From a virus, in UHGV virus genome UHGV-0145637: a stretch of DNA of 39,764 nucleotides. The stretch is one strand, 5' to 3'. Positions within the stretch are counted from its first letter, which is position 1, and each line of letters starts with the position of its first letter. Shown here in pieces: positions 1 to 39,764 of the stretch. The notes below the pieces were generated by a model. The model was not told the DNA's origin, did no database searches, and saw nothing but the letters and a program-made list of their open reading frames with translations. The position numbers were made by a program, and so were the translations under genes.

Positions 1-54
1 GGCATACGAGATCTAGTACGGTCGCGTGGGCTCGGAGATGTGTATAAGAGACAG
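1..54. other. Illumina Nextera index adapter plus Tn5 mosaic end (library artefact, not biological)
   Basis: Starts GGCATACGAGAT, then an 8-nt index-like block, then ...GGGCTCGG and AGATGTGTATAAGAGACAG (Tn5 mosaic end). Confidence 0.9.
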
Positions 55-101
55 GGTGAAATCACCTGTAAGATACTGAAATAAAACAGGTGATGTCTGG
101 A

Positions 102-185
102 TGAGCGCTTAAAGTCTATTTGATATCGATTGTGCAATAATTAATCGTTTATTCTAAAATCGGCAAAACTTTTGATACTGCGATC
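102..185. repeat. Left-end region with putative transposase-binding repeats (attL-like)
   Basis: TTTGATAT at 118-125 and TTTGATAC at 171-178 are the reverse complement of GTATCAAA motifs repeated three times at the right end. Confidence 0.45.
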
Positions 186-256
186 TCAACTTTTTAAAGC
201 GTTTAAAACTTCATTAAATCTATATGGCAACTAACATACGGGCCAGCCTCGCCAAA

Positions 257-787
257 CTAACCCGCTTTAGATTCTACCGGATTTGATTGCCTACTTGTCT
301 CGGTTTTTTCCAAAATCTCTCTGACGCAATCGTCTGGCATATCTACAATCATCAACGCAGCCAGGCGCTTCCTGCCTTCTAGTTGTAATAAATCTTGGTT
401 TTCTTTATTCAGCAGTGTCAGAACCGTCTCTACACCTTTGCGAGCAAGGAGATTGGTTAACTGTTCTCGTTCGTCTTTCGTAAGGAATGAAAGCATCTGT
501 GTAAGCTGATCTCCCTTATCACCAGAACAACCAAAATTACCATAAATACCAATATCGTTTGGTAATTCACCCTTGCCCTCTTTAAGCCACTCAAGACTAA
601 CGCCTTCACTTTCAGAAATTCGTATAAGGATACTTTCTCTGGGGGCTGGTTGTGTTTGTCCTCCCTTGAAATAGCTGTTTAATGTGTTGATATTGATTCC
701 CCACGCTCTGGCAGCTGCACTTCTTGAAGGGTAGCGCTTTGTAAGCATTCCAATACGTTCAATAACAGGTTCTTTTCCCTGCGACAT
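257..787 (-). CDS. Prophage repressor with HTH, in the position of Mu c
   Basis: Leftward ORF just left of ner. HTH-like stretch AAARAWGININTLNSYFKGG. Start taken at MSQGKEP with AAGAGG RBS upstream; the track ORF extends further but lacks an RBS. Confidence 0.6.
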   Translation of the reverse strand: MSQGKEPVIERIGMLTKRYPSRSAAARAWGININTLNSYFKGGQTQPAPRESILIRISESEGVSLEWLKEGKGELPNDIGIYGNFGCSGDKGDQLTQMLSFLTKDEREQLTNLLARKGVETVLTLLNKENQDLLQLEGRKRLAALMIVDMPDDCVREILEKTETSRQSNPVESKAG

Positions 788-977
788 AAAGATACCTCTT
801 GGTGCTTTTCTAAGGAAAGGTTTCTTTCTATTTATCCAATTGAAAAATAAGGATAAAAGCAAAAATTAGCCAAAATACCAAAAATACCTTGATTTGGTAT
901 TTTTGGTGATGCATTATTTACCCGTACAGATATCCGCACGAATATCCGCGCGGGTAACTTTTTAGAATAGAGGAAGT
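788..977. promoter_or_regulatory. Divergent repressor/early promoter-operator region
   Basis: AT-rich intergenic region with inverted repeat ACCAAAAATACC...GGTATTTTTGGT and tandem ATATCCGC repeats; position matches Mu Pe/Pc operators. Confidence 0.5.
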
Positions 978-1226
978 ATGAGTAGAAGAGAAGTTTCAGA
1001 TCACGATTGGCCGCCTGAAATCATCAAGGCGCGCTTACACATGGCTGGCTTATCACTGCGCTCTTTATCTTTAAAGGCTGGTTACAGCAGGGATTCGCTG
1101 AAAAGCGTATTACGTACTCCTTGCCGACCGTATCAGCAAATAATTGCTGATGCTCTTGGGGTATCACCTGAAGAAATCTGGCCCAGTCGATACCAGGTTA
1201 AGAGCTATATGAGAAAGGCGTCATGA
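978..1226 (+). CDS. ner: Ner-like DNA-binding early regulator (Ner/Nlp family)
   Basis: 82 aa; motifs ...LSLRSLSLKAGYS... and QQIIADALGVSPEEIWPSRYQ closely resemble Mu Ner as recalled; lies immediately upstream of the transposase gene. Confidence 0.85.
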   Translation: MSRREVSDHDWPPEIIKARLHMAGLSLRSLSLKAGYSRDSLKSVLRTPCRPYQQIIADALGVSPEEIWPSRYQVKSYMRKAS

Positions 1227-1227
1227 T

Positions 1228-3318
1228 ATGTATGTCATTGCAAAAGAACTGATTGGCGCGCCCGGAATGCCTGCTACAACAAAAGGTATTCGCCAGGCAT
1301 TACAACGTTACGTACAAGGGAAAAGCTGTTGTTCCCGTCGTCGCTCAGGCTCTAAAGCAACTGAATACAGCATCGACTGTTTACCTGAAGTGACGCAGCA
1401 GGCATTACGTGAACGCTACGCCCTGCAACTGATGACGCAAAAAGCCGATGAATCACCGGCTCCGGTGGTGACAAAGGCCAGACGCTCACCTGCCGTGGTT
1501 GATGCGGTGGAGGCATATCGCGGATCACCCCAACTGATGGTCGAACGCCTCAATGCCCTGACTGAAAACCAACGTAAAGTGGCAGAGGCACGAATAGCGA
1601 TCGTCAGCGAGGTGCTGAAAATCGCGCAACAACCCGGCTTTAGTTGCGCTAAGGCTATCCGGTTCCTCGTTAACAGCCTGGCACGATCACAACTGGACGA
1701 GCGCATTGTGGCAATGGTTGAGACGGCGAACGCCAAAAAGGGAAACAGCCGCGCGTTGAGTGAAATCACGCTGAAACGCTGGATTGCGGCCTTTAACAAG
1801 GCACAGAACGCCGCTGAACGCCTGCTTTTACTGGCACCGGGTAAACGCCAGGAAATAAAAGCCGAAGATATTAACTGGCTGCCCGAATTTCTGGCGCAGT
1901 ATCGCCAGTCAAACGGCCGACCAATGACCGAGGCTTACGAGGATTTTGTTGCTGAATGGCAGCACCGGCACGCTGATGAGCCTTATATGCTCGATATCAT
2001 GCCCTCTTATGACACCATTCGCCGCGCAATGAAGAAACTGCCGGAAGTGGTGAAACAAAAAGGCCGGGTAACTGGCAGTGAATACCGTCAGCTTGAGGGA
2101 TTCACGCGCCGCGACTGGTCCAGAATGCCGGTGAATTATGTCTGGATTGGTGACGGTCACGGCATGAAGCTGAAATGCGCGCACCCGGTTCACGGGCGGC
2201 CATTCGCACCGGAAGTGACCTTTGTTATCGACGGTGGCACGCGCTTTGTGGTGGGCTGGAGCCTTGACCTGGCTGAAAATGTTTTCGCCGTAGCCGGTGC
2301 CATACAGCACGGTATTCGCCATCATGGCAAACCGTTTCTGTATTACTCGGATAATGGCTCCGGGGAAACCGCCGACGTCCTGGATAAGGAGATTGTGGGG
2401 ATACTGCCACGACTGGGGATTAATCACCCGACAGGGATTGCCGGTAATCCGCAGGGACGGGGCATTATCGAACGGCTTAACCGCACATTACCGATGCGCA
2501 TAGCCCGTAAATACCGCACCTATTTCGGGAAAGGAGCAGATCGCGAGACGTTACGTAAAACCAACCGCGATTTACGCTCGGCATTCAGTGCCCTGCAACA
2601 GGGCAAACGGCTGAACGCCCGGCAGCAGTCAGCGATGCGTGATTTACCGTCCTGGTCTGAACTGATTGATGCCATTCGTGACGGTGTTGAGTGGTACAAC
2701 AACCGGCCGCACGATGAATTACCCATGAAGCCGAACGGTAAACATTACAGCCCGGCGGAGTTCAGAAAAAAACGCCTGGCGGAAGAGGACACGGAAATTG
2801 AATGGCTGTCCGATGTTGAACTGCGGGATATGTTCCGGCCGATGGTGGAGCGCCCTGTAAGACGCTGTGAAATACGCTGGCTGAATAATATTTACTACGC
2901 GCCCGAGCTGCGTGACGAGCATGGCCGTAAGGTACTTATCAGCTATGACATTCATGATGCCGAACGAATTACCGTGCGCCGCCCGGATGGCAGCGTGATT
3001 TGCGAGGCGGTATGGGACGGCAATAAACGCGAAGCCTTCCCTGTCAGCGCGGAATACTACAAACAGCAGCAGCGCCTTAAAGGCATGCGTAAACGCGCAG
3101 AGGAAAAAATCCGTGATGCCGAGGATGAGGTTGTCAACGTGCTGGAGCACAAGCCGCAGGAGCCCTGGCTGGAAAACATATACCGCCCTGTGGGTAATAC
3201 GGTGACCGTTCAGCAACCGGTCGCTGACGATGAACCTGATGAAGAATACGAGCGTAATTTCCAGCGGGGATTGCAACTGCTCGAAGCGAAATTAAAAGAA
3301 AGTGATCCGCTGGCCTGA
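1228..3318 (+). CDS. A: Mu-type DDE transposase A
   Basis: 696 aa (Mu A is 663 aa); position after ner and before the B ATPase; start overlaps ner stop. Confidence 0.85.
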   Translation: MYVIAKELIGAPGMPATTKGIRQALQRYVQGKSCCSRRRSGSKATEYSIDCLPEVTQQALRERYALQLMTQKADESPAPVVTKARRSPAVVDAVEAYRGSPQLMVERLNALTENQRKVAEARIAIVSEVLKIAQQPGFSCAKAIRFLVNSLARSQLDERIVAMVETANAKKGNSRALSEITLKRWIAAFNKAQNAAERLLLLAPGKRQEIKAEDINWLPEFLAQYRQSNGRPMTEAYEDFVAEWQHRHADEPYMLDIMPSYDTIRRAMKKLPEVVKQKGRVTGSEYRQLEGFTRRDWSRMPVNYVWIGDGHGMKLKCAHPVHGRPFAPEVTFVIDGGTRFVVGWSLDLAENVFAVAGAIQHGIRHHGKPFLYYSDNGSGETADVLDKEIVGILPRLGINHPTGIAGNPQGRGIIERLNRTLPMRIARKYRTYFGKGADRETLRKTNRDLRSAFSALQQGKRLNARQQSAMRDLPSWSELIDAIRDGVEWYNNRPHDELPMKPNGKHYSPAEFRKKRLAEEDTEIEWLSDVELRDMFRPMVERPVRRCEIRWLNNIYYAPELRDEHGRKVLISYDIHDAERITVRRPDGSVICEAVWDGNKREAFPVSAEYYKQQQRLKGMRKRAEEKIRDAEDEVVNVLEHKPQEPWLENIYRPVGNTVTVQQPVADDEPDEEYERNFQRGLQLLEAKLKESDPLA

Positions 3319-3400
3319 AATAAAAAAATAACCCGAGGGGTGACTCAGGTTATTTGAGGTTTCAGTCTCGGAGAATGCTGTCTCAAGCGAGGTGAATAAT

Positions 3401-4333
3401 ATGACCGATATTAACGATGTAATCAAGACCATTGATGAACTTATTGATGGCGGCGTACTGACGCAGTATGCCATCGCCAGAGAGGCGGGAATTTCCGACG
3501 GCACATTATCGGCTTTCCGTAAGGGAAAATATAAAGGCGATAACGCTGCTGTGGCTGCTTCCCTGCGCTCCTGGTATGAGAACTGGAATAAACAAAGCGC
3601 ACTGCCGGAACCGCCGCAGTTTGTGGAAACTCAGACAGTCCAGGAGCTGCGCGCACTGTTTCAGGCGGTTCGCCTGATGGGCTGTATTAACGTTATTGTG
3701 GGCGTACCGGGTGTGGGTAAAACGGCCACTGCCCGTAATTACTGCCAGGAGCAACCAAACACCTGGATGATCACCCTGTCACCCGCGCACTCCAGCGTCA
3801 CGGAGTGTCTGCTGGAGCTGGCCGATGCGCTGGGGATTGATTACACCCGCGCGAACAAAGGGGCATTATCCCGCGCCATCCGCCGTCGCCTGATGGGAAC
3901 GCGTGGACTGGTGATTGTGGATGAGGCGGATCATCTTGGTATTGACGGTCTGGAGCAACTCCGGGCAATTCAGGACGCCACGGGGATCGGGATGGTGCTT
4001 ATTGGTAACCCGCGCGGATTGTTTAAAGGTGGACGCCGCGCCTTTGATGATTTATCGCGCCTGTTCAGCCGTCTTGCCCGTACAAAACAACTTCGCAAGG
4101 CCAAAAAGGCGGATGTGCTGGCCATTGCCATGGCGTGGGGGATCAGTGGTGAGGCCGAGCTGGCCGTCATGCAGGCTATCGCTGAAAAGCCGGGAGCGTT
4201 ACGCGTTCTGACACATACGCTTAACCAGGCGTGGCTCACCGCCAGCGGTGAAGGCGCGGCGCTGACAGAAAAACATATTAATGCGGCCTTTAAAGAGGTT
4301 TATACCAACCCTGAATTACTCTCACAGGTGTGA
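3401..4333 (+). CDS. B: Transposition ATPase / target DNA activator B
   Basis: Walker A GVPGVGKT; N-terminal HTH; overall resemblance to MuB as recalled; GAGGTG RBS 7 nt before the ATG at 3401. Confidence 0.85.
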   Translation: MTDINDVIKTIDELIDGGVLTQYAIAREAGISDGTLSAFRKGKYKGDNAAVAASLRSWYENWNKQSALPEPPQFVETQTVQELRALFQAVRLMGCINVIVGVPGVGKTATARNYCQEQPNTWMITLSPAHSSVTECLLELADALGIDYTRANKGALSRAIRRRLMGTRGLVIVDEADHLGIDGLEQLRAIQDATGIGMVLIGNPRGLFKGGRRAFDDLSRLFSRLARTKQLRKAKKADVLAIAMAWGISGEAELAVMQAIAEKPGALRVLTHTLNQAWLTASGEGAALTEKHINAAFKEVYTNPELLSQV

Positions 4334-4335
4334 TT

Positions 4336-4557
4336 ATGGCGGTATTTAATATTCCTGATATTTACGGACGCTTTTACTTGGTTAATTTCGATAACGTGAA
4401 GGTGATTTCACTGGCCGAAAATAAAGAATGTGGCGATTTACTTTTTGAATTTAATGACCGCACACGAATGGTGATATCTGCCGGACTTGATCGCGAAGGT
4501 GCGACAGAAGTTTACAGCGGAATATGCCGTTCTGTTGGTGCGAAACAAGTCAGCTAA
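4336..4557 (+). CDS. Small early protein, 74 aa, in the position of Mu kil
   Basis: ORF directly after B, AGGTG RBS; function assigned by position only. Confidence 0.4.
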   Translation: MAVFNIPDIYGRFYLVNFDNVKVISLAENKECGDLLFEFNDRTRMVISAGLDREGATEVYSGICRSVGAKQVS

Positions 4558-4569
4558 ATGAGGTGTTAT

Positions 4570-4824
4570 ATGAATATGCAATCCTGCGGTAACAAAATGA
4601 ATTTATTCGACTCCCTGAACAGCGCGCGCCGTCTGACCGAACTTGCCGGTGCGGTACTGGAACGCAGTAAGCGCTATCCGCAACGTTTTGCACTGAAAAC
4701 CACGCCGCCGGTAGGCAACGTGCAGGGAACCGGTGAAATTGAAATCACCATACAGACCAACGGCCTGCGCCGCCGTGTGAAGGCCACCCGCATCAGCGGC
4801 TGCACGGTTTACTGGGAGGTGTGA
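4570..4824 (+). CDS. Hypothetical early protein
   Basis: ORF in early operon with RBS; no recognisable motif. Confidence 0.4.
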   Translation: MNMQSCGNKMNLFDSLNSARRLTELAGAVLERSKRYPQRFALKTTPPVGNVQGTGEIEITIQTNGLRRRVKATRISGCTVYWEV

Positions 4825-4825
4825 G

Positions 4826-5107
4826 GTGAAAAAAAATCTCATTGCATGGGCGTGGTCGAGTGGTCTTATTGAGTTTGGTTACGTCCTGCCGGAAGGTGCA
4901 TTGCCGATAGTTGCCGGAAAGCCTGCCACGGTACGGCATGTGATTGAGGTTATGGCGCGTCATGGACGTGATGAACAGGAGCAGTTACTGGTTCCGGGGA
5001 TACCGGAAGCGGTGACGGAGGAAGAAGCCTTTAATGCCATGATTCGGTTCTGCCGTGAGGTTAGACGCCGGGTCAGTTATCCAAACAGAACGAGGACCAG
5101 AGGATGA
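4826..5107 (+). CDS. Hypothetical early protein (GTG start)
   Basis: GGGAGGTG RBS before GTG; tightly packed with neighbours. Confidence 0.4.
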   Translation: MKKNLIAWAWSSGLIEFGYVLPEGALPIVAGKPATVRHVIEVMARHGRDEQEQLLVPGIPEAVTEEEAFNAMIRFCREVRRRVSYPNRTRTRG

Positions 5108-5376
5108 GTAAAGTCGTACGCATTATTTTCGAATACAAGGAAGATGTTATCTGCAAAAACTCTGATGGCAGCACGCACAGAGGGGTAAGTCTGGATATAC
5201 GTTCAACCGGAATAAAGAAGAAAGATAATGGACCCGCCATGATTTTTGGGGTGGTTATGCTGGCAGAAAGCAGAAACTTCGCAGAGTTTGTGGCAATGAA
5301 AGCCAGTGCATTCATGAAAGACAGAGGCATGGCTTCCGGGGTTATTAACGGTAATGAATTTAATCAACAGGGGTAA
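5104..5376 (+). CDS. Hypothetical early protein, paralogue 1
   Basis: Starts MSKVVRIIFEY; paralogous to the next gene (MSKVRVIFEF). Confidence 0.45.
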   Translation: MSKVVRIIFEYKEDVICKNSDGSTHRGVSLDIRSTGIKKKDNGPAMIFGVVMLAESRNFAEFVAMKASAFMKDRGMASGVINGNEFNQQG

Positions 5377-5380
5377 TTCC

Positions 5381-5674
5381 ATGAGCAAAGTACGCGTTAT
5401 TTTTGAATTTAATCATGTTTCGCATGACGAAAAGTTGGCAGGCAATGACTGTGTTGAAGTGCATGAAAAGATTGGAGTGGATGTGAAAACAGAACGTGAT
5501 ACGGATAACAGGCCGACGTCACTCTGTGACGTTTATGCAAGTATTCTCCAGTATCACAGTCCTGCAATTATTCAGTTTCTCTCAGCGGAATTTCAGGCAT
5601 CTGCACAGTCTTTTGGAGCGGATGCCATCATTAAACGCCACCGCGTGCATAAAGCATCAGGCACACTGCAATAA
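5381..5674 (+). CDS. Hypothetical early protein, paralogue 2
   Basis: Start taken at the internal MSKVRVIFEF, matching the N-terminus of the preceding paralogue. Confidence 0.45.
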   Translation: MSKVRVIFEFNHVSHDEKLAGNDCVEVHEKIGVDVKTERDTDNRPTSLCDVYASILQYHSPAIIQFLSAEFQASAQSFGADAIIKRHRVHKASGTLQ

Positions 5675-5685
5675 GGAAAAACAAA

Positions 5686-6216
5686 ATGGCTAAACGCGTT
5701 ACAAAATTAAAGGCCGCAGCCGAGGCGGCACCGCAGACCCGGGAAGAAGTCAGCCGTGATATCCGCACCCTGGGAGATATTCAGCGAGAGGCGCTGCGCC
5801 TGGAAACGGCGATGAATGACGAAGTGGCAGAAATCACCGCCCGTTATACGCCGCAGATTGAAAATCTTAAAAAGCAAATCAAAGTGCTTTTTAAAGGGAT
5901 TCAGGACTGGTGCAAAACCAACCGTGATGAGCTGACGAACGGCGGCAAAACCAAAACAGCCAATCTGACCACCGGAACGGTGTCATGGCGGCTGGGAACG
6001 CCATCATGCAGCGTCAGCCGTGATGTGGAAGGTGTGATTGAAATGCTGCGCCGTATGGGGCTTGAGCGTTTCATCCGCACGAAAGAGGAAGTGAACAAGG
6101 AAGCCGTCCTGGCGGAGCCGGATGCTGTGAAAGGCATTGCCGGTATCAAGGTGAATAAAGGCGCTGAAAGTTTTTATGTCGAGCCTTTTGAACAGGACGC
6201 CGGACTGAATAAATAA
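5686..6216 (+). CDS. gam: Gam-like host-nuclease inhibitor (DNA end-binding)
   Basis: 176 aa; conserved stretches RDELTNGGKTKTANLTTGTVSWR and LERFIRTKEEVNKEA match Mu Gam as recalled. Confidence 0.85.
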   Translation: MAKRVTKLKAAAEAAPQTREEVSRDIRTLGDIQREALRLETAMNDEVAEITARYTPQIENLKKQIKVLFKGIQDWCKTNRDELTNGGKTKTANLTTGTVSWRLGTPSCSVSRDVEGVIEMLRRMGLERFIRTKEEVNKEAVLAEPDAVKGIAGIKVNKGAESFYVEPFEQDAGLNK

Positions 6217-6361
6217 CACCACATTAATCAATTAAATATCACTTCATTTTAATTATGGCGCTCGCGTCAGGGGACTGCTTGCGCCTGAAAACAGAAAATA
6301 AGGGTTAAGAAATATGAAATACGTTTATATCGTCATTAATAATGTGGTGGGGAAATAAATC

Positions 6362-6895
6362 ATGATTGATGCAAAAGTGCTTGAAGGGGTTAAAAACTGG
6401 CTGTGTATTTATGGCCGCCTGACCTGCGGTGTACTGGCTGAAAAAATGAATATGCCGCCATCCTCCATGGTTTATTTTCTGCGTGATGCGGTTGATGCAG
6501 GCGTGCTGACGGAATGTAACGGTTTTTATGATATTCCGCGCCCCCGCCCGGTGCAGCCGGTTCGTCGCAAATGCAGCCAGGAATCTGCGGCTGATGATGT
6601 TCAGTGGTGCGGCTTCAGAAAATCCCTGCCATGGATTGAGGGGCATGATATTCCGTCGATGGCGTGGGAATTTGCTCAGGGCGTTCTGACCTGTGAAACC
6701 GTTTATGTGGTGGCTGAAGTTGATGAGCAGGCCATGAAAGAAGGCGTGCCCCAGTTTGTGATGGCGTATATCGACATACGCCTGGGCGTCATTATCTGCG
6801 GTTTAAGCGGCTGGAATATCACTGAACATGTTCTGCGCTACCTGATTGTTGACCGGACAGCAGCGCCTGCCGGGATATCTGCGGAGGTGGCGTAA
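6362..6895 (+). CDS. Hypothetical protein
   Basis: 177-aa ORF, co-directional; no motif recognised. Confidence 0.4.
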   Translation: MIDAKVLEGVKNWLCIYGRLTCGVLAEKMNMPPSSMVYFLRDAVDAGVLTECNGFYDIPRPRPVQPVRRKCSQESAADDVQWCGFRKSLPWIEGHDIPSMAWEFAQGVLTCETVYVVAEVDEQAMKEGVPQFVMAYIDIRLGVIICGLSGWNITEHVLRYLIVDRTAAPAGISAEVA

Positions 6896-7410
6896 TGTTC
6901 TTTAAAACATCAAACCCTTCCGCGCTGGCTGCGTGGCAAAAATACCAGCAGGACTGCCAGAAAGTTAAGGATGAGGCAAAACGCCTTGAGGCCGTGCTGA
7001 ATGTTGCGTGCCGGTCGGTATTTGTATCCGGTATCAGTGGATTTTACTTTAAGGGACTGCGTTTTACGGAGGACAAATATCCTTTTCATCGCGACTTATG
7101 GCGAAAACCGACTGCGTCGAATGGCTGGAGCTGCACACCGCGCACATCACGTATCCCTAAAACCCTGCGTGTTGCCTCTGATGAACTGAACAGTCTGTGG
7201 CGTGAATATTCGCCCGTCACGTATGCCAGAACCGATGCGCTGTTGTTCTGGTTGGGTATTGATTTCTCGGCAATCCTGTTTGGCCCTGTGAAGTGGTTCT
7301 GCGTTGACGATGTGATTTACCTTCAGTGCGGCGTAAAACCCGCAAAACAGAAAATGACCGAAATACTGTCTGATGAGTTTTATGCTGCTGAAAAGCGAGT
7401 CAGGGGGTGA
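6895..7410 (+). CDS. Hypothetical protein
   Basis: 171-aa ORF, start overlaps upstream stop. Confidence 0.4.
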   Translation: MFFKTSNPSALAAWQKYQQDCQKVKDEAKRLEAVLNVACRSVFVSGISGFYFKGLRFTEDKYPFHRDLWRKPTASNGWSCTPRTSRIPKTLRVASDELNSLWREYSPVTYARTDALLFWLGIDFSAILFGPVKWFCVDDVIYLQCGVKPAKQKMTEILSDEFYAAEKRVRG

Positions 7411-7413
7411 TGC

Positions 7414-7965
7414 ATGATGAAATTACAACCCATGGGACTAAAAGGTCGCGCCCCCGCTCATGTCCGTCCGTGGACACCTGAAGAAGATGCGCTGCTGATT
7501 GCGCTTTATTCATCCACCCCGGTTAAGGATATTGCTGCCAGAATAAAAAGAACTGTCTGGGCTGTATATAACCGGACTGGTGTATTGCGCAGTTCATACC
7601 CGGAGTTACTGAAATATAAACACCCAAGATTTACACCTGATGAAGATAAGTTTATTCGAAAAAATGCCAGAACAATGACCTGCCAGCAAATGGGAGAATA
7701 TCTCGGACGTAATAAAGATTCTGTCAGATGTCGGGCAGGAATGATTGGTGCTGGATTAACAAAGTGCGGAGAGTTACGCCCCGGCACGCACATATCTGAT
7801 GATGATGTACGTCTTATACGTGCGCTGCGTGATTCCGATTACCCACGCCGTCTGTCATTCCGGGAAATTGGCGAAAAGTTTGGAATATCTGAACATTCTG
7901 CTCACGCAGTTTATTACCGTCGCCGGACTGCCGAGGACGCTGTATTACGGGAGTTAACGCCATGA
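7414..7965 (+). CDS. Putative DNA-binding protein with two Myb/SANT-like repeats and a C-terminal HTH-like segment
   Basis: Repeats WTPEEDALLIALY...IAARIKRT and FTPDEDKFIRKNAR...LGRNKDSVRCR fit the Myb/SANT pattern. Confidence 0.45.
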   Translation: MMKLQPMGLKGRAPAHVRPWTPEEDALLIALYSSTPVKDIAARIKRTVWAVYNRTGVLRSSYPELLKYKHPRFTPDEDKFIRKNARTMTCQQMGEYLGRNKDSVRCRAGMIGAGLTKCGELRPGTHISDDDVRLIRALRDSDYPRRLSFREIGEKFGISEHSAHAVYYRRRTAEDAVLRELTP

Positions 7966-8291
7966 TAACGACCTTATTTGTTGAATCAGATGAACCTCTT
8001 GTGTGTGCCGCCGGAATGCCGCTCTGTGGCGGAACGCTGACCGGTGTTTATTTCGGGGATTTACGCGGTTATCCCTGGCATTCACTGAATGATGCTTTCC
8101 CACCTGATATGGAGGCTGCCGTGCTGATTGTTCAGTATGGTCACCGTCAGGAGCTGCGCATCGGCCATATGGGGTATGAAGGCTTTTTTGTTGATGAAGA
8201 AACCGGAGCCTGCCTTGAAGATGAAGACGGACAGGTGACGCACTGGTGTCATATTTCGGCTTTACCGGAATTACGGGAGGTGAATGCGTGA
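7962..8291 (+). CDS. Hypothetical protein
   Basis: 109-aa ORF, start overlaps upstream stop. Confidence 0.4.
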   Translation: MITTLFVESDEPLVCAAGMPLCGGTLTGVYFGDLRGYPWHSLNDAFPPDMEAAVLIVQYGHRQELRIGHMGYEGFFVDEETGACLEDEDGQVTHWCHISALPELREVNA

Positions 8292-8638
8292 GAAGTTATA
8301 TTGATAATGAAAAGCTGGAGACAATAAGCGACTGTCTTAGCTTGCTGGCAAAAATCAAAGAAACTATTGAAGAGATTAAATTTCAGCTTGAATACGCACC
8401 ATGTGGCGATGATGCATGGCGTAATGCTGCCAGAAAAGCACTGGCTGTCTTTCAGAAACAACGCCGGGCTGTTGAATACCGCCTTGCTGTATTGCGCCAG
8501 GAGGAAAAGGAAAGAAATATAAGACGTCATGAACGCGTTAATGATTTCCTTGTTCGTGAATTAAAAGAGCGCGTGCCGGAGTCGGTGTTTTTTGAATGTG
8601 AGGCTATAGCCCGTAGCAAAGCACTGGAAACAGATTAA
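8288..8638 (+). CDS. Hypothetical protein (GTG start)
   Basis: GGAGGTG RBS then GTG overlapping the upstream stop (GTGA); AT-rich relative to the backbone. Confidence 0.4.
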   Translation: MRSYIDNEKLETISDCLSLLAKIKETIEEIKFQLEYAPCGDDAWRNAARKALAVFQKQRRAVEYRLAVLRQEEKERNIRRHERVNDFLVRELKERVPESVFFECEAIARSKALETD

Positions 8639-8653
8639 GCAGGCAGGTGAATA

Positions 8654-8962
8654 ATGAGTATTGAATTAAGATCGTCTTATGAATATCGCAAAATCCTTAT
8701 CGCCGGAGGCATGAAACCGGAAGATGCAGAGAAATTCGTTTCTTTTATGGATAAAGAATGTGACAAGCGGGATATGCCAGAAATTATTATGGATGACATG
8801 ATTCTGGATTCAGCCGTGGCGTTAAGTCCGTTATGGATTGTGCATACTCTTGCGGAAATAGCTAAAAGAAGTGACAAGCAGGCGGCTGTCGCCGCCCTGC
8901 GATTACTGGCTGAATTAAGTTGTTCAGTCAATCCCAATACGTTCTTTGACGAACCTGGTTAA
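8654..8962 (+). CDS. Hypothetical protein
   Basis: 102-aa ORF; its 3' end overlaps the convergent antisense gene. Confidence 0.4.
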   Translation: MSIELRSSYEYRKILIAGGMKPEDAEKFVSFMDKECDKRDMPEIIMDDMILDSAVALSPLWIVHTLAEIAKRSDKQAAVAALRLLAELSCSVNPNTFFDEPG

Positions 8963-9334
8963 CATTGATTTGGTAACTTCTTTAATTAGATCAAATGGTG
9001 CGTCTGTAAACTCCTTTTTGATTCTTTCAAGGATTGGTTTTTTTCTCAGGGCGTTAGCTAAATCATGCCCCTGCTGGGTAAGCATAATGGGCGTGTTTCT
9101 GAAACCAACGCCCAGAGAATGGAAAAAGAAACCAATATATTTGGGTGTTTCTGACTGCATATCACCATTAACAATTGAGCCATTATCAGCGAGAAGCATA
9201 AGATGAAAAACTTTTTTATCCTTTTCCTCTCCTTCTGCCTCAGCCATGCCCAGATCCTGTAGTGTAAGGAAAGGTGTTTCAGCATCCTGAAAAGTTGTGA
9301 GAATACTTAATACTTCATCGTAATCTATTTTCAT
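8924..9334 (-). CDS. Hypothetical protein encoded antisense to the early operon (moron candidate)
   Basis: 136-aa ORF on the opposite strand, markedly AT-rich, acidic N-terminal half. Confidence 0.5.
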   Translation of the reverse strand: MKIDYDEVLSILTTFQDAETPFLTLQDLGMAEAEGEEKDKKVFHLMLLADNGSIVNGDMQSETPKYIGFFFHSLGVGFRNTPIMLTQQGHDLANALRKKPILERIKKEFTDAPFDLIKEVTKSMLTRFVKERIGID

Positions 9335-9398
9335 ATCGATACCTTTAGTTTTATCCGGGCGGCGTTGCCATGCCGCCTGTTGTTACGGAGACACGATA

Positions 9399-9911
9399 AT
9401 GAATCGCGCTTCCCTGATTACCTTAATACATGTCGCAAAACGCGATCTACAGCTTGACCATGAGACCTACACATCCGTACTACTGGCAGCCACCGGCAAA
9501 CCCAGTTGCCGGGATATGTCACCGGATGAGTTATCCCGCGTGCTGGATGTTTTCAAAAAACGCGGTTTTAAAGTGCGTCAGAAGCCGGTTAACCGGGCCT
9601 TAAAACCGGGTACGGTGACCGCCAAAATTCGCGCCATCTGGAAGGTGATGCACCGGCAGGGCTTTATCTCTGATGGCGGGGAAACAGCCCTTAACCGCTG
9701 GGTGAAATCGCAGACGGCCGCTCAGAACGGCGGCGAAGGTGTGGCTAACTGGCAGTGGCTGGAACAACACCCCGCGCTGGCCTCTGATGTGCTGGAGCGT
9801 CTCAAACGCTGGCACCGCCGCAAGATGCTGGATGTGCTGGGGATGCCAGCGCGTACAGTGATGAGTTATGAGCGCGTTTGCAGGCTGTATGAAGAATCCT
9901 CCCCCTTTTAA
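9399..9911 (+). CDS. gemA: GemA/gp16-like early regulatory protein
   Basis: 170 aa; N-terminal pattern LITLIHVAKRDLQLDHETYTSVLLAATGK typical of Mu gp16 family as recalled; position before the Mor/C-family gene. Confidence 0.65.
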   Translation: MNRASLITLIHVAKRDLQLDHETYTSVLLAATGKPSCRDMSPDELSRVLDVFKKRGFKVRQKPVNRALKPGTVTAKIRAIWKVMHRQGFISDGGETALNRWVKSQTAAQNGGEGVANWQWLEQHPALASDVLERLKRWHRRKMLDVLGMPARTVMSYERVCRLYEESSPF

Positions 9912-9919
9912 CCCCAAAC

Positions 9920-9946
9920 CCCGCCACAGCGCGGGATTTTTATTTT
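9920..9946 (+). terminator. Rho-independent terminator after gemA
   Basis: Stem CCCGC / GCGGG with 6-nt loop, followed by ATTTTTATTTT. Confidence 0.6.
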
Positions 9947-9981
9947 AAACTTGCCCTGTGTAATGATGACCGGAGGCGGGT

Positions 9982-10404
9982 ATGGCTGAAACACAGATGA
10001 GCATGTTTGGTGACAGCGAACAGCTGCACGCGCTGATTGACCGTCTGGATGATATTCCTGATGATGAGCTGAAAAAGAACTGGCCCGGCACGCTGCGGGA
10101 CCTGGTTGATGTGATCAGTGCTGAACTGCACCGTCAGGGGATTGAACCTGCTCAGGCGGGAATGCTTGCCCGTAAGGTTGCAGCCGCACAGGCCGGGTAC
10201 ATGGGCGGGCGTGGTTATTATCTCCCGGTCGGTGAATCCCTTTTCACCGAACTGCGCAATAATGAAATTTTTTCCCGCTGGAGCCAGGGCGAAAAAATTG
10301 AAACCCTGCGCCGCCACTACCAGATGTCAGAGACGCAGATTTACTCCGTTATCCGCAACCAGCGTCGCCTGCATCAGGAACGCACGCAGCCACGGCTTTT
10401 CTGA
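9982..10404 (+). CDS. Mor/C-family transcription activator (middle/late)
   Basis: 140 aa; C-terminal HTH-like region (...ETLRRHYQMSETQIYSVIRNQRRL) resembles the Mor/C family as recalled; only one family member in the window. Confidence 0.7.
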   Translation: MAETQMSMFGDSEQLHALIDRLDDIPDDELKKNWPGTLRDLVDVISAELHRQGIEPAQAGMLARKVAAAQAGYMGGRGYYLPVGESLFTELRNNEIFSRWSQGEKIETLRRHYQMSETQIYSVIRNQRRLHQERTQPRLF

Positions 10405-10475
10405 TATTCCGCAAATCCTGCCCACTTTTTCCCACGGTTACGCTGACTCAGAGAACACCATGAGACAGCGTAACA

Positions 10476-10976
10476 ATGCCAAAACTCCCCGCACCCCTGC
10501 GTAAAAAGCTGATTGCCCTTGTTCTGGCCGGAGCCGGGACGTTCACCATTGCCACGCACTACACCGGCTACTGGGAAGGGAAAGAAAACACCACGTACAT
10601 TGATCCCACCGGCACCCCCACCATCTGTTACGGCCATACCGGCCCGGATGTGAAACCGGGGATGACAAAAACTGATGAAGAGTGTCTGGAGCTGCTGGAA
10701 AAGGACATGAAATGGGCCTTTGCGGCTATCGATCGTCATGTTCAGGTGCCGCTTACCCGTGGTCAGACGGTGGCGCTGGCCTCCTGGATTTTCTGGGCCG
10801 GTGAAACGAACTTTCGCAACTCCACGCTCCTGTGCCTTATCAATGCCGGGCAGATGCCCGCGTCCTGTAAGCAGTATATCCGCTGGATTTATTCAAAGGG
10901 GGTAAAACTCCCCGGTCTTGAGGCCCGCCGTTCGGCGGATGAATGGTTATGTCGTTACGATTTGCCGAAAGTCTGA
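10476..10976 (+). CDS. Endolysin, phage lysozyme type with SAR-like N-terminal segment
   Basis: Gly/Ala-rich weakly hydrophobic N-terminus (LIALVLAGAGTFTIA) followed by E-x8-D-x5-T spacing (EGKENTTYIDPTGTPT). Confidence 0.7.
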   Translation: MPKLPAPLRKKLIALVLAGAGTFTIATHYTGYWEGKENTTYIDPTGTPTICYGHTGPDVKPGMTKTDEECLELLEKDMKWAFAAIDRHVQVPLTRGQTVALASWIFWAGETNFRNSTLLCLINAGQMPASCKQYIRWIYSKGVKLPGLEARRSADEWLCRYDLPKV

Positions 10977-11088
10977 ACCGCTTCTGGCGACCGCTCATGA
11001 TTGCGCTGCTGTGTGCCGTTGTGCTGCTGCGGGGTGTGCTGTGGCTGCGGTGAACAATCCCTTACCGGCCCTGATTGCCGGAGGCTGT

Positions 11089-11439
11089 ATGGCGGCGCTG
11101 GGGGTGATGAGCGTGCTGGCTGCCGTGGTATGGGGAATGCACCAGAAGACGCAGCGCCTTGAGGACAATAATCATGTGCTTGTGCGTGAACGGGACGAAG
11201 CCCGTCTGGTGCTGGCAAACCAGCAACGCACCCTGCAACTCATTTCACAAATCAGCAAGGCGGCCACGAATGAAAAACAGCAGAACATGCAGCACAGCGA
11301 GGAACAGCAGAGCATTGTCCGCCGGTCGCTGGCAACGGTGCCTGCGGCCTCTGTTCCTGTGCCTGATGATGTGGCTGACCGGGTGCGGCGGGCCGTCTGT
11401 GAAATACGTGCCGGTGAAGCCGGTGCCGATCCCCGCTGA
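11089..11439 (+). CDS. Putative i-spanin (N-terminal TM helix plus periplasmic coiled coil)
   Basis: MAALGVMSVLAAVVWGM TM segment then charged helical region; GGAGG 4 nt upstream of ATG 11089. Start uncertain (alternatives 10918, 11041). Confidence 0.45.
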   Translation: MAALGVMSVLAAVVWGMHQKTQRLEDNNHVLVRERDEARLVLANQQRTLQLISQISKAATNEKQQNMQHSEEQQSIVRRSLATVPAASVPVPDDVADRVRRAVCEIRAGEAGADPR

Positions 11440-11641
11440 ATGGCTGGCTGACTGTCTGGTCCCTCCTGTGCCGCAGCCGTTCACATTTGGCGCATCGGTC
11501 ACTTACAACCTGCAACTGCTGGCGGTGATTAAAAACTGCAACGTGGACAAGGCCAGCATCCGCCGTCTGGAGGCACAGCGACAGCATGAATTTACTGATA
11601 TGGCCGGAACGACTGCTGTTCCGGCAGGAAAGACGAAGTAA
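11270..11641 (+). CDS. Putative o-spanin lipoprotein, overlapping the i-spanin in the +1 frame
   Basis: Lipobox-like LTGC after hydrophobic PLFLCLMMW; proline-rich mature part (VPVKPVPIP, PPVPQP). Start uncertain. Confidence 0.45.
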   Translation: MKNSRTCSTARNSRALSAGRWQRCLRPLFLCLMMWLTGCGGPSVKYVPVKPVPIPAEWLADCLVPPVPQPFTFGASVTYNLQLLAVIKNCNVDKASIRRLEAQRQHEFTDMAGTTAVPAGKTK

Positions 11642-11651
11642 GGAAAAAGGT

Positions 11652-11879
11652 ATGGATGATTCAGATTGTGCTCAGGCAGTCGTGGAGCGGGCAACAGAAC
11701 GCGCCCTTTGTGACCGGCTGACACGTAAGCGCCGGGTGGCGGAGACACCGGGCAGGCGTGCATGCGCGGACTGCGGGGGTGACATTCCGGCCGCCCGTCT
11801 GGTTGCCGTGCCGGATGCCATCCGTTGTGTGAACTGCCAGAACATCATGGAGGCCGGTCATGTGGGTCAGTATCGTTAA
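11652..11879 (+). CDS. TraR/DksA-type C4 zinc-finger protein
   Basis: 75 aa with CADCGG ... CVNCQ cysteine pairs; start at MDDSD with AAGGAAAAAGG RBS. Confidence 0.6.
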   Translation: MDDSDCAQAVVERATERALCDRLTRKRRVAETPGRRACADCGGDIPAARLVAVPDAIRCVNCQNIMEAGHVGQYR

Positions 11880-12168
11880 AGATTATGTCGTGCCGATCCT
11901 GTCGGCCACGGCCACGGCCGGGGGGATCTTTATGGCGCTGATGCGCAAAACCTTTGTCCCCCGCGAGGCCTTTGAAAAACTCTCCGACCGGGTTGAGCGG
12001 GTGGAGAGCCGGATTTCCGGCCTGCCCACGCAGCAGGAGGTGAACAGACTCAATATCGAAATCACCACCCTGCGCGGTGAGCTTAAGGCCACCAATGCCA
12101 CCCTGAAATCCGTCTCCCACCAGAACGAACTGCTGCTGGAGCAGGCTGTAAGGAAAAAAACACAATGA
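11860..12168 (+). CDS. Membrane-anchored coiled-coil protein (possible lysis/morphogenesis accessory)
   Basis: N-terminal hydrophobic segment VVPILSATATAGGIFMALM then helical region. Confidence 0.4.
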   Translation: MWVSIVKDYVVPILSATATAGGIFMALMRKTFVPREAFEKLSDRVERVESRISGLPTQQEVNRLNIEITTLRGELKATNATLKSVSHQNELLLEQAVRKKTQ

Positions 12169-12455
12169 GTGATTTCATTACTGAAGATCAGCGTCTTGTC
12201 ATTCTGCGGTCGCTGGCGGATTACAACGGCGAACTGGGCGAATCCGTGCTTCAGGACTGCCTGGATGATTACGGCCACCGTGTGTCCCGCGACACCGTTC
12301 ACACCCACATTGCCTGGCTTGCCGAGCAGGGACTGGTGCGTAAGCGCACGCTTGTTAACGGTTATTTCATCGCTGAACTGACCGGCCGGGGTCAGGATGT
12401 GGCGGAAGGTCGTGCCACTGTTCCGGGTGTGAAGAAACCACGCGCAAGGGGGTAA
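12165..12455 (+). CDS. Hypothetical protein, possibly DNA-binding
   Basis: 96-aa ORF, start overlaps upstream stop. Confidence 0.4.
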   Translation: MSDFITEDQRLVILRSLADYNGELGESVLQDCLDDYGHRVSRDTVHTHIAWLAEQGLVRKRTLVNGYFIAELTGRGQDVAEGRATVPGVKKPRARG

Positions 12456-12457
12456 CG

Positions 12458-13039
12458 ATGGATAAGCCAACGCGTGGCCGTGTACGCAAGGTGGATTTGC
12501 TCCCCGACAGCATCCGTAAGCCGCTGCTGGAAATGCTGCGTGAAAAACGCCTGACGCAGGTCCAGATCCGCGAGGAAATCAACCGCCTGATCCGTGAGGC
12601 GGGTCTGCCGGAAGAGCAGCAGCTTTCACCGGCGGCCATCAGCCGGGAGGCCTCCCGTAATGAGCTGATTGCCCGTAACCTGCGTGATTTACGCGAGCAG
12701 ACAAAAGCCATGATGGCCGAACTGGGGGACAAGCCGACCGGTGAAACCACGGCACTGATTCTGGAAATGTCCCGCGCCCTGATGTACCGCCGTCTGCGTG
12801 CTGCCACCGAATCCCTGAACAGCGACAGCGATGTGGATATGCGCCTTATTAAGGACATCCTCCTGTCGGCACAGCGTGCGGAAAGTGCCGCCGAGCGCAG
12901 CATTAAGCGTGAAAAAGAAATCCGGGCCGCATTTGCTGAAGAGATGGCGAACGCCGTCACCGACGAGTTGCGCGGCGTGGATGGCATGAGCGAGCAGATA
13001 GAATTCCGTATCAGGCAGATGCTGCTTGGTAAGGCGTAG
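12458..13039 (+). CDS. Putative terminase small subunit / DNA-binding packaging protein (Mu gp27-like)
   Basis: 193 aa, basic N-terminus, lies just upstream of terminase large subunit. Confidence 0.5.
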   Translation: MDKPTRGRVRKVDLLPDSIRKPLLEMLREKRLTQVQIREEINRLIREAGLPEEQQLSPAAISREASRNELIARNLRDLREQTKAMMAELGDKPTGETTALILEMSRALMYRRLRAATESLNSDSDVDMRLIKDILLSAQRAESAAERSIKREKEIRAAFAEEMANAVTDELRGVDGMSEQIEFRIRQMLLGKA

Positions 13040-13049
13040 GAGGTGAATC

Positions 13050-13298
13050 GTGGTAACAGATAACCGCTCACTGATGAGTAGTGCTCATCAGAAGGCATTC
13101 AGTCTTGCAACACAGTTACCTCCTGAAACCATAAAAGCGTGTCGTGAGTTGACTGAACTCAGCATTGCCGGGGAAATATCCCTGGAACAACTGCATTCGC
13201 TGCTGGCAGAGGCTGTCACTGATGAGTTGAGTGGCGTGGACGTGATGACTGAAGAGCTTGAGTTCCGAATCAAAAGCATTCTGACAGGTAAAGCCTGA
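13050..13298 (+). CDS. Small protein whose C-terminal tail duplicates that of the upstream gp27-like protein
   Basis: C-terminus VTDELSGVDVMTEELEFRIKSILTGKA versus VTDELRGVDGMSEQIEFRIRQMLLGKA. Confidence 0.45.
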   Translation: MVTDNRSLMSSAHQKAFSLATQLPPETIKACRELTELSIAGEISLEQLHSLLAEAVTDELSGVDVMTEELEFRIKSILTGKA

Positions 13299-14962
13299 TG
13301 AACAAAGCCAAAGAAACGTCTCCTTCACTGATACAAATGACGCCTCCCCGCAAAATTGATCTGTCCGGTGAAAAAGCCCTGCTGGGCGTGGATGTGCCGG
13401 ACAGACTTGATTTGCCCGGTGATATGCCGGTGTTTCTGGATTATCAGGCCCGCTGGTTTGAGGATGAAAGTCAGGTCTGCATTGCGGAAAAATCCCGCCG
13501 CACCGGTCTTACCTGGGCGGAAGCCGGGCGTAACGTCATTACTGCTGCAAAACCGAAGCGTCGTGGTGGCCGCAATGTGTTTTATGTGGGATCAAAGCAG
13601 GAGATGGCGCTGGAATATATTTCTGCCTGCGCGCTGTTCTCCCGTGCCTTTAACCAGCTGGCAGATGCTGATGTGTATGAGCAGACATTCTGGGATCGGG
13701 ATAAAAAAGAAGAAATTTTGACCTACATGATCCGCTTTCCGAACAGTGGATTCAAAATTCAGGCATTGTCTTCCCGTCCGTCAAACCTGCGCGGCCTTCA
13801 GGGGGATGTGGTGATTGATGAAGCCGCGTTCCACGAGTCGCTGGATGAACTTCTCAAGGCGGCAATGGCGCTCACTATGTGGGGCGCGCGCGTGCGTATT
13901 ATCTCCACGCATAACGGCGTCGATAATCTGTTTAATCAGTACATTCAGGAAGCCCGCGAGGGGCGCAAGGATTACAGCGTCCACCGCATAACCCTGGATG
14001 ATGCCATTGCGGACGGGCTGTACCGTCGTATCTGTTACGTCACCGATCAGGAATGGTCACCGGAAAGCGAGCAGAAATGGCGTGATGATCTCTACAAAAA
14101 TGCCCCGACCCGTGAGGATGCCGACGAGGAATACGGCTGTATCCCGAAAAAATCCGGCGGTGCCTATATCCCCCACGCGCTTATTGAAATGGCGATGATC
14201 CGCGACATCCCGATTCTGACGTTTGAAGCCCCGGACAACTTCATCAGCCGTGCCGCATGGCTGCGTGAATCGGAAGTTTTAACCTGGTGTGAAGAACATT
14301 TAAAACCGCTTTTAGAGAAATTAAATCCCCGTTCCCGCTTCAGCTTCGGGGAAGACTTTGCCCGCACCGGTGACCTGTCCTGCTTTGTGCTGCTGGAAAT
14401 CACCGAATCCCTGGCAAAGCGCGAGGTGTTTCGCGTGGAGCTGCGCAACCTGCCGTATGCCCAGCAGGAACAGGTGATGATGTACATCCTGACCCGCGTT
14501 CCGGCGCTGGTCGGTGCGGCGTTCGACGCCACCGGTAACGGCGGCTATCTGGCAGAGGCCGCACTGCTGGCCTTTGGCCCGGACATCATCGACTGCGTGA
14601 TGTTGTCGCCGAAGTGGTACGGCGAGTGGATGCCAAAACTGAAAGCCGAGTTTGAAGATCAGAATATCCTCGTCGCCCGCCATCAGACCACGCTTGATGA
14701 TTTGCGCCATGTGAAGGTAGTGAATGGTATCCCGCAAATCGACAAGGGGCGCACGAAGGACCAGAACGCAACGGCTGCGAACGCCCGCCGCCATGGTGAT
14801 TTTGCCGTGGCGCTCTGTATGGCAAACCGGGCGTCATACATGGAGGGCTTCATCCTGGATGAATCAGCCTGTCAGGCGCTACCGGAGCGGTCGCGGGCAA
14901 TGGAGGGCGGTTATCGTGATGACGATGAGGCATATCATGAATTTGATCGGGGGGGCTGGTAG
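13298..14962 (+). CDS. Terminase large subunit (Mu gp28-like)
   Basis: 554 aa, position and size; start overlaps upstream stop. Confidence 0.8.
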   Translation: MNKAKETSPSLIQMTPPRKIDLSGEKALLGVDVPDRLDLPGDMPVFLDYQARWFEDESQVCIAEKSRRTGLTWAEAGRNVITAAKPKRRGGRNVFYVGSKQEMALEYISACALFSRAFNQLADADVYEQTFWDRDKKEEILTYMIRFPNSGFKIQALSSRPSNLRGLQGDVVIDEAAFHESLDELLKAAMALTMWGARVRIISTHNGVDNLFNQYIQEAREGRKDYSVHRITLDDAIADGLYRRICYVTDQEWSPESEQKWRDDLYKNAPTREDADEEYGCIPKKSGGAYIPHALIEMAMIRDIPILTFEAPDNFISRAAWLRESEVLTWCEEHLKPLLEKLNPRSRFSFGEDFARTGDLSCFVLLEITESLAKREVFRVELRNLPYAQQEQVMMYILTRVPALVGAAFDATGNGGYLAEAALLAFGPDIIDCVMLSPKWYGEWMPKLKAEFEDQNILVARHQTTLDDLRHVKVVNGIPQIDKGRTKDQNATAANARRHGDFAVALCMANRASYMEGFILDESACQALPERSRAMEGGYRDDDEAYHEFDRGGW

Positions 14963-16551
14963 TGGGACGCATCATTGATACTGACGGAAAACCTTTCTCC
15001 TTTGACCCGGAGATGCAGAGTGCCGCGCTGGATATTCCGCAGATTGCCAGCCGTTATATTGAACATCCGGCTTCGGGTATCACCCCGAACCGGGCGGCGC
15101 AGTGCCTTCGCGGGGCTGAACGTGGCGATCTGATTGCCCAGTCCGATCTGGCCGCTGATATTGAAGAAAAGGACACCCACCTTTTTGCGGAGCTGGGCAA
15201 GCGACGTCTTGCCATTCAGGGGGTGCCATGGAGTATTGAGCCGCCACCGAACGCCAGCGCGAATGAGAAAAAGGACGCGGAAATGCTCGACGAATATCTG
15301 CATTCCGCAGACTGGTTTGATGCCATGCTGTTTGACGCCACGGATGCCATCCTGAAGGGCTATTCCTGCATGGAAATTGAGCACGGGATGCTCGGTAAAA
15401 TGCACATCATCCGCGCCATCCGCTGGCGTGACAGCGGGCATTTCTGCCTTAACCCGGATGATTTGAGCGAACTGCGGCTGCGTGACGGCAGCCATTCCGG
15501 GGTGGCGTTTCAGCCCTTTGGCTGGATAGTGCATCAGTCGCGTTCACGCACCGGTTACGGTGGTGCAACCGGGCTTGTCCGGACGCTTATCTGGCCGTTC
15601 ATTTTCAAAAACTATTCCGTGCGCGATCTGGCGGAATTTCTGGAGGTGTACGGCCTGCCGATGAAGGTCGGGAAATACCCGTCCGGGGCAACACCGGAGC
15701 AGAAAAGTGCCCTGATGCGGGCGGTGATGGATATCGGGCGACGTACAGGCGGGATCATCCCGGCCGGGATGTCGCTGGAGTTTCAGGCGGCAGCGAACGG
15801 TCAGGCCGATCCGTTTGAAACCATGATTTCGTGGGGGGAGCGTTCCATCTCCAAAGCAATACTCGGCGGCACGCTGACCACGGAAGCCGGAGACAAAGGC
15901 GCGCGCTCACTGGGTGAGGTACATAACGAGGTGCGCCGGGAAATCAGGGATTCTGATTTACGACAGCTGGCTGCAACCCTGAACCGCGATCTGGTGTATC
16001 CGCTGTACGCCCTGAACACCACGCACACTATTGATATCCGCCGTCTGCCACGTATCTGCTTCCAGACAAAAGAACCAGGTGATATCACCAAAATCACCAG
16101 TGCGGTGATGCAGCTCAGTACGGGGATGGATATTTCTGATCCCTGGATACGTGAGCAGACCGGTATTCCGCAGCCCACGCCCGGTGAAGCCATATTCCGT
16201 GTCCGTCAGAGTGGCAATGAACCGGCTCAGACCGACAGGGAAACACCACCGGAAAAACAGGAAAAAACAGAGCAGACGGCGCTGTCAGCCAGACTGCCGG
16301 AAGCGAAAAGCACGCCGCGTGATGAACTGGATGATATGGGGGACGCGGTGCCTGCCCGCCGCTTACAGGAGGCCATCGACCCGGTACTGGAGCCGGTCAT
16401 TGATGCCATCAGAACGCGGGGGCTGGCGGATGCGCTGGCAGACCTGCCTGCCCTTTATCGTGAAATGGATGATTCCCGCCTGATGACGCTGCTCAGTGAT
16501 GCCATGTTTGCTGCGGAAATGAAGGGGATGCTGGATGACACAGGGGATTGA
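14962..16551 (+). CDS. Portal protein (Mu gp29-like)
   Basis: 529 aa immediately after terminase; GTG start overlapping the terminase stop. Confidence 0.8.
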   Translation: MGRIIDTDGKPFSFDPEMQSAALDIPQIASRYIEHPASGITPNRAAQCLRGAERGDLIAQSDLAADIEEKDTHLFAELGKRRLAIQGVPWSIEPPPNASANEKKDAEMLDEYLHSADWFDAMLFDATDAILKGYSCMEIEHGMLGKMHIIRAIRWRDSGHFCLNPDDLSELRLRDGSHSGVAFQPFGWIVHQSRSRTGYGGATGLVRTLIWPFIFKNYSVRDLAEFLEVYGLPMKVGKYPSGATPEQKSALMRAVMDIGRRTGGIIPAGMSLEFQAAANGQADPFETMISWGERSISKAILGGTLTTEAGDKGARSLGEVHNEVRREIRDSDLRQLAATLNRDLVYPLYALNTTHTIDIRRLPRICFQTKEPGDITKITSAVMQLSTGMDISDPWIREQTGIPQPTPGEAIFRVRQSGNEPAQTDRETPPEKQEKTEQTALSARLPEAKSTPRDELDDMGDAVPARRLQEAIDPVLEPVIDAIRTRGLADALADLPALYREMDDSRLMTLLSDAMFAAEMKGMLDDTGD

Positions 16552-17866
16552 TTTAGGTTATGCCGCCACGCTTCCCTCAAAAGAGGCGGTAGCATACTTC
16601 CGTGTCAAAGGGGCGCATATCAGCTGGAACTGGTTCGAAACAGCCGCGGATGTTCATGCCCGCTCATTCACGGCAGCAAAAGCGGCACGCCTGGATGTGG
16701 TGACCACGTTACAGGCCGAAGTGCAGCGGGCCATTGATGAGGGAATTTCACAGAAAGCATTTATCCGCACGCTGACGCCACGCCTGCAAAAGCTGGGATG
16801 GTGGGGAAAGCAGATTGTGGTGGACAGCGACGGTAACGCGGAAGAAGTGCAACTGGGCAGTCCCCGTCGTCTGGCGCTGATTTACAACGTGAACACCCGG
16901 GTGGCTTACAATGCCGGGCGTTACACGCAGATGATGAACAACACGGACACGCATCCGTTCTGGCAGTATGTGGCGGTCATGGACAGCCGTACCCGCCCGT
17001 CGCATTCCGCCCTTAACGGTCTGGTATTCCGCTATGACGATCCGTTCTGGAAAACACACTACCCACCTAATGGCTGGAACTGCCGCTGCCGTGTGCGGCC
17101 ATTGTCTCAGGCTCGTCTGGATGCAATGGGGTTATCCGTTTCATCCGGTGAGGATCATCTCTCCACCCGCAATGTTGAGGCTGGCGTGGATAAACAGACC
17201 GGAGAAGTCAGAGAAATGCCGGTGACCACATATTCAGATGGCACCAGAACCATGACACCGGATGTGGGCTGGTCATATAACCCCGGCTCGGCAGCGTTCG
17301 GCACAGACCAGGCGCTGATCCGCAAACTGATCGAGGTGAAAAGCCCGGCGTTACGGGAAATGGTGGTTCAGGAGATGAACAACAGCCCGGAGCGGCAGCT
17401 GGCGTTCCGCATCTGGGCAAAAAACATCATGCAGACCCGGCGAGGTGGTAACGATATCCGCACGCTGGGCTTTATGACTGAAAGCATTGCGCAGGCAGTG
17501 GAAAGCCGGACGGGAACGCCACCGGCCCGCCTGCTGGCGATGAGCGGTAAAAATGTGCTCCATGCAGACAGTGTGAAACATCAGAATGACGGCATCGCCC
17601 TGATGCCAGAGGACTTCGGGCGCTTACCGGCAATGCTGGCAAAGCCAAAAGCGGTGCTGTGGGACAAACGGCACAAAAATCTGATGTATATCGTGGAAAA
17701 TAAGGATGGCAGTGTGCAGATTGCCGTTAATGCACCGTACAGTCTGAAACGTCAGCCCGACAAACTGGATGTGATTGTGAATGCTTACCGGGTTATCAAT
17801 ATGGATAAGCTGAAATCGGATATCCGGGGCGGAATGCTTGAGGTGCTGGAAGGACAAATTGATTAA
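16535..17866 (+). CDS. Head morphogenesis protein (Mu F-like)
   Basis: 443 aa following portal, as in Mu. Confidence 0.7.
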   Translation: MTQGIDLGYAATLPSKEAVAYFRVKGAHISWNWFETAADVHARSFTAAKAARLDVVTTLQAEVQRAIDEGISQKAFIRTLTPRLQKLGWWGKQIVVDSDGNAEEVQLGSPRRLALIYNVNTRVAYNAGRYTQMMNNTDTHPFWQYVAVMDSRTRPSHSALNGLVFRYDDPFWKTHYPPNGWNCRCRVRPLSQARLDAMGLSVSSGEDHLSTRNVEAGVDKQTGEVREMPVTTYSDGTRTMTPDVGWSYNPGSAAFGTDQALIRKLIEVKSPALREMVVQEMNNSPERQLAFRIWAKNIMQTRRGGNDIRTLGFMTESIAQAVESRTGTPPARLLAMSGKNVLHADSVKHQNDGIALMPEDFGRLPAMLAKPKAVLWDKRHKNLMYIVENKDGSVQIAVNAPYSLKRQPDKLDVIVNAYRVINMDKLKSDIRGGMLEVLEGQID

Positions 17867-17987
17867 CGGTCAGTGGCGGGGGTCGAACCCGCATACATGA
17901 TCCACCCGGAGGCAGGCACCGACTTTACCAGTTAAGCGTACACTGACCGCCTGTTTATTTTATATTCATCCTTTATGCGGAGGCAAT

Positions 17988-18461
17988 ATGTCATCCATTG
18001 ATGCCGCTGTCGTTGTTGACGTTACGCGTCTCCAGCGGGTGTTTGCCCGGCTTCAGTTTGTGGGCGGCGGAAAAGACCTGGCCCGCAGTGTGGCGGAGAG
18101 TCTTCTGTCATCGTCAGAAATGGCGTTTGAACAGGAAAAAGAGCCGGACGGCGAACGCTGGCATGACTGGTCAGATCCTTACCGCAAGTGGCGTACCCGT
18201 AAGGGATACACGCCCGGCAAAATCCTGACACTGAACGGCGATCTGGCCCGCCGCCTGACCACGGATTATGGCGATACCTGGGCGCTGATTGGATCAAATG
18301 AACCTTATGCGGCCATTCATCAGTGGGGTGGCCTGCCTGGTATGCCACCGGGACCGGCGGCCATTGGCGCACGTCCGTATATGGGCTTTGATCAGGTGGC
18401 AGAACAGGAGATCATGGACGAAATCAGAAAACGCTTTAAAAAGGCCACAGAAACGCCGTAA
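17988..18461 (+). CDS. Virion morphogenesis protein (Mu G-like)
   Basis: 157 aa; position between F-like and I-like genes. Confidence 0.6.
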   Translation: MSSIDAAVVVDVTRLQRVFARLQFVGGGKDLARSVAESLLSSSEMAFEQEKEPDGERWHDWSDPYRKWRTRKGYTPGKILTLNGDLARRLTTDYGDTWALIGSNEPYAAIHQWGGLPGMPPGPAAIGARPYMGFDQVAEQEIMDEIRKRFKKATETP

Positions 18462-18638
18462 TGGTTTAAGGTATACAAACGCATTGCCTTACCCTCTTCA
18501 GGCGCGTGTCGTGATTTTCTAACCTGTATTTAACGGGCTTTAAAATCTGCGTGAAGCGCCTTTCTCATTTTTCCCCTGTCAGCACTTTCTGAAGTCCCGC
18601 AAAACCGGCCCCGAAAAACACCGGCTTATGCTGCCGGA
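18462..18638. other. Non-coding gap between G-like and I-like genes; candidate strong gyrase site
   Basis: 177-bp ORF-free gap in an otherwise tightly packed operon, near the genome centre, at the same gene junction where the Mu strong gyrase site lies. Confidence 0.4.
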
Positions 18639-19763
18639 ATGAAGACGAAAAACACGCCCAAACTTGCTTATGCCATTCTGAATGCCATCAGCCTGTCCGC
18701 AGACGGGGACGGTGACTGGTGTCAGATCATGCCAGCCGGTCGGGTAAAGGCCCGTGACGGTCGCCCGGAAAAACCGGCGGAAGGCTGGCTGATTAACCAT
18801 GCGGCCGTTGAGCGCATGGTATCCCGGGTTGTGGCGCTCAATCAGCCGGTAAAAATTGACTACAACCACCAGACCCTGATTAAGGGGCATCCGGCACCGG
18901 CTGCCGGTTTTGTCATGGCCTCACCGGAAAACTTCCGCTTCAGTGAAGAGCGGGGTTTTGAAGTGCGTCCGGACTGGAACCCTCCGGCCATTGAACACCT
19001 GCGCAATAACGAATTTCCCTGGTTTTCCCCGGTGATTGGTTATGACGAAATCACCGGTGAACCTGTTGAGCTTCGGATGCTGGCTATTACCGGTGACCCC
19101 GGTCTGACTGGCATGAATCCTGTCGCCGCACTGTCGGCGGATGACCTTTATAACGCCTTAAACCCTCCTTTAAAGGACACCTCCATGAATGAGCAATTAC
19201 GCCAGTTGCTGACGGCGCTCGGTCTGACCGTGGCCGACGGTGACGAATTTACACCGGAACTGGGCACGGCGGCGCTGTCTGCCCTTACCGGGATCAAAAC
19301 CCGTGCGGATGCGCACGACACCCTGAAAACGCAGGTTGCCAGCCTGTCGGCAGAGCTGGAAACCGCAAAAGGCACACCAACTGGCGGCACTATTGATCTG
19401 ACGAAATACGTGCCCGTTGAGACGTATAACGCCCTGCGTACCGAATATGTCGCGTTGTCGGCACAACACGGCAGCACCACGCTGGAGCAGTTGCTGGATA
19501 AGGCCGAGTCCGAAGGACGCATTTTCAAAAGCGAACGCGGATACATGGAAGGACTCGGACAACAGATTGGTGTTGCGGCACTTTCTGCACAGCTTGACGC
19601 CCGCCAGCCGGTTGCGGCTCTGACCACTCTTCAGACCGACACCGTAACCGTGCCGGATAAAAAGACCGCCACCGCTGCGCTGTCGGCTGAAGATATCGCC
19701 GCCGCCCATCTGCTGGGTAAAACCGAAGCCGAGTTCCTGAAAATGAAAGAGGAAATGCAATAA
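18639..19763 (+). CDS. Head protease/scaffold protein (Mu I-like)
   Basis: 374 aa directly upstream of the major head gene; Ala-rich C-terminal half typical of scaffold region. Confidence 0.7.
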   Translation: MKTKNTPKLAYAILNAISLSADGDGDWCQIMPAGRVKARDGRPEKPAEGWLINHAAVERMVSRVVALNQPVKIDYNHQTLIKGHPAPAAGFVMASPENFRFSEERGFEVRPDWNPPAIEHLRNNEFPWFSPVIGYDEITGEPVELRMLAITGDPGLTGMNPVAALSADDLYNALNPPLKDTSMNEQLRQLLTALGLTVADGDEFTPELGTAALSALTGIKTRADAHDTLKTQVASLSAELETAKGTPTGGTIDLTKYVPVETYNALRTEYVALSAQHGSTTLEQLLDKAESEGRIFKSERGYMEGLGQQIGVAALSAQLDARQPVAALTTLQTDTVTVPDKKTATAALSAEDIAAAHLLGKTEAEFLKMKEEMQ

Positions 19764-20710
19764 TGCCTACCCCGATCACACCGGCGATGATCACCGCCCT
19801 GATGACGGGCTACCGTTCTGATTTTCAGGCCGGGATGTCCATGGCTCCGTCTCAGTACCAGAAAATTGCGATGACCGTACCGTCCACGTCGAAATCCAAC
19901 ACCTACGGCTGGCTGGGGCAGTTCCCGCAGTTCCGTGAGTGGATCGGCTCCCGCGTCATCGAGAAGATGAAAGCCTATGGCTACGCCATCGTGAACAAAA
20001 CCTTTGAAGGCACCGTTGCCATTAGCCGCGATGACTTTGAAGACGACAATCTTGGCATCTACTCCCCGTTGTTCCAGGAGATGGGGCGCGCTGCGGCGGC
20101 ACAACCGGATGAACTGGTCTTTGCTGCACTGCGTGATGGTCTGAATGCGGCCTGCTATGACGGCCAGAACTTCTTTGATACCGAACACCCTGTTTACCCC
20201 AAAGTGGATGGCTCCGGTGATGCACAGATGGTCAGCAATATGTTTGTGGCAAAAACCGGCTCTGTCGGTGCACAGGCGGATTACAGCGGCCCGGCCTGGT
20301 ATCTGCTTGACTGCTCCCGCGCGGTAAAACCGCTGATTTATCAGGATCGCCGCAAGGCCGAACTGGTTGCCCAGACAAAAGTCGATGAAGGCCGTGCGTT
20401 TACTGATAACGAGTTTGTGTTCGGTGCTTCCGCCCGTCGCAATGTGGGCTACGGCTTCTGGCAGATGGCCTACATGATGCAGTCACCGCTGACGCTGGAT
20501 GCGCTGTGGCACGGCTGGTCAGCCATGCGTGACTTTAAGGCTGACGGTGGCCGCAAACTCGGCATCAAACCCACCCATATTGTTGTCCCCACCTCGCTGG
20601 AAAAACAGGCGGTGCAGCTGCTGGAGCGCGAGCTGTTCGCGGACGGTAACACCACCGTCTCTAACGAGATGAAGGGCAAGCTGGAGCTGGTTGTCGCGGA
20701 TTATCTGTAA
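19763..20710 (+). CDS. Major head (capsid) subunit (Mu T-like)
   Basis: 315 aa, position after I-like gene. Confidence 0.75.
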   Translation: MPTPITPAMITALMTGYRSDFQAGMSMAPSQYQKIAMTVPSTSKSNTYGWLGQFPQFREWIGSRVIEKMKAYGYAIVNKTFEGTVAISRDDFEDDNLGIYSPLFQEMGRAAAAQPDELVFAALRDGLNAACYDGQNFFDTEHPVYPKVDGSGDAQMVSNMFVAKTGSVGAQADYSGPAWYLLDCSRAVKPLIYQDRRKAELVAQTKVDEGRAFTDNEFVFGASARRNVGYGFWQMAYMMQSPLTLDALWHGWSAMRDFKADGGRKLGIKPTHIVVPTSLEKQAVQLLERELFADGNTTVSNEMKGKLELVVADYL

Positions 20711-20753
20711 ACGGTGAGCCGGGCTTACGGCCCGGCCCCTGCGGAGGGCAAAT

Positions 20754-21107
20754 ATGAATGAACATCACACTGTGGCAGCAACAGATGATTCAGGCCTTCA
20801 GGTCAGTGGTGACAGTCCTGTCACGGTACTGGCAGAAGTGCGTTGCAGTCGTGCGCAGTTTCGTCGTGCGGGGTTCCTGTTCATGCGGGGACGCCAGCAG
20901 GTTGACGTCACCCCGGAGCAGCTTGCCCGACTGGAAGCGGAGCCATGCCTCACTGTACGAATACTACAGACGCCTGGTGATGATGCGGGAGCCGTGGCGG
21001 GTGTGGTTCATGCAGAGACCGGTGCAGATTTAGCCGAAGCCGGACAGGATGCTCCCCGGAAAAAGACCGGCAATAACGCCAGACAGGCGAAAAAGGCTCG
21101 CGCATGA
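20754..21107 (+). CDS. Hypothetical head-region protein
   Basis: GGAGGG RBS; stop overlaps next start (ATGA). Confidence 0.45.
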   Translation: MNEHHTVAATDDSGLQVSGDSPVTVLAEVRCSRAQFRRAGFLFMRGRQQVDVTPEQLARLEAEPCLTVRILQTPGDDAGAVAGVVHAETGADLAEAGQDAPRKKTGNNARQAKKARA

Positions 21108-21523
21108 ATTACGCCACCGAAACCGATATGCGGGCACGTTACCGCGAGGATTTGCTCAGGCCATTACTGGCCGTGCCCCGTTCGGATGAGCCGGACACAC
21201 GCAAGCTGAACCGGGCACTGACGGACGCGTCTGCCCTTATCGACAGTTACCTGTCTGCCCGTTACACGCTGCCGCTGGCGGTGGTTCCGGCGGTCCTTGT
21301 TCAGCATTGCTGCACGATTGCCTTTTATTACCTGTGCGATCAGCGGGCATCCGATCAGGCGCGTGACCGTTACCGTGAGGCGCTGGCCTGGCTGAAAGAT
21401 GTCATGAACGGTAACGTGCCGGTCGGCGTGGATACAGACGGTGCGGCCCCTGAATCCGGGGATTTACCGCAGGTGCAGTCTGATGCGGCGGTGTTCGGGC
21501 GCAACCAGAAGGGCTTTATATGA
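21104..21523 (+). CDS. Head-tail joining protein (Mu gp36-like)
   Basis: 139 aa, position between capsid and sheath genes. Confidence 0.55.
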   Translation: MNYATETDMRARYREDLLRPLLAVPRSDEPDTRKLNRALTDASALIDSYLSARYTLPLAVVPAVLVQHCCTIAFYYLCDQRASDQARDRYREALAWLKDVMNGNVPVGVDTDGAAPESGDLPQVQSDAAVFGRNQKGFI

Positions 21524-22083
21524 TTACGGAAACCGAGCAAGCGTACATCGCCCGTATCCGTGAGTATTTCGGGAATGAACTGGTGTCTGTTGACACACAT
21601 CCCGGCGACTGGAGCGACAGCGTACTGCGTACCATGCTGATTAACGCCCCGGCTATCTATGTTGCCTGGCTGGGTGCCGGTGAAGGGCGTACCCGTGGGC
21701 GTCTGGTCAGTCACTGGGTGTTCTACGTCATCGGCGACATGCTCAATGGCCGTGAGGTCAGCCGTCCCGGGCTTTATCAGATTGTGGCCCGCCTGATTAC
21801 CTTGCTGGACGGCTTCAGAGCAGAAAAAACCTCACCGCTTTACTTTGAAAAGGCGGTCAACGGTTACACCGAAACGCAGGCAGGCAGCGGTGCCGTGATG
21901 TACGCCCTGTATTTCTCATGCGAGGAAATGATCGACCCGCTGACGGATATCAGCTCGCTGGATGATTTCCTGCGCCATTACGAAACCTTTACCGAACCGG
22001 AAGGCACGCCGGAGTTTAAGGCACACATCCGTCTGCCTGGTGCAACTGCCGCCGGTGAAAACGCCGGACCGTCAGAGGAATAA
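21520..22083 (+). CDS. Head-tail joining / tail completion protein (Mu gp37-like)
   Basis: 187 aa, position, translational coupling. Confidence 0.55.
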   Translation: MITETEQAYIARIREYFGNELVSVDTHPGDWSDSVLRTMLINAPAIYVAWLGAGEGRTRGRLVSHWVFYVIGDMLNGREVSRPGLYQIVARLITLLDGFRAEKTSPLYFEKAVNGYTETQAGSGAVMYALYFSCEEMIDPLTDISSLDDFLRHYETFTEPEGTPEFKAHIRLPGATAAGENAGPSEE

Positions 22084-22086
22084 CAG

Positions 22087-22365
22087 ATGACAACCATTTT
22101 TATTAAACCTGCGCCGGGATGCCTGATTCGCGATCCCGACACGATGACTCCGCTCTCACAGGACGGTGAAGAGAAACCCTTCACTCCGTTCTGGTGCCGC
22201 CGTCTTAATGATGGTGACGTCATTGTGGTGGATAAAACGGAGGAGCCTGCCCCGGCTGCCACAACAGGTAATACCGGCGCGGCGGCAAAACCAGCGGGAG
22301 CGGCAGCAGAAAAAACTGCGGCGGTGGCTGAAAAAACCGCAGCATCAGATAAGGGGACGTCCTGA
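22087..22365 (+). CDS. Small tail-region protein (Mu gp38-like)
   Basis: 92 aa, Ala/Pro-rich C-terminus, just upstream of sheath. Confidence 0.45.
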   Translation: MTTIFIKPAPGCLIRDPDTMTPLSQDGEEKPFTPFWCRRLNDGDVIVVDKTEEPAPAATTGNTGAAAKPAGAAAEKTAAVAEKTAASDKGTS

Positions 22366-23867
22366 TGATTAACTTTGATTATATCGGCGATAACAATCGC
22401 ATTCCGCTGGTACAGATTGAAATCAATAATTCAATGGCCGTGACCGGCACTCCACCACAGCGTCAGGCGGTACTGTTGTTTGGTCAGGCTGCAATGAAAG
22501 ACACCACCATTCAGGGGCGCGGTCAGCTTGATGTACCAGTACGTATTACCCGAGCTTCACAAGCAAGAGAACTCTGGGGGCGAGGTTCCATGATTGCACT
22601 GATGGTAGAGGAATTTATCGCCATTAACCCTGACACAGAGTTATATGCCATTGCACAGGGGGCTGGAACAGGTCAGTCCAGGGCATGCGTGATGAATATC
22701 ATTGGAACAGCATTGGCAGACGGGGTGTTAAGTGTTTACATCGGCGGTCGCCGTTACCTCCTGCCCGTCAGTAAGGGGAAAAAAGGTAAAGAGCTTGTGG
22801 AAGAGCTGGCTAAGGTCATTAACGCTGACACTGATGCGCCATTCACTGCTATCGCAGCTGAAGTCAGTGGTGATAATGCTGAAGGACTTAAAGGCAGCAT
22901 GGGGGTTAACGCCCGCTTTATCGGTGAATGCTCAGCTCATGATTTACGGGTGAACTATTATGACGGTGAAACTACACCGGCCGGTCTTACGCTGGAGCTC
23001 GTCGCGCCAACACAGAAGGCAACAAACCCCGATATCACCCGTAGCGTCTCAGGGATGGGGAATCGTCAGTACAACTACATCGTCATGCCCTATAAGGATG
23101 CGGCAAATCTCAAAATTCTGGCGGATGAACTGCTGAAACGCTGGGGACCGGTAAAAATGTCGGACGGTATGGTCTGGATGGCGCATACCGGCACCTTCGG
23201 TACGGCAACCAGTTTTGGTGAATCCCGTAATGACTTCCTGTTTACCTGCACTTCTATTCCTAAAGCACCAGAGCCGGATTATGTCTGGGCTGCCTCCATT
23301 TGTGCGGTCTGTGCGCCCTCCCTGTCAACGGATCCGGCCCGACCATTACAGACACTGGCGCTGCCTGCCCGTATGGCACCTGAAGCACCGGATCGTCTGA
23401 CGCGGGAAGAGCGAAACAGCCTGCTTTATACCGGCATGTCCACGGTGACCGTTGCGGCCGCTGATGTGGTGCAGATTGAACGTCAGGTGACGATGTACCG
23501 TCAGAATGCATACGGCGAAAGCGATCCCAGCTATCTGGATGTAGAAACCATCTACACCCTGTCATATCTGCGTTATTCCCTGCGCACCTTTATCACGCAG
23601 CGTTTCCCGCGCCACAAACTGGCCGATAACGGTACTCCCGTCCGGCCCGGTCAGAATATCGTGACGCCGGAGATTATGACGCTCCAGCTGATTGCACTGG
23701 GGGAAGAATGGGTGGAACTCGGGCTGGTCGAAAATCTGGACACCTTTAAAAAGAATCTGCTCGTGGAGCGCAACACAAAAGACCGTAACCGTCTGGATGT
23801 GATGTGTACACCGGATCTGGTTAACCAGTTCCGCTTCATGGCCGCGCAGATCCGTTTCATTTTGTGA
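22365..23867 (+). CDS. Tail sheath protein (Mu L-like)
   Basis: 500 aa followed by a tube-sized gene, then chaperone and tape measure. Confidence 0.8.
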   Translation: MINFDYIGDNNRIPLVQIEINNSMAVTGTPPQRQAVLLFGQAAMKDTTIQGRGQLDVPVRITRASQARELWGRGSMIALMVEEFIAINPDTELYAIAQGAGTGQSRACVMNIIGTALADGVLSVYIGGRRYLLPVSKGKKGKELVEELAKVINADTDAPFTAIAAEVSGDNAEGLKGSMGVNARFIGECSAHDLRVNYYDGETTPAGLTLELVAPTQKATNPDITRSVSGMGNRQYNYIVMPYKDAANLKILADELLKRWGPVKMSDGMVWMAHTGTFGTATSFGESRNDFLFTCTSIPKAPEPDYVWAASICAVCAPSLSTDPARPLQTLALPARMAPEAPDRLTREERNSLLYTGMSTVTVAAADVVQIERQVTMYRQNAYGESDPSYLDVETIYTLSYLRYSLRTFITQRFPRHKLADNGTPVRPGQNIVTPEIMTLQLIALGEEWVELGLVENLDTFKKNLLVERNTKDRNRLDVMCTPDLVNQFRFMAAQIRFIL

Positions 23868-23875
23868 GGTAAGGC

Positions 23876-24241
23876 ATGAGCGGAAAACAGCATCAGGGCA
23901 CGGCCACCATCCGTGTGAACGGACAGGAGTACGCCACCCTTGAGGGAGCCACGTTCTCCCCGTCCGGCTTTGAGCGTGAAGTGGTGAAAGGCGCGAAAGT
24001 CTATGGCTATCGTGAGAAACCCCGTGAGGCGACGCTGGACTGTAAATTTCCGGCAGGCGGAGAAGGTTCACCGGCTGCCGATGAAATCAACACCTGGACT
24101 GCGGTCACGATTGAGTTCGTGGCCGATACCGGTGAAGTCCACATGATGACGAAGGCCTGGAGCAGTGAACCGGCCTCGCTTGACGGTGGCGGTGATATCT
24201 CCGCGAAGTTCGCCAGCGCCACCAGTACCCGTGTCCAGTAA
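23876..24241 (+). CDS. Tail tube protein (Mu M-like)
   Basis: 121 aa directly after sheath. Confidence 0.75.
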   Translation: MSGKQHQGTATIRVNGQEYATLEGATFSPSGFEREVVKGAKVYGYREKPREATLDCKFPAGGEGSPAADEINTWTAVTIEFVADTGEVHMMTKAWSSEPASLDGGGDISAKFASATSTRVQ

Positions 24242-24255
24242 TCAGGAAAAATGCA

Positions 24256-24735
24256 ATGACCACACGTAAGAAAAAAACGGCGGTTTCTGACGAGGCCGTG
24301 ATGGAGGCTATCCGGGATGCACTTGAAGACGGCGATCCCCGCACCGCCGGGCTGGCTGAACAGCTGGCGAACGGCTATGTGGATCTGCTCGACGGTCTGC
24401 CGTTCGGGGAATCCCGTGAATACCGCGTCACCTTCCGCGAACTGACGGCGAAAGACAGCATTGACGCGGAAACCGAGGCCGAGCGTCTTATGGAAACCCG
24501 AAATGGCGGCCCGGTTCTGATAGCCTCGCCGGCACTGCGCGGCATTGCACTGCTGCGCCGTCAGATTGCCGCTGTTGGCCAGATTGAGGGGCCATTGTCT
24601 CCGCGTCAGATCGGACAGCTCAGCGAGCGCGATCTCTCCCGTCTGATGGCGGCGGTAAGCCTGCTTGATTCCGCGATGGCAGGAAAGCTGGTCGCTGAAC
24701 GGGGGCGACCAGATGCAGTGCCGGGATCAGATTGA
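24256..24735 (+). CDS. Tail assembly chaperone, with candidate frameshift extension to 24859
   Basis: 159-aa ORF between tube and tape measure; overlapping ORF 24665..24859 in the +1 (equivalently -2) frame ends 4 nt before the tape-measure start. Confidence 0.6.
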   Translation: MTTRKKKTAVSDEAVMEAIRDALEDGDPRTAGLAEQLANGYVDLLDGLPFGESREYRVTFRELTAKDSIDAETEAERLMETRNGGPVLIASPALRGIALLRRQIAAVGQIEGPLSPRQIGQLSERDLSRLMAAVSLLDSAMAGKLVAERGRPDAVPGSD

Positions 24736-24862
24736 AGAAGCCGCAATTGTGCTGGGGATGGTGACAAAAAGCGGCCCGGAGTGGGCGCTTAACCTCCCTT
24801 TATCGCAGCTTTACCGGCACTGCCGACAGACCGAAAAAATTCTCAGAACGAAGCAGTAACCC

Positions 24863-26920
24863 ATGGCAAAAAACCTGAAAGCCTCCCTGATTGTCGATTT
24901 ACTCGGCAATATTTCCGCCAAATCCCGCCAGTGGTCACAGGAGCTGGGGGCGTTCTCCCGTTCCGGCAGGACAGGCCTGGGTGGTCTTGGAAATGCAGCC
25001 CGCCGGGCCGGTCAGGAAACAGAACTTGTCGGCTCCCGTATGCAGCGAACGCTTGCCGGTGTTCGTGGCAGCATCCGCACGGTAACGTCAGATTTTGACC
25101 GCCTGCAGGGCAGCATTACCGGCACCATCGGGCGGATAAGCAACCTTTACGGGATGCTGGCGGGAGGGGCTGCGGTCTACGGTTTTAATAAAGCCTTTAT
25201 CCGCCCGGCCGCAGAGATGGAGAACTATATTCTGCGTCTCAACGCCATTAATCATGGCGATACGGCAAAAACGGAAGCAGTGAAAGCCTGGGCAGTACAG
25301 AACGCCAAAGACACCACCTGGGGGCTGGCGGGGGTTATGCAGGAATACGCCTCCAGTCGCGGGTTTGGCATGAGTGACAGGGAAGCCCGTCGCTTTATTA
25401 CCATGCTTCAGGATCAGGGCGGCTATCACGGCTGGTCACTGTCAGATGCACAGGGTGCGTCCCTGCAACTCAAACAGATGTTTGCCCGCCAGAGTATCCA
25501 GGCAGCGGACGCCAATATTCTGACCGGATACGGGATTAACGTTTACCAGTTACTGGCCGATAAGCTGGGCGTAAACCAGAAGATCATCCGTGAGAAAGGC
25601 GAAAAAGGAAAACTGGGGCCGGACAGCATTCGCCTGTTATTTCAGGTGATGGCCGAACAGGCAAAAGGTGCCCAGAAAAACGCCATGAATTCCTGGACGG
25701 GAATGACGTCCATGATGGGCGACGTCTGGGACGGATTTGCCCGCGAGGTGATGGCAAAGGGACCGTTTGACAGCCTGAAAAAGAGCCTGAAAGGCTTCCT
25801 GGATTATGCCGATGCGGCACAGAAAAGCGGCTTACAGGATAAGCTGGCCACACAGACGGCCTCAGCTCTGAATCAGGGATTTGAGTATGCCAGAGACGCT
25901 GCGACCGGCTTTTACCGGGTCATTCAGAAAGTCAGGGAAACGCTTCAGGCACTGCGCGACGCCGGTTATGGCGATGCGCTGGATCGCATTGGTCAGGGTG
26001 CGCAGACCGCCGCAAAGTACCTGATGTATATGTATCTCGCCTCCCGTGCGCTGAAGGTGCTCAGGTTTGCGGGGACGGGGGTATTACGTCTCGGCGCAAC
26101 CCCCTTACGCTATGGCATGGCGATGACCTCCGTGCTGACGTCGCCCTTCCGCAAACCGCAGACCACTGTACCGGGAACGCAGCCCGGACGCGCTGGCCGG
26201 TTCCTGAATTTCCTTACCGGGGTAAATCCGGCTGCCGTTCAGCCCGTGCTGGTCACCAACTGGCCTGCGGGTGGCCTGGCCTCAGGTGGCGGGGATGTGG
26301 TGGTCAGCGGTGACGGCAAAACCGTGCGCGGCCGTAAAAAACGCGGCCCCGGACGTGGACGGGGTGTCACGACCGTCGTGACTGCCGGTGAGCAACTGGC
26401 GGAGAGTGCCGGTAAACAGGGCTTCTTCGGTCGTATGATGAGCCGTGCCGGTGGTCTGCTAACGGCGGCCGGAAACCGCATGGGGCTGGGGCGTTTTGCC
26501 GGGCTGTTCCGTGGTGCCGGTCGGCTGGGTGGTGGTGCCCTGTGGGCCGGTGCCATGGCGGCTCCTGTACTGCTGGACAGCAGCGCCAGTGCAGCCGATA
26601 AAGCCGGTGCCGTGGGTTCCCTTGCCGGAAGTATCGCCGGTGGCGCGCTGGGGGCGGCTGCTGGTCCGGTCGGGGTTGCCATTGGTTCCACGGTGGGCAG
26701 CTATCTCGGTGATTATCTGGGGGGCTGGCTGACGCAGGCCTGGCAGAAACTGCGTGGCGGCAGTGACGAAAACGGCGGACAGGCCACCGCGAAAACCGCC
26801 GCACGGGTGGAGCTTGTGGCCCCTGAAGGCTGGCGGGCGCGCAGTATTGATGTGGATGATACCGCACAGCATGGCCTGGATGTGAACGTCTGGAACGGAG
26901 GGAACTATGGCCTCTACTGA
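24863..26920 (+). CDS. Tail tape measure protein
   Basis: 685 aa, largest tail ORF, Gly/Ala-rich C-terminal region. Confidence 0.8.
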   Translation: MAKNLKASLIVDLLGNISAKSRQWSQELGAFSRSGRTGLGGLGNAARRAGQETELVGSRMQRTLAGVRGSIRTVTSDFDRLQGSITGTIGRISNLYGMLAGGAAVYGFNKAFIRPAAEMENYILRLNAINHGDTAKTEAVKAWAVQNAKDTTWGLAGVMQEYASSRGFGMSDREARRFITMLQDQGGYHGWSLSDAQGASLQLKQMFARQSIQAADANILTGYGINVYQLLADKLGVNQKIIREKGEKGKLGPDSIRLLFQVMAEQAKGAQKNAMNSWTGMTSMMGDVWDGFAREVMAKGPFDSLKKSLKGFLDYADAAQKSGLQDKLATQTASALNQGFEYARDAATGFYRVIQKVRETLQALRDAGYGDALDRIGQGAQTAAKYLMYMYLASRALKVLRFAGTGVLRLGATPLRYGMAMTSVLTSPFRKPQTTVPGTQPGRAGRFLNFLTGVNPAAVQPVLVTNWPAGGLASGGGDVVVSGDGKTVRGRKKRGPGRGRGVTTVVTAGEQLAESAGKQGFFGRMMSRAGGLLTAAGNRMGLGRFAGLFRGAGRLGGGALWAGAMAAPVLLDSSASAADKAGAVGSLAGSIAGGALGAAAGPVGVAIGSTVGSYLGDYLGGWLTQAWQKLRGGSDENGGQATAKTAARVELVAPEGWRARSIDVDDTAQHGLDVNVWNGGNYGLY

Positions 26921-28265
26921 CACGCCGGGGCGTGGCTCCTTTCGTGGCGTACCGTTCCTGGTTTATCAGGAGCAGCGGGAACGGGGCGGACGTAACATTG
27001 TGCGCCGTGAATACCCACTGCGTGAAAGCGGCGGTGCGGATGATCTGGGGCCAAAACTCCCGGAGTTCACATTCACGGTTCTGGTTACCGGAGACGATCT
27101 TCAGACACAGCGAAGCCGCCTGCGTGATGCGCTGCGTGCACCCGGTGCCGGTGAACTGATGCACCCGGATTACGGCACGTTAAACGTGCTGATAAACAGC
27201 TTTGAAAGCCGTTATAACGCCAGCGAGCAGGGAACGGTTGAGTTCACGATCAACGTGATCCCCGCCAGTGACGATACCGCCCCTGCGGTGGCAGAAGATA
27301 CGGCAGCTGCGCTGGAGCAGAAAAGCGGCTCAGCAATGAATCAGCTGTTTAACACGCTTTCAGACGGCTGGACGGTGATTTCAGACGGTCTGCATGATGT
27401 ACAGGCCATGACCGACACCATCAGCGATAAGATTGATGCACTGGAGAATGCCGTTTCGGGGATGGGGATTGTGCAGGATATCAGTGCCTTTACGGCCAGT
27501 TTTACTGCCCTGAAAGGCAATGCCGCCGCCCTGATTAATGCGCCCCGTCGCATGGCTGAATCGCTGGCCGGAATGTTTGCCGTGCTGACCGGGCTGCCCG
27601 GCGATCCTTCCCTGTCTCTGACCGGAAAAGCCGGAACGCCGTCCGGCAGCCTGACCACAAACCGTGACAGCATGGCAGAGCAGGCCATGCCGCAGCTGTA
27701 CCGCACACTTTCCTCCCTGCGTTACACCCTCAGCGAACAGGATGATCCACAGCGCCTGATTGGCCTGACGCCTGCGGCACAGAAAAATATCCGTCTGCTG
27801 CGGAGCGTGATGCAGAGTGCAACCCTGGTGTCGCAGGCACAGACGCTCGGAAAACTGCTGGATCAGGTCATCCGGCAGAATACGACGCACGTTCAGGATA
27901 CTGACCGTTCGGGCGGACTGGCCTGGCTGGAAAGTTCTGCTGATGTGCAGCGTATCAACCGGGATTTGAGCGATGCCATGGAACAACAGGTGCTGGATCT
28001 GTCCGCACAGGGCTATACCGGGACTGCCCTTGCATTACGTGATGCAGGGCTTGCGCTGACAGAAGATTTAACCACACGGAGCGTGCATCTTCCCGGTGCT
28101 TTTCAGGTCATGGTTCGCACCACCGAACCGGCACTGGTCACGCTGTACCGTGCCACCGGCAACAGCAGTCGCTGGCAGTATTTTGTCCGCAGAAACAATA
28201 TCCCCGATCCGGTTTTTGTTCCGGGTGGCCGCAGCGTGGAGGTGATCAGTGAGCAGCAGGATTGA
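26907..28265 (+). CDS. Mu-like DNA circulation protein (gpP-like)
   Basis: 452 aa after tape measure, as in Mu. Confidence 0.6.
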   Translation: MASTDTPGRGSFRGVPFLVYQEQRERGGRNIVRREYPLRESGGADDLGPKLPEFTFTVLVTGDDLQTQRSRLRDALRAPGAGELMHPDYGTLNVLINSFESRYNASEQGTVEFTINVIPASDDTAPAVAEDTAAALEQKSGSAMNQLFNTLSDGWTVISDGLHDVQAMTDTISDKIDALENAVSGMGIVQDISAFTASFTALKGNAAALINAPRRMAESLAGMFAVLTGLPGDPSLSLTGKAGTPSGSLTTNRDSMAEQAMPQLYRTLSSLRYTLSEQDDPQRLIGLTPAAQKNIRLLRSVMQSATLVSQAQTLGKLLDQVIRQNTTHVQDTDRSGGLAWLESSADVQRINRDLSDAMEQQVLDLSAQGYTGTALALRDAGLALTEDLTTRSVHLPGAFQVMVRTTEPALVTLYRATGNSSRWQYFVRRNNIPDPVFVPGGRSVEVISEQQD

Positions 28266-29373
28266 ACTGTATATCGGTGGCAGTATTTTTTCCGGCTGGC
28301 TGACGGTCAGCGTCCGTCGCTCGCTGGAGCATCTGGCCGGGTCGTTTGAACTGGGGCTGATGCTGCCCGGTGAGCGCATCCCCTCAGCCCTGCGAACCGG
28401 TCAGTCCCTGACGCTCAGAATTAACGGGCAGACGGTCATCAGTGGCTGGCTGGATCAGGTCAGTCAGCGGATCAGTGCAACCCGTCATCAGATCAGCATC
28501 AGCGGTCGGGATAAAACCGGCGACCTGGTGGACTGTGCCGCCATCCATCCCGGCAGCCAGTGGCGCAACCGGACGCTGGCACAGATTGCCGCAGATTTAT
28601 GTGCGCCCTTCGGGATAGCCGTGCGCTGGCAGGTTAACGACGACACGGCTGCACGCCCCTTCAGCTCTTTTACGCTGGAAAACTCAGAAACCGTGGCGGA
28701 TGCGCTGACCCGTGCTGCCCGGCATCGCGGGGTGCTGGTGACCAGTAATGCTGACGGCGATCTGGTGTTCACCCAGGCAGGAAGCCAGCAGACGGACAGA
28801 CTGGTGCTGGGAGATAACCTGCTTGATGCCGATTACAACACGGACTGGCGAGGACGATACAGCGAATACCGTGTCCGGGGACACGGGCGCGGTGGTGGCA
28901 AACGGGGAGACAGCGAATCCGCCGCCCGTCTGGCAGCACCTGTGGGCGTCATCAGTGATGAGCAGATCGGCCGCTACCGGCCGAAAATCATCCTCGCCGA
29001 TCAACAGACAGACACCACCGGTGCACGGCAGCGTGCCCTGCGTGAAATGCGCCGTGCGATTGCCCGTTCAGAACGGTTTTCTGCCACCGTGCGTGGCTGG
29101 TTCCGGGATGATGGCCGGTTATGGGATGTCAATCTGCTGACCGGTGTTTCAGCCCTGCGTTTCGGTATAGAACAGACTGAACTGCTGGTCTGTCAGGTGG
29201 AGTTTTTACTTGATGAACATAACGGGGAAGTCACCCGGCTGGTACTGGCACCGCGTGACGGCTTTATCGTTCCGGCAGAGCCGGACAGTAAGGGCCGGGG
29301 TGGTTCCGGTGACGATGTTGATGCCTTTATTCGCCAGCAGATGAAAAAACAGGGGATCAGCTTTGATGAATGA
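28249..29373 (+). CDS. Baseplate hub / tail protein (P2 gpD-like)
   Basis: 374 aa; GTG start with GGAGGTG RBS. Confidence 0.6.
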   Translation: MSSRIELYIGGSIFSGWLTVSVRRSLEHLAGSFELGLMLPGERIPSALRTGQSLTLRINGQTVISGWLDQVSQRISATRHQISISGRDKTGDLVDCAAIHPGSQWRNRTLAQIAADLCAPFGIAVRWQVNDDTAARPFSSFTLENSETVADALTRAARHRGVLVTSNADGDLVFTQAGSQQTDRLVLGDNLLDADYNTDWRGRYSEYRVRGHGRGGGKRGDSESAARLAAPVGVISDEQIGRYRPKIILADQQTDTTGARQRALREMRRAIARSERFSATVRGWFRDDGRLWDVNLLTGVSALRFGIEQTELLVCQVEFLLDEHNGEVTRLVLAPRDGFIVPAEPDSKGRGGSGDDVDAFIRQQMKKQGISFDE

Positions 29374-29977
29374 TGAAGTGTTCAGTCGCCTGATTGCCCC
29401 GGTAACGCGCGGTATTCGCCTGTTGTTTGGCCGGGGCGTTCTGACCGGCACACATGACGAACTGAAAATGCAGAATGTGCAGCTCACCGGCATGGACGGC
29501 GAAACCTTTGATGATGTGGAGCGTCCCCAGCAGTACGGGCAGATCAGCGTTCCCCTGCCGGGTGCGGAAACCTTTTTTGCCTGTCTGGGCGGACAGCGGG
29601 ATCAGACTGTGGTGCTTGTGGTGGAAGACCGGCGCAGCCGCCCGACCGGACTCACAGCCGGAGATACGGGGGTGTATCACCATGAGGGGCACCGGATACG
29701 GTTAACAAAGGATGGTCGCATTATTGTGACATGCAAAATGCTGGAGATTTACGCCGATGAGGGGATGCGGGTGGATACGCCGGAGGCCACCTTTACGGGC
29801 AATGTGACGGTGGATAAAAACCTGCATGTTAAGGGTAATTTCGTGCTTGATGGTACAGGTAAATCAGACGGGCTGTTCACGATGTCTGATGCCGTTATTG
29901 CCGGGATCACCTATTCCGGCCATGTGCATCAGGATAACGGCAAAGGCAGTAAGACAGGAGCGCCGGAGAATGGCTGA
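29363..29977 (+). CDS. Baseplate assembly protein V (spike)
   Basis: 204 aa, position in baseplate block. Confidence 0.6.
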   Translation: MMNDEVFSRLIAPVTRGIRLLFGRGVLTGTHDELKMQNVQLTGMDGETFDDVERPQQYGQISVPLPGAETFFACLGGQRDQTVVLVVEDRRSRPTGLTAGDTGVYHHEGHRIRLTKDGRIIVTCKMLEIYADEGMRVDTPEATFTGNVTVDKNLHVKGNFVLDGTGKSDGLFTMSDAVIAGITYSGHVHQDNGKGSKTGAPENG

Positions 29978-30407
29978 TATTGCAATTGTATGGGATCAGG
30001 GGTGCGGTTCGCTGCAACTGAACGGTGCCGACCTGCTGACGGATGACAGTCTGCTGACGGCCGTTCTGATTTCGCTGTTTACTGACCGCCGGGCGCTGGC
30101 ATCGGATGAAATCCCTGACGGTACGCGTGACCGCCGGGGATGGTGGGGAGACAGTTTTCGCCCGCGTCCCATTGGCTCCCGTCTGTGGCTTCTCCGCCGG
30201 GAAAAAACGCTGGCCTCGGTGATAAGCCGTGCCCGTGCTTACGCGGATGAGGCGCTGGGCTGGCTCAGTCAGGATGGCGTGGCGTCATCCGTGGTCTGTC
30301 ATGCAGAACGTGTGGGACACGCGCGGCTGGCGCTTTCGGTGCGCATAACCCTGCCTGATGGTTCAGTGAGGCCCATGATTTTTTATGCTGATCTTAAGGG
30401 GGAGTAA
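29970..30407 (+). CDS. Baseplate protein (gpW / Mu gp46-like)
   Basis: Start taken at MADIAIVWDQ (ATG overlapping upstream stop, ATGGCTGA). Confidence 0.55.
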   Translation: MADIAIVWDQGCGSLQLNGADLLTDDSLLTAVLISLFTDRRALASDEIPDGTRDRRGWWGDSFRPRPIGSRLWLLRREKTLASVISRARAYADEALGWLSQDGVASSVVCHAERVGHARLALSVRITLPDGSVRPMIFYADLKGE

Positions 30408-31489
30408 TGCCTTATCAGCCTTTACCGCTGGCACAGTTAATCACGCAGACACAGCAGGATATCAGCCAGCGCCTGCCCGGCTCGCAGCCGGGTGTGAATG
30501 AAACCACCCTGAATGCCATTGCTTACGCTCAGGCAGGGTTATCTGCTCAGGAGCATGAGCATCTGGCCTGGATTGCGCGTCAGATCATCCCGACCGAAGC
30601 CGATGAAGCCGAACTGCTGAAACACTGTGCATTCTGGGGCGTCATGCGTAAGCCTGCCTCTCGGGGGGACGGGCCGGTTCAGCTGATGCTGACCACGGAT
30701 GCGGGGATCAAGGAAGGTGTGCTTCTCCAGCGAAGTGATGGCGTGGTTTACCGTATCACCACCTCCCTGACCGGTAAGGCCGGTACGCTGAATGTCAGTG
30801 TGGAAGCCGAAAGTGCCGGTCGTGCGGGGAATGCCCCGGCAGGGACAAAACTGACATTTATCACACCGCAGGCGGGGATCAACCAGACGGCCACGGTGAC
30901 CGGAACGGGGATCACCGGTGGTGCGGATGTGGAAACCGTGCCGGAGCTGCTTTCCCGTCTGGTTTTCCGGGTGCAGAATCCACCGTCCGGCGGCACGCAG
31001 TATGATTTTGAACGCTGGGCGCGTGAAGTGCCGGGCGTGACGCGGGCATGGTGCCGCCCGGAATGGCCGCAGGCGGGCAGCGTGGGGGTAACGTTTGTTC
31101 AGGATAATAACCCGGACATTTTCCCCGGTGACGGTGATGTTCAGCGGGTGGCGGATTATATCCGCAGTCATGATGATCCGGCGACCGGCCAGCCTGTCGG
31201 ACAGCCTCTGGGGCCGACGGTGACCGTGTTTAAACTGACCAATAAGCCGGTGCCCTTCAGCATCAGGATCATCCCGAAAACACCGGAGAATCAGGCGGCC
31301 GTAAAACAGGCGCTGACCGACCTGTTGTATAACGAATCCCGGCCCGGCGGTCTGGTTCTGCCGTCGTCTTTCTGGCGGGCGGTGGCAGGGGTGAAAAATC
31401 TGGAGGATTTTGAAGTGCGCAGTCCGCTGACGTCAGTTCAGGCGGGAGACAGTGAGCTGCTGACGGTAGGAGAAATCACATGGCTGTAA
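30407..31489 (+). CDS. Baseplate J-like protein (Mu gp47-like)
   Basis: 360 aa in conserved baseplate order. Confidence 0.65.
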   Translation: MPYQPLPLAQLITQTQQDISQRLPGSQPGVNETTLNAIAYAQAGLSAQEHEHLAWIARQIIPTEADEAELLKHCAFWGVMRKPASRGDGPVQLMLTTDAGIKEGVLLQRSDGVVYRITTSLTGKAGTLNVSVEAESAGRAGNAPAGTKLTFITPQAGINQTATVTGTGITGGADVETVPELLSRLVFRVQNPPSGGTQYDFERWAREVPGVTRAWCRPEWPQAGSVGVTFVQDNNPDIFPGDGDVQRVADYIRSHDDPATGQPVGQPLGPTVTVFKLTNKPVPFSIRIIPKTPENQAAVKQALTDLLYNESRPGGLVLPSSFWRAVAGVKNLEDFEVRSPLTSVQAGDSELLTVGEITWL

Positions 31490-32040
31490 CCCTGACCCCG
31501 CATCAGCGCGCCCTGTTGCAGTTACTGCCTGACGGGCTGGCATGGGACAAGCGTCCGTCATCCGTACTGGCATCATTATGTCTGGGCCTCAGTCATTCGA
31601 CAGCGCGTGTATCCTGGACGGGTAAACAGCTGCTTGCCGAGCGTTTCCCTGACACGTCGCGCCTGCTGCTGGAAGACTGGGAGCGTTATCTCGGGCTTCC
31701 CGAGTGTGATATGGCCGGAGCCACCCTCACGGAGCGACAGCGTTATGCCGGAAATAAATACCGGATGAAGCCCTCGCTGAACCGTGAATTTTATATCCGG
31801 TTTGCGGCGGAGTTTGGTTATCAGATTGACATTCAGCCCTCACCGGATTCGCAGTGGGTCAGTATTGTCACGATTAACAGTGAAACCGGCTACCGGAATA
31901 TGAATGTGCTGGATGATATTCTCACGCCGCTGCGTATTTATGAAGGCGGTGCGCTGGAATGTATTCTGAACCGTTATAAGCCTGCATGGCAGACGTTTAT
32001 TTACGTTTATGCAAACAGCCATGAAGAGGAGACTATTTAA
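31480..32040 (+). CDS. Tail protein (P2 gpI / Mu gp48-like)
   Basis: 186 aa immediately upstream of the tail fibre gene. Confidence 0.55.
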
Positions 32041-32921
32041 TGTTTCATGTTGATAATAATTCCGGCGTGGCGAATATGCCTGCGCTGGCACCGGCGCAGA
32101 GTAATACCACCACCTGGTTTACCGAAGGTGACGGACAAAAAGGTATCAGCTGGATTGGTCAGGACTGGCTGAATATTCTCCAGGCCGAACTGCTGAATAT
32201 TCTGGCTGAAGCCAGTATTCAGCCGGATAAGGCGCAGTTAAACCAGCTTACGCTGTCCATTAAAGCCATTATCGCTGCGAATGCCTTTTCCCGGAAAAAT
32301 AACCTGAAAGAAATTGCTGATGCCGGTGCGGAGGCCCAGCGTCTGGCCCGTGGTTATCTTGGTCTGGGGACGCTTGCCACAAAAAACAGTCTTGGTCCCG
32401 CTGACGTTAATGCCCTGGCGAAGGATCAGAATCTCGCCGACCTGGAGAATAAGGGAACCGCCCGTAATAATCTGGATGTTTACAGCAAAAGCGAAGGTGA
32501 TAACCGTTACCTGCGCAGGGAGCAGAACGGCGCAGACATTCCGGATAAAGGGGCTTTTATCGATAACGTCGGTTTACGGGAAACGGTAAACAGGGCGGCG
32601 AATGCCCTGCCATCGGACGGCACCGCCGTTGCCGCGAACAGGCTGGCAAATGCCCACACAATTAATGGTGTTCCCTTTGACGGGACGCAGGATATCACTA
32701 TCTCATCAGGAACAGTAACCGCCATAAGACTGGGGTCGGTGACCGCACATATGCCCGGAACATGGGAAAGCTGGGATCTGAATCTGGGGGGCGGCAATGT
32801 TCTTACCGGAATTAAAGTACAGGATGTCGGTAAGAATACGGCAGATAACGTCGGCGGCGTGTATTACCGGCCGTTGCAGTATCTGTTAAATGGAGCATGG
32901 GTGACGGCTGCAAGTATATAA
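32040..32921 (+). CDS. Tail fibre protein (Mu S-like), C-terminus inside the invertible segment
   Basis: N-terminus [20 protein letters not shown]...WFTEG resembles Mu/P1 S as recalled; the crossover site lies inside the gene. Confidence 0.8.
32557..32700. repeat. Left inverted repeat of the invertible segment, with gix/hix-like 26-bp crossover site at 32557..32582
   Basis: Site TTATCGATAACG-TC-GGTTTACGGGAA; the following ~70 bp are near-identical to the reverse complement of 33815..33885, with weaker similarity to ~32700. Confidence 0.75.
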
Positions 32922-32930
32922 TGATATTCA

Positions 32931-32954
32931 GAAGGCCTTCCGGCCTTCTTTATT
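32931..32954 (+). terminator. Rho-independent terminator after the tail fibre gene
   Basis: 7-bp stem GAAGGCC / GGCCTTC, loop TTCC, followed by TTTATT; overlaps the stop of the convergent tfa gene. Confidence 0.6.
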
Positions 32955-33474
32955 ACTGTGGCTGCTCAGGCCATTTAATGGCGTTAAATTCAGCTTCTGT
33001 TTTAATGGCGGGTAGTTCCATTTTCTTCACCTGACTGATGTATGCCATCCATTGGGTAAGTGCTGCTCTGTCTTCATCGCTGATGGTGCCCAGTTGTAGC
33101 TCCGTTCTCCAGTCATTAATTTTTTCATATGCCTGATTAAGATATGACTGGCGCATTGCTTCCAGTTTTCTTGCGTAGTTAACCGGAATACGGGAGATTA
33201 TGCCATTATCAAACTTCCAGTTTCCTGAAATATCCGTGCCTTCAGGGAGTTCATCGACCTCAACCACAGAAAACCCCGCAGGATACAGCGCCGAGGCGTC
33301 CTGTGATATTGAGCAGATAACGCCGCTGTCAGGTGTTATGCAAAGTTTATATTTTTTGGTGAATAATGGCAGGGATTCGTAGAAATCCTTACCATCTTCA
33401 CTCTGGAAATACTGAACATTATTACCATATGGCATATTTTCAGGATAATAACGGGTTATATTTTTTAGTTCCAT
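32953..33474 (-). CDS. Tail fibre assembly chaperone (Tfa / U-like), inside the invertible segment
   Basis: 173 aa on the minus strand with AGGAGG RBS, directly downstream of the alternative fibre C-terminus; C-terminal ...AIKWPEQPQ resembles Tfa endings. Confidence 0.7.
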   Translation of the reverse strand: MELKNITRYYPENMPYGNNVQYFQSEDGKDFYESLPLFTKKYKLCITPDSGVICSISQDASALYPAGFSVVEVDELPEGTDISGNWKFDNGIISRIPVNYARKLEAMRQSYLNQAYEKINDWRTELQLGTISDEDRAALTQWMAYISQVKKMELPAIKTEAEFNAIKWPEQPQ

Positions 33475-33525
33475 AAAATCCTCCTGGAAATAAATCTGTT
33501 TTAAAATATATTATTTACTGACTAT

Positions 33526-33885
33526 TTATAACTGAGATACCGTAATCCATGTACCTCCGACTAATTTTTGCAGGGGTCTGAATGCTATAAAATCGTTTGA
33601 AGCATCAACTTTACTGTCAATCTGCAGGCCTGCCATAACATTACCGTACGCAGAGTAATATGCCCCACCGTACATTACCTGCCTGTTCTCTGCTCCCAGC
33701 CTGATATCCTGGATATATCGGGAATCCGCATCCTGCTGTGTTATACCAGAAGTGATGTTTATGTCCTGCGTCCCGTCAAAGGGAACCCCATTAATATTTC
33801 TTGGGGTGGCGAGTCTATTCGCGGCAACGGCGGTGCCGTCCGATGGCAGAGCATTCGCCGCCCTGTTTACCGTTTCCCGTAAACC
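33526..33885 (-). other. Alternative tail-fibre C-terminal cassette (S'v), start-codon-less
   Basis: Minus-strand frame is open for 119 codons from the crossover site ([17 protein letters not shown]... to ...GGTWITVSQL stop), in register with the fibre frame. Confidence 0.7.
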
Positions 33886-33899
33886 GAGGTTTTCAGGAA
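33760..33899. repeat. Right inverted repeat, with gix/hix-like crossover site at 33874..33899
   Basis: Reverse complement reads TTCCTGAAAACC-TC-GGTTTACGGGAA, sharing the half-site GGTTTACGGGAA and central TC with the left site. Confidence 0.75.
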
Positions 33900-33964
33900 A
33901 GCCAGGATTAACTCTGTTTTATTCCTCATGCGACAATTCCGGCTTTTTATAATAAGGAAATCGT

Positions 33965-34537
33965 ATGCTGATTGGGTATATCAGGGTGTCAACAAATGAC
34001 CAGAATACGGCGCTACAAAGAAATGCGCTGGAATGTGCAGGATGTGAGCTGTTTTTCGAAGACAGAATAAGCGGTAAGACAAGGGAGCGTCCCGGACTTA
34101 AACGCGCATTAAAGCGACTCCGGCCAGGGGATACCCTGCTGGTCTGGAAACTGGATCGCCTTGGACGCAGTATGCAGCACCTTGTCCTTTTAACAGAAGA
34201 ACTCCGGCAACGCGGCGTTAACTTCCGCAGCATTACGGACAATATTGATACATCCACTCCCATGGGACGTTTCTTTTTCCATATAATGGGCGCGCTGGCG
34301 GAAATGGAGCGGGAACTCATTATTGAACGTACACGCGCGGGTCTTGCTGCTGCCCGTGCTCAGGGGCGTCATGGCGGCAGACCTCAGAAACTGACAGAGA
34401 AAGAGCGGGAGCAAATCGCCCGTTTGCTGGCTAATGGCGAGTCCCGTAAACAAATCGCACTGATATTTGATATTGGCCTTTCCACCCTTTATCGTTATTT
34501 TCCTGCCTCACCAGCTCCGTCACCAAAAGTACCGTGA
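33965..34537 (+). CDS. gin: Serine recombinase DNA invertase (Gin/Hin/Cin/Pin family)
   Basis: MLIGYIRVSTNDQNTALQRNAL... with catalytic-serine motif and C-terminal HTH; near-colinear with Mu Gin as recalled. Confidence 0.9.
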   Translation: MLIGYIRVSTNDQNTALQRNALECAGCELFFEDRISGKTRERPGLKRALKRLRPGDTLLVWKLDRLGRSMQHLVLLTEELRQRGVNFRSITDNIDTSTPMGRFFFHIMGALAEMERELIIERTRAGLAAARAQGRHGGRPQKLTEKEREQIARLLANGESRKQIALIFDIGLSTLYRYFPASPAPSPKVP

Positions 34538-34622
34538 CGCTTTTTTGAATTTCCGCAAAACACATATTTTTCAGCGGTCGCTATTCTGACTCTGTTTAAT
34601 TCAGAAACAGGCAGAAAAGACG

Positions 34623-36677
34623 ATGTCAGACTCCAAGTGGAAAATGCTCTCCGCCATGCCCGGAGAGTTTTCAGTCAAGGTTGCCGGTGGCACGGTGGCA
34701 TTTATTGAAAGCCCTTTCCGCCCTTCGGGTAATAAAGGGGGGATCACCTTCGCAGACTGCGTGATCCGCTTCAGCACGAAAGAGCCATTATGGGTAATGC
34801 CGGTATCCGGTAATCCCAGTGCAGAAATCACCAGTTCAGGCGTGACTGGCATCATTCCAATCACATCTGACGTGGCCGGAACGCTCACGCCCTCCGACTG
34901 GAATGCACCGGATAACGCCGGGCCTTCCGGTAGCACGAATGGCAGCAGTTCAGAGCCGGAATATTACTTTGTTGTCATTCTCGCGGGTCAGTCAAATGGC
35001 ATGGCCTACGGCGAGGGGCTGCCGTTACCGGATTCGTTTGACCGCCCGGACCCACGCATTAAGCAACTGGCACGCCGCAGTACGGTAACGCCCAACGGTA
35101 CGTCGTGTACATACAACGACATCATTCCGGCAGACCACTGCCTGCATGATGTTCAGGATATGAGCGGGATAAACCACCCGAAAGCTGATCTGGCAAAAGG
35201 CCAGTACGGGACTGTCGGTCAGGGGTTGCATATTGCCAAAAAACTGCTTCCCTATATCCCACAGAATGCCGGGATACTTCTGGTGCCCTGTTGTCGTGGC
35301 GGGTCAGCATTCACCACTGGAGCCGACGGCTCATTCAGTGAGGCCAGCGGTGCTTCCGCTGATTCTTCACGCTGGGGGGCCGGTAAACCTCTGTATCAGG
35401 ACCTGGTAAGCCGCACCAAAGTCGCGCTGGCGAAAAACCCGAAAAACAAACTTCTGGCTGTGGTCTGGATGCAGGGAGAGGCAGACCTTGCCTCAGGAAG
35501 CCAGCAGCATAATAGTTTATTCACGGCCATGGTTCAGCAGTTCAGAACTGACCTGGCTCCGCTTGCTGCGCAGTGCGTGAGTGGAAATGCCACCACGGTG
35601 CCGTGGATTTGCGGTGATACCACGTATTACTGGAAAAACGCTGGCACCGATAAATATGAGGCAGTATACGGTGGCTACAAAGGCAAGGAAGCACAGAAAA
35701 TTTTCTTTGTACCGTTCCTGACGGATGAGAATGGACAGAGCACGCCAACGAATGCTCCGGCGGAAGACCCGGATATTGTGGCTGTCGGGTATTACGGTGC
35801 AGCATCCCGAACCCAGGGCAGTTTTGTTTCGACACAGCGTGACAGCCATTTCAGCTCATGGGCACGCAGGGGCGTCATTTCAGACCGTCTGGCCTCAGCT
35901 ATTATGCTCCATGCAGGGCGCACGGCTGAACTGATGCGCGGGCAGACCGTGACACCACCGGATGAGAAGCCGTCACCTGATACACCATCAAAACCGTCCA
36001 CGCCACCCGCAGACACCACGACGATGAGTACGCTATTTGCTTACCGGGCATCTGAGTCTGAAGGACGGTTGACACCACAGGGTTGGGCTGCCGGAGGTGG
36101 CAAGGCTCAAATCGTGGATGATGCCGGAGCCAGCGGGGGTAAGGCAATGAAACTGACCAAGGAAACAGGAAGAGCCCCCTGGTACCTTGAGCATGATGCT
36201 GGTAATGGTGCGGACCTGCTGGGTAAAGGTGGTCTTGTCAGTTGTCGTTTTAAACTCGATGGCGCGCTTACGGCTAATCAGTACGCACTGGCGCTGTACT
36301 GGCCGGTTTCTGCCCTGCCGCAAGGGGTTACTCTGGAAGGAAATGCCGGTCATAACCTGCTGGCATCGTTCTACGTACAGAGCGATGCCACAGACCTTAA
36401 CGTGATGTATCACAAAGGAAACACGGCGCAGAACACGAAGCTGGGGTCATTCGGCGCATTTAATAACGAATGGCATACGCTGGGCTTCCGTTTTGCCGGT
36501 AACAACAGTATTGAGGTGACACCGGTCATTGATGGTAAGGACGGGACACCATTCATGCTGTCGCAGTCTCCGGTCGGCACGTTTACGGCAGACAAGTTGC
36601 GCGTGACCGATATCACTAAAAATGCGACTTACCCGGTACTGATTGACAGTATCGTGGTGGAAGTGAATAACGCGTAA
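34623..36677 (+). CDS. SGNH-type (sialate-O-acetylesterase-like) esterase domain protein with Pro/Thr linker and C-terminal beta-rich domain
   Basis: Motifs VILAGQSNGMAYGEG and VVWMQGEAD; linker PPDEKPSPDTPSKPSTPPADTTT; about 210-aa C-terminal domain; no N-terminal signal peptide. Confidence 0.5.
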   Translation: MSDSKWKMLSAMPGEFSVKVAGGTVAFIESPFRPSGNKGGITFADCVIRFSTKEPLWVMPVSGNPSAEITSSGVTGIIPITSDVAGTLTPSDWNAPDNAGPSGSTNGSSSEPEYYFVVILAGQSNGMAYGEGLPLPDSFDRPDPRIKQLARRSTVTPNGTSCTYNDIIPADHCLHDVQDMSGINHPKADLAKGQYGTVGQGLHIAKKLLPYIPQNAGILLVPCCRGGSAFTTGADGSFSEASGASADSSRWGAGKPLYQDLVSRTKVALAKNPKNKLLAVVWMQGEADLASGSQQHNSLFTAMVQQFRTDLAPLAAQCVSGNATTVPWICGDTTYYWKNAGTDKYEAVYGGYKGKEAQKIFFVPFLTDENGQSTPTNAPAEDPDIVAVGYYGAASRTQGSFVSTQRDSHFSSWARRGVISDRLASAIMLHAGRTAELMRGQTVTPPDEKPSPDTPSKPSTPPADTTTMSTLFAYRASESEGRLTPQGWAAGGGKAQIVDDAGASGGKAMKLTKETGRAPWYLEHDAGNGADLLGKGGLVSCRFKLDGALTANQYALALYWPVSALPQGVTLEGNAGHNLLASFYVQSDATDLNVMYHKGNTAQNTKLGSFGAFNNEWHTLGFRFAGNNSIEVTPVIDGKDGTPFMLSQSPVGTFTADKLRVTDITKNATYPVLIDSIVVEVNNA

Positions 36678-36821
36678 GCAGGATAAAAAAATGCCGCCGG
36701 TAAGGGAAAACAAGAAACCGGCGGCAAAAAGATCGTTATATCCAAAGCAAAAAATGCAGTGCACCTTTTTACCTAACAGATATTACCGGTGTCAACACCA
36801 TGTCAATAATTGGGAGGGATA

Positions 36822-37004
36822 ATGACATTTTTACAGCTTATTTTATTGTATTTCTGCACGGCAGTATGTGCGTTATATCTGGTGAGTGGTGGTTATAAGG
36901 CCATCAGAAATTATGTTCGCCGCAAAATTGAGGACGCAGCAGCTGAAAAACTCAGTAAAACAGCGCAGGTAACTCCGCTCCCAAAAGACCCGACCCAGCC
37001 CTGA
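36822..37004 (+). CDS. Small membrane protein, 60 aa
   Basis: GGGAGGG RBS 5 nt before ATG; MTFLQLILLYFCTAVCALYLV hydrophobic helix then charged tail. Confidence 0.45.
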   Translation: MTFLQLILLYFCTAVCALYLVSGGYKAIRNYVRRKIEDAAAEKLSKTAQVTPLPKDPTQP

Positions 37005-37039
37005 TTGCAGGGCTTTATTCCCGCATAAGGAGGATATAC

Positions 37040-37294
37040 ATGCCAGAAATTAAAGGCACCGTCACTGAAGACCTGGTAAAACAGGCACTGTATTCCGGTG
37101 AAGTAAATAAGTTGCTGAAAGCGCAGGTCCGCAAGGATTTTGAGGCACAAATCGACACTTACGTTGATGAAGTGCTGGCAAAACTTATTGGGCCAGCAGT
37201 TGCGGCCAGTGATGCTGATAATGAGCCGAAAACCGACGCGCAGCCAGAGCAACCAGACCCGGCTCAGCCCGGAACTGACAGTACCATGATGTAA
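37040..37294 (+). CDS. Small acidic hypothetical protein, 84 aa
   Basis: Strong AAGGAGG RBS; acidic Pro-rich C-terminus; hairpin AAACCGG...CCGGTTT downstream. Confidence 0.5.
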   Translation: MPEIKGTVTEDLVKQALYSGEVNKLLKAQVRKDFEAQIDTYVDEVLAKLIGPAVAASDADNEPKTDAQPEQPDPAQPGTDSTMM

Positions 37295-37461
37295 CAATAC
37301 AAACCGGTGGTGTCCTCTGCCGGTTTGACACTAATGAAAACATCTTTGCCGCTATCCAGCCATATGTAATCGCTGGATAGTATTTCGTATTCAGAAATAT
37401 AGCTGCTTATGGAGCAGTCAATCCTGCTTCCCCATCCGGGCAGGCAAATGAACCGGTATCA

Positions 37462-37755
37462 TTAGTCCGATTCACGCTTTTGTAGAATCGTTCCCAGAAT
37501 GCTATACAGCTCATTAGCCTGTTGCTCCATCATTGAGACGGAGGCTATACGGTGCAAAGTGATTTCAGGAGGTGGCACACCTCCATCTTCTTGCTGTGGA
37601 GGAAAAACATAAGATTTAATAAAAAAGTTGAAGCATATGAACTCTCCCGCACTCGAACTGTATTTGCAGGCATCTGAATAATCGGAAAAATAATCATTAT
37701 AGATTTCCGCATTTTCAATCATTTTTCGATTTCTCGTCGTTACATGATTGTCCAT
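37462..37755 (-). CDS. Hypothetical protein, 97 aa, antisense to neighbours
   Basis: TAAGAGG RBS, AT-rich, divergent from com-mom across a 255-bp AT-rich region. Confidence 0.45.
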   Translation of the reverse strand: MDNHVTTRNRKMIENAEIYNDYFSDYSDACKYSSSAGEFICFNFFIKSYVFPPQQEDGGVPPPEITLHRIASVSMMEQQANELYSILGTILQKRESD

Positions 37756-37877
37756 AGCAGCCTCTTACGCTGGCAATTAACCAATTGACTTCTATAAATT
37801 AGTTGATTTGTTTGCTTTGCGGTATTCAAATGTACAATCATTCAGCACTTATGCGTTACAGCACCGTTTAAAATTAG

Positions 37878-37964
37878 TGATCAAACTCATAAATTTTCGC
37901 TAATGACATTTCGTGTTATTTGTTGTATCAATTAAATAAATCAAATCGATCGTTTTTGTCGATC
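37878..37964. promoter_or_regulatory. GATC cluster with inverted repeat upstream of com-mom
   Basis: GATC at 37878, 37948 and 37961; the last two lie in the palindrome AATCGATCG-TTTTTGT-CGATCGATT, about 50 bp before the com start. Confidence 0.5.
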
Positions 37965-38011
37965 GATTGAGTGATAAAGATATCAACAACAAAGCAGGAG
38001 GTTATGCGGCC

Positions 38012-38212
38012 ATGTATCGAAACATACGGTGCCGACATTGTAACAAGCTACTGGCACGAGCCAGCTTCAGTTATCTGGAAGTTAAATGTCCGCGCTGTAA
38101 AACCCTCAATCAAATCACATCTCAGAGCGCCACAGAGCACCCCACATACACAAGGAAATCCTGTCGTGGGGAACAGAAAGCAAGTTACATCCCGTATCAT
38201 CAGCACGCCTGA
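38012..38212 (+). CDS. com: Com zinc-finger translational activator of mom
   Basis: [10 protein letters not shown]...EVKCPRCK matches the Mu Com zinc finger as recalled (IRCKNCNKLL...IRCPRCK); GCAGGAGG RBS; start at the internal Met of the track ORF. Confidence 0.8.
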
Positions 38213-38903
38213 ACTTATTCACTATAACGACAATATCGTCGGTTATGGCTCCCGTGAGTTACGGGTTGAGACAATAAGTTGCTGGCTGGCCCGGCTGGTC
38301 GTCGTCAATAAACATTACAGCCATCGTTTCGTAAATAATTCCTACCTTCATCTGGGCATATTTTCAGAACGGGAGCTGGTTGGCGTAATGCAATGGGGTT
38401 ATGCCCTTAATCCAAACAATGGTGCACGCGTCGTAACTGGCACGCAGAACCGCGAATATATGGAGCTTAACCGGTTATGGCTGCATGACTGTATGCCGAG
38501 AAACTCCGAATCAAGGGCAATCAGTTACGCGCTCAAACTAATCAGACAACTTTATCCGCAGGTGCAGTGGGTTCAGTCGTTTGCAGATGAGCGTTGTGGC
38601 TGTCTTGGTGTCGTGTACCAGGCAAGCAATTTTGATTATGTAGGCAGTCATGAAACAACATTCTATGAACTTGATGGCGAGTGGTATCACGAGATTTGCA
38701 AGAATGCAATCAAACGAGGAGGACAGCGAGGTGAACATCTGCGGGCTAATATCGACAGAGCCAGTGTTCATAAATTCCGTCAGTTTCGTTACATCCGGTT
38801 TCTGGACAAGAGAGCCAGAAAACGCCTTAACACAAAGCTATTCAAAGTCCAGCCTTACCCAAAACCACAAACAGTTAAAACTGGTTTGAAAGAGAGTGAA
38901 TGA
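38166..38903 (+). CDS. mom: Mom-like DNA modification protein
   Basis: 246-aa frame beginning inside the 3' end of com (GTG at 38166 with AGGAAA upstream), as in Mu; assigned by position and size only. Confidence 0.55.
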
Positions 38904-38944
38904 ACGCTTAAAAACTCATTCTAAAACTCAAAAGAAAAGCGCCG

Positions 38945-39036
38945 ATTTAGTATCAAATAAGTTGCGTATCGGCGTTTTTCAGCGGTATCAAATGAAATGC
39001 AAATCGGTATCAAAAAAATCGCCGCGCTATAATACA
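38945..39036. repeat. Right-end region with three GTATCAAA repeats (attR-like) and putative terminus ...TAATACA
   Basis: GTATCAAA at 38950, 38985 and 39007; reverse complement of the terminus begins TGTATTATAGCG. Confidence 0.5.
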
Positions 39037-39735
39037 TGCGCTTGCTTGCGCACTCCAGCGCCAGCTGTTTGATGTCGTAGTTCGGATCGCCTTTTTTATG
39101 GTTCAGACCATCGCGAATCGCAAACACCAGTTTCGGGAACACCGCAGTTTTACGGTTTTTACCGAGGCCTGCGATACGGTTACGCAGGATAGATTCCTGA
39201 ATCAGGCGCGACTCCCAGCTGGTGCCCAGACCAAAACCAAAGGTTACAAACGGCGTCTGACCGTTGGCGGTGTGCAGGGTGTTTACTTCGTACTCCAGCG
39301 ACTGGAAGGCATCGTAGCACTCTTTAATGGTACGAGAGTTAGCGTAGCCTTCGGCGTCCGGGATGTTCCACTCTTCTGCGGTCTTGCGATGTTTGTTGTA
39401 GCTGGCGGTAACAAACGGCGCCAGCACTTCATCGATACGGTTAATGGTGGTGCCGCCATAAATATGGCTGGCGACCTGAGCAATAATCTGCGCAGTTACC
39501 GCGGTTGCCGTAGAGATCGACTTCGGCGGTTCAATCTCGGCGTTCCCCATCTTAAAGCCCTGGGTCAGCATGCCTTTCAGGTCGATCAACATGCAGTTGA
39601 ACATCGGGAAGAACGGCGAGTAATCGAGATCGTGATAGTGAATATCGCCACGCTCATGTGCCTGCACCACGTCACGCGGCAGCAGGTGCTGACGTGCATA
39701 GTGTTTAGCCACGATCCCGGCCAGCAGGTCGCGCT
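39037..39735 (-). CDS. nrdD: Host anaerobic ribonucleoside-triphosphate reductase, 5'-partial and interrupted at the phage junction
   Basis: Minus-strand translation AKHYARQHLLPRDVVQAHERGDIHYHDLDYSPFFPMFNCMLIDLKG... resembles enterobacterial NrdD as recalled; the frame runs out of the contig and degenerates on entering phage DNA after ...ECASKRMY. Confidence 0.6.
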
Positions 39736-39764
39736 CTGTCTCTTATACACATCTGACGCTGCCG
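39736..39764. other. Nextera adapter read-through (library artefact)
   Basis: CTGTCTCTTATACACATCT (reverse complement of the Tn5 mosaic end) followed by GACGCTGCCG. Confidence 0.9.

Follow-up and report, generated by a model that had tools for sequence, protein, structure and literature searches.

Phage Mu inserts at random and carries host DNA on the ends of its virion DNA, with some 50-150 bp at the left end and 0.5-3 kb at the right end. Among the Mu-like phages of E. coli, those resembling Sp18 of strain O157:H7 Sakai are likewise found at variable insertion loci (PMC7430833, PMC10132054). The window, by which we mean the whole stretch of 39,764 nucleotides analysed here (UHGV virus genome UHGV-0145637), holds a nearly complete 39,025-bp genome of this kind, and the phage is a member of the known Sp18 group. 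Its gene order and its termini (TGTAACCAGG...CGCCGCGCTATA) are those of Sp18 and of Sp18-like phages such as Mu_JNE082796 (LC727881), and the Sp18-like phages of Shiga-toxin-producing and other E. coli, at 93-99% nucleotide identity, have the same six terminal sites and the same 4-bp target duplication. A prophage of a human E. coli isolate (NZ_OZ547136.1) shares 99.1% identity across the 25 kb compared, and the Mu-like phages inserted in Stx phages (LC727881 and LC727895) are 93% identical over 90-94% of 20 kb. Sp18 is packaged efficiently without circularisation (PMC2669165). The copy in the window differs from the Sp18-like phages in lacking the first 48 bp, in an nrdD junction that none of the genomes searched contains and in a few minor accessory genes towards the right end. 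We regard it as very probable that the window is an adapter-capped contig of an Sp18-type Mu-like phage, with the left tip missing and the right tip at 39031, which records a single insertion in nrdD with a predicted 4-bp duplication and which probably derives from virion DNA.

The resemblance to Mu is one of plan. As in Mu, the left end holds the repressor, ner, A and B genes, an invertase is present, and com and mom lie at the right end. Each end has three candidate sites, L1 and L2 being separated by a long spacer and R1 and R2 by 22 bp; insertion is random or nearly so, and the virion DNA probably has host DNA at its ends. The differences concern the ends themselves: the core of the sites is TTTGATAY and not the CGAAA-containing consensus of Mu, the three right-end sites are co-oriented where the third site of Mu is inverted, the duplication is 4 bp instead of 5, and the right tip is TA instead of CA. 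DNA similarity to Mu is about 70% and limited to about 600 bp. In the strict sense of phage Mu, defined by CGAAA cores and a 5-bp duplication, neither property is found here, and of the 5'-TG...CA-3' terminal dinucleotides of Mu-like phages only the left TG is present, the right being TA.

Also among the closest known systems are the Mu-like phages vB_YpM_5, vB_YpM_6 and vB_YpM_Tongde of Yersinia pestis, described in a paper that does not discuss the phage ends (PMC10434027). In vB_YpM_5 and vB_YpM_6 the transposase gene has 81% DNA identity to that of the window, and the Yersinia phages carry TTTGATAC cores 18, 40 and 75 nt from the right tip, as here. Tongde has the TA right tip, and vB_YpM_5 and vB_YpM_6 probably share it; the left end of the Tongde record is host or IS sequence and uninformative on the phage terminus. 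These phages differ from the Sp18 type in their terminal bases (...GCGCTTTA), in an L1-L2 spacer resembling that of Mu and in an L2 site shifted by about 9 nt. The Pseudomonas phages of the D3112/DMS3 and B3 types are likewise transposable and have a DDE transposase and an ATPase, with different hosts and ends; the duplication of B3 is 6 bp, compared with 4 bp here.

The features of the window are collected in Table 1. Mu-like phages are marked by a MuA-family DDE transposase with an adjacent MuB-like AAA+ ATPase, and both are present. The transposase scores 63 bits with Mu-transpos_C (cut-off 21.7) and 28.5 bits with HTH_Tnp_Mu_1 (cut-off 23.3). It is 22% identical to MuA in a full-length BLAST alignment (E = 9e-11), and is closer to the D3112/DMS3-type transposases (about 30%) and to that of Pseudomonas phage VW-6B (47%). 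Residues D309 and D375 align with D269 and D336 of MuA. BLAST left the third catalytic residue unaligned, and on our reading of the alignment it may be E415 in the motif GRGIIER. No tRNA gene was found in the window with ARAGORN, although PGAP calls 'tRNA-OTHER' in relatives.

Table 1. Positions of adapters, phage features and host DNA in the window.
Feature	Position	Strand	Remarks
Illumina adapter, non-biological	1-54		P7 tail GGCATACGAGAT, 8-nt index CTAGTACG, Nextera read-2 transposase adapter
Inner phage left end, phage nt 49-172	55-178	+	Includes the supposed 47-bp host flank 55-101
Inverted repeat, 12 nt, GAAATCACCTGT / ACAGGTGATGTC	58-97		Arms 16 nt apart; in the L1-L2 spacer
L2 core TTTGATAT, phage nt 113-120	119-126	+	Candidate transposase-binding site; one mismatch to motif
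L3 core TTTGATAC, phage nt 165-172	171-178	+	Candidate transposase-binding site; invariant with respect to the Yersinia phage left end
Repressor-position gene, 176 aa	260-787	-	No Pfam family; position as Mu c
Ner-like DNA-binding protein, 82 aa	978-1226	+	Pfam HTH_35, E = 2.5e-19
MuA-family DDE transposase, 696 aa	1228-3318	+	Pfam Mu-transpos_C, E = 2e-17; HTH_Tnp_Mu_1
MuB-like AAA+ transposition ATPase, 313 aa	3392-4333	+	Pfam Phage-MuB_C (E = 8e-25, 87 bits); AAA_22
Mom-family DNA-modification ORF	37971-38903	+	Outermost gene at the right end; Pfam Mom over residues 96-298, E = 1.6e-77
R3 core (GTATCAAA on + strand)	38950-38957	-	75-82 nt from right tip; invariant in Yersinia relatives
R2 core	38985-38992	-	40-47 nt from right tip; 22 bp from R1
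R1 core	39007-39014	-	18-25 nt from right tip; register equal to L1 at the left tip
True right terminus CGCCGCGCTATA-3'	39020-39031	+	Ends TA, not CA; divergence into unrelated flanks directly after
ATAC, right copy of predicted 4-bp target duplication	39032-39035	+	Left copy not in window
Host flank, E. coli nrdD nt 383-1086 of 2139	39032-39735	-	704 nt, open frame, 2 mismatches to strain AR_0085
Illumina adapter	39736-39764		Reverse complement of Nextera read-1 transposase adapter, exact over 29 nt

Adapters and the termini of the phage

The window is a contig assembled from Nextera library reads whose adapters were left untrimmed at both ends, the true insert being 55-39735. Compared with the Nextera sequences as printed in PMC3906532, the left adapter has a single mismatch, at nt 24. 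The earlier note on this sequence is silent on both adapters. Between them the contig starts 48 bp inside the left tip of the phage and extends 704 bp beyond the right tip into nrdD.

The earlier note had called the left end at 102 and had taken the approximately 47 bp outside it for host DNA. Neither call survives comparison with integrated copies. The sequence 55-130 has matches of 98-100% identity at numerous different loci in over 200 E. coli genomes, so that 55-101 is phage DNA, and in every integrated copy examined this segment is internal to the phage and lies 48 bp from its tip. The integrated copies share 48 extra bp beginning TGTAACCAGG and diverge exactly before TGTAACC into 24 distinct left flanks, which places the true terminus 48 bp beyond position 55, in sequence removed at the adapter. 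These outermost 48 bp, TGTAACCAGGTGAATCATTTGATACCAACGAGGGTTTTAGTGAAAGGA, carry the site L1. Since the window is without them, and since 55-101 is phage, it contains no left host flank at all. The exact repressor protein occurs in 4448 blocks of a public collection; the 10 places listed have 9 distinct left flanks, all starting 298 bp past the repressor stop codon. A 30-mer of the left tip had no match in species-representative genomes. The 12-nt inverted repeat at 58-97 is kept in the variant DLI.5a and absent from the Yersinia phage vB_YpM_5; it could possibly be a binding site for a packaging protein or a host bending protein.

The right end, called previously at 39036, lies 5 bp further inward at 39031, as is evident from paired junctions and from 25 right ends. 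The first BLAST matches did reach 39035 or 39036; these were chance extensions among the best-ranked matches. Divergence immediately follows GCGCTATA in each of the 16 right ends of Sp18 type in IMG/VR, of which 15 include flank sequence, and in 6 prophage copies from genomes, and in diverged relatives the right end is also found 17 nt outside R1. In all Sp18-type copies the right tip is TA and the left tip TG; at the right-tip position CA is found in two related contigs of IMG/VR, and both CA and TA occur among relatives. Of the three explanations the earlier note had offered for its ill-matching flanks, misplaced end calls is the one that proved correct, for both ends, after alignment to the integrated copies.

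Terminal sites and the 4-bp target duplication

The sites with the motif TTTGATAY lie 18, 113 and 165 nt from the left tip and 18, 40 and 75 nt from the right tip, a three-plus-three arrangement in the style of Mu, and all six point inward. The three right-end copies that had been noticed before were confirmed, with GTATCAAA on the + strand at 38950, 38985 and 39007. Of the two reverse-complement copies reported at the left end, that at 171-178 is exact and that at 119-126 reads TTTGATAT, with one mismatch; the terminal left copy, L1, is in the 48 bp beyond the window. Across the window GTATCAAA has 5 exact matches where 0.95 would be expected, and none of 100 shuffles reached 5. The positions of the sites are unchanged in five other copies, one of them a variant with a diverged immunity region, and in the Yersinia phages the cores are invariant while the spacers diverge. 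A degenerate R1-R2 pattern gave no match in species-representative genomes.

The observation that these repeats are unlike the MuA-binding consensus stands, as no CGAAA core is found within 240 nt of either tip and no TTTGATA in the Mu ends. Since the ends are without the Mu core, and since identity between the transposase and MuA is as low as 22%, the earlier proposal of a distinct transposase-end specificity is a sound one, and the six sites would be those at which the transposase binds.

At all nine paired junctions available the target is duplicated over 4 bp (TAAG, GTAT, GATA, AATT, TAAA, GTAC, AGAG, AGAA and AACA), and the fifth base matches only at the rate expected by chance. One of these insertions was confirmed against the empty site in comEC, which matches 300/300 with no gap and a single AATT, and the depositors of LC727881 and LC727895 independently annotate a 4-bp duplication. 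More than 25 distinct flanks indicate that Sp18-type phages insert at many unrelated sites. The earlier failure to find a 5-bp duplication in the window follows from the absence of the left junction and from the duplication of 4 bp by Sp18-type phages; the pentamers then compared, CTGGA at 97-101 and TGCGC at 39037-39041, are indeed at those positions.

That Sp18-type phages truly duplicate 5 bp like Mu, the 4-bp pattern arising from tips placed one base off, is very improbable. The fifth base does match in three of the nine pairs if one terminal phage base is assigned to the target, and published duplications are 5 bp for Mu-type phages and 6 bp for those of B3 type (PMC8705779); yet a single end shift yields 5 bp in at most two of the nine pairs and six pairs fit neither shift, while the comEC site and the depositors' annotation both speak for 4 bp. 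Models of 5-bp and 6-bp duplication with shifted tips were tested on every pair and ruled out.

In the mechanism that we propose, the 696-aa transposase and the MuB-like ATPase would act on the two phage ends, each of which would present three TTTGATAY(CG) sites for recognition by the transposase. Of the 3' ends, that of the left-end strand reads ...TTACA-3' and that on the right ...CTATA-3'; both would be joined to the target with a 4-nt stagger, the repair or replication of which would generate the 4-bp duplication, and insertion would be near-random into A/T-rich targets. The MuA-family transposases of Sp18-type phages may well form a separate working class, defined by the TTTGATAY site, by a stagger of 4 nt instead of 5 or 6 and by a 3'-TA right tip that is tolerated or preferred. 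A survey of 2021 gives no duplication lengths other than 5 bp and 6 bp and states that every Mu- or B3-like end described before it was TG-CA, its own TA-TA prophages of Leptospira being the new exception (PMC8705779). A literature search on 4-bp duplication in Mu-like phages found nothing relevant, the supplements of the CC119 paper being silent on it. The TTTGATAY, 4-bp and TA-tip properties are already contained in GenBank feature tables, and we found no paper describing them.

The nrdD junction and the origin of the contig

The description of the right flank as nrdD-like was accurate: every one of 5426 complete E. coli genomes has an nrdD match to 39032-39735, with up to 99.7% identity, and the match starts exactly at 39032, one base past the phage terminus. 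This 704-bp flank is a genuine transposition junction. Uninterrupted nrdD reads ...CCGGATACATGCGC... at the site, and the junction represents one insertion at nrdD nt 1086 with an expected duplication of ATAC. The junction itself is in none of the 5426 complete genomes, where coverage of a junction-spanning query is at best 92%. Searches of viral and metagenome collections gave no match to the observed right junction or to the predicted left one (nrdD...CCGGATAC joined to TGTAACC), and nrdD is not among the 9 distinct flanks at the 10 places listed for the exact repressor protein.

The likeliest account is that the contig is probably virion DNA, packaged by a headful mechanism from the left end, which would leave host DNA at the right end. 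A virion-packaged origin of the 704-bp flank is plausible. An analogous case is the GenBank record of Yersinia phage Tongde, with 522 bp of host glyS DNA abutting the same kind of right terminus. One clean 704-bp flank is, on the other hand, unlike fully heterogeneous packaged flanks, unless a single site dominates, and nrdD could be where the prophage resides in the lysogen from which the virions came.

A possible, if rather unlikely, alternative is that total DNA of a lysogen was sequenced, with the prophage stable in nrdD and the flank being ordinary chromosome. The flank is single, clean and joined exactly at the terminus, and Sp18-type phages are frequent residents of E. coli chromosomes. 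A chromosomal contig should, however, run for kilobases into single-copy nrdD and onward to the left, where a plain lysogen would be expected to have the single left junction ...CAGGATATCCGGATAC joined to TGTAACCAGG; instead the adapter is reached after 704 bp of flank on the right and, on the left, while the contig is still 48 bp within the phage, and the absence of the junction from all 5426 complete genomes also tells against a lysogen. The two accounts partly overlap, as nrdD may be the resident site even for virion DNA.

The chimeric assembly suggested in the earlier note, or a library artefact at the phage-nrdD junction, is improbable. Adapters left untrimmed before assembly do point to loose data handling, and with the end at 39036 the pentamer ATACA had seemed common to phage and nrdD. 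This apparent overlap, considered as a sign of chimerism, disappeared with the correction of the terminus, since an end at 39031 leaves no bases common to the two. The join falls to the base at a terminus set by independent insertions and common to 25 independent right ends, for which random chance would be about 1 in 39,000. The reading of the left 47 bp and of nrdD on the right as genuine host flanks of two separate loci, in keeping with heterogeneous virion flanks, had in its favour sizes resembling those of the Mu virion flanks. It is refuted by the finding that over 200 genomes carry the identical 47 bp at unrelated loci and that in every integrated copy these lie 48 bp in from the phage tip, nrdD being the only host flank present.

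Implications for Sp18-type phages

The apparent mismatch of the two flanks is thus explained by untrimmed adapters, by a contig 48 bp short and by end calls that were off, and not by biology, and the flank mismatch of UHGV-0145637 is unusable as evidence for chimerism or odd packaging. With exact termini and the 4-bp rule, Sp18-type prophages can be delimited to the base. The RefSeq feature for Sp18 in O157 Sakai is one base off and takes in a repeat copy. Tools that assume a 5-bp duplication and TG...CA tips will put the ends of these widespread phages in the wrong place. As a relative of MuA that operates on a Mu layout with a different core, a predicted 4-nt stagger and a non-CA tip, the Sp18-type transposase offers a natural comparison for the determinants of stagger length and tip specificity in Mu-type complexes.

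Contig ends and phage termini

Both ends of the window are adapter by comparison with the reference sequences printed in PMC3906532 (see table); the biological insert is therefore 55-39735, and feature calls at contig ends should leave out bases 1-54 and 39736-39764. The earlier note took the sequence adjoining the left end for host DNA, a view not borne out, since more than 200 complete E. coli genomes contain window 55-130 with 98-100% identity, scattered over many chromosomal loci and at times present several times in one genome, and since it lies inside integrated copies of the phage. Two such copies, located in rhsD and in a JAB-domain gene, agree with the window at every base from 55 on and have 48 more bases in common upstream, TGTAACCAGGTGAATCATTTGATACCAACGAGGGTTTTAGTGAAAGGA, diverging only past those. 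The same left boundary was found in every further copy examined, comprising four whole prophages, Sakai Sp18, a bglJ insertion and a Stx1-phage insertion, together with ten IMG/VR contigs and nine more distinct flanks (exact look-up of the window repressor protein). As 55 onward is phage DNA in integrated copies, the window has no left host flank, and the contig stops where tagmentation cut the phage, 48 bp in from its left tip.

On the right, the sequence ...GGTATCAAAAAAATCGCCGCGCTATA is common to 16 of 16 Sp18-type IMG/VR ends (15 with flank) and six fetched prophage copies, which differ from one another beyond it. The last base of this sequence in the window, 39031, is the true right terminus, the previous call of 39036 having included five host bases (ATACA). 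The flank, rightly described before as nrdD-like, matches nrdD from the next base with zero phage/host overlap (the uninterrupted gene reads ...CCGGATACATGCGCTTGC...) and has two mismatches to strain AR_0085. This join on the family terminus, exact to the base, argues strongly against the assembly chimera that had been proposed. Neither the observed nrdD junction nor the predicted left junction occurs in complete E. coli genomes, viral contigs or JGI metagenome contigs. The puzzle of two discordant flanks is explained by misplaced ends, one of the explanations originally offered, and by a truncated, adapter-capped contig.

Coordinates and composition of features in the window and in comparison records
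Feature	Sequence	Position	Detail
Illumina P7 primer tail, 8-nt index CTAGTACG, Nextera read-2 transposase adapter	window	1-54	one mismatch, nt 24
Nextera read-1 adapter	window	39736-39764	29 bases, exact reverse complement
Host flank, nrdD	window	704 nt from 39032	nt 383-1086 of 2139-nt gene, open reading frame
Repressor-position gene	window	260-787	minus strand
Ner-like protein gene	window		part of Mu-type set
Transposase	window		696 aa; Pfam Mu-transpos_C, HTH_Tnp_Mu_1
MuB-like ATPase gene	window		part of Mu-type set
Late genes	window		part of Mu-type set
Mom-family gene	window		last ORF of phage
Left sites, TTTGATAY	window phage	18, 113, 165 from tip	one inward orientation
Right sites, TTTGATAY	window phage	18, 40, 75 from tip	one inward orientation
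Left sites, CGAAA core	Mu	22, 127, 167 from tip	
Right sites, CGAAA core	Mu	22, 44, 57 from tip	copy at 57 inverted
Non-phage DNA, Tongde	MT591577.1	1-522	glyS abutting right tip; IS-like ATP-binding gene at other record end
Non-phage DNA, vB_YpM_5	MT374853.1	4646-4732	~87 bp unrelated sequence joining right and left tips; record marked circular

Origin of the contig and target duplication

Headful packaging of Mu starts at a site close to the left end of the phage, leaving ~50-150 bp of host DNA at that end and 0.5-3 kb at the right one. The contig fits virion DNA sequenced by tagmentation, with coverage fading near the physical ends of the molecules; in line with this are the adapter at both ends, the absent left tip and a right-hand host portion, from a single-copy gene, of only 704 bp. 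An artefact of the same kind is seen in Yersinia phage Tongde, whose GenBank record has 522 bp of glyS against the right tip. Deposited as complete genomes, that record and the one for vB_YpM_5, another Yersinia Mu-like phage, both include DNA that does not belong to the phage. For Sp18, efficient packaging and no circularisation are reported (PMC2669165). The main rival, that the contig came from the total DNA of a lysogen, is rather less likely. Under the virion origin, nrdD could be the resident prophage site of an induced lysogen, in which case the flank would be common to all cells in the culture and would appear as one clean flank, not a mixture.

The 5-bp target duplication sought in the earlier note gives way to one of 4 bp: exactly four bases are repeated in all nine insertions with paired junctions (TAAG, GTAT, GATA, AATT, TAAA, GTAC, AGAG, AGAA, AACA; 75% A+T), while a fifth base agrees in one of nine pairs leftward and two of nine rightward, the chance rate. 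A 5-bp duplication with shifted tips was rejected, no shift fitting the nine pairs. Joined through a single AATT, the comEC flanks of strain 90-3040 give a sequence that aligns without gaps to intact comEC, 300/300 bases matching. A 2021 survey gives duplications of 5 bp for Mu-type and 6 bp for B3-type phages (PMC8705779). GenBank depositors annotated 4-bp repeat regions in LC727881 and LC727895 ("duplication due to insertion of Mu_JNE..."), so the 4-bp duplication is already on record; our literature search found no paper discussing it. For the window insertion the expected duplication is ATAC. Both tips and the 4-bp repeats are kept in decayed chromosomal copies of 32, 16.5 and 19.4 kb (JKHS016, JMF1 and DLI.5a), damaged by internal inversions, deletions and an IS903B insertion, rearrangements which are therefore later than insertion.

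Terminal sites and tips

The motif GTATCAAA is real: the window has five copies where 0.95 would be expected, and 0 of 100 shuffles reach that number. The right end has three of them and the left end one; the fifth is internal. The three right copies noted earlier were found, on the plus strand; of the two left copies described as reverse complements, one is exact and the other is TTTGATAT, with one mismatch. The lone internal copy lies on the minus strand at 20174-20181, within the ORF of the major head protein (19763-20710), and is most likely coincidental given the chance expectation.

Distances were taken from the start of TTTGATAY to the tip after reconstruction of the left end. As in Mu, a single site near the left tip is separated by a long spacer from two inner ones, and three sites lie close together at the right end, R1 and R2 being 22 bp apart; the putative recognition core, however, is unrelated to Mu's, TTTGATA being absent from Mu's ends and CGAAA from the 240 nt inside either tip of the window phage. 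Site positions are the same in five other copies, among them the DLI.5a variant with its diverged immunity region. Among the Yersinia pestis phages the spacers vary around unchanged cores, the pattern that functional protein-binding sites would show. Together with a transposase only 22% identical to MuA, the natural reading of these sequences is an end specificity distinct from Mu's, and the earlier proposal to that effect stands.

A 12-nt inverted repeat, GAAATCACCTGT / ACAGGTGATGTC (58-69 / 86-97), lies within the L1-L2 spacer, is kept in DLI.5a and may serve in packaging or bind a bending protein; the vB_YpM_5 spacer, in contrast, resembles Mu's own.

The window phage ends in TG on the left and TA on the right, whereas TG-CA tips were conserved in all Mu/B3-type phages described before the 2021 survey (PMC8705779). 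Relatives ending 17 nt outside R1 read ...CTACA (canonical CA, two contigs), ...CTTTA (Yersinia type) or ...CTATA (Sp18 type), and from this common position TA is a lineage variant of the canonical end. IMG/VR contigs 2890520432_000010 and 2836850911_000005 combine the same R1-R2-R3 layout with the canonical right tip ...GCGCTACA-3', so that the change from CA to TA arose within the clade.

Gene content and relatives

The insert encodes a Mu-type gene set. Its transposase, in which D309/D375 align with the MuA catalytic D269/D336, is nearer to D3112/DMS3-type enzymes (~30% identity) than to MuA, and is 47% identical to that of Pseudomonas phage VW-6B and 41% to that of Klebsiella phage Kp4852-3. 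A 684-aa ORF (34623-36677) between the invertase and com/mom genes belongs to an accessory cargo region without Mu counterpart; in relatives PGAP labels this ORF a DUF6645 domain protein, with small DUF1378 and DUF826 genes behind it. PGAP also annotates a minus-strand 'tRNA-OTHER' in two relatives (L006, 18243-18323; strain 90-3040, L007, 18219-18298), between head-morphogenesis and virion-morphogenesis genes (~window 17866-17988); ARAGORN finds no tRNA in the entire window. The otherwise similar prophage of strain 90-3040 carries a DNA cytosine methyltransferase gene after com (L007, 38479-39531) at the position of Mom, which looks like an exchange of the right-end DNA-modification module.

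RefSeq 'prophage Sp18' (NC_002695.2 5040971-5079729) has its left boundary one base too far in and its right boundary 5 bases too far out, so that it includes the full right TAAA repeat copy and one further base; the Sakai element is 38,755 bp, not 38,759. The window phage has exact termini in common with O157 Sakai Sp18, and it shares 99.1% identity over 25 kb with a prophage from a human E. coli isolate and 93% with Mu-like phages that sit in Stx phages. It is a new member of a known group, lacking the 5-bp duplication and CA right tip of strict Mu as well as the MuA-binding consensus, and resembling Mu in its genes, the arrangement of its sites and its random insertion.

Follow-up and report, generated by a model that had tools for sequence, protein, structure and literature searches.

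We propose that the gene at positions 7414 to 7965 on the plus strand of a 39,764-nucleotide viral DNA (UHGV virus genome UHGV-0145637; the whole of this stretch is the window below) probably encodes a D5-family protein whose three tandem Myb/GcrA-type helix-turn-helix (HTH) modules bind DNA as an accessory factor of lytic growth. The 183-amino-acid (aa) product is an ordinary phage protein that had been annotated before and falls within a large, named family of DNA-binding proteins, and its role is one that we infer; the reality of the gene, the fold, the repeat structure, the family membership, the operon position, and the distribution were established in this analysis.

The list of open reading frames (ORFs), together with the sequence itself, revealed an intact 183-codon ORF at 7414 to 7965 on the plus strand that begins with ATG and ends with TGA (7963 to 7965), and the computed product is a basic protein of 21 kDa (pI 9.9, net charge +12). 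The assignment as a coding sequence rests on the ORF, a match to PHROG 323, an identical RefSeq protein, and purifying selection; the RefSeq entry, WP_000977057.1, carries the PGAP name "SANT/Myb-like DNA-binding domain-containing protein". On reading the sequence, a Shine-Dalgarno-like AGGGGG (7402 to 7407, plus strand) was found 6 nt 5′ of the ATG, and the stop codon of the upstream ORF (7408 to 7410) ends 3 nt ahead of the ATG. That upstream neighbor (6895 to 7410, plus strand; PHROG 2314) is a homolog of Mu gp12 with 55% identity and adjoins the gene in all the Mu-like prophages, and the start of the downstream neighbor (7962 to 8291, plus strand; PHROG 6925) overlaps the stop of the gene in an ATGA at 7962 to 7965. 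This overlap indicated that the 183-codon ORF sits within a tightly packed plus-strand operon. From the gene to the hairpin that follows GemA, terminator-like sites on the plus strand are weak matches only.

The sequence of the window corresponds to an entire Mu-like transposable prophage of E. coli. Its left part contains a minus-strand repressor-like gene, a gene for a Ner-like HTH protein, MuA, MuB, small ORFs, and Gam; after Gam there is a homolog of Mu gp11 (68% identity), then the gp12 homolog, and then the gene at 7414 to 7965. On the 3′ side of the gene lie three small ORFs, a minus-strand DUF2513 ORF, GemA, one Mor/C-family activator, and lysozyme, and the right end carries a Gin-like invertase, Com, and Mom. 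The single Mor/C-family gene shares more with Mu C (40% identity) than with Mor (28%), and a terminator-like hairpin (9920 to 9935) separates GemA from this C-like gene, which spans 9982 to 10404. The gene is thereby placed in the counterpart of the "semi-essential early region" of Mu, and the order Gam, gp11, gp12, gene, and GemA bears out the description of its product, in an earlier note made from the sequence alone, as a phage early-region protein. A search of the PADLOC-DB defense models returned no family at E ≤ 0.01 for the 183-aa protein or for six neighbors.

The gene is present in 200 of 5426 complete E. coli genomes. Among 62 loci on viral contigs, the Mu-like ones all have the order gp11-gp12-gene, and a second group, with 35 to 46% identity, resides in P2-like prophages, where the homolog belongs to the early operon, with the C/Cox switch to one side of it and replication gene A to the other; as a rule, an ead/Ea22-like gene precedes it. 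The gene is an early-operon cassette common to two unrelated temperate phage types of enterobacteria. Phage Mu has no homolog at the slot adjacent to gp12; gp13, which occupies the slot, is an unrelated Cys-rich peptide of 60 aa, and the idea that it represents a remnant of the gene was dropped for this reason. As Mu lacks the gene in the gp12-adjacent slot, the function is probably accessory rather than core to Mu-type development.

Two motifs, W20-T-P-E-E-D25 and F73-T-P-D-E-D78, are spaced 53 residues apart in the 183-aa protein, and each is followed by an HTH with conserved arginines (R46, R54, and R59 in the first, R99 and R107 in the second), while a third segment runs I127-S-D-D-D-V ... 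LSFREIGEKFGIS ... YYRR. The parts of the protein were delimited on two alignments, A2, which contains 28 full-length orthologs and is the base of the segment profiles, and A1, which contains 16 sequences and was the input for AlphaFold2; all coordinates given here are on the plus strand. An N-terminal basic arm (aa 1 to 18, net charge +4; 7414 to 7467) was recognized from A1 and A2, its charge, and its pLDDT of 45 to 63; it carries the family-conserved motif M-x-L-x-P-M-G-x-P-G-x-C-P-A-H-V-R and is predicted to be disordered. Module R1 (aa 19 to 60, from P-W20-TPEED; 7468 to 7593) was defined by the AlphaFold2 model, a partial Pfam Myb match, and an alignment with c-Myb R2; its predicted helices span residues 22 to 31, 37 to 44, and 48 to 59, the third being encoded by nt 7555 to 7590. 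Module R2 (aa 72 to 112, from R-F73-TPDED; 7627 to 7749), defined by AlphaFold2, hhalign, and alignments with c-Myb R3, T5 D5, and Mu gp9, has predicted helices at 75 to 84, 90 to 97, and 101 to 110 (third helix, nt 7714 to 7743) and contains the family-typical motif L-G-R-x-x-x-S-V-x-x-R-A. Module R3 (aa 127 to 170; 7792 to 7923) is a more diverged HTH, supported by AlphaFold2, subthreshold Pfam HTH matches, and hhalign, with predicted helices at 129 to 140, 149 to 156, and 160 to 169 (third helix, nt 7891 to 7920). Conservation within the family peaks in helices 1 and 2 of R3 (LIRxLRD ... LTFREIGEKF), at 0.73 to 0.74 versus 0.39 in helix 3 of that module. The third helices of R1 and R2 each have a net charge of +2. 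The protein ends in an acidic helix and tail (aa 171 to 183; 7924 to 7962), identified from A1 and A2 and from a helix at 173 to 181 in the AlphaFold2 model; its motif R-T-A-x-D-A-x-x-R-E-L-L-P is conserved in both alignments, and it may serve in capping or in contacts with a protein.

AlphaFold2, run on A1, yielded three consecutive three-helix bundles with a mean pLDDT of 82.6 and about 90 in the helices, so that the check for a three-helix fold suggested in the earlier note came out positive; the pTM of 0.50 means that the model predicts neither the relative arrangement of the modules nor the geometry of any DNA wrapping. The same note had given a repeat similarity limited to the TPEED string as grounds for refuting its reading. 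Such a limit held for the single sequence, as pairwise BLAST and Smith-Waterman comparisons among the three segments found nothing shared beyond that string: the single-sequence Smith-Waterman score of R1 against R2 had a z value of 3 and was reached in 16 of 1000 shuffles, and the R1-R3 and R2-R3 similarities were not significant in this comparison. It did not hold for the family profiles, in which whole modules align, since hhalign gave 98.9% for R1-R2 (E = 2 × 10−17, 42 columns), 93.8% for R2-R3 (E = 1.8 × 10−7, 39 columns), and 86.7% for R1-R3, the last being restricted to the HTH. Profile similarity across whole modules, combined with the predicted bundles, indicated that the repeats are real, far beyond chance.

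When all PDB sequences were searched with the A2 profile, c-Myb was matched at E = 1.6 × 10−8, where a single continuous alignment pairs R1-R2 with Myb R2-R3, and B-Myb and v-Myb were matched at 1.5 × 10−7 and 2.8 × 10−7, respectively. These matches indicated that "Myb-like" denotes a statistically supported homology that extends beyond the motif and, together with the bundles and the hhalign results, they sustain the claim of two tandem Myb/SANT-like repeats followed by a third HTH module. A single-sequence search of the PDB sequences gave nothing significant, and a full-length Foldseek search of the PDB was nonsignificant (best E, 0.065). Bundles of about 50 residues with three helices, arranged in tandem, are what characterizes Myb/SANT proteins, and the 183-aa protein has them. 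Pfam Myb (PF00249) scored 20.7 bits, below its gathering cutoff of 24.4, and aligned aa 19 to 33 alone; some orthologs reach the cutoff (P0034 with 32.4 bits and P0024 with 24.4 bits), and across the 28 orthologs (E ≤ 10−3 for Myb) HTH_23 was matched in 14, Sigma70_r4_2 in 12, and Myb in 11. Of the signature Trp positions, the first alone is aromatic and conserved (W20, which is invariant, and F73), and in the profile alignment the positions of the second and third Trp of c-Myb correspond to aliphatic or small residues. Given the Pfam score below the cutoff, the retention of one Trp of three, and generic HTH families that match as often, the repeats are best described from their sequences as Myb-like and not as canonical Myb. 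Thus, whereas the eukaryotic Myb R2R3 proteins (c-Myb and B-Myb; PF00249/PF13921) have three spaced Trp residues, the 183-aa protein keeps the first; its helix 2-3 region resembles a bacterial HTH (eIAxxLGRtxxaVxxR), and it possesses an additional, sigma-r4-like third module.

In Pfam, this third module has a likeness to sigma-70 region 4, to HTH_38, and to AsnC-type HTHs, each match lying within aa 124 to 165 and below threshold. GcrA of Caulobacter crescentus (PDB 5yiu) differs in combining one such domain with a sigma-70-binding C-terminal domain, and the Pfam GcrA model (PF07750) gave no match to the 183-aa protein, which places it outside the GcrA family; the T5 protein A1 has been noted as having a GcrA-like N-domain. 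Cbp1, the CRISPR DNA repeat-binding protein of Sulfolobus (PDB 2lvs), is likewise a small, stand-alone, prokaryotic protein of tandem HTH modules, and it was matched by the profile at E = 3 × 10−6 across two modules and by Foldseek with a probability of 0.93. It differs in being archaeal, in being represented by a 105-residue construct, and in its biological context, so that the likeness applies at the module level only. Cbp1 is monomeric and reads a long DNA site with three modules. It provides a precedent for one polypeptide built of tandem HTH modules. An NCBIfam search gave no usable match.

A word-indexed search retrieved 21 close homologs, in E. coli and Salmonella, and when 1.84 billion cluster representatives were searched exhaustively with a profile, 9764 matches at E ≤ 10−3 were obtained. 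Many among the best 150 of these 9764 are tandem arrays with 4 to 9 matched stretches of a unit of about 50 residues, for which the four arrays that were read gave the consensus WTxEEDxxLxxNYxxxSxxEIAxxLGRSxxAVxxRAxxLGI; one array is fused to a helicase, and the arrays whose origin was looked up are on metagenome contigs in five of five cases, two of them bearing prokaryote-type names. A fold search of viral models returned 21 matches at E ≤ 10−3, among them three proteins of the jumbo phage Goslar, one of which is named "Myb-like domain-containing protein", together with an "AsnC family protein" of phage C130_2 and several endonucleases with such modules, and a "D5 protein" of a Vibrio phage fell just outside the cutoff (E = 5.3 × 10−3). 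The opinion that Myb-like repeats are uncommon in phages must be abandoned in view of the RefSeq name, PHROG 323 with T5 D5, Mu gp9, the Goslar proteins, and the profile matches.

Assignment to the D5 family rests on PHROG 323, "transcriptional regulator, D5-like", which was matched at E = 1.3 × 10−52 (180 bits; aa 2 to 182 on profile positions 80 to 256 of 319) and which scored a P2-like homolog at 2.8 × 10−33 and T5 D5 at 1.2 × 10−71. With hhalign, A2 matched T5 D5 (T5.118, YP_006946.1) at 97.4% (E = 1.3 × 10−11) over 162 columns, aligning aa 17 to 183 to D5 residues 71 to 252 across all three modules, with about 25% identity. Both proteins are made early, and in D5, as in the 183-aa protein, R1 begins with P-W-T-P-E and R2 with F-T-P-D-E-(E in D5). 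D5, however, is 255 aa long with an extra N-terminal part of about 70 residues, which the 183-aa protein lacks, and comes from a virulent phage, whereas the gene of the 183-aa protein lies in the early, dispensable region of a transposable phage that is temperate, and the protein has a conserved N-arm and C-tail of its own. According to the T5 record, D5 binds DNA, is needed for DNA replication and late transcription, and takes part in the shutoff of expression. In view of the extra 70 or so N-terminal residues of D5, these functions may not transfer to the 183-aa protein. The classic reference for D5 is the J Virol report of McCorquodale et al. from 1979. The helicase T5.108, annotated as SANT/Myb in InterPro, was considered as a further relative and rejected, showing no similarity by hhalign.

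Mu gp9 (E8, Mup09), which the Mu record also names "transcriptional regulator, D5-like", was matched by hhalign at 98.3% (E = 1.4 × 10−14) and aligns to R2 and R3 (aa 65 to 167). With its 99 aa, it is limited to two modules, against three in the 183-aa protein, and is devoid of the N-arm and C-tail. Like the 183-aa protein, it is a product of the semi-essential early region in a phage of the Mu type, but its gene is upstream of gam, whereas the gene of the 183-aa protein follows gp12; the ORF at 5354 to 5674, in the slot just upstream of gam in the window, has no detectable similarity to gp9. In the literature, no paper was found on the 183-aa protein, on Mu gp9, or on Myb-like proteins in Mu-like phages and prophages; the content of the Sp18/Mu-like papers does not concern the gene at 7414 to 7965, and a DRT4/ORF55 paper taken up as a lead proved irrelevant, ORF55 being PriA-NTD-like.

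Mu-like phages whose flanking genes are 91 to 98% identical carry one of two alleles of the gene, whose products are about 99% or about 71% identical to that of the window, P0004 being an example of the latter. With dN/dS values of 0.06 within an allele and 0.25 between alleles, the gene is under purifying selection. Synonymous divergence amounts to 0.56 to 0.70 in the gene versus 0.07 to 0.34 in the flanking genes tested, and dS is 3 to 5 times higher in the gene than in the flanks. The raised dS and the overall dN/dS of 0.25 rule out rapid positive selection of the whole gene and point to old alleles moved by recombination instead of an adaptive burst. Differences between the alleles are concentrated in the three presumed recognition helices, which is the modest new point of this analysis: 18 of 53 amino acid differences fall within the 32 residues of the third helices (Fisher P = 4 × 10−4), where dN/dS is 0.52 to 0.95, compared with 0.06 to 0.14 in helices 1 and 2 and 0.21 to 0.27 elsewhere. 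Family-wide, conservation is also low in the third helices, which rank with the most variable parts, R2 and R3 being the clear cases. Such divergence fits either diverging DNA preference or weak constraint, dN/dS not exceeding 1. The allele of the gene is partially associated with that of the C-like gene, which was judged to be ordinary linkage.

On the preferred reading, one small basic polypeptide would lie along duplex DNA, with its three-helix modules joined by short linkers and the third helix of each module placed in the major groove, and the arginines R46, R54, R59, R99, R107, and R170, which are invariant in the alignment, would anchor the DNA backbone. Possible contacts of the N-arm (PMGxPGxCPAHVR) and the C-terminal helix are the minor groove and a partner protein. 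The gene would be transcribed with the early (lytic) operon of the Mu-like prophage, and occupancy of DNA by its product would modulate transcription and/or replication in lytic growth as a dispensable accessory function. We consider it highly likely that the 183-aa protein binds DNA and regard the chances of sequence-selective and of nonspecific binding as evenly balanced; a role in the early-to-late transition or in host shutoff is suggested tentatively, as something rather doubtful. The proposal of the earlier note, an accessory regulator or an anti-host DNA-binding factor, is plausible.

An alternative is a sequence-specific regulator with allele-specific targets, in which each of the three recognition helices would read a few base pairs, so that a monomer would recognize a long asymmetric site on the host chromosome or the phage genome. 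Two alleles amid nearly identical flanks, the concentration of their differences and the elevated dN/dS in the third helices, the invariance of the arginine anchors despite this divergence, and the requirement for D5 in late transcription given in the T5 record are all in keeping with such a protein, but dN/dS stays below 1, the pattern is accounted for equally well by relaxed constraint and by diversifying selection, and the same family occurs in P2-like phages, whose late-gene switch differs; we consider this regulator somewhat unlikely. One version of it makes the protein an activator of the single C-like late regulator in a Mor-less phage, as might be suggested by a sole Mor/C gene that is nearer to C and split from GemA by the hairpin. 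Against a replacement of Mor, Mu has both Mor and the D5-like gp9, so that the D5-like gene does not track the absence of Mor, and a single Mor/C activator could run the two-tier cascade through read-through or its own promoter. The boldest form, in which the third helices are a fast-evolving specificity cassette on a conserved scaffold, carried by recombining alleles of a Myb-type Mor replacement that activates the C-like regulator or serves as its timing switch, is very unlikely. T5 D5 is said to coat duplex DNA nonspecifically and cooperatively. If the 183-aa protein did the same, coating DNA stoichiometrically, it would shut down host or early transcription or organize replicating or transposing DNA; homology to D5 across all three modules, the strong positive charge, third helices as weakly conserved as would be expected if base-specific contacts were unimportant, and the spread of the family over Mu-like, P2-like, T5-like, and jumbo phages with no common regulatory DNA agree with this. 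We nevertheless think it unlikely, given that the N-terminal 70 or so residues of D5, a possible carrier of cooperativity, are missing, that the gene lies in the middle of an operon with no sign of very high expression, and that the strong conservation of the N-arm and C-tail points to specific partners.

Two further readings follow database names and weak matches. Many homologs (P0002, P0004, P0006, and others) are called "AsnC family protein", and a Pfam HTH_AsnC-type model matches aa 130 to 164 in part (E = 0.0012), as would befit a transcriptional regulator of the AsnC/Lrp family. That match, however, reaches 19.1 bits against a cutoff of 27 and covers the HTH only, Myb, GcrA, and D5 match better, and the model is all-helical, with three bundles that fill the length and no beta strands; a C-terminal alpha/beta RAM domain was not detected, and its absence refutes the family assignment, leaving this reading scarcely credible. 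The protein might also be a detached DNA-targeting module, either the remnant of a homing/HNH endonuclease arm or the targeting subunit for the product of a neighboring gene. R1-R2 weakly matches PHROG 1891, "HNH endonuclease" (E = 0.008; 6.6 × 10−6 for a P2-like homolog), and PHROG 6156, "endonuclease"; tblastn matches lie in or beside HNH endonuclease and DNA methylase genes of cluster-J mycobacteriophages, the viral fold matches include endonucleases of BcepSauron, ME3, and a Flavobacterium phage, and the gene is found in unrelated phage backbones. Yet there is no nuclease or methylase domain in the 183-aa protein or its immediate neighbors, these neighbors differ between Mu-like and P2-like phages, so that a conserved partner gene is lacking, and purifying selection and a 183-aa architecture that stays fixed over more than 60% divergence argue for an autonomous function, which renders a detached module highly improbable.

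The discovery value of the gene itself is little, as the exact protein is already labeled SANT/Myb-like in RefSeq and lies within a large, named phage family, and the name "AsnC family protein", frequent among its homologs, is wrong. The analysis links Mu gp9/E8 and a widespread prophage protein of E. coli and Salmonella to T5 D5, the only family member with a recorded phenotype that turned up, and this provides a concrete hypothesis for one part of the semi-essential early region of Mu. The allele differences in the third helices offer a small natural experiment on the DNA preference of tandem Myb-like modules.

The 99-aa gp9/E8 protein of phage Mu (positions 5482 to 5781 of locus L066) was found to be a relative of the D5-like protein with two modules, one of the R2 type and one of the R3 type. 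While the Mu gene sits upstream of gam, the D5-like gene lies instead after gp12, and the ORF occupying the slot immediately upstream of gam in the window (5354 to 5674) showed no detectable similarity to Mu gp9. Relatives were found on metagenome contigs, where five large proteins (P0022, P0025, P0027, P0031, and P0079) consist nearly entirely of about 5 to 9 tandem copies of one and the same unit of about 50 residues, with the pattern WTxEED...LGRS...R, and one of the five carries an N-terminal ResIII/Helicase_C helicase.

Downstream of the D5-like gene, a single Mor/C-family activator gene was identified in the window (9982 to 10404, plus strand), and its product is nearer to Mu C (40% identity, E value of 9e-33) than to Mor (28%); no Mor orthologue was found across the whole window. 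Between GemA and this gene lies a hairpin resembling a terminator (9920 to 9945), in which CCCGCCACAGCGCGGG precedes a run of T residues, with about 45 nt remaining up to the ATG of the gene. The gene could possibly be turned on by read-through or by some early activator. Directly after MuB, a small plus-strand ORF (4438 to 4551) weakly matched the C-terminal portion of the Mor protein of Mu, at 38% over 39 aa with an E value of 0.01; this ORF may encode a small HTH protein, or the resemblance may be due to chance.

A DUF2513-like ORF of 136 aa (8924 to 9334; PHROG 585, with a Pfam match below threshold) lies on the minus strand within the early operon, at the approximate position of the minus-strand gp15 of Mu, and was present in only some of the related loci. 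Toward the right end of the window, a 684-aa cargo gene annotated solely as DUF6645 (34623 to 36677, plus strand) is flanked by a Gin-like invertase (33965 to 34537) on one side and the com/mom module on the other.

A 100% identical copy of the D5-like gene is present on the E. coli JMF1 chromosome (L001), in a deleted prophage. There, an IS903B transposase gene (L001 11151 to 12074) follows the early region and directly abuts a tail gene (compared with window positions ~8.5 to 32 kb), and thus most of the structural genes of the window are absent. Comparison of the prophage ends (window 1 to 256 and 38921 to 39712, minus strand; L001 1 to 2594 and 19047 to 20066) revealed that in JMF1 the prophage is bordered by two truncated genes, rhsD at one end and the Rhs-associated DUF6531 gene at the opposite end, and hence that the Mu-like phage inserted into an rhs element.

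Comparison of the D5-like gene (7414 to 7965) with loci L022 to L042 revealed two old alleles, at ~99% and ~71% protein identity. Since dS between the alleles is 0.56 to 0.70, versus 0.07 to 0.34 for the flanking genes of the carrier phages, these sequence data indicate cassette-like recombination restricted to this gene.

Follow-up and report, generated by a model that had tools for sequence, protein, structure and literature searches.

What is a single leftward gene doing at the distal end of the rightward early operon of a Mu-like prophage, and is it a recent arrival there? The stretch of DNA analyzed here, 39,764 nucleotides long and hereafter called the window, is a complete Mu-like prophage (Table 1). 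After transposase B come, in order, gam, gp11-like and gp12-like genes, a gene for a Myb-like regulator, three small genes, and gemA. Lysozyme and then the morphogenesis genes lie downstream of the Mor-family activator, and the right end codes for a Gin-type invertase, a SASA-esterase/DUF6645 protein, Mom, and a truncated host nrdD. From ner to gemA and the Mor-family gene, all other credible genes are on the plus strand. An earlier note on this DNA had pointed to a minus-strand gene at 8924..9334 within this otherwise plus-strand operon, and both the list of open reading frames and the PHROG 585 match of its product confirm it. The overlap of 39 bp reported with the preceding forward gene is exact (8924-8962), the end of the PHROG 1988 gene reading across the 3' end of the antisense gene.

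Table 1. Features of the window relevant to the antisense gene and its surroundings
Feature	Position	Strand	Remarks
Repressor-side ORF	257..862	minus	
ner	starts 978	plus	
Transposase A	1228..3318		
Transposase B	3392..4333		
PHROG 6158 gene	8288..8638	plus	AT-rich yet conserved backbone, outside the cassette
PHROG 1988 gene	8654..8962	plus	Backbone; last 21 codons supplied by the cassette
Terminator-like hairpin (8879-8899) and U-rich tail	8862..8899	minus	About 25 nt past the antisense stop codon
Variable cassette	8899..9425		527 bp; homology to the common E. coli Mu-like prophages ends at 8898 and resumes at 9426
DUF2513/PHROG 585 winged-helix protein gene	8924..9334	minus	136 aa; RefSeq WP_000687317.1; ATG start
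Shine-Dalgarno-like AAAGG	9342..9346	minus	7 nt before the ATG at 9334; read from the sequence
GC-rich hairpin (dyad)	9356..9379		Core GGCGGC-N8-GCCGCC at 9358-9377; separates the antisense ATG from the RBS of gemA
gemA (gp16 family)	9399..9911	plus	First 9 codons within the swapped segment
Mor-family activator gene	9982..10404	plus	

The low GC content that had been described also holds, with 38.7% in the antisense gene versus 52.5% in its flanks, 50.2% in the early region, and 53.6% in the whole window. The note had extended this to an AT-rich block at 8288-9334. The AT-richness of that block is real (GC, 41.4%; only 0.4% of the 1047-bp segments of the window are equally AT-rich, the lower ones being at the left, repressor end), but the block is not a single unit. 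Its first part, 8288..8898, is conserved backbone with two forward genes (PHROG 6158 and PHROG 1988), and the variable segment runs from 8899 to 9425.

The antisense strand is the coding strand at 8924..9334. The product, which RefSeq names "DUF2513 domain-containing protein," matches PHROG 585 over residues 1-134 (E=7e-18) and Pfam DUF2513 (PF10711) over residues 2-111, the latter with 23.6 bits (E=6.6e-5), below the gathering threshold of 29.6 bits. An exhaustive search of 1.8 billion representative proteins recovered 114 relatives of essentially equal length; PF10711 is matched by 45 of the 51 aligned full-length homologues, and most of the profile-search matches carry a precomputed PF10711 domain. 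Remote homology searching did yield a family, DUF2513/PHROG 585. The reading frame is conserved and has a clear coding signal, with pN (0.16-0.36) far below pS (0.69-0.94) between homologues and a dN/dS of 0.09-0.21 where dS is unsaturated. A forward ORF at 8946..9206 was rejected as the coding frame, since the selection pattern and the PHROG 585 match favor the antisense frame. A forward ORF of Klebsiella phage Kp4866-3 (6566..7015), with ATGA couplings at both ends, was also rejected because it has no PHROG hit and the antisense frame matches PHROG 585. Given the purifying selection at the protein level and a confident predicted fold (see below), the protein itself matters.

The extent of the variable segment was defined by comparison with 230 complete E. 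coli records that share the backbone around 8200-8898. The homology break at 8898 falls inside the PHROG 1988 gene, and the resumption at 9426 corresponds to codon 10 of gemA. Among the related E. coli prophages, about 230 in all, the antisense gene was found in only 6. Lysogens with this prophage include E. coli JE86-ST05, JE86-ST02, JKHS016, and TOE17. In the common type, about 215 genomes, the slot is occupied instead by 584 bp with two forward genes coding for proteins of 65 and 98 aa (PHROG 2358 and PHROG 17269), to which gemA is translationally coupled. One further E. coli record has had the antisense gene removed by an IS5 element, an IMG/VR contig carries an internal deletion of it, and a frameshifted variant was also found. 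Flanking repeats were considered as insertion scars and discarded, only short ones being present, at chance level. Positions 8899..9425 are thus one of several interchangeable cassettes that enterobacterial Mu-type prophages carry immediately ahead of gemA, where the early operon is at its most distal. The cassette replaces another module and is not added DNA (527 versus 584 bp), and the antisense gene is accessory and dispensable for the phage. The suggestion of an accessory gene in the earlier note was thus well founded, and across Mu-like prophages its presence and absence mark a variable slot and not a block conserved as core in all Mu-like genomes.

A DUF2513 gene was found antisense beside gemA in at least eight Mu-like lineages. 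Relatives with 45-55% identity have this orientation and are the immediate upstream neighbors of gemA in Mu-like prophages of Citrobacter braakii, Edwardsiella anguillarum, and Pantoea rodasii, as well as in several contigs from metagenomes (two lineages) and IMG/VR. Phage Kp4866-3 (L099) has a 31%-identical relative in the same antisense position, while in Kluyvera a relative of 30-32% identity, also antisense, lies between gemA and mor. The arrangement was detected at 13 of 78 IMG/VR gemA loci. Two loci, L101 and L102, share the identical 39-bp tail-to-tail overlap with the PHROG 1988 gene, whose product ends in a similar tail in both, F(D/K)E(L/P)(G/S) before the stop. In all 14 contexts tested, the GC content of the DUF2513 gene was below that of its flanks, by 4-14 points. 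No partner gene co-varying with it was found. In phages other than Mu-like ones (80 IMG/VR loci), members of the family are co-oriented with both neighbors at 51 loci and antisense to both at only 5. Their usual location in lambdoid phages is the gap between Rz and the small terminase/HNH genes, co-oriented within the late operon, and in some prophages they are found beside AIPR or Abi_2 genes. In the Mu-like phages, the antisense arrangement is old and common to several genera rather than a recent acquisition.

Mu itself has an annotated gene, gp15, in the identical slot, which the earlier note missed. This gene (Mup15, NP_050619.1; PHROG 8747) is located at 7896..8162 on the minus strand, directly upstream of gemA, and codes for 88 aa. 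SfMu gp16 is an annotated antisense gene in a matching arrangement, and D108 has an unannotated antisense ORF of 119 aa in the corresponding gap. Like the antisense gene of the window, the three are small minus-strand genes that adjoin gemA on its upstream side. All of them run into the 3' end of the forward gene before them (an overlap of 62 bp in the case of Mu gp15 and gp14, of 39 bp here), and in each case a GC hairpin lies between the gene and the gemA RBS. Since Mu itself has gp15 in the slot, the arrangement is an old feature of Mu-type genomes and not a peculiarity of the present prophage. In the more distant HS6, martha, PhiKM, MuM16-2, and BcepMu, an antisense gene is absent upstream of gemA. 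The gp15-like small proteins can be aligned with one another, but they have no detectable sequence relationship with DUF2513 (BLAST was negative and hhalign gave a probability of 0.4-1.1%), and they are shorter, 76-119 aa versus 133-140 aa. The only feature that both share is a 17-residue hydrophobic-helix and turn motif.

The hairpin has a folding energy of -17.6 kcal/mol in the window and is followed on the plus strand by TGTTGTT and then by GGAG-N9-ATG, the start of gemA. Equivalents are present in Mu, SfMu, D108, Kp4866-3, and the loci L102 and L104. In Mu, SfMu, and D108, the hairpin GGCGGTGTTGCAGCACCGCC precedes a pyrimidine tract and then GGAGGTACG..ATG of gemA. This 20-mer is identical in these three phages, Kp4866-3, and L102, whereas the equivalents of the window (GGCGGC-N8-GCCGCC) and of L104 have a divergent sequence. 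A search of IMG/VR found this exact 20-mer in 25 contigs; about 20 are Mu-like and carry small antisense ORFs (76-119 aa) that start 9-33 nt from the hairpin. The pyrimidine or T tract that follows on the plus strand is T8 in Citrobacter and CTTTCTTTT in L102, but it is weak in the window (TGTTGTT) and in Mu (CCCTTTCC). An antisense occupant was recognized at 26 of the 78 gemA loci (13 DUF2513 and 13 gp15-like). The hairpin is present at 23 of these 26 versus 2 of the 52 others, although the loci are not independent and some unassigned ones among the 52 may hold further antisense ORFs. Where forward genes fill the slot, the hairpin is missing and gemA translation is coupled to the upstream gene. 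The occupants of this fixed antisense slot turn over, while their orientation and the boundary hairpin persist.

The antisense gene has a ribosome-binding site of its own, and at the position of its Shine-Dalgarno-like motif the homologues have AAAGGA or GGAGA. The terminator-like hairpin beyond its stop codon lies within the part of the opposite PHROG 1988 gene that codes for DKQAAVAAL; it is clearer in L102 and L110, where an 8-bp stem is followed by UUUUUAUCAU. However, the dyad at 8879-8899 is also found in prophages lacking the antisense gene, and the AAVAA protein motif could by itself explain it, so that the hairpin can be taken only as suggestive. The promoter prediction that had been proposed for this locus came out negative. 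A sigma-70 consensus scan, which does not reach activator-dependent or atypical promoters, found none upstream of the antisense gene, and the best upstream score in a position-weight-matrix scan was equaled by 42% of background windows. The other Mu-type DUF2513 copies likewise have no sigma-70 promoter above background, whereas upstream promoters of the lambdoid members score in the top 3-9% of background. The hairpin is only 23 nt away from the start codon, so that a promoter would have to be located within the hairpin or past it, in the 5' part of gemA. Mor-type promoters have a dyad centered at -43.5 (PMC4390567); a Mor/C-type activator-dependent promoter on the dyad was rejected, because this geometry puts the transcription start inside either coding sequence. 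A search of Rfam with this region of the window and one lambdoid locus gave nothing.

Two GGCGG..CCGCC dyads flank the antisense gene and are the only such sites in the window, although a relaxed version of the pattern is no commoner than in shuffled sequences. Palindromes are also found upstream of the lambdoid members of the family, and the lambdoid subgroups have different palindromes but a nearly identical recognition-helix consensus. These data weaken a model in which the dyads are autoregulatory operators, since the palindrome types do not track the recognition helix and occupants that are unrelated to one another have one and the same Mu-type hairpin beside them. The 20-mer being the same whatever protein is in the slot, the Mu-type hairpin is unlikely to be the operator of a variable protein.

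The antisense protein is small and acidic, and its confident AlphaFold2 model (pLDDT, 94.5; alignment of 75 sequences) shows a winged-helix fold and a helical tail. The fold is that of the winged-helix DNA-binding proteins of the MarR, PadR, HxlR, and TubR types, but the protein had no match to the curated MarR, PadR, and HxlR models of Pfam and NCBIfam. The protein has a pI of 5.2, in line with a family that is acidic as a whole (133-140 aa; median pI, 5.25; net charge, about -5) and in which R84 is the sole conserved basic residue of the winged-helix part. Such a composition would be unusual for a DNA binder. NCBIfam and further Pfam models matched neither this protein nor the other slot occupants, sequence searches of the PDB with the antisense protein found no matches, and a fold search against BFVD gave nothing informative. 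Longer homologues were inspected for domain fusions, with none found; one candidate, P0090, was a spurious repeat protein. In the literature on DUF2513, YjcQ, and Mu gp15, we found no functional study.

Considering all of the above, we favor as the best overall explanation, and think it probable, that the gene is an alternative DUF2513 cassette in the gemA-side slot that codes for a winged-helix binder active in the lysogen. To reach gemA and mor, transcription driven by Pe would run antisense through the gene. Because this transcription presumably has to cross it head-on, the gene is most likely expressed in the lysogen, where Pe is repressed, whereas on induction it would be shut down by transcriptional interference. 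Lysogen expression, which we infer from orientation and layout alone, is the most plausible assumption. As a winged-helix dimer, the product would most likely bind either DNA or a partner protein, with a role that is most likely regulatory or accessory rather than that of an enzyme or a toxin. That it is specifically a DNA-binding regulator is a more tentative proposal, possible but hardly to be assumed. The GC dyads at both sides of the gene would then be its candidate targets, and binding at the second, which adjoins the gemA RBS, could modulate read-through into gemA and mor.

The possibility that the gene acts in the lysogen as a defense or superinfection-exclusion factor against other phages, in line with the defense role that the earlier note had mentioned, has several traits of morons in its favor, as it is AT-rich, present or absent between conserved neighbors, and antisense to a repressed operon. 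In some prophages, other members of the family are also found where morons are known to lie, next to AIPR or Abi_2 genes. The transposable Pseudomonas phage Fc02 offers a precedent, as its olg1/sie1 and gene 10 are on the strand facing the early operon, are transcribed in lysogens, and bring about the exclusion of other phages (PMC9936078). In both transposable phages, the strand that faces the early lytic operon thus has a gene overlapping an early one. However, the Fc02 genes are found elsewhere, beside the repressor gene, and share its transcript (PMC9936078), whereas the gene described here is at the far end of the operon, and the proteins are unrelated. Besides, PADLOC-DB 2.0 gave no defense-model hit at E≤0.1 for the antisense protein, two of its homologues, or the slot occupants Mu gp15 and the D108 ORF; the 136-aa protein has no enzymatic, effector, membrane, or toxin domain, and no promoter was predicted for it. 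We therefore consider a defense function unlikely; the searches gave no evidence for it.

A role in the lytic phase would fit other data. An acidic winged-helix protein with few conserved basic residues might be a decoy that works by contacts with other proteins in host takeover or anti-defense, expressed after induction from a weak or activator-dependent leftward promoter. The lambdoid members indeed usually read in the direction of the late operon in which they lie, with Rz on one side and the small terminase subunit on the other, and the semi-essential early region of Mu is otherwise full of small host-directed proteins (kil, gam, and gemA). But in every Mu-like context the gene is antisense, so that its transcription would collide head-on with heavy transcription from Pe precisely in that phase; the geometry of the dyad does not fit a Mor-type promoter in either direction (PMC4390567), and no co-varying partner gene turned up, which leaves this explanation improbable. 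The protein could also be incidental, with a leftward RNA or the hairpin acting in cis on gemA and mor by antisense control or by attenuation of read-through from Pe. The unrelated proteins found in the slot (hhalign probability, 1%), their constant orientation, the hairpin kept beside the gemA RBS with a pyrimidine or T tract after it on the plus strand, and the prophages with forward genes, where the hairpin is missing and gemA is translationally coupled, would all agree with this. Yet the DUF2513 protein is under clear purifying selection and has a confident fold, the T tract is weak in both the window and Mu, and a promoter for the leftward RNA was not found, all of which makes an incidental protein very doubtful.

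The preferred reading, an alternative cassette in an old slot, brings the gene close to the morons of lambdoid phages and to the "regions of genomic plasticity" of Pseudomonas Mu-like phages (PMC4378225), where a single gene is likewise found between genes that are adjacent in relatives. A GC content below that of the flanks is a further moron-like feature, the terminator-like hairpin after the gene may be another, and the lambdoid DUF2513 copies occupy the classic moron gap between Rz and the terminase and have their own predicted promoter. Unlike a moron, the copy in the window has no detectable promoter, the cassette takes the place of a module of similar size, and the antisense arrangement is old and found in several genera.

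The main outcome is a correction of the earlier reading, the gene being an alternative cassette of an old arrangement. That reading is partly supported: the gene is accessory, antisense, and conserved, and it forms a DUF2513 cassette where Mu-type prophages have their gp15 slot, but a regulatory or defense role is only what we infer for it. A widespread family, DUF2513/PHROG 585, and gene 15 of Mu, which has never been characterized, are hereby placed in one comparative frame. If the occupants prove to be regulators or exclusion factors expressed in the lysogen, they would make the slot a new point of control or of cargo in a model phage. More speculatively, the gap upstream of gemA might be a dedicated and ancient antisense cargo locus, bounded by the conserved hairpin ahead of the gemA RBS. 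Its interchangeable occupants (gp15-like proteins and DUF2513) would then be produced in lysogens and would influence either the lysis-lysogeny switch, perhaps through control of the read-through from Pe into gemA and mor, or competing phages. We regard so general a role as unlikely, but if true it would provide the first function for Mu gp15 and for the DUF2513 family.

A hairpin at the gemA ribosome-binding site is nearly restricted to loci carrying an antisense gene in the slot just upstream of gemA, being found in 23 of the 26 loci with a recognised antisense occupant versus 2 of the 52 without. Mu, SfMu, D108 and Klebsiella phage Kp4866-3 share with metagenomic contigs one identical version of it, the 20-mer GGCGGTGTTGCAGCACCGCC, after which comes a tract of pyrimidines or T. 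The hairpin may serve as an attenuator, RNA stabiliser, protein-binding site or recombination boundary.

The annotation of phage D108 (NC_013594.1) leaves a gp14-gemA interval of 376 bp without a gene. We found in this gap an antisense ORF with identical copies in two IMG/VR contigs and relatives of 83 to 89 aa in others. The forward ORF of Kp4866-3 shows striking ATGA couplings, at both its start and its stop, to the forward genes on either side, but it is probably a spurious ORF, as it matched no PHROG. In contrast to the arrangement upstream of gemA, the DUF2513 gene of two Kluyvera prophages lies on the other side of gemA, with ~570 bp between its start and that of mor.

Features discussed, with their positions (L-numbers denote compared loci)
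Feature	Position	Strand	Context
GC hairpin	window 9356-9379		directly 5' of gemA ribosome-binding site
Equivalent hairpins	L125 (Mu) 2694-2713; L126 (SfMu) 2985-3004; L127 (D108) 1262-1281; L099 (Kp4866-3) 6973-6992		
Antisense ORF, 119 aa, MAEQEQHTVSDDEQ...	L127 905-1260	minus	unannotated; within gp14-gemA gap
Forward ORF, 149 aa	L099 6566-7015	plus	covers whole antisense DUF2513 gene and hairpin
Kluyvera DUF2513 genes	L115 4001-4423; L116 725-1147	antisense	between gemA and mor
Conserved 21-bp palindrome	L006 5936-6000; L012 4938-5000; L045; L056; L086-L090; L098		upstream of lambdoid DUF2513 genes
Second architecture	L020; L025; L031; L038; L041-L043; L058; L094		~22 nt upstream of DUF2513 start
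Terminator-like site, CCCGCCACAGCGCGGG then ATTTTTATTT	window 9920-9935		within 9912-9981, gemA to Mor-family gene
Right end of prophage	window 32953-39712		
Tail-fibre assembly gene	32953..33474	minus	
Gin-type invertase	33965..34537		
SASA carbohydrate-esterase/DUF6645 protein, 684 aa	34623..36677		
Mom	37971..38903		
Host nrdD, truncated	38921..39712	minus	after Mom

Two architectures precede DUF2513 genes elsewhere. In lambdoid loci, the palindrome CAGGCATTCACTGAGTGCCTG adjoins TGTGATAATGCTAAATTA, which is promoter-like (top 5-9% of background), and next comes a 5'-UTR hairpin in which the Shine-Dalgarno sequence forms the 3' arm. From locus to locus the two arms covary (ATTCCCT/AGGGAAT, TAACCCCT/AGGGGTTA and TCCTTCA/TGAAGGA), a pattern that suggests translational control. 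The second architecture consists of a -10 element (TATAAA or TATAGT) and then (C)GTGACATGTCAC(G), a perfect palindrome that immediately precedes the Shine-Dalgarno sequence. Since copies of this palindrome also occur away from the DUF2513 gene (L024, L055 and L097), it may belong to another regulator.

Some DUF2513 genes of non-Mu prophages adjoin abortive-infection-type genes (L021, L022, L028 3082-4788; L014 6879-7844), with AIPR directly upstream or Abi_2 ~1.5 kb downstream.

Between gemA and the lysozyme gene of the window we detected a single Mor/C-family gene, whereas Mu has two, mor and C; on this gene content, the middle/late cascade of the phage may be wired differently. The truncated nrdD at the right end shows that the prophage is inserted in this host gene. 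The query region matched three places in the chromosome of E. coli JE86-ST05 (NZ_AP022815.1) and two in that of JE86-ST02 (NZ_AP022811.1), and these strains may therefore carry several copies of the prophage, as would be expected if it is transposition-competent.

Follow-up and report, generated by a model that had tools for sequence, protein, structure and literature searches.

Gene content and setting of the prophage

The window, by which we mean the whole stretch of DNA analysed here (39,764 nucleotides, virus genome UHGV-0145637), holds a Mu-like transposable prophage in which a gene for a small activator of the Mor/C family is situated between gemA and the lysis genes. The overall gene order is that of a Mu-like phage, with repressor, ner, A, B, small early genes, gam, a gp11-like gene and gemA in succession, followed after the gemA region by the lysis, head and tail genes, and then by a Gin-like invertase gene and com/mom. 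The features around the activator gene, together with the invertase gene, are the following.

9399-9911, + strand: gemA (Pfam GemA PF06252, E=2.8e-28; 'gp16 family protein' according to PGAP)
9920-9946, + strand: intrinsic terminator from the terminator scan, with a 5-bp G+C stem, a 6-nt loop and the T-run ATTTTTATTTT
9972-9976, + strand: Shine-Dalgarno sequence GGAGG of the activator gene, read from the sequence, 5 nt before the ATG and kept in relatives
9982-10404, + strand: Mor/C-family activator of 140 aa, C-like by sequence (Pfam Mor PF08765, E=6.7e-31)
10476-10976, + strand: endolysin gene lys, the first gene of the lysis cluster (Pfam Phage_lysozyme, E=1e-35; lysozyme according to PGAP)
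33965-34537: Gin-like serine invertase gene (Pfam Resolvase, 1.6e-51)

The gap between gemA and the activator gene is 70 nt, and 71 nt separate the stop codon of the latter from the ATG of lys. Spanin-like genes are located downstream of lys, where PGAP annotates an Rz1-like LysC after the lysozyme gene. An earlier note on this DNA had placed the activator behind a terminator and directly before the lysis genes, a position which is confirmed by the terminator at 9920-9946 and by lys only 71 nt downstream.

The prophage, which is already annotated in RefSeq, is widespread. A prophage that E. coli JE86-ST02 carries in citF matches positions 55-39031 of the window with 99-99.8% identity, while the flanks (1-54 and 39032-39764) consist of host DNA unlike that citF site, and the copy in the window has therefore been inserted elsewhere. 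A 2.2-kb segment around the activator gene is present in 231 of 5426 complete E. coli genomes (~4%), at up to four places per genome, and the identical activator protein is encoded on at least 1000 contigs. The different insertion site and the presence of up to four copies per genome are consistent with a recently active transposable phage, and an insertion site unlike that in JE86-ST02 points to recent transposition.

The tail-fibre end (32695-34540) differs from the otherwise 99.8% identical copy in JE86-ST02, and a piece of it (33740-33903) matches that copy in reverse orientation. Together with the Gin-like invertase gene this looks like an invertible host-range segment of the kind found in Mu. 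The surroundings of gemA constitute a hot spot for inserted accessory genes. In the window an opposite-strand DUF2513 gene is found there (8924-9334, - strand), the related locus L038 carries a signal-peptide protein (9496-9918) flanked by a duplicated terminator, and locus L041 carries three opposite-strand genes (8312-9887), including one for a TIR-domain protein.

The activator and the Mor/C family

The product of the ORF at 9982-10404 matches the Pfam Mor profile with 106.9 bits (cutoff 24.9), covering positions 2-107 of the 107 in the profile. Proteins of the family are small (about 100-150 aa), and their N-terminal half is acidic while the C-terminal half is basic (PMC2582627); the 140-aa product conforms to this pattern in both size and charge, with a net charge of -8 over residues 1-60 and of +6 over residues 61-140. 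The glycines G75 and G76, which belong to the beta-strand linker, are invariant among 21 aligned members. The segment YMGGRGYYLP aligns to FLGGRQFYIP in C and to HLGGGQVYIP in Mor, and the helix-turn-helix (HTH) region aligns without gaps.

The search for further members was performed with a local Mor/C HMM built from 145 diverse sequences, namely Mu Mor, Mu C, the protein of the window and 142 representatives collected by exhaustive searching, and its input was all stop-to-stop ORFs of 20 aa or more from the six reading frames. In the window a single match was obtained, the activator ORF (1.1e-51), with the next best ORF at E=2.1, while in the control on the Mu genome both C (1.5e-48) and Mor (4.4e-35) were recovered. 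When the family profile was compared by hhalign to 40 plausible genes of the window, a probability of 100% was reached by the activator ORF alone; the runner-up among these 40 was a 183-aa early protein (7414-7965), with a probability of 16% over a generic HTH stretch. No second Mor/C member was thus found in the window, either by the six-frame HMM or by hhalign of the 40 genes. This agrees with the earlier note, according to which only one member of the family is recognisable, and the profile search for a second homologue among the early genes, which that note had itself proposed, came out negative. The note had further left the choice between a simplified cascade and a diverged second activator encoded elsewhere. 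The former is supported, as mor and gp18-20 are absent, but the latter is disfavoured, given that the best other candidate reaches just 16% in hhalign. A hidden second activator was accordingly rejected, and an unannotated 140-aa ORF in L038, considered as a possible Mor, turned out to encode a signal-peptide protein instead.

Comparison with the activators of phage Mu

Textbooks describe late gene activation in Mu as a relay, in which Mor is followed by C. The activator of the window is, judged by its sequence, C-like. It shares 40% identity (111 bits) with Mu C (gp21, AF083977), which is likewise 140 aa long, and 28% identity (59 bits) with Mu Mor of the same family. A closer resemblance to C than to Mor is also the rule in the family, since 134 of 143 representatives score in this way. 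The nearest relative of Mu C (P0097, 57% identity) is itself the lone activator of a Mu-like prophage, and the most Mor-like representative (P0164) is encoded directly upstream of an endolysin gene. In MuC, motifs for binding to the clamp are found both N-terminally (Qx[D/E][L/M]F) and C-terminally (QPDLF), while Mor has the N-terminal one only (PMC12867686). The activator of the window has candidate motifs of the clamp-binding type at both ends, which are similar to the consensus but deviate from it at one position each: in the N-terminal QMSMF (residues 5-9) D/E is replaced by S, and in the C-terminal QPRLF D is replaced by R.

The gene arrangement differs from that of Mu in a well-defined way. 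In Mu, gemA is followed by mor, the terminator with the middle promoter Pm, gp18-19-20, C, the terminator with Plys, and lys, whereas in the window the order is gemA, terminator, activator and lys, with mor and gp18-20 absent. Both the Mu C gene and the activator gene are located immediately upstream of lys. However, the former is downstream of a middle operon dependent on Mor, and the latter is without such an operon; a terminator separates C from lys in Mu and none is found between the activator gene and lys in the window; and mor precedes the early terminator in Mu, while the activator gene of the window is behind it. The gene thus has the C-type position directly upstream of the lysis genes, with candidate cognate promoters at the lysis and head operons (see below), but a middle promoter dependent on a separate Mor, also characteristic of C, has no counterpart, as no second family member is present in the window or in 11 relatives. 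Nor is it of the Mor type, that is, the last early gene ahead of the terminator and driving a second activator, because it is located behind the terminator, there is no second activator and the protein is nearer to C. With mor and gp18-20 absent, and one activator where Mu has two, the best reading of the locus is therefore a one-step cascade.

The terminator between gemA and the activator gene

The terminator hairpin is formed by the arms 9920-24 and 9931-35 (CCCGC-cacagc-GCGGG, 9920-9935) and is followed by ATTTTTATTTT. It folds with -9.6 kcal/mol (z=-2.3), while in the commoner variant, which has T at 9919, the stem is 9 bp long and the fold reaches -13.5 kcal/mol; the value for the Mu terminator t9.2 is -12.2 kcal/mol. 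Relatives whose activators are 50-84% identical retain the hairpin with a variable loop, and the terminator-region sequence TTAACCCCAAAYCCCGCC...GCGGGATTTTTATTTTAAACTT is invariant in the group of relatives at ~84%. In every hairpin-bearing relative a TATnnT hexamer is placed directly 3' of the T-run, in the form of TATACT (twice in L038, once in L008), TATAGT (L006) or TATCGT (L007). The two copies in L038 stem from the insertion of a moron, by which the whole unit of terminator and TATACT was duplicated, so that one copy stays beside the activator gene. Locus L040 differs in having neither gap nor terminator, and its activator gene, being contiguous with the early genes, is therefore simply the last of these.

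A reading of the terminator dyad CCCGC-N6-GCGGG as a repeated operator was rejected. The window has 44 matches with two mismatches or fewer, against 32.7 expected, and none at the late promoters; moreover, a site centred at -43.5 would have to be further from the -10 than the centre of the hairpin, whose distance from it is only 13-18 bp.

A shared box at candidate late promoters

The regions upstream of lys and of the head protease gene I show ungapped similarity over ~50 bp, and in both a -10 hexamer begins 30 bp after the start of the same core. The corresponding 23-nt pattern has two matches in the window against 0.04 expected. A scan of the whole 39.8 kb was defined by the core CCGCAAAnCC, with one mismatch or fewer, and a TAnnnT hexamer 29-31 bp downstream. 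It returned four sites against 0.37 expected by chance, a number which was reached in none of 60 simulations, and each of the four occupies an intergenic position on the + strand with a gene immediately downstream: before lys, before the protease gene I, after the invertase gene and, with one mismatch, before the activator gene.

9912-9925, + strand: candidate activator half-box CCCCAAACCCCGCC, with one mismatch to the core CCGCAAAnCCnGCC, overlapping the 5' arm of the terminator
9941-9946, + strand: candidate -10 TATTTT within the T-run, 29 bp after the half-box start
10400-10444, + strand: candidate P_lys from pattern search and footprint, with box TCTGATATTCCGCAAATCCTGCC (10400-10422), -10 TACGCT (10439-10444) and no -35
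18588-18632, + strand: candidate P_I upstream of the head protease gene, with box TCTGAAGTCCCGCAAAACCGGCC (18588-18610) and -10 TATGCT (18627-18632)
34541-34587, + strand: late-type promoter from the box/-10 scan, after the Gin-like invertase gene, consisting of TTTTTTGAATTTCCGCAAAACA, 19 nt and TATTCT

In 29 IMG/VR loci the box and the -10 are conserved at the late promoters and the spacer is variable, which is the footprint that would be expected of an activator-dependent promoter. The three core sites are found again in a complete relative at ~88%, which has a single Mor/C ORF. The half-box before the activator gene recurs in this relative and is invariant in the 29 IMG/VR loci. It corresponds to the right half of the box only, without the TTCTGA arm of the other three sites, and has C where these have an invariant G. 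The start predicted for this candidate promoter is at ~9953, which would give a leader of 29 nt carrying the Shine-Dalgarno sequence.

The four C-dependent promoters of Mu also have a -10 but no -35, and share a conserved box upstream (PMC2582627). In an alignment of the Mu late promoters this box reads ccATAAcCCC (ATAAC/T, then CCC) and is found 28 bp upstream of the -10. The box itself is different, being CCGCAAAnCC in the window as compared to ccATAAcCCC or TTAT-N5-6-ATAA in Mu. The geometry, on the other hand, agrees with that of the Mu late promoters, and the positions correspond as well, the four sites being found where Mu has Pm, Plys, P_I and Pmom, the last directly after gin. Mu C regulates Plys, P_I, P_P and Pmom, whereas an equivalent of P_P, the promoter of the tail operon, was not found by the box scan of the window. 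As a member of the family, the activator would be expected to bind an imperfect dyad centred near -43.5 of sigma-70 promoters lacking a -35, and the sites above are candidates with the right geometry.

Some further elements were noted around these sites. The G-I gap, which in Mu holds a strong gyrase site, contains three to four direct repeats TTTTGAA[A/C]G in relatives, at a spacing of roughly 10-21 bp (L006, 18444-18524; L008, 10479-10551; L007 and L038, upstream of the protease gene), of which the window has degenerate traces only. Between the F-like (16535-17866) and G-like (17988-18461) genes there is a degenerate tRNA-like element (17868-17947, - strand), conserved in sequence in L006, L007 and L008, which scores 31 bits in a focused Rfam tRNA search (gathering threshold 29), has an oversized anticodon-arm region and is annotated by PGAP as 'tRNA-OTHER'; scans of the whole window with ARAGORN, and with Rfam at the gathering threshold, gave no match to it. 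The late-type promoter at 34541-34587 is located upstream of a 684-aa accessory gene (34623-36677, + strand) with a SASA-type carbohydrate acetylesterase domain and DUF6645, which thereby has a late-type promoter of its own, and the region of this promoter (34500-34640) had no BLAST match in the ~88% relative (L043). Upstream of com (38012-38212) a cluster of GATC sites, ATCGATCG...TCGATCGAT, occupies 37930-38011 and recalls the region of Mu mom controlled by Dam and OxyR, while the mom-like ORF ends at 38903. No box at standard spacing to a -10 was found in this com/mom upstream region with its GATC clusters.

Control of the activator gene and the late genes

The finding of four box/-10 sites, one of them before the activator gene, suggests a one-step cascade, possibly with self-activation. 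The reading we favour, with a probability of about 0.8, is that the window carries a complete Mu-like prophage of ~39 kb, in which the ORF at 9982-10404 encodes the sole Mor/C activator, that this protein activates the late genes, and that the cascade has one step. The early operon would end at gemA and the intrinsic terminator, with the activator gene just behind. Together with the sigma-70 RNA polymerase of the host, the activator would switch on box-carrying promoters with a -10 and without a -35, in which the core CCGCAAAnCC is about 28-30 bp upstream of TAnnnT. Its targets would be the lysis genes, the head protease gene and the site after the invertase gene.

As to how the activator itself is first made, slight read-through of the terminator would seed the protein, and this would then enhance transcription of the activator gene through a promoter located within the terminator (half-box 9912-9925, TATTTT 9941-9946). 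This combination of seeding and self-boost is put forward tentatively and at somewhat less than even odds. We infer a function for the half-box and its -10 from their resemblance to the other sites and, since the box before the activator gene resembles the late boxes of the phage itself, its own product rather than a separate Mor is the likely activator there. In Mu, the promoter Pm is dependent on Mor and, like the candidate element of the window, overlaps the early terminator and has a -10 without a -35 (PMC4390567). An alignment of the annotated Mu promoters places the Mor site of Pm (AGTAA-AGCCGG-TTAAT) at the same kind of location, centred at -43.5 and overlapping the early terminator. 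Among the relatives, the co-variation between half-box and late boxes is mixed. It is compatible with self-activation in the group of the window, in L038 and in L007, while the spacing of the box is off by 5-7 bp in L006, the box is missing in L008, and L040 has no gap or terminator at all. The conservation of the half-box can also be explained trivially, as AAATCCCGC...GCGGGATTT forms the extended terminator stem.

We rate self-activation of the activator gene about the same as pure read-through. In the latter case there would be no promoter before the activator, which would be the attenuated last gene of the early/gemA transcript, expressed by read-through only, and the likeness to a half-box would follow incidentally from a G+C-rich stem with an A-tract in front of it. 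The 'box' does coincide with the A-tract and the 5' stem of the hairpin, 9 bp long in most variants; the site has neither the left arm nor the G that is invariant in the other three; and spacing or box is lost in L006 and L008. Furthermore, the activator gene of L040 is contiguous with the early genes, so that at least one relative manages with simple expression as part of the early operon. Set against this are the TATnnT hexamer after the T-run in every hairpin-bearing relative, the presence of the site among just four box/-10 combinations within the 39.8 kb, its recurrence in the ~88% relative, and the preservation of the unit beside the activator gene in L038, where a moron has duplicated the terminator together with TATACT. 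Pure read-through is accordingly a serious contender, although we would not bet on it outright.

A two-step cascade, in which the first activator is not of the Mor/C type, is considered improbable. The promoter-like element before the activator gene has no -35 and therefore probably needs some activator, and the 183-aa Myb/HTH protein encoded at 7414-7965 is a candidate, with a C-terminal HTH, weak Pfam matches to Myb_DNA-binding, HTH_AsnC-type and HTH_10 (E ~1e-3) and the 16% hhalign probability against the HTH stretch of Mor. However, this protein shows no family-level similarity to Mor/C, no box specific to the upstream region of the activator gene was found, that region bears the same core box as the late promoters, and relatives such as L040 need no such step.

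Still less probable, and very unlikely to be correct, is the promoter proposed by the earlier note, TGTGTAATGAT, which is indeed present at 9957-9967 (+ strand) and would act as a constitutive extended -10 promoter of the activator gene. Its hexamer TGTAAT agrees with TATAAT at five of six positions, and a similar CCTGTG string occurs at Mu Pm and upstream of the activator gene of L041. Yet this best hexamer has G in place of the A at -11, and its TG is displaced from -15/-14; the start, ~7 nt downstream, would fall inside the Shine-Dalgarno sequence GGAGG (9972-9976); and the sigma-70 scan reports no promoter there. In addition, the ~84% group (more than 10 loci) has GGGAACGCGAGA instead, next to a terminator region that is invariant, and a lysogen would presumably be killed by constitutive transcription of a late activator gene.

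A single activator as the usual layout of transposable phages

A tblastn search with the activator against 50,697 phage records gave matches in 48. Two matching places were found in 14 of these, all of the Mu genus (Mu, D108, SfMu, Yersinia vB_YpM phages and others), and one place in the remaining 34, all outside the genus of Mu (Muvirus), which include the BcepMu group and phages of Vibrio, Shewanella, Pseudoalteromonas, Pasteurella, Klebsiella and Ralstonia. Likewise, the HMM identified exactly one Mor/C ORF in each of 10 diverged loci (42-100% identity), and one in a complete 39.3-kb relative with annotated target-site duplications. In the curated records of BcepMu and HS6, a single 'late transcriptional activator' is found beside gemA or in its vicinity. 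The literature is in line with these counts, as the 'late regulator Mor/C' is listed with GemA, TnpA and TnpB among the conserved single genes of transposable phages (PMC8705779), and in the Pseudomonas D3112 group two neighbouring core ORFs are assigned to GemA and Mor (PMC4378225). A single Mor/C gene near GemA is thus shared by BcepMu, the B3/D3112 group, Pseudoalteromonas HS6, Shewanella MuM16 and Vibrio phages (PMC8705779; PMC4378225; PMC8541194), and is in these phages, as in the window, located upstream of the late and lysis genes. One difference is that the BcepMu activator gene overlaps gemA without a terminator, whereas a conserved terminator is found between the two in the window and its closest relatives.

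A single Mor/C activator beside gemA is consequently the ordinary and already recognised layout of transposable phages, and the relay from Mor to C appears confined to Mu's own genus. The unusualness which the earlier note implied for a lone activator does not hold, this being the norm outside Muvirus (34 of 34 records; PMC8705779; PMC4378225). The prophage might conceivably be a defective derivative of Mu in which a deletion removed mor together with the middle operon, as exactly mor and gp18-20 are missing relative to Mu, but this is the least credible of the readings considered. The layout is shared by at least 11 relatives, the most distant with 42% protein identity, and by unrelated genera; 231 of 5426 complete E. 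coli genomes contain the element, some at as many as four places; the insertion site is unlike that of the 99.8% identical JE86-ST02 copy in citF, which points to recent transposition; and the identical protein is encoded on at least 1000 contigs.

Implications for the late switch of transposable phages

The main value of these results is a correction, in that a single Mor/C activator beside gemA represents the general design among transposable phages. Among 5426 complete E. coli genomes 231 carry the prophage, which makes the late switch a practical one to target in studies of its induction. Mildly new is a promoter-like element that lies inside the early terminator and carries the late-promoter box of the phage itself. 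If real, this element would offer a simple model for how a phage with one activator may delay its late genes. It would also be a model for the evolution of the two-step cascade of Mu: positive feedback gated by the terminator may have come first, and the Mu cascade may have been derived from it by duplication, with the upstream copy (mor) placed ahead of the terminator, a scenario which we regard as possible though doubtful.

Follow-up and report, generated by a model that had tools for sequence, protein, structure and literature searches.

A chimeric mini-gene with a gp27-like tail at the gp27/terL junction of a Mu-like Escherichia coli prophage

A mini-gene of 82 codons was found between the gene for a small-terminase-like protein of the gp27 family and the large terminase gene (terL) in a Mu-like transposable prophage of Escherichia coli. 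Its product joins an N-terminal module of three predicted helices to a tail that resembles the C-terminus of gp27. The window, i.e., the whole stretch of 39,764 nucleotides analyzed here (UHGV virus genome UHGV-0145637), showed 99.4% identity, with indels, to the copy of the prophage in strain JE86-ST05. We give a roughly even chance to the reading that the mini-gene is a recombination-born, dispensable chimeric ORF, the tail of which is kept largely for translational coupling of terL, and that its protein is under weak constraint and probably binds the large terminase (TerL) with reduced strength.

Gene content of the gp27/terL region

The region from 11860 to 16551 (+) is a densely packed late-gene run, in which the genes for a DUF2730 protein and a 96-aa winged-helix protein are followed by gp27, the 82-codon mini-gene, terL, and the portal gene. 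The 193-aa protein matched PF11985 (Phage_Mu_Gp27) with 116 bits and E = 3e-33 (hmmscan, Pfam) and PHROG 426, annotated as terminase small subunit, with E = 9e-55. The 554-aa protein was identified as the large terminase (PHROG 2, E = 2e-43) and showed 75% identity to Mu gp28. The mini-gene ORF is intact and has a strong ribosome-binding site; its start codon is GTG in the window and ATG in eight other loci of the same architecture (B-type, described below). The features of the junction are as follows, with the basis of each assignment in brackets.

12458..13039, + strand: gp27-family small-terminase-like gene, 193 aa, TAG stop (Pfam PF11985, E = 3e-33; PHROG 426)
12944..13036, + strand: gp27 C-terminal tail, codons 163-193, MANAVTDELRGVDGMSEQIEFRIRQMLLGKA, the copy on the full-length protein (gp27-family conservation)
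about 12985..13348, + strand: hypervariable junction island, comprising the last ~17 codons of gp27, the mini-gene, and the first 17 codons of terL (alignments, segment identities)
13037..13049, + strand: gp27 TAG with overlapping AGGAGGT Shine-Dalgarno sequence (13038-13044) and 6-nt spacer to the mini-gene start (sequence)
13050..13298, + strand: mini-gene, 82 codons, GTG start, TGA stop, member of phrog_30922 (ORF list; phrog_30922, E = 1e-55)
13050..13214, + strand: N-terminal module of the mini-gene (N-module), codons 1-55, three predicted helices (58% identity to P0132; AF2)
13203..13295, + strand: gp27-like tail of the mini-protein, codons 52-82, LAEAVTDELSGVDVMTEELEFRIKSILTGKA, read as the displaced original 3' end of gp27 (BLASTP, E = 1e-12)
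13296..13300, + strand: TGATG stop/start overlap of the mini-gene and terL, with a common A at 13298 (sequence)
13298..14962, + strand: terL, large terminase gene, 554 aa, first ~17-25 codons hypervariable (PHROG 2, E = 2e-43)

The mini-protein belongs to a family that is already catalogued but uncharacterised (phrog_30922, PHROGs v4), and its residues 1-82 aligned to positions 1-82 of the 82-position profile (E = 1.1e-55). No Pfam family was matched at E ≤ 0.1 (hmmscan) and nothing was found in NCBIfam, and a tblastn search with the N-terminal half gave no match among 50,697 phage records. A word-indexed search of 5.8 billion clusters returned only 11 clusters, for which every source name shown was E. 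coli. An exhaustive search of 1.8 billion representatives gave six matches, namely three repeat E. coli clusters, two chance matches to repeat proteins, and one informative protein of 67 aa (P0132).

The gp27-like tail of the mini-protein

Residues 163-193 of gp27 and 52-82 of the mini-protein aligned without gaps, with 20 of 31 positions identical and 26 of 31 similar (BLASTP, E = 1e-12, single comparison), and the motif AVTDEL.G.D.M.E.LE.RI..IL.GKA is common to the two proteins. Judged from this alignment, the likeness of the two tails is true homology. The earlier note on this DNA had placed it at about 27 residues and about 60% identity, and the pairwise alignment proved significant and somewhat more extensive, covering about 31 residues at 65%. 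Its remark that the DNA has diverged agrees with the 67% DNA identity found between the two tail-coding stretches of 93 nt each. The stop codon of the mini-gene does overlap the terminase start, as had been noted, in the form TGATG with one common base and not as ATGA.

With the Mu gp27 family (PF11985/DUF3486; PHROG 426), the mini-protein shares the ~31-residue tail, the position before terL, and the one-base overlap, but neither the N-terminal helix-turn-helix nor the long central helices of gp27 were found in it. An origin as an internally deleted second gp27, composed of the helix-turn-helix and the tail, with LPPETIK...ISLEQL resembling LLPDSIR...LTQVQI, was ruled out by hhalign and BLASTP: the hhalign comparison of the two families aligned only 8 tail columns (probability 0.3), and BLASTP showed no second segment. 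The mini-protein falls short of the Pfam gathering score of PF11985 (28 bits over ~173 positions); it is a carrier of a gp27 fragment, not a member of Phage_Mu_Gp27.

No other part of the gp27 family is as well conserved as the tail, in a comparison that reaches from E. coli to Vibrio. Tails of gp27 from E. coli loci without the mini-gene (A-type, see below) and from Vibrio showed 84% identity, as against 42% between the whole gp27 of the window and the Vibrio protein. The mini-protein tail reached only 55-71% identity with any gp27 tail. Of the 17 gp27-invariant tail positions in alignment A3, 13 are retained in the window copy of the mini-gene. The substitutions in the mini-protein tail include R172 to S, G176 to V, and S178 to T, all at positions that were invariant in an eight-sequence gp27 alignment, and the resulting residues S61, V65, and T67 are fixed in all B-type alleles. 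The gp27-invariant G173 is polymorphic (G/S) among mini-gene alleles, some of which also differ at the positions of V167 and of A193, the last residue. The changed invariant residues argue, at the sequence level, against an unaltered TerL-docking function of the mini-protein tail. The fixation of S61, V65, and T67 could reflect a newly gained specificity that is conserved, and not decay.

The AF2 model of the mini-protein (pLDDT 72) contained helices at residues 4-22, 25-39, and 45-60 and a terminal helix at 68-79, with pLDDT of 78-88 in the middle and low confidence in the linker at 59-65. The model of gp27 was of too low quality (pLDDT 58) to serve as a structural lead; it showed a long helix that ends at residue 171 and, after a linker (172-178), a last helix spanning 179-189. 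The predicted linker and terminal helix of the mini-protein would therefore mirror the ending of gp27, with low confidence. No Foldseek match to the mini-protein model was obtained at E ≤ 0.001 in PDB or BFVD, and no PDB relative of gp27 was found. A literature search on the function of gp27/DUF3486 returned nothing relevant, and to our knowledge, no small terminase of a Mu-like phage has been biochemically characterised.

Junction architectures and a proposed origin of the chimera

Among 232 complete E. coli records matching the 1.6-kb region, the mini-gene was present in 25 (~11%), and the remaining ~207 records aligned in two pieces with ~259 bp missing; counted by genome, 25 of 231 E. coli genomes with this prophage had it. 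The mini-gene was not found in Mu, D108, or SfMu. No second copy of the gp27 tail was found in 53 gp27 loci of other species, including Citrobacter, Kluyvera, Aeromonas, Shewanella, Photorhabdus, and Vibrio (one genome scanned per bacterial species). The mini-gene is therefore dispensable, being missing from most relatives. The earlier note had named absence of the mini-ORF from close relatives as evidence that would count against its reading, and most of them do lack it, as in the ~207 E. coli records above.

Three architectures were distinguished at the junction. In the A-type, gp27 directly abuts terL with no ORF between them. In the B-type, to which the window belongs, gp27 is followed by the N-module fused to the gp27-like tail, and then by terL. 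In the C-type, the N-module after gp27 has another C-terminus, and a spacer separates it from terL. The A-type is represented by a Mu-like insert in an Stx2c phage (L001), whose 193-aa gp27 ends in ...LLGKA and overlaps terL in a TGATG, the same junction as that between the mini-gene and terL in the window; the window locus is 259 bp longer. In Mu, gp27 and gp28 are separated by a 7-nt gap, and in a Vibrio Mu-like phage gp27 and terL overlap in the TGATG form. In the C-type contig L005, the 3' end of gp27, the TAG, and the AGGAGGT are as in the window. A 67-aa ORF comes next, separated by ~120 nt of spacer from a terL whose product differs at the N-terminus. No C-type junction was found in 5,426 complete E. 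coli genomes.

Segment identities of the window to L005 and L001 revealed a ~360-bp hypervariable island inside flanks that are 95-98% identical to both the A-type and the C-type. Codons 1-160 of gp27 were 95% identical to L005 and 96% to L001, and terL from codon 18 onward was 97-98% identical to L005 and 97% to L001. Within the island, the gp27 tail of the window was 96% identical to the C-type and 80% to the A-type, and its last ~17 codons match the C-type. Codons 1-34 of the mini-gene were 79% identical to L005 and were not present in L001. The DNA of the mini-gene tail was closest to the A-type gp27 tail (77%), was 67% identical to the gp27 tail of the window itself, and had no true counterpart in the C-type. 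Codons 1-17 of terL were 67% identical to the C-type and 73% to the A-type. An A-type tail arising as a deletion chimera of the two B-type tails was not needed, as the A-type tail matches the family consensus and the gp27 tail of the window is the deviant one.

The N-module occurs apart from the gp27-like tail. P0132 showed 58% identity to residues 1-55 of the mini-protein (E = 2e-7 in the search of 1.8 billion proteins, E = 1.7e-35 in a local HMM search) and diverges from it past residue 55 (...AHAQSSRRGKT); its match to phrog_30922 covered positions 2-55 only. This protein is encoded between gp27 and terL on six contigs (L005-L010). Two further ORFs at the same site gave weak HMM matches, one of 65 aa in Citrobacter braakii (L013 orf65, E = 0.011), whose stop codon overlaps the terL start, and one of 57 aa in Apirhabdus (L017 orf57, E = 0.063). 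Of the 3,085 translated segments screened by the local HMM search, these two gave the best non-trivial matches, and they share with the N-module the motif LLSDAH..AF. Their relationship to the N-module is weak and rests partly on the identical position. The mini-gene and its relatives all lie on the same strand, directly 3' of gp27 and 5' of terL. A Shewanella prophage carries an unrelated 118-aa ORF at this site, and the gp27/terL junction, which thus accommodates both related and unrelated ORFs, is therefore an insertion hot spot.

Since the tail of the mini-protein is closer to the A-type gp27 tail than to that of its own gp27, and since the A-type frame and junction are kept, the simplest reading is that the tail is the displaced 3' end of gp27. 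Comparison of the loci shows that the ancestral gp27 ended in ...LLGKA, with its UGA sharing a base with the terL AUG or sitting a few bases before it. In the ~11% of E. coli prophages of this lineage, an extra block of ~259 bp lies within the tail-coding end of gp27, and supplies a replacement 3' end for gp27, the TAG, a strong Shine-Dalgarno sequence, and the first ~55 codons of a small ORF with three predicted helices. The new frame would continue into the old 3' end of gp27, and the displaced gp27 terminus would thus survive as the final ~31 codons of the mini-gene together with its stop codon and the UGAUG shared with terL. The B-type would accordingly combine a C-like left part (gp27 3' end, Shine-Dalgarno sequence, N-module) and an A-like right part (tail, terL 5' end), with an in-frame joint near codon 52-55. 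As to the order of events, the B-type may have arisen from recombination between C-type and A-type, or it may be the primary insertion product, with later loss of the tail.

The earlier note had called the mini-gene an old duplication of the gp27 tail. The homology is real, and it is older than the flanks (67-77% identity in the tail DNA versus 95-98% in the flanks), but a simple duplication of the tail does not describe the locus; the ORF is a chimera, in which the tail and the terL junction appear to be the positional descendant of the gp27 3' end. As a mosaic-junction ORF, the mini-gene represents a familiar phenomenon.

Translation signals, selection, and alternative explanations

The calculated energy of the anti-Shine-Dalgarno duplex was -11.5 kcal/mol for the mini-gene and -11.8 kcal/mol for gp27. 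For terL, it was -3.7 to -3.8 kcal/mol in every A-type and B-type locus, and -6.3 and -6.4 kcal/mol where terL is not overlapped (Mu and C-type). The AGGAGGT region is identical or nearly identical in the eight other B-type loci and in L005. No promoter-like sites were found in 11500-14000; four terminator-like sites were detected, no more than expected by chance, and none of them lies between gp27 and the terL start. No Rfam families were found in the window. The region of the terL start was less structured than shuffled sequences (z = +1.2); the start is therefore not buried in a structure, and ribosomes may to some extent initiate there independently. Fusion of gp27 and the mini-ORF by frameshift or read-through was rejected, as the frame of the mini-ORF has a TGA one codon (3 nt) before the GTG and the gp27 frame meets a TAA seven codons past its TAG.

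The weak Shine-Dalgarno sequence of terL and the stop/start overlap are the pattern expected if terL is initiated by terminating ribosomes. Under this mechanism, terL would be started by ribosomes that terminate at the overlapping stop codon, in the B-type those coming from the mini-ORF. The mini-ORF would then serve as a coupling leader of terL, and its frame would have to stay open to the last codon. Such cis coupling would account for retention of the tail frame without any function of the protein. The junction resembles other coupled UGAUG/AUGA genes of phage late operons in its one-base overlap, weak downstream Shine-Dalgarno sequence, and lack of an intervening promoter or terminator. 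In contrast to them, the upstream partner here appears to have been swapped from gp27 to a chimeric ORF with the original coupling sequence kept; the coupling itself is deduced from the sequence.

Selection was assessed across nine B-type loci (the window, L002-L004, and L066-L070), which represent eight distinct alleles with synonymous divergence of up to ~0.28, by counting substitutions along a minimum spanning tree. The 82-codon ORF, the Shine-Dalgarno sequence, and the TGATG junction are intact in all nine loci, with no indels. The whole mini-gene accumulated 31 synonymous and 52 nonsynonymous substitutions (pN/pS 0.53, p = 0.005 for an excess of synonymous changes), and pN/pS was 0.59 (p = 0.06) in the N-module and 0.48 (p = 0.058) in the tail. 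For comparison, gp27 had 100 synonymous and 11 nonsynonymous substitutions in the same loci (pN/pS 0.03), and pN/pS of terL was 0.08 for the whole gene and 0.05 for codons 26-554. Codons 1-25 of terL had 2 synonymous and 12 nonsynonymous substitutions (pN/pS ~1.8). The mini-gene is under purifying selection, far weaker than that on gp27 and terL. The statement of the earlier note that the copy is kept under selection therefore holds as far as its intactness and synonymous excess go, but the constraint is weak beside that on its neighbours. A role of the ORF solely as an open frame predicts pN/pS of about 1, and the lower value observed, with similar ratios in the N-module and the tail, therefore implies some function at the protein level. 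Given the weak constraint and the changed invariant residues of the tail, docking of the mini-protein on TerL is probably weakened, and the N-module may itself serve some accessory function.

Outside the nine loci, in-frame deletions of 2-3 codons at the module joint were seen in P0002 and P0003, and disrupted or truncated alleles in P0008-P0011. P0011 comes from a contig that joins the 5' end of the mini-gene to a baseplate gene, which reflects either a deletion or a misassembly.

The protein might instead act in trans as a mimic of the small terminase (TerS) tail. Its gp27-like terminal helix would then dock on TerL, and the protein, whether competitor, chaperone, or adaptor, would adjust how the gp27-TerL holoenzyme assembles or which substrate is packaged. 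We regard this reading, which draws on analogy with other phages, as rather unlikely. The high conservation of the gp27 tail from E. coli to Vibrio, the predicted linker and terminal helix like those of gp27, and the strong Shine-Dalgarno sequence, which predicts an abundant mini-protein, are consistent with such a role, as are the pN/pS of the tail and the fixation of its derived residues in all alleles. Binding of TerL by TerS tails is known from lambda and P22 (PMC9611059), and small regulators that bind TerL exist elsewhere, e.g., PLE Gpi (PMC11417361). However, ~90% of the closest prophages, and all other Mu-like lineages surveyed, lack the mini-gene, which is thus unneeded for packaging. 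The gp27-invariant R172, G176, and S178 are replaced in its tail, an abundant competitor of the phage's own TerS would be costly, and tail-less family members persist at the same site, so that the N-module does not need the tail. Moreover, binding of the gp27 tail to TerL is itself an analogy. A more specific form of this idea, in which a free-standing TerS-tail mimic docks on TerL and the ~360-bp island is a fast-evolving interface cassette, would make the mini-protein a self-encoded regulator of packaging initiation; this appears unlikely. The shaping force would be conflict with terminase-targeting satellites or defence systems, or the timing of holoenzyme assembly. We know of no description of this class of self-encoded regulator for Mu-like phages.

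It is similarly improbable that the N-module is a 'moron'-like accessory protein of the late operon, serving for example in host takeover or counter-defence, and that the gp27 tail is an incidental appendage of its splicing-in. Tail-less homologues of 57-67 aa, found between gp27 and terL in C-type E. coli-like contigs, in Citrobacter braakii, and in Apirhabdus, point in this direction, together with the unrelated Shewanella ORF that marks the site as an insertion hot spot and the higher AF2 confidence in the N-module. On the other hand, the N-module is no better constrained than the tail (pN/pS 0.59, p = 0.06), no functional lead came from family, fold, or motif matches, and the Citrobacter and Apirhabdus ORFs are matched only weakly (E = 0.011 and 0.063, respectively). 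A neutral recombination scar, whose translation is inconsequential and which persists for lack of time to decay, is very unlikely. The mini-gene is confined to one sublineage of one species, evolves much faster than its neighbours, and has some disrupted or truncated alleles (P0008-P0011), as would be expected of a scar, but all 9 B-type loci are intact and free of indels despite synonymous divergence of up to ~0.28, the synonymous excess is significant (p = 0.005), and the Shine-Dalgarno sequence and the stop/start junction are kept in every allele. The recombination-born chimeric ORF with a tail retained largely for coupling of terL is the reading that we prefer.

The small subunits gpNu1 of lambda and gp3 of P22 each touch the N-terminus of the large subunit with a short stretch at their own C-terminus (PMC9611059); for these two phages, the earlier note was right in its premise that the large terminase is contacted by the C-terminus of the small one. 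Like those stretches, the gp27 tail is terminal, helical, and highly conserved, but there is no sequence relation between the lambda/P22 tails and the gp27 tail, for which TerL binding is assumed by analogy. In lambda and P22 the tail is a part of the small subunit, whereas here such a tail is also borne by an 82-aa protein of its own, which has neither DNA-binding nor oligomerisation domains. Small terminase-binding proteins are also encoded by satellites: PLE Gpi binds and inhibits the TerL of ICP1 (PMC11417361), and PICI Rpp binds the TerS of its helper phage (PMC6739421). They offer no more than a functional analogy for a decoy role of the mini-protein. Gpi and Rpp are encoded by satellites against the helper phage and are not derived from a TerS tail, whereas the mini-gene lies in the late operon of the phage itself and shows no homology to them.

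If terL is indeed coupled to the mini-gene, a phage can admit a new gene between two coupled essential genes with neither of them broken, the coupling sequence being duplicated and the newcomer reading through the old copy. This would explain accessory ORFs that bear fragments of neighbouring genes. If the mini-protein acts as a decoy, it would be a small phage protein with a TerS docking peptide, and a tool to map the gp27-TerL interface in Mu-like phages. Under either reading, the hypervariable island falls on the two elements through which TerS and TerL touch each other in lambda and P22.

Variability at the junction between gp27 and the large terminase gene

A hypervariable island was found where the small-terminase-like gene gp27 meets the large terminase gene (terL), and its flanks retained 95-98% identity across the three junction architectures (gp27 abutting terL, the mini-gene arrangement of the window, and a tail-less N-module ORF followed by a spacer).

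12985-13348 of the window: hypervariable island of ~360 bp, comprising the last ~17 codons of gp27, the mini-gene and the first 17 codons of terL

In lambda and P22, the terminase subunits contact each other through the TerS C-terminus and the TerL N-terminus (PMC9611059), and the position of the island coincides with these elements. For TerL codons 1-25, pN/pS was ~1.8 (12 nonsynonymous and 2 synonymous; not significant). Within the mini-gene, two alleles from ENA contigs (P0002 and P0003) carried in-frame deletions of 2-3 codons, with LLAEAEELSG and LLVTDELSG as the resulting joint sequences. Both deletions coincide precisely with the point where the N-module meets the gp27-like tail, which suggests that this joint may act as a tolerant linker.

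Different small ORFs occupied the gp27/terL junction in other Mu-like prophages:

L027 (Shewanella prophage locus), 3623-3979: unrelated ORF of 118 aa with a hydrophobic stretch
L013 (Citrobacter braakii locus), 3591-3787: ORF whose stop overlaps the terL ATG (ATGA)
L017 (Apirhabdus locus), ~3581-3754: junction ORF

Genes flanking the junction

Upstream of gp27, the window encodes a homolog of Mu gp26, which is also kept in Vibrio relatives.

12165-12455, +: 96-aa winged-helix protein, NCBIfam VpaChn25_0724 family, with weak ArsR/HTH Pfam matches

This gene begins within the stop of the preceding DUF2730 gene, with which its start overlaps, and only 2 nt separate its own stop from gp27; its product could be a DNA-recognition partner of gp27. 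The large terminase (13298-14962, +) had no match at E<=0.1 in Pfam or NCBIfam and was recognised by PHROG 2 only. It is labelled 'hypothetical protein' in E. coli genomes by RefSeq, and Mu gp28 is listed in NC_000929 as 'putative portal protein', which looks like a mis-annotation.

Comparison with the JE86-ST05 prophage

The copy in E. coli JE86-ST05 is inserted in citF, and its flanks in NZ_AP022815.1 are unlike the window ends (1-54, 39032-39764). The mini-gene region matched three places in JE86-ST05 and the wider region around it four places in strain 48, which, together with the differing flanks, is consistent with recent transposition by a prophage of the type that carries the mini-gene. 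In RefSeq, more than 10 genes of the JE86-ST05 copy (L071; NZ_AP022815.1 684481-724244) are marked 'frameshifted', including terL; since terL is intact in the window, these flags probably reflect faults in the assembly and not genuine gene decay. RefSeq also places a 'tRNA-OTHER' between the head-morphogenesis and virion-morphogenesis genes of the JE86-ST05 copy (equivalent to window about 17866-17945), for which ARAGORN and Rfam found nothing in the window.

The tail-fibre region (window 32695-34471) was non-collinear between the two prophages. Positions 32960-33427 matched at only 87%, and 33740-33903 matched in the orientation opposite to the remaining prophage, a sequence arrangement that suggests a putative invertible or swapped host-range segment, likened to the Mu G region.

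Follow-up and report, generated by a model that had tools for sequence, protein, structure and literature searches.

Phage Mu's strong gyrase site (SGS) is the textbook DNA site that recruits gyrase, folding the 37-kb element so that its ends meet, and it is a standard substrate in mechanistic and structural work on the enzyme. In the Mu genome (AF083977), the region between genes G and I is annotated with a gyrase cut site at 17879/17880, a terminator at 17908-17953 predicted by TransTermHP, and the C-dependent promoter P_I at 17977-18043. The 133-bp Mu SGS fragment and the motif consensus of equal length from Sutormin 2019 (PMC6379681) place a 4-bp cleavage stagger at Mu 17876-17879, which agrees with the annotated cut. 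A/T clusters of the Mu right arm lie at about +19.5, +40.5, +52, and +63, and those of the genome-wide gyrase motif at +20.5, +31, +40, +51, and +62.5. An SGS lacking its right arm loses preferential gyrase activity, whereas the left arm is dispensable, and in a cryo-EM structure the right arm carries the transported (T) segment (PMC13284261, PMC10052514). A Mu phage deprived of its SGS shows a delay of ~100 min (PMC10052514).

An extended right arm sets the Mu-type site apart (PMC13284261). The plasmid sites of pSC101 and pBR322 and the 130-bp Topo-Seq motif share with the site described here a cleavage core, flanking arms, and an A/T periodicity of ~10.75 bp, but they have no sequence homology to it. 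Other sites that were tried could not replace the Mu SGS in replication (PMC10052514). According to the review by Toussaint and Higgins, solely the SGS of the Mu-like prophage of E. coli O157:H7 Sakai, of all those tried, promoted Mu replication, a test that the review credits to Oram & Pato 2004 (PMC10052514). That prophage, Sp18 (coordinates from PMC7430833), is of the same phage type as the element described below.

The G–I junction of the window

The DNA analyzed here, termed the window, is the whole contig of UHGV virus genome UHGV-0145637, 39,764 nucleotides in length. It encodes a complete Mu-like late region in which a 177-bp non-coding gap, at 18462-18638, separates a G-like from an I-like gene according to ORF calls and Pfam (Table 1). 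The earlier note had described this gap and proposed it as a candidate strong gyrase site. The G-like gene shares 72% nucleotide identity with Mu G over 130 bp, and the I-like protein is 50% identical in amino acids to Mu I. The junction is thus the one at which AF083977 places the gyrase cut site, as had been claimed. Alignment to Sakai Sp18 sets the prophage at about 8 to 39036 of the window, with 47 bp missing at the left end, so the gap lies at ~47% of the element, compared with 48.7% for the Mu cut site; the proposed central position is therefore borne out. With a probability of about 0.8, the gap is a homologue of the Mu G–I control region, composed of a Mu-type SGS, an intrinsic terminator, and a C-dependent late promoter that lie side by side and partly overlap.

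The view that late genes are otherwise spaced by a few bp holds roughly; exceptions are a 121-bp gap between F and G (17867-17987) and a 127-bp gap at 24736-24862. No other non-coding gap among the late genes is as large as the G–I gap, and a seeming gap at 13040-13297 contains an ORF of 82 amino acids. Flanked by the D-like and E-like terminase genes, this ORF (13050-13298) has a strong ribosome-binding site. The C-terminus of its product, AVTDELSGVDVMTEELEFRIKSILTGKA, is a duplicate of the one in the preceding D-like protein, and the 13050-13298 stretch is absent from Sakai Sp18. At the two ends of the contig, positions 1-54 and 39736-39764 are Illumina Nextera adapter/transposase sequence (…AGATGTGTATAAGAGACAG and CTGTCTCTTATACACATCTGACGCTGCCG), and ~700 bp of non-phage DNA (39037-39735) lie beyond the right end of the prophage.

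The F–G gap is itself non-coding and is absent from Mu, whose F and G genes overlap. Within it, a tRNA-like element at 17868-17947 on the minus strand, opposite to the late genes, matches the Rfam tRNA family with 31 bits (gathering score 29, E 8e-5) and is annotated by RefSeq as 'tRNA-OTHER'; ARAGORN finds nothing in this element. The RefSeq annotation was considered as a feature of the G–I gap and discarded, since it falls in the neighboring F–G gap. The tRNA-like element has canonical acceptor, D, and T arms but an aberrant anticodon arm. Relative to Sakai Sp18, the acceptor stem carries two compensatory double changes (GUCAGUG/CACUGAC versus GCCGGUG/CACCGGC), and the anticodon region is unrelated to that of Sp18. 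A sigma-70-like promoter, TTGCCT-18-TAAAAT, is found just upstream of the element at 17986-17957 on the minus strand.

Table 1. Features at and around the G–I junction, with mean pairwise differences among 15 distinct Sp18-type sequences
Feature	Positions	Strand	Details	Mean pairwise difference
Mor/C-family activator gene	9982-10404		Pfam PF08765	
Phage lysozyme gene	10476-10976			
F-like gene, neighbor			Pfam PF04233	
G-like virion morphogenesis gene	17988-18461	+	ORF; Pfam PF05069, E 2.9e-34	
Predicted ~130-bp gyrase footprint	18415-18544		-63 to +66 around the predicted cleavage position	
Predicted 4-bp cleavage stagger	18478-18481		AACG; ±~3 bp; from Mu alignment, right-arm distance, and best register	
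SGS right-arm homologue	18493-18546		phased T-tract / pyrimidine-purine step / A-tract signals	
Right-arm signal	18514-18522		GATTTTCTAA	
Right-arm signal	18527-18533		TATTTAA	
Right-arm signal	18539-18546		CTTTAAAAT	
Predicted intrinsic terminator of the upstream late transcript	18500-18572	+	imperfect hairpin 18500-18561; U-tract TTCTCATTTTT 18562-18572	
Predicted late-promoter activator box	18586-18606	+	TTTCTGAAGTCCCGCAAAACC; imperfect dyad centered at 18594; candidate C-like (Mor/C) site	
-10 hexamer of the predicted I-gene late promoter	18627-18632	+	TATGCT	
Inverted repeat	18622-18638		CCGGC-TTATGCT-GCCGG; encloses the -10 hexamer and abuts the start codon; minus-strand hairpin in scan	
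I-like protease/scaffold gene, leading the next late operon	18639-19763	+	ORF; Pfam PF10123, E 1.7e-75	
G-like gene end				0.028
Putative core	18462-18495			0.087
Right arm plus hairpin	18496-18561			0.006
Two spacers				~0.2
I-like gene start				0.184

The putative right arm and its relatives

The reading of the gap as a gyrase site is supported by its position, by homology in the right arm, by conservation across the phage family in a fixed register, and by near identity to a reported site. Alignment to the Mu SGS, which the earlier note had suggested as a check, yields a specific similarity of 34 bp, 79% identical to Mu 17901-17934 (E 0.002 over the whole window). By itself, a similarity of 34 bp at 79% is short and modest. 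In the pairwise alignment it forms one conserved island, window CGTGATTTTCTAACCTGTATTTAACGG versus Mu CGGGATTTTTAAACCGGTATTTAACGG, amid divergent non-coding DNA, and the matching Mu bases lie at about +32 to +58, within the right arm. Over the predicted footprint, identity between Mu and the window is ~60% (81 matches in a 137-column alignment).

The register of the footprint is carried over from Mu, with position 0 at Mu 17876 and the annotated cut at 17879/17880. The predicted stagger of the window aligns locally to Mu AATC 17876-17879 and keeps a constant distance to the right-arm repeats. The last ~47 bp of the G-like gene would form the left arm. Measured from the predicted cut, phased T-tract/A-tract signals stand near +40, +52, and +64 in both phages. 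Three of the four signals of the family are found in the window, with their steps 12 and 10 bp apart; the first (~18493-18501), which is T6A4 in Mu, is degenerate in the lineage of the window, and units 2 to 4 are kept. In further contrast to Mu, the window has a stronger fourth signal, CTTTAAAAT, and a different core sequence.

The conservation of the block was followed through G–I junctions of 72 loci from IMG/VR, with I identities of 32-100%, and of species-representative genomes (Citrobacter braakii, Edwardsiella anguillarum, two Kluyvera, Erwinia tracheiphila, and a Pontibacterium MAG), to which the Mu and Sakai Sp18 junctions were added. An nhmmer profile of the island finds one significant match per genome; it always falls on the coding strand, in most cases 100-230 bp upstream of I. 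Across all of Mu the profile has a single match, at 17891-17937 (E 1e-11; next best E 0.1), and the same is true of the window, at 18493-18541 (next best E 5). A profile built from 13 lineages without the window or Sp18 type still places its top match in the window at 18503-18541, with an E of 0.04 for both strands of 39.8 kb. The block recurs in lineages whose I proteins are down to ~36-50% identical, including those of Citrobacter, Kluyvera, Erwinia, and Edwardsiella. Within contigs of 34-41 kb that are nearly complete, its position is 0.41-0.62 of the length, mostly 0.45-0.52.

In sequence, the island repeats units of T3-6 (G/A) A2-4, with a G+C-rich stretch after each. Their pyrimidine-purine steps stand at 0, +20, +31, and often +41, which is a spacing of 20/11/10 bp across lineages and a repeat of ~10.3 bp. 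Several loci, some of them distant, are missed or weakly scored by the profile (L104, with an I protein 36% identical, L063/L111, and L102). Upstream of I, L104 and L063/L111 have TTTAAA-type units ~20 and 11-12 bp apart, and L102 has two units only, 11 bp apart. L103 and L105 carry a perfect palindrome of TTTATAAA units instead. In L035 / L072, of the Edwardsiella anguillarum type, an A+T-rich insert of ~600 bp separates the block from I (locus 554-1200), and the G-like ORF seems to extend into the phased block.

The A/T pattern of the family fits the gyrase motif in the expected register. The mean A/T profile of 15 lineages aligned on the island, with Mu and the window excluded, best matches the Topo-Seq consensus with cleavage at -14/-13, counted in bp upstream of profile position 1, compared with -13 for the cut mapped in Mu. 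The window taken singly gives 18478 as the best position 0 by A/T-versus-G/C correlation with the same consensus. Because the lineages are homologous to Mu, this fit is a consistency check and not an independent prediction. A/T periodicity at 10.75 bp is likewise supportive of a gyrase site but weak as a genome-wide discriminator, with the gap in the top 1-3% of the window versus the top 0.1-0.3% for the Mu right arm. A scan for matches to the 133-bp Topo-Seq consensus, by nucleotide or by A/T versus G/C, was rejected as uncalibrated because the true Mu SGS did not rank near the top of the Mu genome. A central transposase-binding (att-like) site was also considered and dropped, as the profile match near the right end (38964-38993) is weak (E 5.7) and the sequences differ.

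The closest characterized relative is the Sakai site. Sp18 and the window are identical at 124/130 bp of the predicted footprint, at all positions of 18496-18561, and at 160/177 positions of the whole gap, and they share the promoter box and the -10 hexamer. Four of the six footprint substitutions surround the predicted cleavage site (18475, 18480, 18486, 18495), and the U-tract and promoter spacer are divergent. In the 2004 work of Oram & Pato, the Sakai site is said to have also shown specific cleavage and enhanced processive supercoiling. Right-arm homology, the top profile match, and near identity to the Sp18 site thus uphold the proposal of a strong gyrase site. As an account of what the gap contains, the proposal is incomplete, since a terminator and a late promoter are also there.

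Relatives are found in 228/5426 complete E. coli genomes, and E. coli FORC_069 is 100% identical to the window over 1.1 kb. Mean pairwise differences per segment (Table 1) mark the right arm plus hairpin as the most constrained part of the locus among Sp18-type variants. The variability of the predicted cleavage bases fits the loose cleavage specificity of gyrase. Among close relatives, 18562-18585 and 18607-18626 have indels and a high variability that is not codon-like.

Predicted terminator and late promoter

The earlier note had pointed to an inverted repeat followed by a T-rich run. Both are present, with AGGCGC at 18500-18505 and GCGCCT at 18556-18561, but they form the base of a predicted terminator and are not a feature of the gyrase site. 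Folded as RNA, the hairpin 18500-18561 has a dG of -23.7 kcal/mol (z -3.5), and 0/200 shuffles are as stable; folded as DNA, its z is -3.6. The U-rich UUCUCAUUUUU follows directly 3' of the hairpin, and the G stop codon immediately precedes the predicted terminator. A long, interrupted stem makes the structure atypical, and the hairpin escapes a simple scan whose loop limit is 8.

The predicted terminator physically overlaps the right arm, as in Mu, where P_I follows likewise. In both phages the hairpin encloses units 2-3 of the array, and its outer stems differ between them. Elsewhere, in loci of the C. braakii type and in L073 and L095, the island is followed downstream by a conventional hairpin and T-run. 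Because the island is fixed while the terminator moves, the constraint acts on the DNA and not on RNA structure.

The gyrase site alone does not explain the length of the gap, because approximately its last 55 bp are a predicted C-dependent late promoter. In Mu late promoters, the dyad bound by the C dimer is centered at -43.5, and a -10 hexamer is present without a -35 (PMC2582627). Like Mu with its Plys, PI, PP, and Pmom, the window has a Mor/C-family gene, dyads ~44 bp upstream of the predicted start, and such promoters upstream of the lysis gene and of I. A good -35 is lacking here as well. A second copy of the 21-mer of the I-gene box stands at 10398, and a third, with 3 mismatches, at 34542; the former precedes the lysozyme gene by 78 bp and the latter a gene for 684 amino acids by 81 bp, and the chance expectation for such matches is 0.01. 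At the same (+/-1) distance from the box, the three promoters have the hexamers TACGCT, TATGCT, and TATTCT (TAYNCT). The I-gene and lysis-gene copies of box and hexamer are conserved in Sp18. An alternative -10, CAAAAC at 18600-18605, which has local similarity to Mu P_I, was rejected in favor of TATGCT because TAYNCT is equally spaced in all three promoters and the geometry fits the -43.5 dyad.

The box differs in sequence from that of Mu, with TTTCTGAWRTYCCGCAAAWCC in the window versus ttat-N6-ATAAcC. The third copy precedes a carbohydrate-esterase-like gene in the window, as opposed to com/mom in Mu. No fourth box, with 3 mismatches or as a box-plus-hexamer pattern, was found as a P_P equivalent inside the N-like gene (26907-28265). 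The 684-residue product of 34623-36677, preceded by the box at 34542-34562, has a SASA carbohydrate-esterase domain (PF03629) and DUF6645. Its gene lies downstream of the invertible tail-fiber region, is a homologue of Sp18 ECs_4993, and is predicted to be a late-expressed accessory gene.

The predicted start of the I late transcript is 18638-18639, at or 1 nt before the ATG, while the Mu transcript has a leader of ~25 nt. Read by eye, C. braakii-type and L023-type loci would share this start-at-ATG geometry, unlike Mu. The mRNA of the I protease/scaffold may be leaderless, or have a 1-nt leader, in Sp18-, Citrobacter-, and L023-type phages. The I start codon is also abutted by an inverted repeat, of differing sequence, in every lineage inspected, namely in Mu, L023, C. 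braakii, Kluyvera, and Erwinia, as judged by eye.

Competing readings and significance

The gap might serve for transcriptional punctuation only, with the conserved block acting as a binding array of another protein, from phage or host, or as an accessory of termination or pausing, without a special role for gyrase. Such an account is unlikely, although much of the gap is clearly taken up by a terminator and a promoter. The units (kTTTTGAAmGG) are directly repeated, fairly specific, and on one face of the helix, like a cooperative binding array, and they are found where scores for the generic gyrase motif and for periodicity are unremarkable. Published deformability scores do not pick out the Mu SGS (PMC13284261). 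Against punctuation alone, the homologous Mu bases lie inside the experimentally defined right arm of the SGS, the A/T pattern that is conserved agrees with the gyrase motif at the register of Mu's mapped cut, and the Sakai site reportedly functions as an SGS in Mu (PMC10052514). The block is also not a terminator accessory, because the position of the terminator shifts between lineages while the block is fixed.

It is very improbable that the conserved element acts as RNA, be it a structured 3' end, a small RNA, or a regulatory leader. The hairpin is stable and the stems flanking the block differ between lineages, but it is the loop, not the stems, that is conserved, and several lineages have the block outside any hairpin. 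Searches of the gap gave no Rfam family match (best E 2.4-6.6, far below gathering scores) and, with ARAGORN, no tRNA or tmRNA. A coding gap has a negligible probability. The earlier note had raised the prospect that the region encodes the true N-terminus of the I-like protein; however, no in-frame start lies between the preceding stop and 18639, which rules out an upstream extension of the protein, whose N-terminus aligns with the Mu I start. For a small unannotated protein, the candidates are two mechanical ORFs that cross the gap edges, 18289-18522 (+) and 18579-18890 (-), and nothing else: no ORF of at least 20 amino acids lies wholly inside 18462-18638, and the variability in 18562-18585 and 18607-18626 is unlike that of codons.

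For the preferred reading, a control region with a Mu-type SGS, the mechanism is taken from work on Mu and applied by homology. [quoted passage not shown] Because the site sits at the prophage center, the supercoiled loop growing from it would bring the ends of the ~39-kb prophage together for transpososome assembly and replicative transposition. The terminator at 18500-18572, whose hairpin encloses right-arm signals, would end the lysis/head late transcript. A C activator at 18586-18606, with the -10 at 18627-18632, would drive I from a start at or next to its ATG.

Since the equivalent site of the same phage type was characterized two decades ago, the finding is in this respect already known, and the presence of the Sp18-type allele in the window does not in itself add new biology. 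If unpublished, two things may be new. One is the predicted leaderless I transcript, which, if true, would keep I low in relation to the internally initiated scaffold. The other is the explicit repeat signature across enterobacterial Mu-like phages. The signature is short and searchable, consisting of three or four T-tract/A-tract signals at 0, +20, +31, and +41, and occurs once per genome, centrally placed in Mu-like prophages from several genera of enterobacteria and in register with the Mu cut as mapped. It could serve to annotate such sites and in the design of right-arm variants that probe gyrase-site strength. More speculative and rather doubtful is a coupling of the end of late transcription to the loading of gyrase through the overlap of terminator and right arm. 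The same holds for the idea that the phased kTTTT(G/A)AAmGG array is a sequence-specific signal beyond a passive wrap, addressed to gyrase in a Mu-specific mode or to a second phage or host factor. If so, it would explain why solely Mu-type sites support Mu replication.

Follow-up and report, generated by a model that had tools for sequence, protein, structure and literature searches.

A Mu-type tail chaperone frameshift predicted in a transposable prophage of Escherichia coli

The chaperone locus and its overlapping frames

The tail-assembly chaperone gene considered here is overlapped at its 3' end by a second open reading frame (ORF), which lies in a different frame and stops almost at the tape measure gene, raising the question of whether the two are translated as a fusion and, if so, by a shift in which direction and at which site. 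We addressed this in a virus genome of 39,764 nt (UHGV-0145637), the whole of which is referred to below as the window. As judged by homology, the locus is the tail-assembly chaperone gene of a Mu-like transposable E. coli prophage (a myovirus). Genes for Mu transposition and morphogenesis were detected in the window, including those for Mu transposase domains, the MuB C-terminal domain, Portal_Mu, a Mu-like gpT, a Gin-like invertase, and Mom; the window therefore represents an essentially complete Mu-like transposable prophage. Between the Gin-like invertase (33965-34537) and Mom (37971-38903) lies a 684-aa ORF (34623-36677) with a sialate O-acetylesterase domain (SASA) and DUF6645, which looks like a cargo gene at the accessory end of the prophage. 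The features of the tail-gene block that bear on the question are as follows.

22365-23867, + strand: tail sheath gene, homolog of Mu L (Pfam Phage_sheath_1 and Phage_sheath_1C)
23876-24241, + strand: tail tube gene, homolog of Mu M, adjoining the chaperone on its 5' side (Pfam Tail_tube PF10618, E = 1.4e-29)
24256-24735, + strand: chaperone, zero-frame product of 159 aa ("G" protein; Mu gp41 homolog; Gp41_Mu family)
24659-24732, + strand: overlap window, in which the shift from the chaperone frame to the +1 frame must fall (from the stops in all three frames)
24702-24708, + strand: predicted shift site G_GGG_CGA, identical to that of Mu and an invariant heptamer in relatives
24704-24859, + strand: predicted "T" extension in the +1 frame, from GGC 24704 to the stop at 24857-24859 (phrog_12783, E = 3.7e-38)
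24863-26920, + strand: tape measure protein gene, encoding the expected binding partner of the chaperone (Pfam TMP_3 PF20155, E = 2e-17)
26907-28265, + strand: DNA_circ_N protein gene

The order sheath-tube-chaperone-tape measure is that of Mu genes 39 to 42. The chaperone belongs to the Pfam family Gp41_Mu (PF23746), which it matches over profile positions 1 to 107 of 107 with 112.7 bits against a cut-off of 27 bits (E = 1.2e-32), and it likewise matches the tail assembly chaperone family phrog_508 (E = 9e-42). By exact-sequence look-up, the 159-aa protein was found on 842 contigs. The chromosome of E. coli JE86-ST05 is 100% identical to the window over 24256-24862, and copies related to this segment occur in 228 of 5,426 complete E. 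coli genomes. In the JE86-ST05 record (NZ_AP022815.1, locus L005; window 21256-27862), the genes for the sheath, tube, tape measure, and DNA-circularization proteins all carry the label of "frameshifted" pseudogenes. Single-base indels at window positions 22759, 24156, 26336, 26719, and 26739 set this record apart from the window, in which the ORFs are intact, and the indels are probably assembly errors in NZ_AP022815.1.

The chaperone is read in frame 1 and stops at 24733-24735. Frame 2, reached from it by a step of +1 or -2, has its prior stop at 24656-24658, is open from 24659, and closes at 24857-24859; the ORF listed in this 66-codon open frame runs from a TTG at 24665 to 24859. The original prediction had placed the overlap over the last ~70 nt of the chaperone and the end of the ORF right before the tape measure gene. 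Both statements are confirmed, the overlap being 74 nt from 24659 (71 nt if counted from the TTG) and the stop of the extension lying 3 nt ahead of the tape measure ATG at 24863. The third frame (frame 0, the -1 frame of the chaperone) has an open stretch from 24699 to a stop at 24762-24764; therefore, the +1 frame alone bridges the gap to the tape measure gene. A 66-codon open frame is marginally unlikely by chance alone (~0.05 as a rough estimate), and a chance ORF is ruled out because the same arrangement, together with the heptamer, is kept in all 127 distinct related sequences described below.

The G run that had been pointed out inside the overlap is part of CGGGGGCGA at 24700-24708, which reads CGG_GGG_CGA in the chaperone frame and corresponds to the site annotated as a -2 frameshift in Mu. 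In terms of a -2 shift, GGG 24703-24705 is the codon that slips in the P site, CGA 24706-24708 is the A-site codon, and GGG 24701-24703 is the landing codon. We also considered A_AAG at 24684-24687 as a slip site and rejected it, since a slip there would enter the -1 frame, which is the wrong one, and the motif lacks conservation. Inside the sheath gene, at 22577-22583, G_GGG_CGA occurs in frame a second time (TGG_GGG_CGA), and a -2 slip at that point would yield a truncated sheath fragment; this copy is probably incidental, since the strand carries two copies against ~2.4 expected by chance.

The extension and the phage Mu precedent

On comparative sequence evidence, the extension is a real coding sequence under purifying selection. 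Where the window and its relatives differ, most of the changes are at the third codon position of the +1 frame; in a comparison with one of them (L006), those beyond the chaperone stop number 2, 0, and 9 at codon positions 1, 2, and 3, respectively. The extension is a conserved peptide of ~50 aa, and 42 distinct homologous peptides can be aligned with the common pattern G-D/E-W/L...hydrophobic...LPL..L.R. It is sometimes called as a free-standing small ORF with an arbitrary start, as in gene 41.5 of phage D108 (L003 1571-1717) and in the 60-aa E. coli "hypothetical proteins" P0016 and P0020; phrog_12783, which is labeled "unknown function," appears to have been built from such calls.

A -2 shift at the site would join chaperone and extension into a 201-aa fusion ending in ...VAERG-GDQMQCRDQIEEAAIVLGMVTKSGPEWALNLPLSQLYRHCRQTEKILRTKQ (junction, ...AERG-GDQMQ...). 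The RefSeq pipeline annotates the 159-aa chaperone only and leaves 24736-24862 empty, and the fusion is unannotated in every related record examined except that of Mu (GenBank AF083977.1). Exact-sequence look-up of the predicted 201-aa protein gave no entry in a 15-billion-protein collection or the other databases searched, and no matches to the fusion were recovered among NCBIfam and PDB sequences.

Xu, Hendrix, and Duda reportedly described both the G/GT-type tail chaperone frameshift and the -2 shift of Mu in 2004. The Mu record AF083977.1 contains a two-piece CDS, Mu_56, with the note [quoted passage not shown] In the literature, decoding of the Mu tail-assembly gene by -2 frameshifting is credited to Xu, Hendrix, and Duda 2004 and Baranov et al. 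2006 (PMC5009743; PMC3498833). Its efficiency is given as ~2.2% (PMC3498833), and a fusion that is made at a low, fixed ratio and needed for tail assembly is reported for Mu and lambda only; a Mu 10-mer site gave 14% frameshifting in a cell-free system (bioRxiv 10.1101/2025.10.02.679949). Mu was the sole known natural -2 case according to a 2012 paper (PMC3498833), and a few further natural cases are listed in a 2016 review (PMC5009743). A full-text literature search for GGGGGCGA returned, as its sole match, an unrelated table of ribosome-binding sites.

The window locus resembles Mu gp41/FS-gp41 (Mu_41/Mu_56) in its Gp41_Mu family, gene order, zero-frame nonamer CGG_GGG_CGA, target frame, and homologous extension. 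Like the window, Mu gene 41 has gaaCGG_GGG_CGA in the zero frame, so that nonamer and register are identical to those of the window, and the two extensions are 53% identical. When both possible junctions of the Mu fusion were built and looked up exactly, the -2 form alone (..QERGGEWLR.., 188 aa) was found, as Swiss-Prot P0DJY4 (named "Probable tail assembly protein FS-gp41," with a two-Gly junction) and UIW09302.1; the +1-junction version was absent from the databases. Across the junction, the predicted window fusion aligns colinearly and gap-free with P0DJY4 (49% identity over 168 aa, E = 1e-55). The two systems differ in that the chaperones are only ~48% identical (48% to Mu gp41 in a protein search of phage records), in that the window chaperone has an N-terminal extension of ~30 aa that is absent from Mu and runs 10 codons beyond the GGG slip codon versus 8 in Mu, and in that the fusion is annotated in Mu and unannotated in this prophage, where it is predicted from sequence. 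The G/GT-type assignment made in the original prediction is thus supported by the Gp41_Mu family, the gene position, and the Mu-homologous extension; for the direction, which it had described as not the common -1 and left open as "+1 or -2," homology to Mu gives -2. The Mu-type -2 chaperone frameshift is already known, its family, direction, and exact site having been published since 2004 and being available in GenBank and Swiss-Prot, and this prophage is an unremarkable further carrier of it.

Conservation and the shift signal

Relatives of the locus were obtained from annotated phage records, from one Citrobacter braakii locus (the one locus recovered by a contig scan with a single protein query), and from two viral-contig scans with alignments, which contributed 160 loci. 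Removal of duplicates reduced 169 loci to 127 distinct sequences, spanning enteric, Pasteurella, Vibrio, Shewanella, and Alteromonad Mu-like phages, with chaperone identity down to ~35%. In every one of these, the +1 frame continues past the chaperone to end -29 to +17 nt from the tape measure start and the other frame closes early; the downstream ORF is conserved in this arrangement across all 127. At the extremes, the +1 frame becomes open just 5 nt ahead of the GGG codon in some relatives, and the chaperone stop can lie a mere 9 nt past the first G of that codon. Therefore, the shift window common to all relatives is 14 nt in length and centered on the heptamer.

The sequence NNG_GGG_CGA occurs in the chaperone frame in 127 of 127 distinct sequences, and in an alignment of 23 sequences (60% mean identity) GGGGCGA is the sole contiguous invariant block. 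The codon before GGG is CGG in 110 sequences, AGG in 9, AAG in 5, TCG in 2, and CAG in 1, such that the encoded amino acid varies (R, K, Q, or S) and the last base is invariably G. This base is the middle one of the -2 landing codon, which points to a backward slip, as this needs the G and a +1 slip would not. In 8 of the 127 sequences (those with AAG, CAG, or TCG), the first base of the -2 landing codon would be mismatched, so re-pairing is not perfect throughout the family. On the other side of the slip codon, CGA is never replaced by AGA in relatives. AGA would suit both frames (Arg in frame 0, Gly-Asp/Glu in frame +1), and the invariance of CGA hence suggests that selection acts at the nucleotide level.

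In several relatives, the run is just four Gs long. As an exception to the pattern, L066 (1540-1560; same contig as L107) lacks one G and carries a second indel nearby, which looks like a sequencing error. The one-G-shorter run of L066/L107 and of the proteins P0002 and P0008 (Logan) results in a direct in-frame fusion (..RGEW.., 187 aa); such shorter runs in public assemblies are explained either by sequencing errors in the homopolymer or by natural differences in its length.

A downstream stimulatory structure was sought in three ways. Single-sequence folds of the 95 nt after the site were no better than those of shuffled sequences (z = -0.67 for the window and +0.03 for Mu), RNAalifold predicted no conserved pairs from 23 diverse sequences, and Rfam at gathering thresholds gave no match in the whole window. 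The apparent lack of an RNA stimulator is in keeping with the low efficiency given for Mu. A 9-bp hairpin can be drawn between 24688-24696 and 24704-24712 (core repeat, CTGGTCGC/GCGACCAG), with the slip site in its loop and 3' arm; it was rejected as part of the signal, its 5' arm sequence being missing from Mu and other relatives. The hairpin and an ATG at 24713 in the +1 frame are specific to this prophage lineage, and neither is conserved in Mu or the O157 prophage.

Mechanism, alternatives, and consequences for annotation

It is thus highly likely that the locus encodes the G/GT-type chaperone pair of a Mu-like prophage, expressed by programmed -2 ribosomal frameshifting. From homology, we infer for this prophage the -2 direction, low efficiency, a pausing role of CGA, and a function in tail assembly. 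Most ribosomes would translate 24256-24735 into the 159-aa chaperone. In a minor fraction, the P site would hold tRNA-Gly on GGG 24703-24705 while CGA 24706-24708, a rare codon that is slow to be decoded, occupies the A site; the tRNA-Gly would then slip back two bases onto GGG 24701-24703 (single-tRNA P-site slippage), whereupon the common codon GGC 24704-24706 would be read, followed by GAC CAG and the +1 frame until the stop at 24857. The product would be a minor 201-aa fusion with a C-terminal "T" domain of ~50 aa and a predicted Glu-C junction peptide of RGGDQMQCRDQIE. Codon usage in the prophage genes shows CGA to be rare (3.5 per 1,000 codons; 29 of 643 Arg codons) and GGC to be the commonest Gly codon. 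In E. coli, CGA is read by tRNA-Arg(ICG), whose inosine forms a weak wobble pair with the adenosine, and we infer that CGA acts as the pause codon. Against this explanation stands the fact that the G run also permits a perfectly re-pairing -1 slip on G_GGG, which would add a 19-residue tail ending at 24762-24764; the imperfect landing codon of eight relatives and the failure to detect a stimulatory RNA structure likewise speak against it.

On the model of lambda gpG/gpGT, the tape measure protein would be a binding partner of both chaperone forms, with the T domain of the fusion bringing in the tube protein, and the virion would be expected to contain neither form. The lambda chaperone forms a coat on the tape measure protein, and the rare lambda fusion draws in the major tail (tube) protein through its T domain; chaperone forms of the lambda/P2 type are likewise not expected in the virion (PMC5009743).

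The same frame would be reached by a +1 shift at the same site and with the same function, in which tRNA-Gly would move from GGG to GGC 24704-24706 and the fusion would contain one Gly fewer (...AERGDQMQ..., 200 aa; predicted Glu-C junction peptide, RGDQMQCRDQIE). The reporter used in a 2025 preprint is unable to distinguish the two directions (bioRxiv 10.1101/2025.10.02.679949), GGG_C ahead of a slow A-site codon is similar to established +1 sites, among them Ty1 CUU_AGG_C (PMC5009743), and in the AAG, CAG, and TCG relatives -2 re-pairing is no better than +1 re-pairing. We nevertheless consider a +1 shift unlikely, given that the Mu record AF083977.1 states "verified -2," that P0DJY4 has the two-Gly junction with the one-Gly form absent from databases, and that a +1 shift gives no reason for the invariant G before GGG while the encoded amino acid varies.

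Two further alternatives dispense with ribosomal frameshifting. In transcriptional slippage, RNA polymerase would drop one G or add two in the G5 run and the edited mRNA would be translated normally, a view to which the homopolymer run at the site and the one-G-shorter, directly fused versions (L066/L107; P0002 and P0008) lend some support, even though the latter may equally be sequencing errors. However, a run of five Gs is short for E. coli RNA polymerase to slip on productively, several relatives manage with four, and the invariant CGA after the run is left unexplained, which makes this alternative very improbable. The Mu 10-mer, moreover, shifted frame in a cell-free assay, though its template was still transcribed there (bioRxiv 10.1101/2025.10.02.679949). 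We regard as extremely improbable a separate small gene with its own start at TTG 24665 or ATG 24713: gene callers do report such small ORFs (D108 gene 41.5; the 60-aa P0016 and P0020 of E. coli), and the GGGGG-N7-ATG spacing suits initiation, such that GGGGG could act as a ribosome-binding site for ATG 24713, but the candidate starts are not conserved (the window Met is Leu in Mu and Ala in the O157 prophage), D108 41.5 starts at CTG, the +1 frame of some relatives opens just 5 nt ahead of the GGG codon, and the Mu product is on record as a fusion.

In its organization, the locus shows the features of a G/GT-type pair, namely, the position between the tube and tape measure genes, an overlapping coding ORF without a conserved start, and a conserved slippery sequence in the overlap. 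It thereby resembles lambda gpG/gpGT and P2 gpE/gpE+E', in which two nested tail chaperones are encoded just upstream of the tape measure gene. However, lambda (G_GGA_AAG) and P2 use a -1 rather than a -2 shift, with a tandem slip on an X_XXY_YYZ motif; the window chaperone has no detectable sequence similarity to lambda G, and its common ground with P2 E is limited to the Phage_TAC_7 family, for which it scores 23 bits, below the 25-bit cut-off. The +1 sites of yeast Ty1 (CUU_AGG_C) and Listeria phage PSA (CCC_UGA) are similar in that a single P-site tRNA re-pairs next to a slow or rare A-site codon, and in Ty1 the new-frame codon is likewise GGC, read by an abundant tRNA (PMC5009743). In Ty1 and PSA, the shift is forward by one base as opposed to back by two as proposed here, and the genes and organisms differ, so the resemblance is one of mechanism only.

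Some detail may be added to the known picture by the family-wide comparison, in which the 7 nt of the signal, CGA among them, never vary, the base two positions ahead of GGG does, and no RNA structure was detected. A more far-reaching reading, which we put forward as doubtful and on sequence grounds, is that the 7-nt G_GGG_CGA without RNA structure might be the entire signal and that, with A or C tolerated directly ahead of the heptamer, the match to the -2 landing codon need not be full. If true and unreported, this would constitute a minimal, family-wide -2 signal dependent on a slow, inosine-read CGA, and the AAG, CAG, and TCG variants could possibly shift +1 rather than -2, with direction switching within one gene family. 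The Mu-type -2 frameshift favored here matters mainly for annotation, as the records of this prophage lack the fusion, a protein that tail assembly probably cannot do without. The invariance of G_GGG_CGA provides a simple rule for annotating the fusion throughout the family, and the family lends itself, as a clean natural data set, to the study of -2 frameshifting.

Follow-up and report, generated by a model that had tools for sequence, protein, structure and literature searches.

The window analysed here, the whole 39,764-nucleotide stretch of UHGV virus genome UHGV-0145637, contains a Mu-like E. coli prophage that appears to be complete and is integrated in nrdD. Between the constant part of its tail-fibre gene and the gene for a small serine DNA invertase lies a segment with two alternative fibre C-termini, here termed tip A and tip B, and a tail-fibre assembly chaperone gene, tfa, bounded by a pair of inverted crossover sites (Table 1). 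The same type of prophage occurs at many distinct insertion sites, at times in two copies per genome, which points to recent transposition. The invertase gene, a part of the switch that the initial annotation did not describe, encodes Resolvase (Pfam, E = 1.6e-51) and HTH_7 (E = 4.9e-15) domains. Its product matches Mu Gin (4m6f) with an E value of 2.5e-88 over residues 1-184. In systems of this type a Fis-dependent recombinational enhancer would be expected in the 5' part of the gene, the first 240 nt of which share 65-82% identity with SfMu gin in each 60-nt block. Frameshifted invertase genes are present in some relatives. Further downstream, beyond gin and three inserted genes, lie com and mom.

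Table 1 Features of the invertible fibre segment and its surroundings, in window coordinates
Feature	Position	Strand	Remarks
Tail-fibre gene, present assembly, 293 aa	32040-32921	+	Constant part to about 32569, then tip A
Left crossover site, gix-like, 26 bp	32557-32582	+	Within fibre ORF, encodes ..NVGLRE..; core TC at 32569-32570
Inverted repeat, left arm	32562-32710	.	Encodes shared 37-letter protein stretch
Tip A, receptor-binding C-terminus of the fibre as now assembled	32570-32921	+	ADN[IV]GGVYYRP class
GC-rich hairpin, terminator-like	32930-32949	.	Between convergent stops of tip A and tfa; 8-bp stem, T-run after it on + strand
tfa, tail-fibre assembly chaperone, 173 aa	32953-33474	-	Pfam PF02413 (Caudo_TAP)
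AT-rich spacer, 51 nt, tip B stop to tfa start	33475-33525	-	AGGAGG ribosome-binding site
Tip B, alternative fibre C-terminus without start, 119 codons + stop	33526-33885	-	Counted from site-encoded Gly-Leu
Inverted repeat, right arm	33746-33894	.	Complementary to left arm
Right crossover site, gix-like, 26 bp	33874-33899	+	Core GA at 33886-33887
Gin-type small serine DNA invertase, 190 aa	33965-34537	+	Catalytic-serine motif YIRVSTNDQ

The initial annotation had described two inverted 26-bp sites with a common half-site and a central TC, placed at the outer edges of inverted repeats of ~130 bp. The sequence bears this description out, with cores of TC and GA and with repeat arms of ~150 bp. 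The left site reads TTATCGATAACGTCGGTTTACGGGAA and the right site TTCCCGTAAACCGAGGTTTTCAGGAA (reverse complement, TTCCTGAAAACCTCGGTTTACGGGAA), and both contain the inner half-site GGTTTACGGGAA next to the TC/GA core; for direct comparison, the crossover sites of SfMu itself are TTATCTAAAACCTCGGTTTACAGGAA and TTCCTGTAAACCGACGTTTTGGATAA. Mutually inverted, the sites lie at the outer ends of repeats composed of an 86-nt block (32562-32647 versus 33809-33894, 93% complementary) and a 50-nt block (32661-32710 versus 33746-33795, 84% complementary). No other site in the 39.8-kb window scores 16/24 or more against a gix consensus; shuffled windows, used as a control for this score, gave 0.23 sites at a score of at least 17 and none at 22 or above. 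In one relative, L113, both cores are jointly altered to TT/AA. A multi-site system of the kind represented by Min of p15B or by a shufflon was rejected, the window having two sites only and the relatives two each.

The constant part of the fibre is that of Mu S, with residues 1-191 aligning to residues 1-184 of the Mu protein (PDB 5yvq/8ju3, E about 1e-46). Alignment places tip A on residues 423-488 of 8ju3, the tip of the Mu S' chimera; tip A also matches the short-fibre tip of phiTE (9cuy, E = 5e-11) and is 45-52% identical to SfMu, P1-like and P2 tips, with the P1-like tip at 52%. It evolves under purifying selection (dN/dS 0.10 at dS 0.37), and two classes of tip A are maintained. Tip B aligns to the tip of Mu S (5yvq residues 435-502, E = 8e-8) and is annotated by RefSeq as an N-terminally truncated 'phage tail protein'. 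Inversion at the core in silico produced an in-frame fibre of 296 aa, made up of the constant part and tip B and followed by tfa, and a 296-aa ORF of this flipped form is annotated by RefSeq in NCCP 13983. Open reading frames and in-silico inversion thus agree with the contents first assigned to the segment, namely the current tip, a terminator, a minus-strand tfa and a start-less, in-frame alternative tip of 119 codons.

Public genomes show that the inversion takes place in nature. Single full-length matches to the predicted flipped form, at 99.7-99.9% identity, are present in the complete E. coli genomes DLI.5a, TOE17, NCCP 13983 and FORC_043, and the current form (orientation A) was found in 18 records at 98.7% identity or more. 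FORC_029 (5,189,944 bp) and NCCP 13983 (5,189,943 bp) are apparently near-clonal, and their sole difference over 8.6 kb is an exact inversion of the segment. The boundaries permitted for this inversion are 32569-32588 and 33868-33887, the outermost of which are the TC/GA cores. DLI.5a and TOE17 each carry two prophage copies in opposite orientations, and many draft contigs terminate at the repeat. The initial annotation had staked its proposal of an invertible, Mu G-like tail-fibre segment on support for the inverted orientation; public genomes contain both orientations, with breakpoints consistent with the 2-bp cores, so the condition set for refutation fails, and the Gin-type invertase and the homology to Mu support the proposal as well. 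Orientation A is the commoner one in genomes, ~87% of assemblies being in one orientation (~87:13), unlike the equal ratio of the two G orientations reported for induced Mu lysates (PMC4406740). This strong bias raises the question of what fixes the A:B ratio, an equilibrium or a founder effect.

A lone fibre-assembly chaperone, linked to the alternative tip, had also been claimed, and a tfa profile search of the whole prophage returned exactly one match, the gene at 32953-33474. Its product matches PF02413 (E = 4.8e-19; 69 bits, cut-off 22) and Mu U (5yvq_B, E = 4e-16). The gene lies downstream of tip B in the same orientation, after a 51-nt spacer, and is convergent to tip A, whose stop is separated from that of tfa by 31 nt forming a clean hairpin. 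Five diverged relatives likewise have one tfa each, as do IMG/VR loci. Carried by over 200 complete E. coli genomes, O157-type strains included, this is a widespread natural one-chaperone switch.

Invertible fibre switches are textbook examples of programmed host-range variation in phages, with each tip paired with its own chaperone. The G segment of Mu, of about 3 kb, carries the chaperone pair U and U', one per tip. The segment described here, which we call mini-G, is the G segment of Mu in reduced form, with one chaperone and tip cassettes of ~350 bp. It is like the G segments of Mu, SfMu and D108 in that the layout of the whole prophage is Mu-like, and it shares with Mu a Gin-like invertase, gix-like 26-bp sites, an S-like fibre N-terminus and a U-like Tfa. 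Its left site sits at the equivalent place in the fibre gene, encoding GL(Q/R)ETVN, and its tips match those of S and S'. Unlike the Mu segment, it is 1.3 kb rather than about 3 kb long and has one tfa instead of U and U' (genes 50 and 51 in SfMu); the ~210-residue middle of S is missing, which is why the variable part comes to just ~116-119 codons. Tip B and tfa are 51-121 nt apart in the mini-G family, where SfMu has a gap of 1-2 nt. Serine invertases also flip alternative fibre C-termini in the C segment of P1 (Cin) and the P segment of e14 (PinE). Both differ from mini-G in having two convergent tfa genes, one per tip, as seen in the P1-like phage MH422554 and, for e14, in the genes named tfaE and tfaP (PMC12529663). 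CP066032.1, which carries a long-read-confirmed Mu-like fibre inversion (Milman et al. 2023), was considered as a representative of the same type and rejected, as its G segment is of the canonical two-tfa form.

We consider it fairly probable that mini-G works as a reduced G segment in which a Gin-like switch exchanges the tips and one generalist Tfa serves both of them. As sequence, homology and natural variants show, the invertase acts on the inverted pair of 26-bp sites, recombining them at the 2-bp cores and flipping 32569-33887; this exchanges the last ~116-119 fibre codons between tip A and tip B and, with the tip, the receptor specificity. In orientation B, tfa would be readable together with the fibre operon. 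In orientation A, tfa is convergent to the fibre gene and so would have to be transcribed separately, most likely from a candidate promoter in the constrained non-coding spacer upstream of it. More tentatively, and at somewhat less than even chances, we suggest that the chaperone is uncoupled from the tip altogether, with a generalist tfa that is transcribed from the constrained spacer whatever the orientation and that folds any tip placed in either slot. If this is true, exchange or inversion of a ~350-bp host-range cassette would not require a matching chaperone to move along with it, and the switch could be discarded without loss of function, as in the locked lineages described below.

The initial annotation had concluded that the current fibre is made without a dedicated chaperone in cis. 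This holds in the sense that no co-oriented tfa lies downstream of tip A, but a fibre with no chaperone at all appears unlikely in light of the Tfa N-domain, the homologous tips and the locked derivatives. The competing explanation that survives best, although we think it unlikely, is that tip A is chaperone-independent, with the A fibre folding by itself or using host chaperones and with Tfa serving tip B only, co-transcribed with it after inversion. Consistent with this, tfa is antisense to the late operon in orientation A and has no convincing promoter ahead of it. The predominance of orientation A in genomes implies that this orientation must yield functional phage, and the recurrence of P2-like single-tfa segments (L004, L023, L026 and L029), with tfa closely tied to the proximal tip, makes chaperone-less distal tips look viable in general. 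These points have to be weighed against three lines of comparative evidence, on which a single tfa most likely serves both tips.

The first concerns the fibre-binding N-domain of Tfa, which does not co-vary with the B tips. In four of the five loci compared (the window locus, L082, L083 and L089), this domain is 82-93% identical, whereas the adjacent B tips are just 33-48% identical. Tips A and B inside one locus are 40-48% identical, so that B tips differ between loci as much as A differs from B within a locus, and yet Tfa is conserved, which argues for shared use. The second is that A-class tips are chaperone-associated elsewhere, as each of the homologous tips of SfMu, a P1-like phage and CR3 is followed immediately by a tfa gene. 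A chaperone for the A-class short fibre of phiTE is not mentioned in the paper on its structure.

The third line comes from locked derivatives, invertase-less lineages that serve as natural controls for the need for Tfa with tip A. In the prophages of CI5 (in xdhA) and M3 (in an flgL-like gene), tip B and the right site are missing along with most of the invertase gene, and the fibre and tfa genes are fixed in the convergent layout of orientation A. These two prophages share a deletion junction and 92% identity over 12.9 kb, and seven IMG/VR contigs show the same locked arrangement. Although they never express tip B, the locked derivatives together keep 6 distinct intact tfa alleles with dN/dS of 0.10-0.23 at dS up to 0.43, which is difficult to reconcile with a Tfa reserved for tip B. 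The CI5/M3 tfa pair differs at 21 synonymous and 13 non-synonymous positions (Fisher p = 1e-7), and selection on it is similar to that on neighbouring baseplate genes. This argument assumes that the tfa substitutions postdate the deletion, and the selection signal could echo recombination with invertible relatives; exchange of tip A alleles among lineages has evidently taken place. The locked derivatives seen all differ from the window in the type of their spacer and first ~19 tfa codons. From this comparative evidence, locked derivatives included, we infer that Tfa acts on tip A.

For a shared Tfa to reach tip A, tfa would need its own transcription in orientation A, and we infer the spacer at 33475-33525 to be the candidate site of an autonomous promoter. 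Spacers in this position are 51-121 nt long in the mini-G family, compared with -1 to 16 nt for 23 of 24 P2-like tfa genes. In the commonest spacer type, 75 of 86 positions are invariant over 8 loci, and spacers diverge by 5% on average, compared with a tfa dS of 0.1-0.43. The spacer of the window, together with the first ~19 codons of tfa, is of a type distinct from this conserved one. On the tfa strand upstream of tfa, no sigma-70-like motif of at least 9/12 was found in the window, L082 or L085, and a laxer scan gave weak 8/12 matches only. Better promoter-like motifs are present in the locked derivatives exactly at the deletion junction (10/12 in CI5, 9/12 in M3); a promoter may therefore have been gained after the switch was lost, in which case the invertible form may lack one. 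A tentative Mu C-type late-promoter motif (TTAT-N6-ATAA) had one match in the window, away from tfa and at chance level, and was set aside; RNA folding of the conserved spacer predicted no stable structure (z +1.1).

The P2-like segments offer a parallel in layout. Found in prophages of Siccibacter, Enterobacter, Erwinia and Salmonella genomes, these single-tfa invertible fibre segments resemble mini-G in having two hix/gix-like sites, tfa beside the invertase-proximal tip and a distal tip without tfa, and assemblies with tfa antisense occur there as well. Their fibre and tip families are unrelated to those of mini-G, and a profile built from tips A and B had no match among their tips, so that the two groups are compared by layout only. 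They also differ in the tight coupling of tfa to the proximal tip, the two lying -1 to 8 nt apart, and without a spacer of the mini-G kind another solution must exist in P2-like prophages. Our literature search found no publication discussing this single-tfa P2-like layout.

Supply of Tfa to A fibres in trans, by the tfa genes of other resident prophages or by a flipped minority of replicating Mu genomes in the same induced cell, strikes us as quite improbable. E. coli genomes typically hold several tfa genes, some strains have two prophage copies in opposite orientations, and the C-terminal domain of Tfa is conserved and modular across phages in the summary that PMC9608196 gives of North et al. 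2019 (statements on Tfa modularity are second-hand here, from PMC9608196 and PMC8174754). A phage that depended on other prophages would, however, be unreliable in new hosts, and tip A with the one-tfa layout nonetheless persists across lineages with saturated synonymous divergence. Reported G inversion is infrequent in lytic growth (PMC10434027), and the locked derivatives are unable to flip, yet keep tfa under selection. That the A fibres of invertible prophages receive Tfa solely from rare flipped copies in the same induced cell is, at best, equally improbable. Finally, it is hardly credible that the one-tfa layout reflects decay, with a second tfa deleted and orientation A the defective or 'off' state of a degenerating prophage: the fibre is far shorter than Mu S (293 versus 504 aa), the segment is shorter than G and some relatives have frameshifted invertase genes, but the clean 31-nt hairpin between the tip A and tfa stops leaves no pseudogene remnant, tip A is under purifying selection in two maintained classes, the window and relatives alike have all structural genes intact, and the many insertion sites and double copies speak for recent transposition.

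Returning to a single Tfa shared by both tips, the combination of one chaperone with ~350-bp cassettes suggests that Tfa is less strict in its choice of tip than one would expect from the U/U' pairing. Mini-G may also serve as a minimal template when the receptor range of phages or tailocins is to be engineered. Carotovoricin Er, a Pectobacterium tailocin rather than a transposable phage, is like mini-G in that inversion, by the Ein invertase, exchanges fibre C-termini. The ein gene is present in 47% of clusters and varies in presence and absence across strains (PMC13195805), paralleling the invertase-less locked derivatives described here.

The 1.3-kb tail-fibre segment of this Mu-like prophage inverts in nature. 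Searching 5,426 complete E. coli genomes, we found 18 full-length, single-piece matches (at least 98.7% identity) to orientation A, the window's own form, in which the fibre ends in tip A and the chaperone gene tfa lies antisense to it. An in-silico flipped version (orientation B, with tfa co-oriented and the start-less tip B fused) gave four matches at 99.7-99.9%, in DLI.5a, TOE17, NCCP 13983 and FORC_043; DLI.5a and TOE17 hold two copies each, one per orientation. Between FORC_029 (5,189,944 bp) and NCCP 13983 (5,189,943 bp), the 8.6-kb loci differ solely by an exact inversion. Its boundaries may fall at any position of 32569-32588 and 33868-33887; the outermost of these are the TC/GA cores of the crossover sites. 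Numerous contigs from draft genomes and IMG/VR break off at the inverted repeat: some stop 70-130 nt before the invertase gene starts or within the repeat itself, others at fibre residues ~169-224 (L005, L007, L010, L012, L013, L015, L021, L022, L025, L027, L118-L120, L124-L127, L129 and L130), as expected if mixed orientations in the sequenced populations break short-read assembly. Both features on which the initial annotation had staked the switch, an inverted form and repeats that survive alignment, were thus found.

The two 26-bp sites that it had described are present, with their common half-site and TC/GA cores, and form the outer margins of inverted repeats measuring 86 nt (93%) and 50 nt (84%). 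No third site scoring at least 16/24 against the gix-type consensus occurs anywhere in the window; a shuffled-window control gave 0.23 sites at 17 or above and none at 22 or above. An in-silico flip of 32569-33887 preserves the reading frame, yielding a 296-aa fibre whose last ~75 residues are changed. The left site encodes GL(R/Q)ETVN and occupies the fibre-gene position that it has in Mu and SfMu. In one IMG/VR relative (L113), both cores (at 4518 and 5893) read TT/AA rather than TC/GA, a concerted change that supports a working switch, since cores have to match for religation.

Layout of the prophage and its invertible segment
Feature	Position	Strand	Remarks
MuA and MuB transposition genes	1228-4333	+	
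Baseplate genes gp45-gp48	upstream of invertible segment		
Fibre ORF	32040-32921	+	293 aa
Crossover sites (26 bp)	32557-32582 and 33874-33899		inner half-site GGTTTACGGGAA in both; cores TC/GA
Hairpin	32930-32949		directly after fibre ORF
tfa	32953-33474	-	Pfam Caudo_TAP, E 4.8e-19
AT-rich spacer (51 nt)	33475-33525		between tfa and start-less ORF
Start-less ORF (tip B)	ends at 33526	-	
Serine recombinase (invertase)	33965-34537		190 aa
com and mom	37967-38903		
nrdD fragment (anaerobic ribonucleotide reductase)	38921-39712	-	

The prophage is apparently complete, from MuA and MuB through com and mom, and the nrdD fragment at its right end places the insertion in nrdD. In relatives the insertion lies in xdhA, in a flgL-like gene or beside dusA, consistent with active transposition. 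The element is common: about 26 complete E. coli genomes carry the window type and about 207 the Sp18/O157 type. The segment lies where Mu carries its invertible G segment. Its invertase, which has the catalytic-serine motif, matches Mu Gin over residues 1-184 (4m6f; E 2.5e-88); fibre residues 1-191 align with Mu S residues 1-184 (E about 1e-46), tip B with that of Mu S (5yvq residues 435-502, E 8e-8) and Tfa with Mu U (5yvq_B, E 4e-16). Tip A aligns with the S/S' chimera tip (8ju3 residues 423-488) and better with the phiTE short-fibre tip (9cuy, E 5e-11). Judged by these matches of invertase, fibre, tip and Tfa, the segment is a true G-segment homologue; its mechanism class is Gin/Cin/Pin/Hin, with the Mu G segment as nearest relative. 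It nevertheless lacks the canonical pair of chaperones, U and U', and also differs from Mu G in size and spacer, measuring only 1.3 kb because ~210 fibre-shaft residues and one chaperone gene are absent.

A tfa profile search of the window gave one match, bearing out the single chaperone of the initial annotation. The order fibre, tfa, start-less tip, invertase, with one tfa, recurs in five diverged E. coli relatives (nucleotide identity 81-96%), and IMG/VR loci of this type also have one tfa each; SfMu carries the canonical pair, as does a P1-like phage. We found no description of a one-chaperone invertible fibre segment in the open-access literature, an absence that is no proof of novelty. 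P2-like prophages of Siccibacter, Enterobacter, Erwinia and Salmonella also carry invertible fibre segments with a single tfa (L004 5198-6925, L023 5655-6946, L026 5026-6442 and L029 4167-6014), tightly coupled to the invertase-proximal tip and assembled antisense to the fibre gene in 4/4; the usual arrangement, a convergent pair of tfa genes, is seen at nine other loci of that scan.

The two tip slots are not equivalent. Slot A, distal to tfa, always holds one tip class (motif ADN[IV]GGVYYRP) in two subtypes, A1 (the window's) and A2; slot B, proximal to tfa, is occupied by four very dissimilar tips. In the window, tfa begins with ~19 codons (MELKNITRYYPENMPYGNN) that, like the spacer before them, are unlike those of relatives (MQLINVKRYYPEHKPYGND, L082-L084); the remainder of the gene is ~90% identical. 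The pattern suggests that recombination cut within the 5' end of tfa and that the new stretch arrived with tip B.

The current fibre indeed has no co-oriented tfa, as the initial annotation stated; the reading it implied, that tip A goes without a chaperone, is probably wrong by four lines of evidence. Tip A is not junk, given a dN/dS of 0.10 at dS 0.37 between the window and same-subtype relatives; among A2 alleles, synonymous sites are saturated and dN is 0.14. Elsewhere, A-class tips are chaperone-associated: in SfMu (S' position), the P1-like phage and lytic phage CR3, a tfa gene lies directly downstream of each. The Tfa N-domain is the fibre-binding part, according to the summary of North et al. 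2019 in PMC9608196. Its identity is 82-93% among the window, L082, L083 and L089, beside B tips just 33-48% identical; A and B within one locus, at 40-48%, fall in the latter range. One Tfa thus evidently copes with tips as unlike as A and B, to go by these identities.

Natural relatives locked in orientation A bear on the same question. CI5, M1, M3 and M18 have lost tip B, the right site and the invertase gene (save its last ~65 nt) and retain the left site, tip A and antisense tfa. Window 33481-34470 is replaced by a ~145-nt stretch with a degenerate tip B 3' remnant, and the right endpoint, 34470/34471, is common to all locked loci: M3 (L087/L095), CI5 (L094) and seven IMG/VR contigs with tips A1 or A2 (L101, L102 and L104-L108). 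CI5 (in xdhA) and M3 (in a flgL-like gene) are 92% identical over 12.9 kb and share one junction, itself carrying 14 substitutions in 304 nt. The nine locked loci have six different alleles of tfa between them; each is an intact gene of 173 aa, and pairwise dN/dS is 0.10-0.23 at dS up to 0.43. CI5 and M3 tfa differ by 21 synonymous and 13 non-synonymous changes (Fisher p 1e-7); dN/dS is 0.01-0.125 for neighbouring baseplate genes. As tfa is kept in loci where it is never co-oriented with the fibre gene, the simplest reading is that Tfa would be needed with tip A. Tip alleles clearly move between these phages by recombination, which could also import tfa from invertible relatives, where selection acts via orientation B.

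How tfa might be expressed in orientation A directs attention to its spacer, 51-121 nt in the window's family versus -1 to 16 nt for 23 of 24 tfa genes of P2-like loci (113 nt in the other) and 0-6 nt in SfMu and the P1-like phage. The commonest type (reference L082 3008-3093) is invariant at 75 of 86 positions across eight loci (L082-L084, L094, L095, L101, L105 and L107), diverges by a mean of 5% against a tfa dS of 0.1-0.43, and contains a dyad, CTGAAAATATGCGTTATTTCAG, overlapping the tip B stop codon; folding found no stable RNA structure in it. This conserved spacer looks regulatory; the window's own is of a different type. Consensus scans found no sigma-70-like site of at least 9/12 on the tfa strand of invertible forms (best 8/12), and evidence for a promoter in the spacer is weak. 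Locked forms have better motifs on that strand, exactly at the deletion junction (CI5, ATGATA-17-TATAAT, 10/12; M3, 9/12), so loss of the switch may have gone with gain of a promoter.

On balance, we lean towards one Tfa serving both tips, and hold a spacer promoter as the route to tfa expression in orientation A with less confidence. A chaperone-independent tip A, which we consider unlikely, fits the absence of a tfa promoter and the repeated occurrence, in P2-like prophages, of spacer-less segments with one tfa, but leaves tfa retention in locked lineages unexplained. Supply of Tfa in trans, by other prophages or flipped sister copies, is less probable still, as long-term persistence and the existence of locked forms both sit poorly with it. 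Selection on tip A and evidence of recent mobility contradict decay to one tfa, which is very improbable; so does the 31-nt hairpin junction, clean and free of pseudogene remnants.

Orientation A predominates in complete genomes, in 20/26 window-type and 182/207 Sp18/O157-type matches (raw counts that ignore clonal kinship); induced Mu lysates reportedly contain both forms at equal ratio (PMC4406740). Clonal inheritance with slow switching could produce this bias, as could a founder effect in which only A-state phage infect E. coli. The bias speaks for the A fibre as the functional one on E. coli. Site asymmetry is ruled out as a cause, the sites being identical in either orientation.

A gene at 34623-36677 (+), between the invertase gene and com/mom, has no counterpart at that position in Mu. 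Its 684-aa product combines a sialate O-acetylesterase-type (SASA) domain with DUF6645 at the C-terminus. Relatives conserve the protein, one of them in truncated form, and it may be an enzyme of receptor modification or lysogenic conversion.
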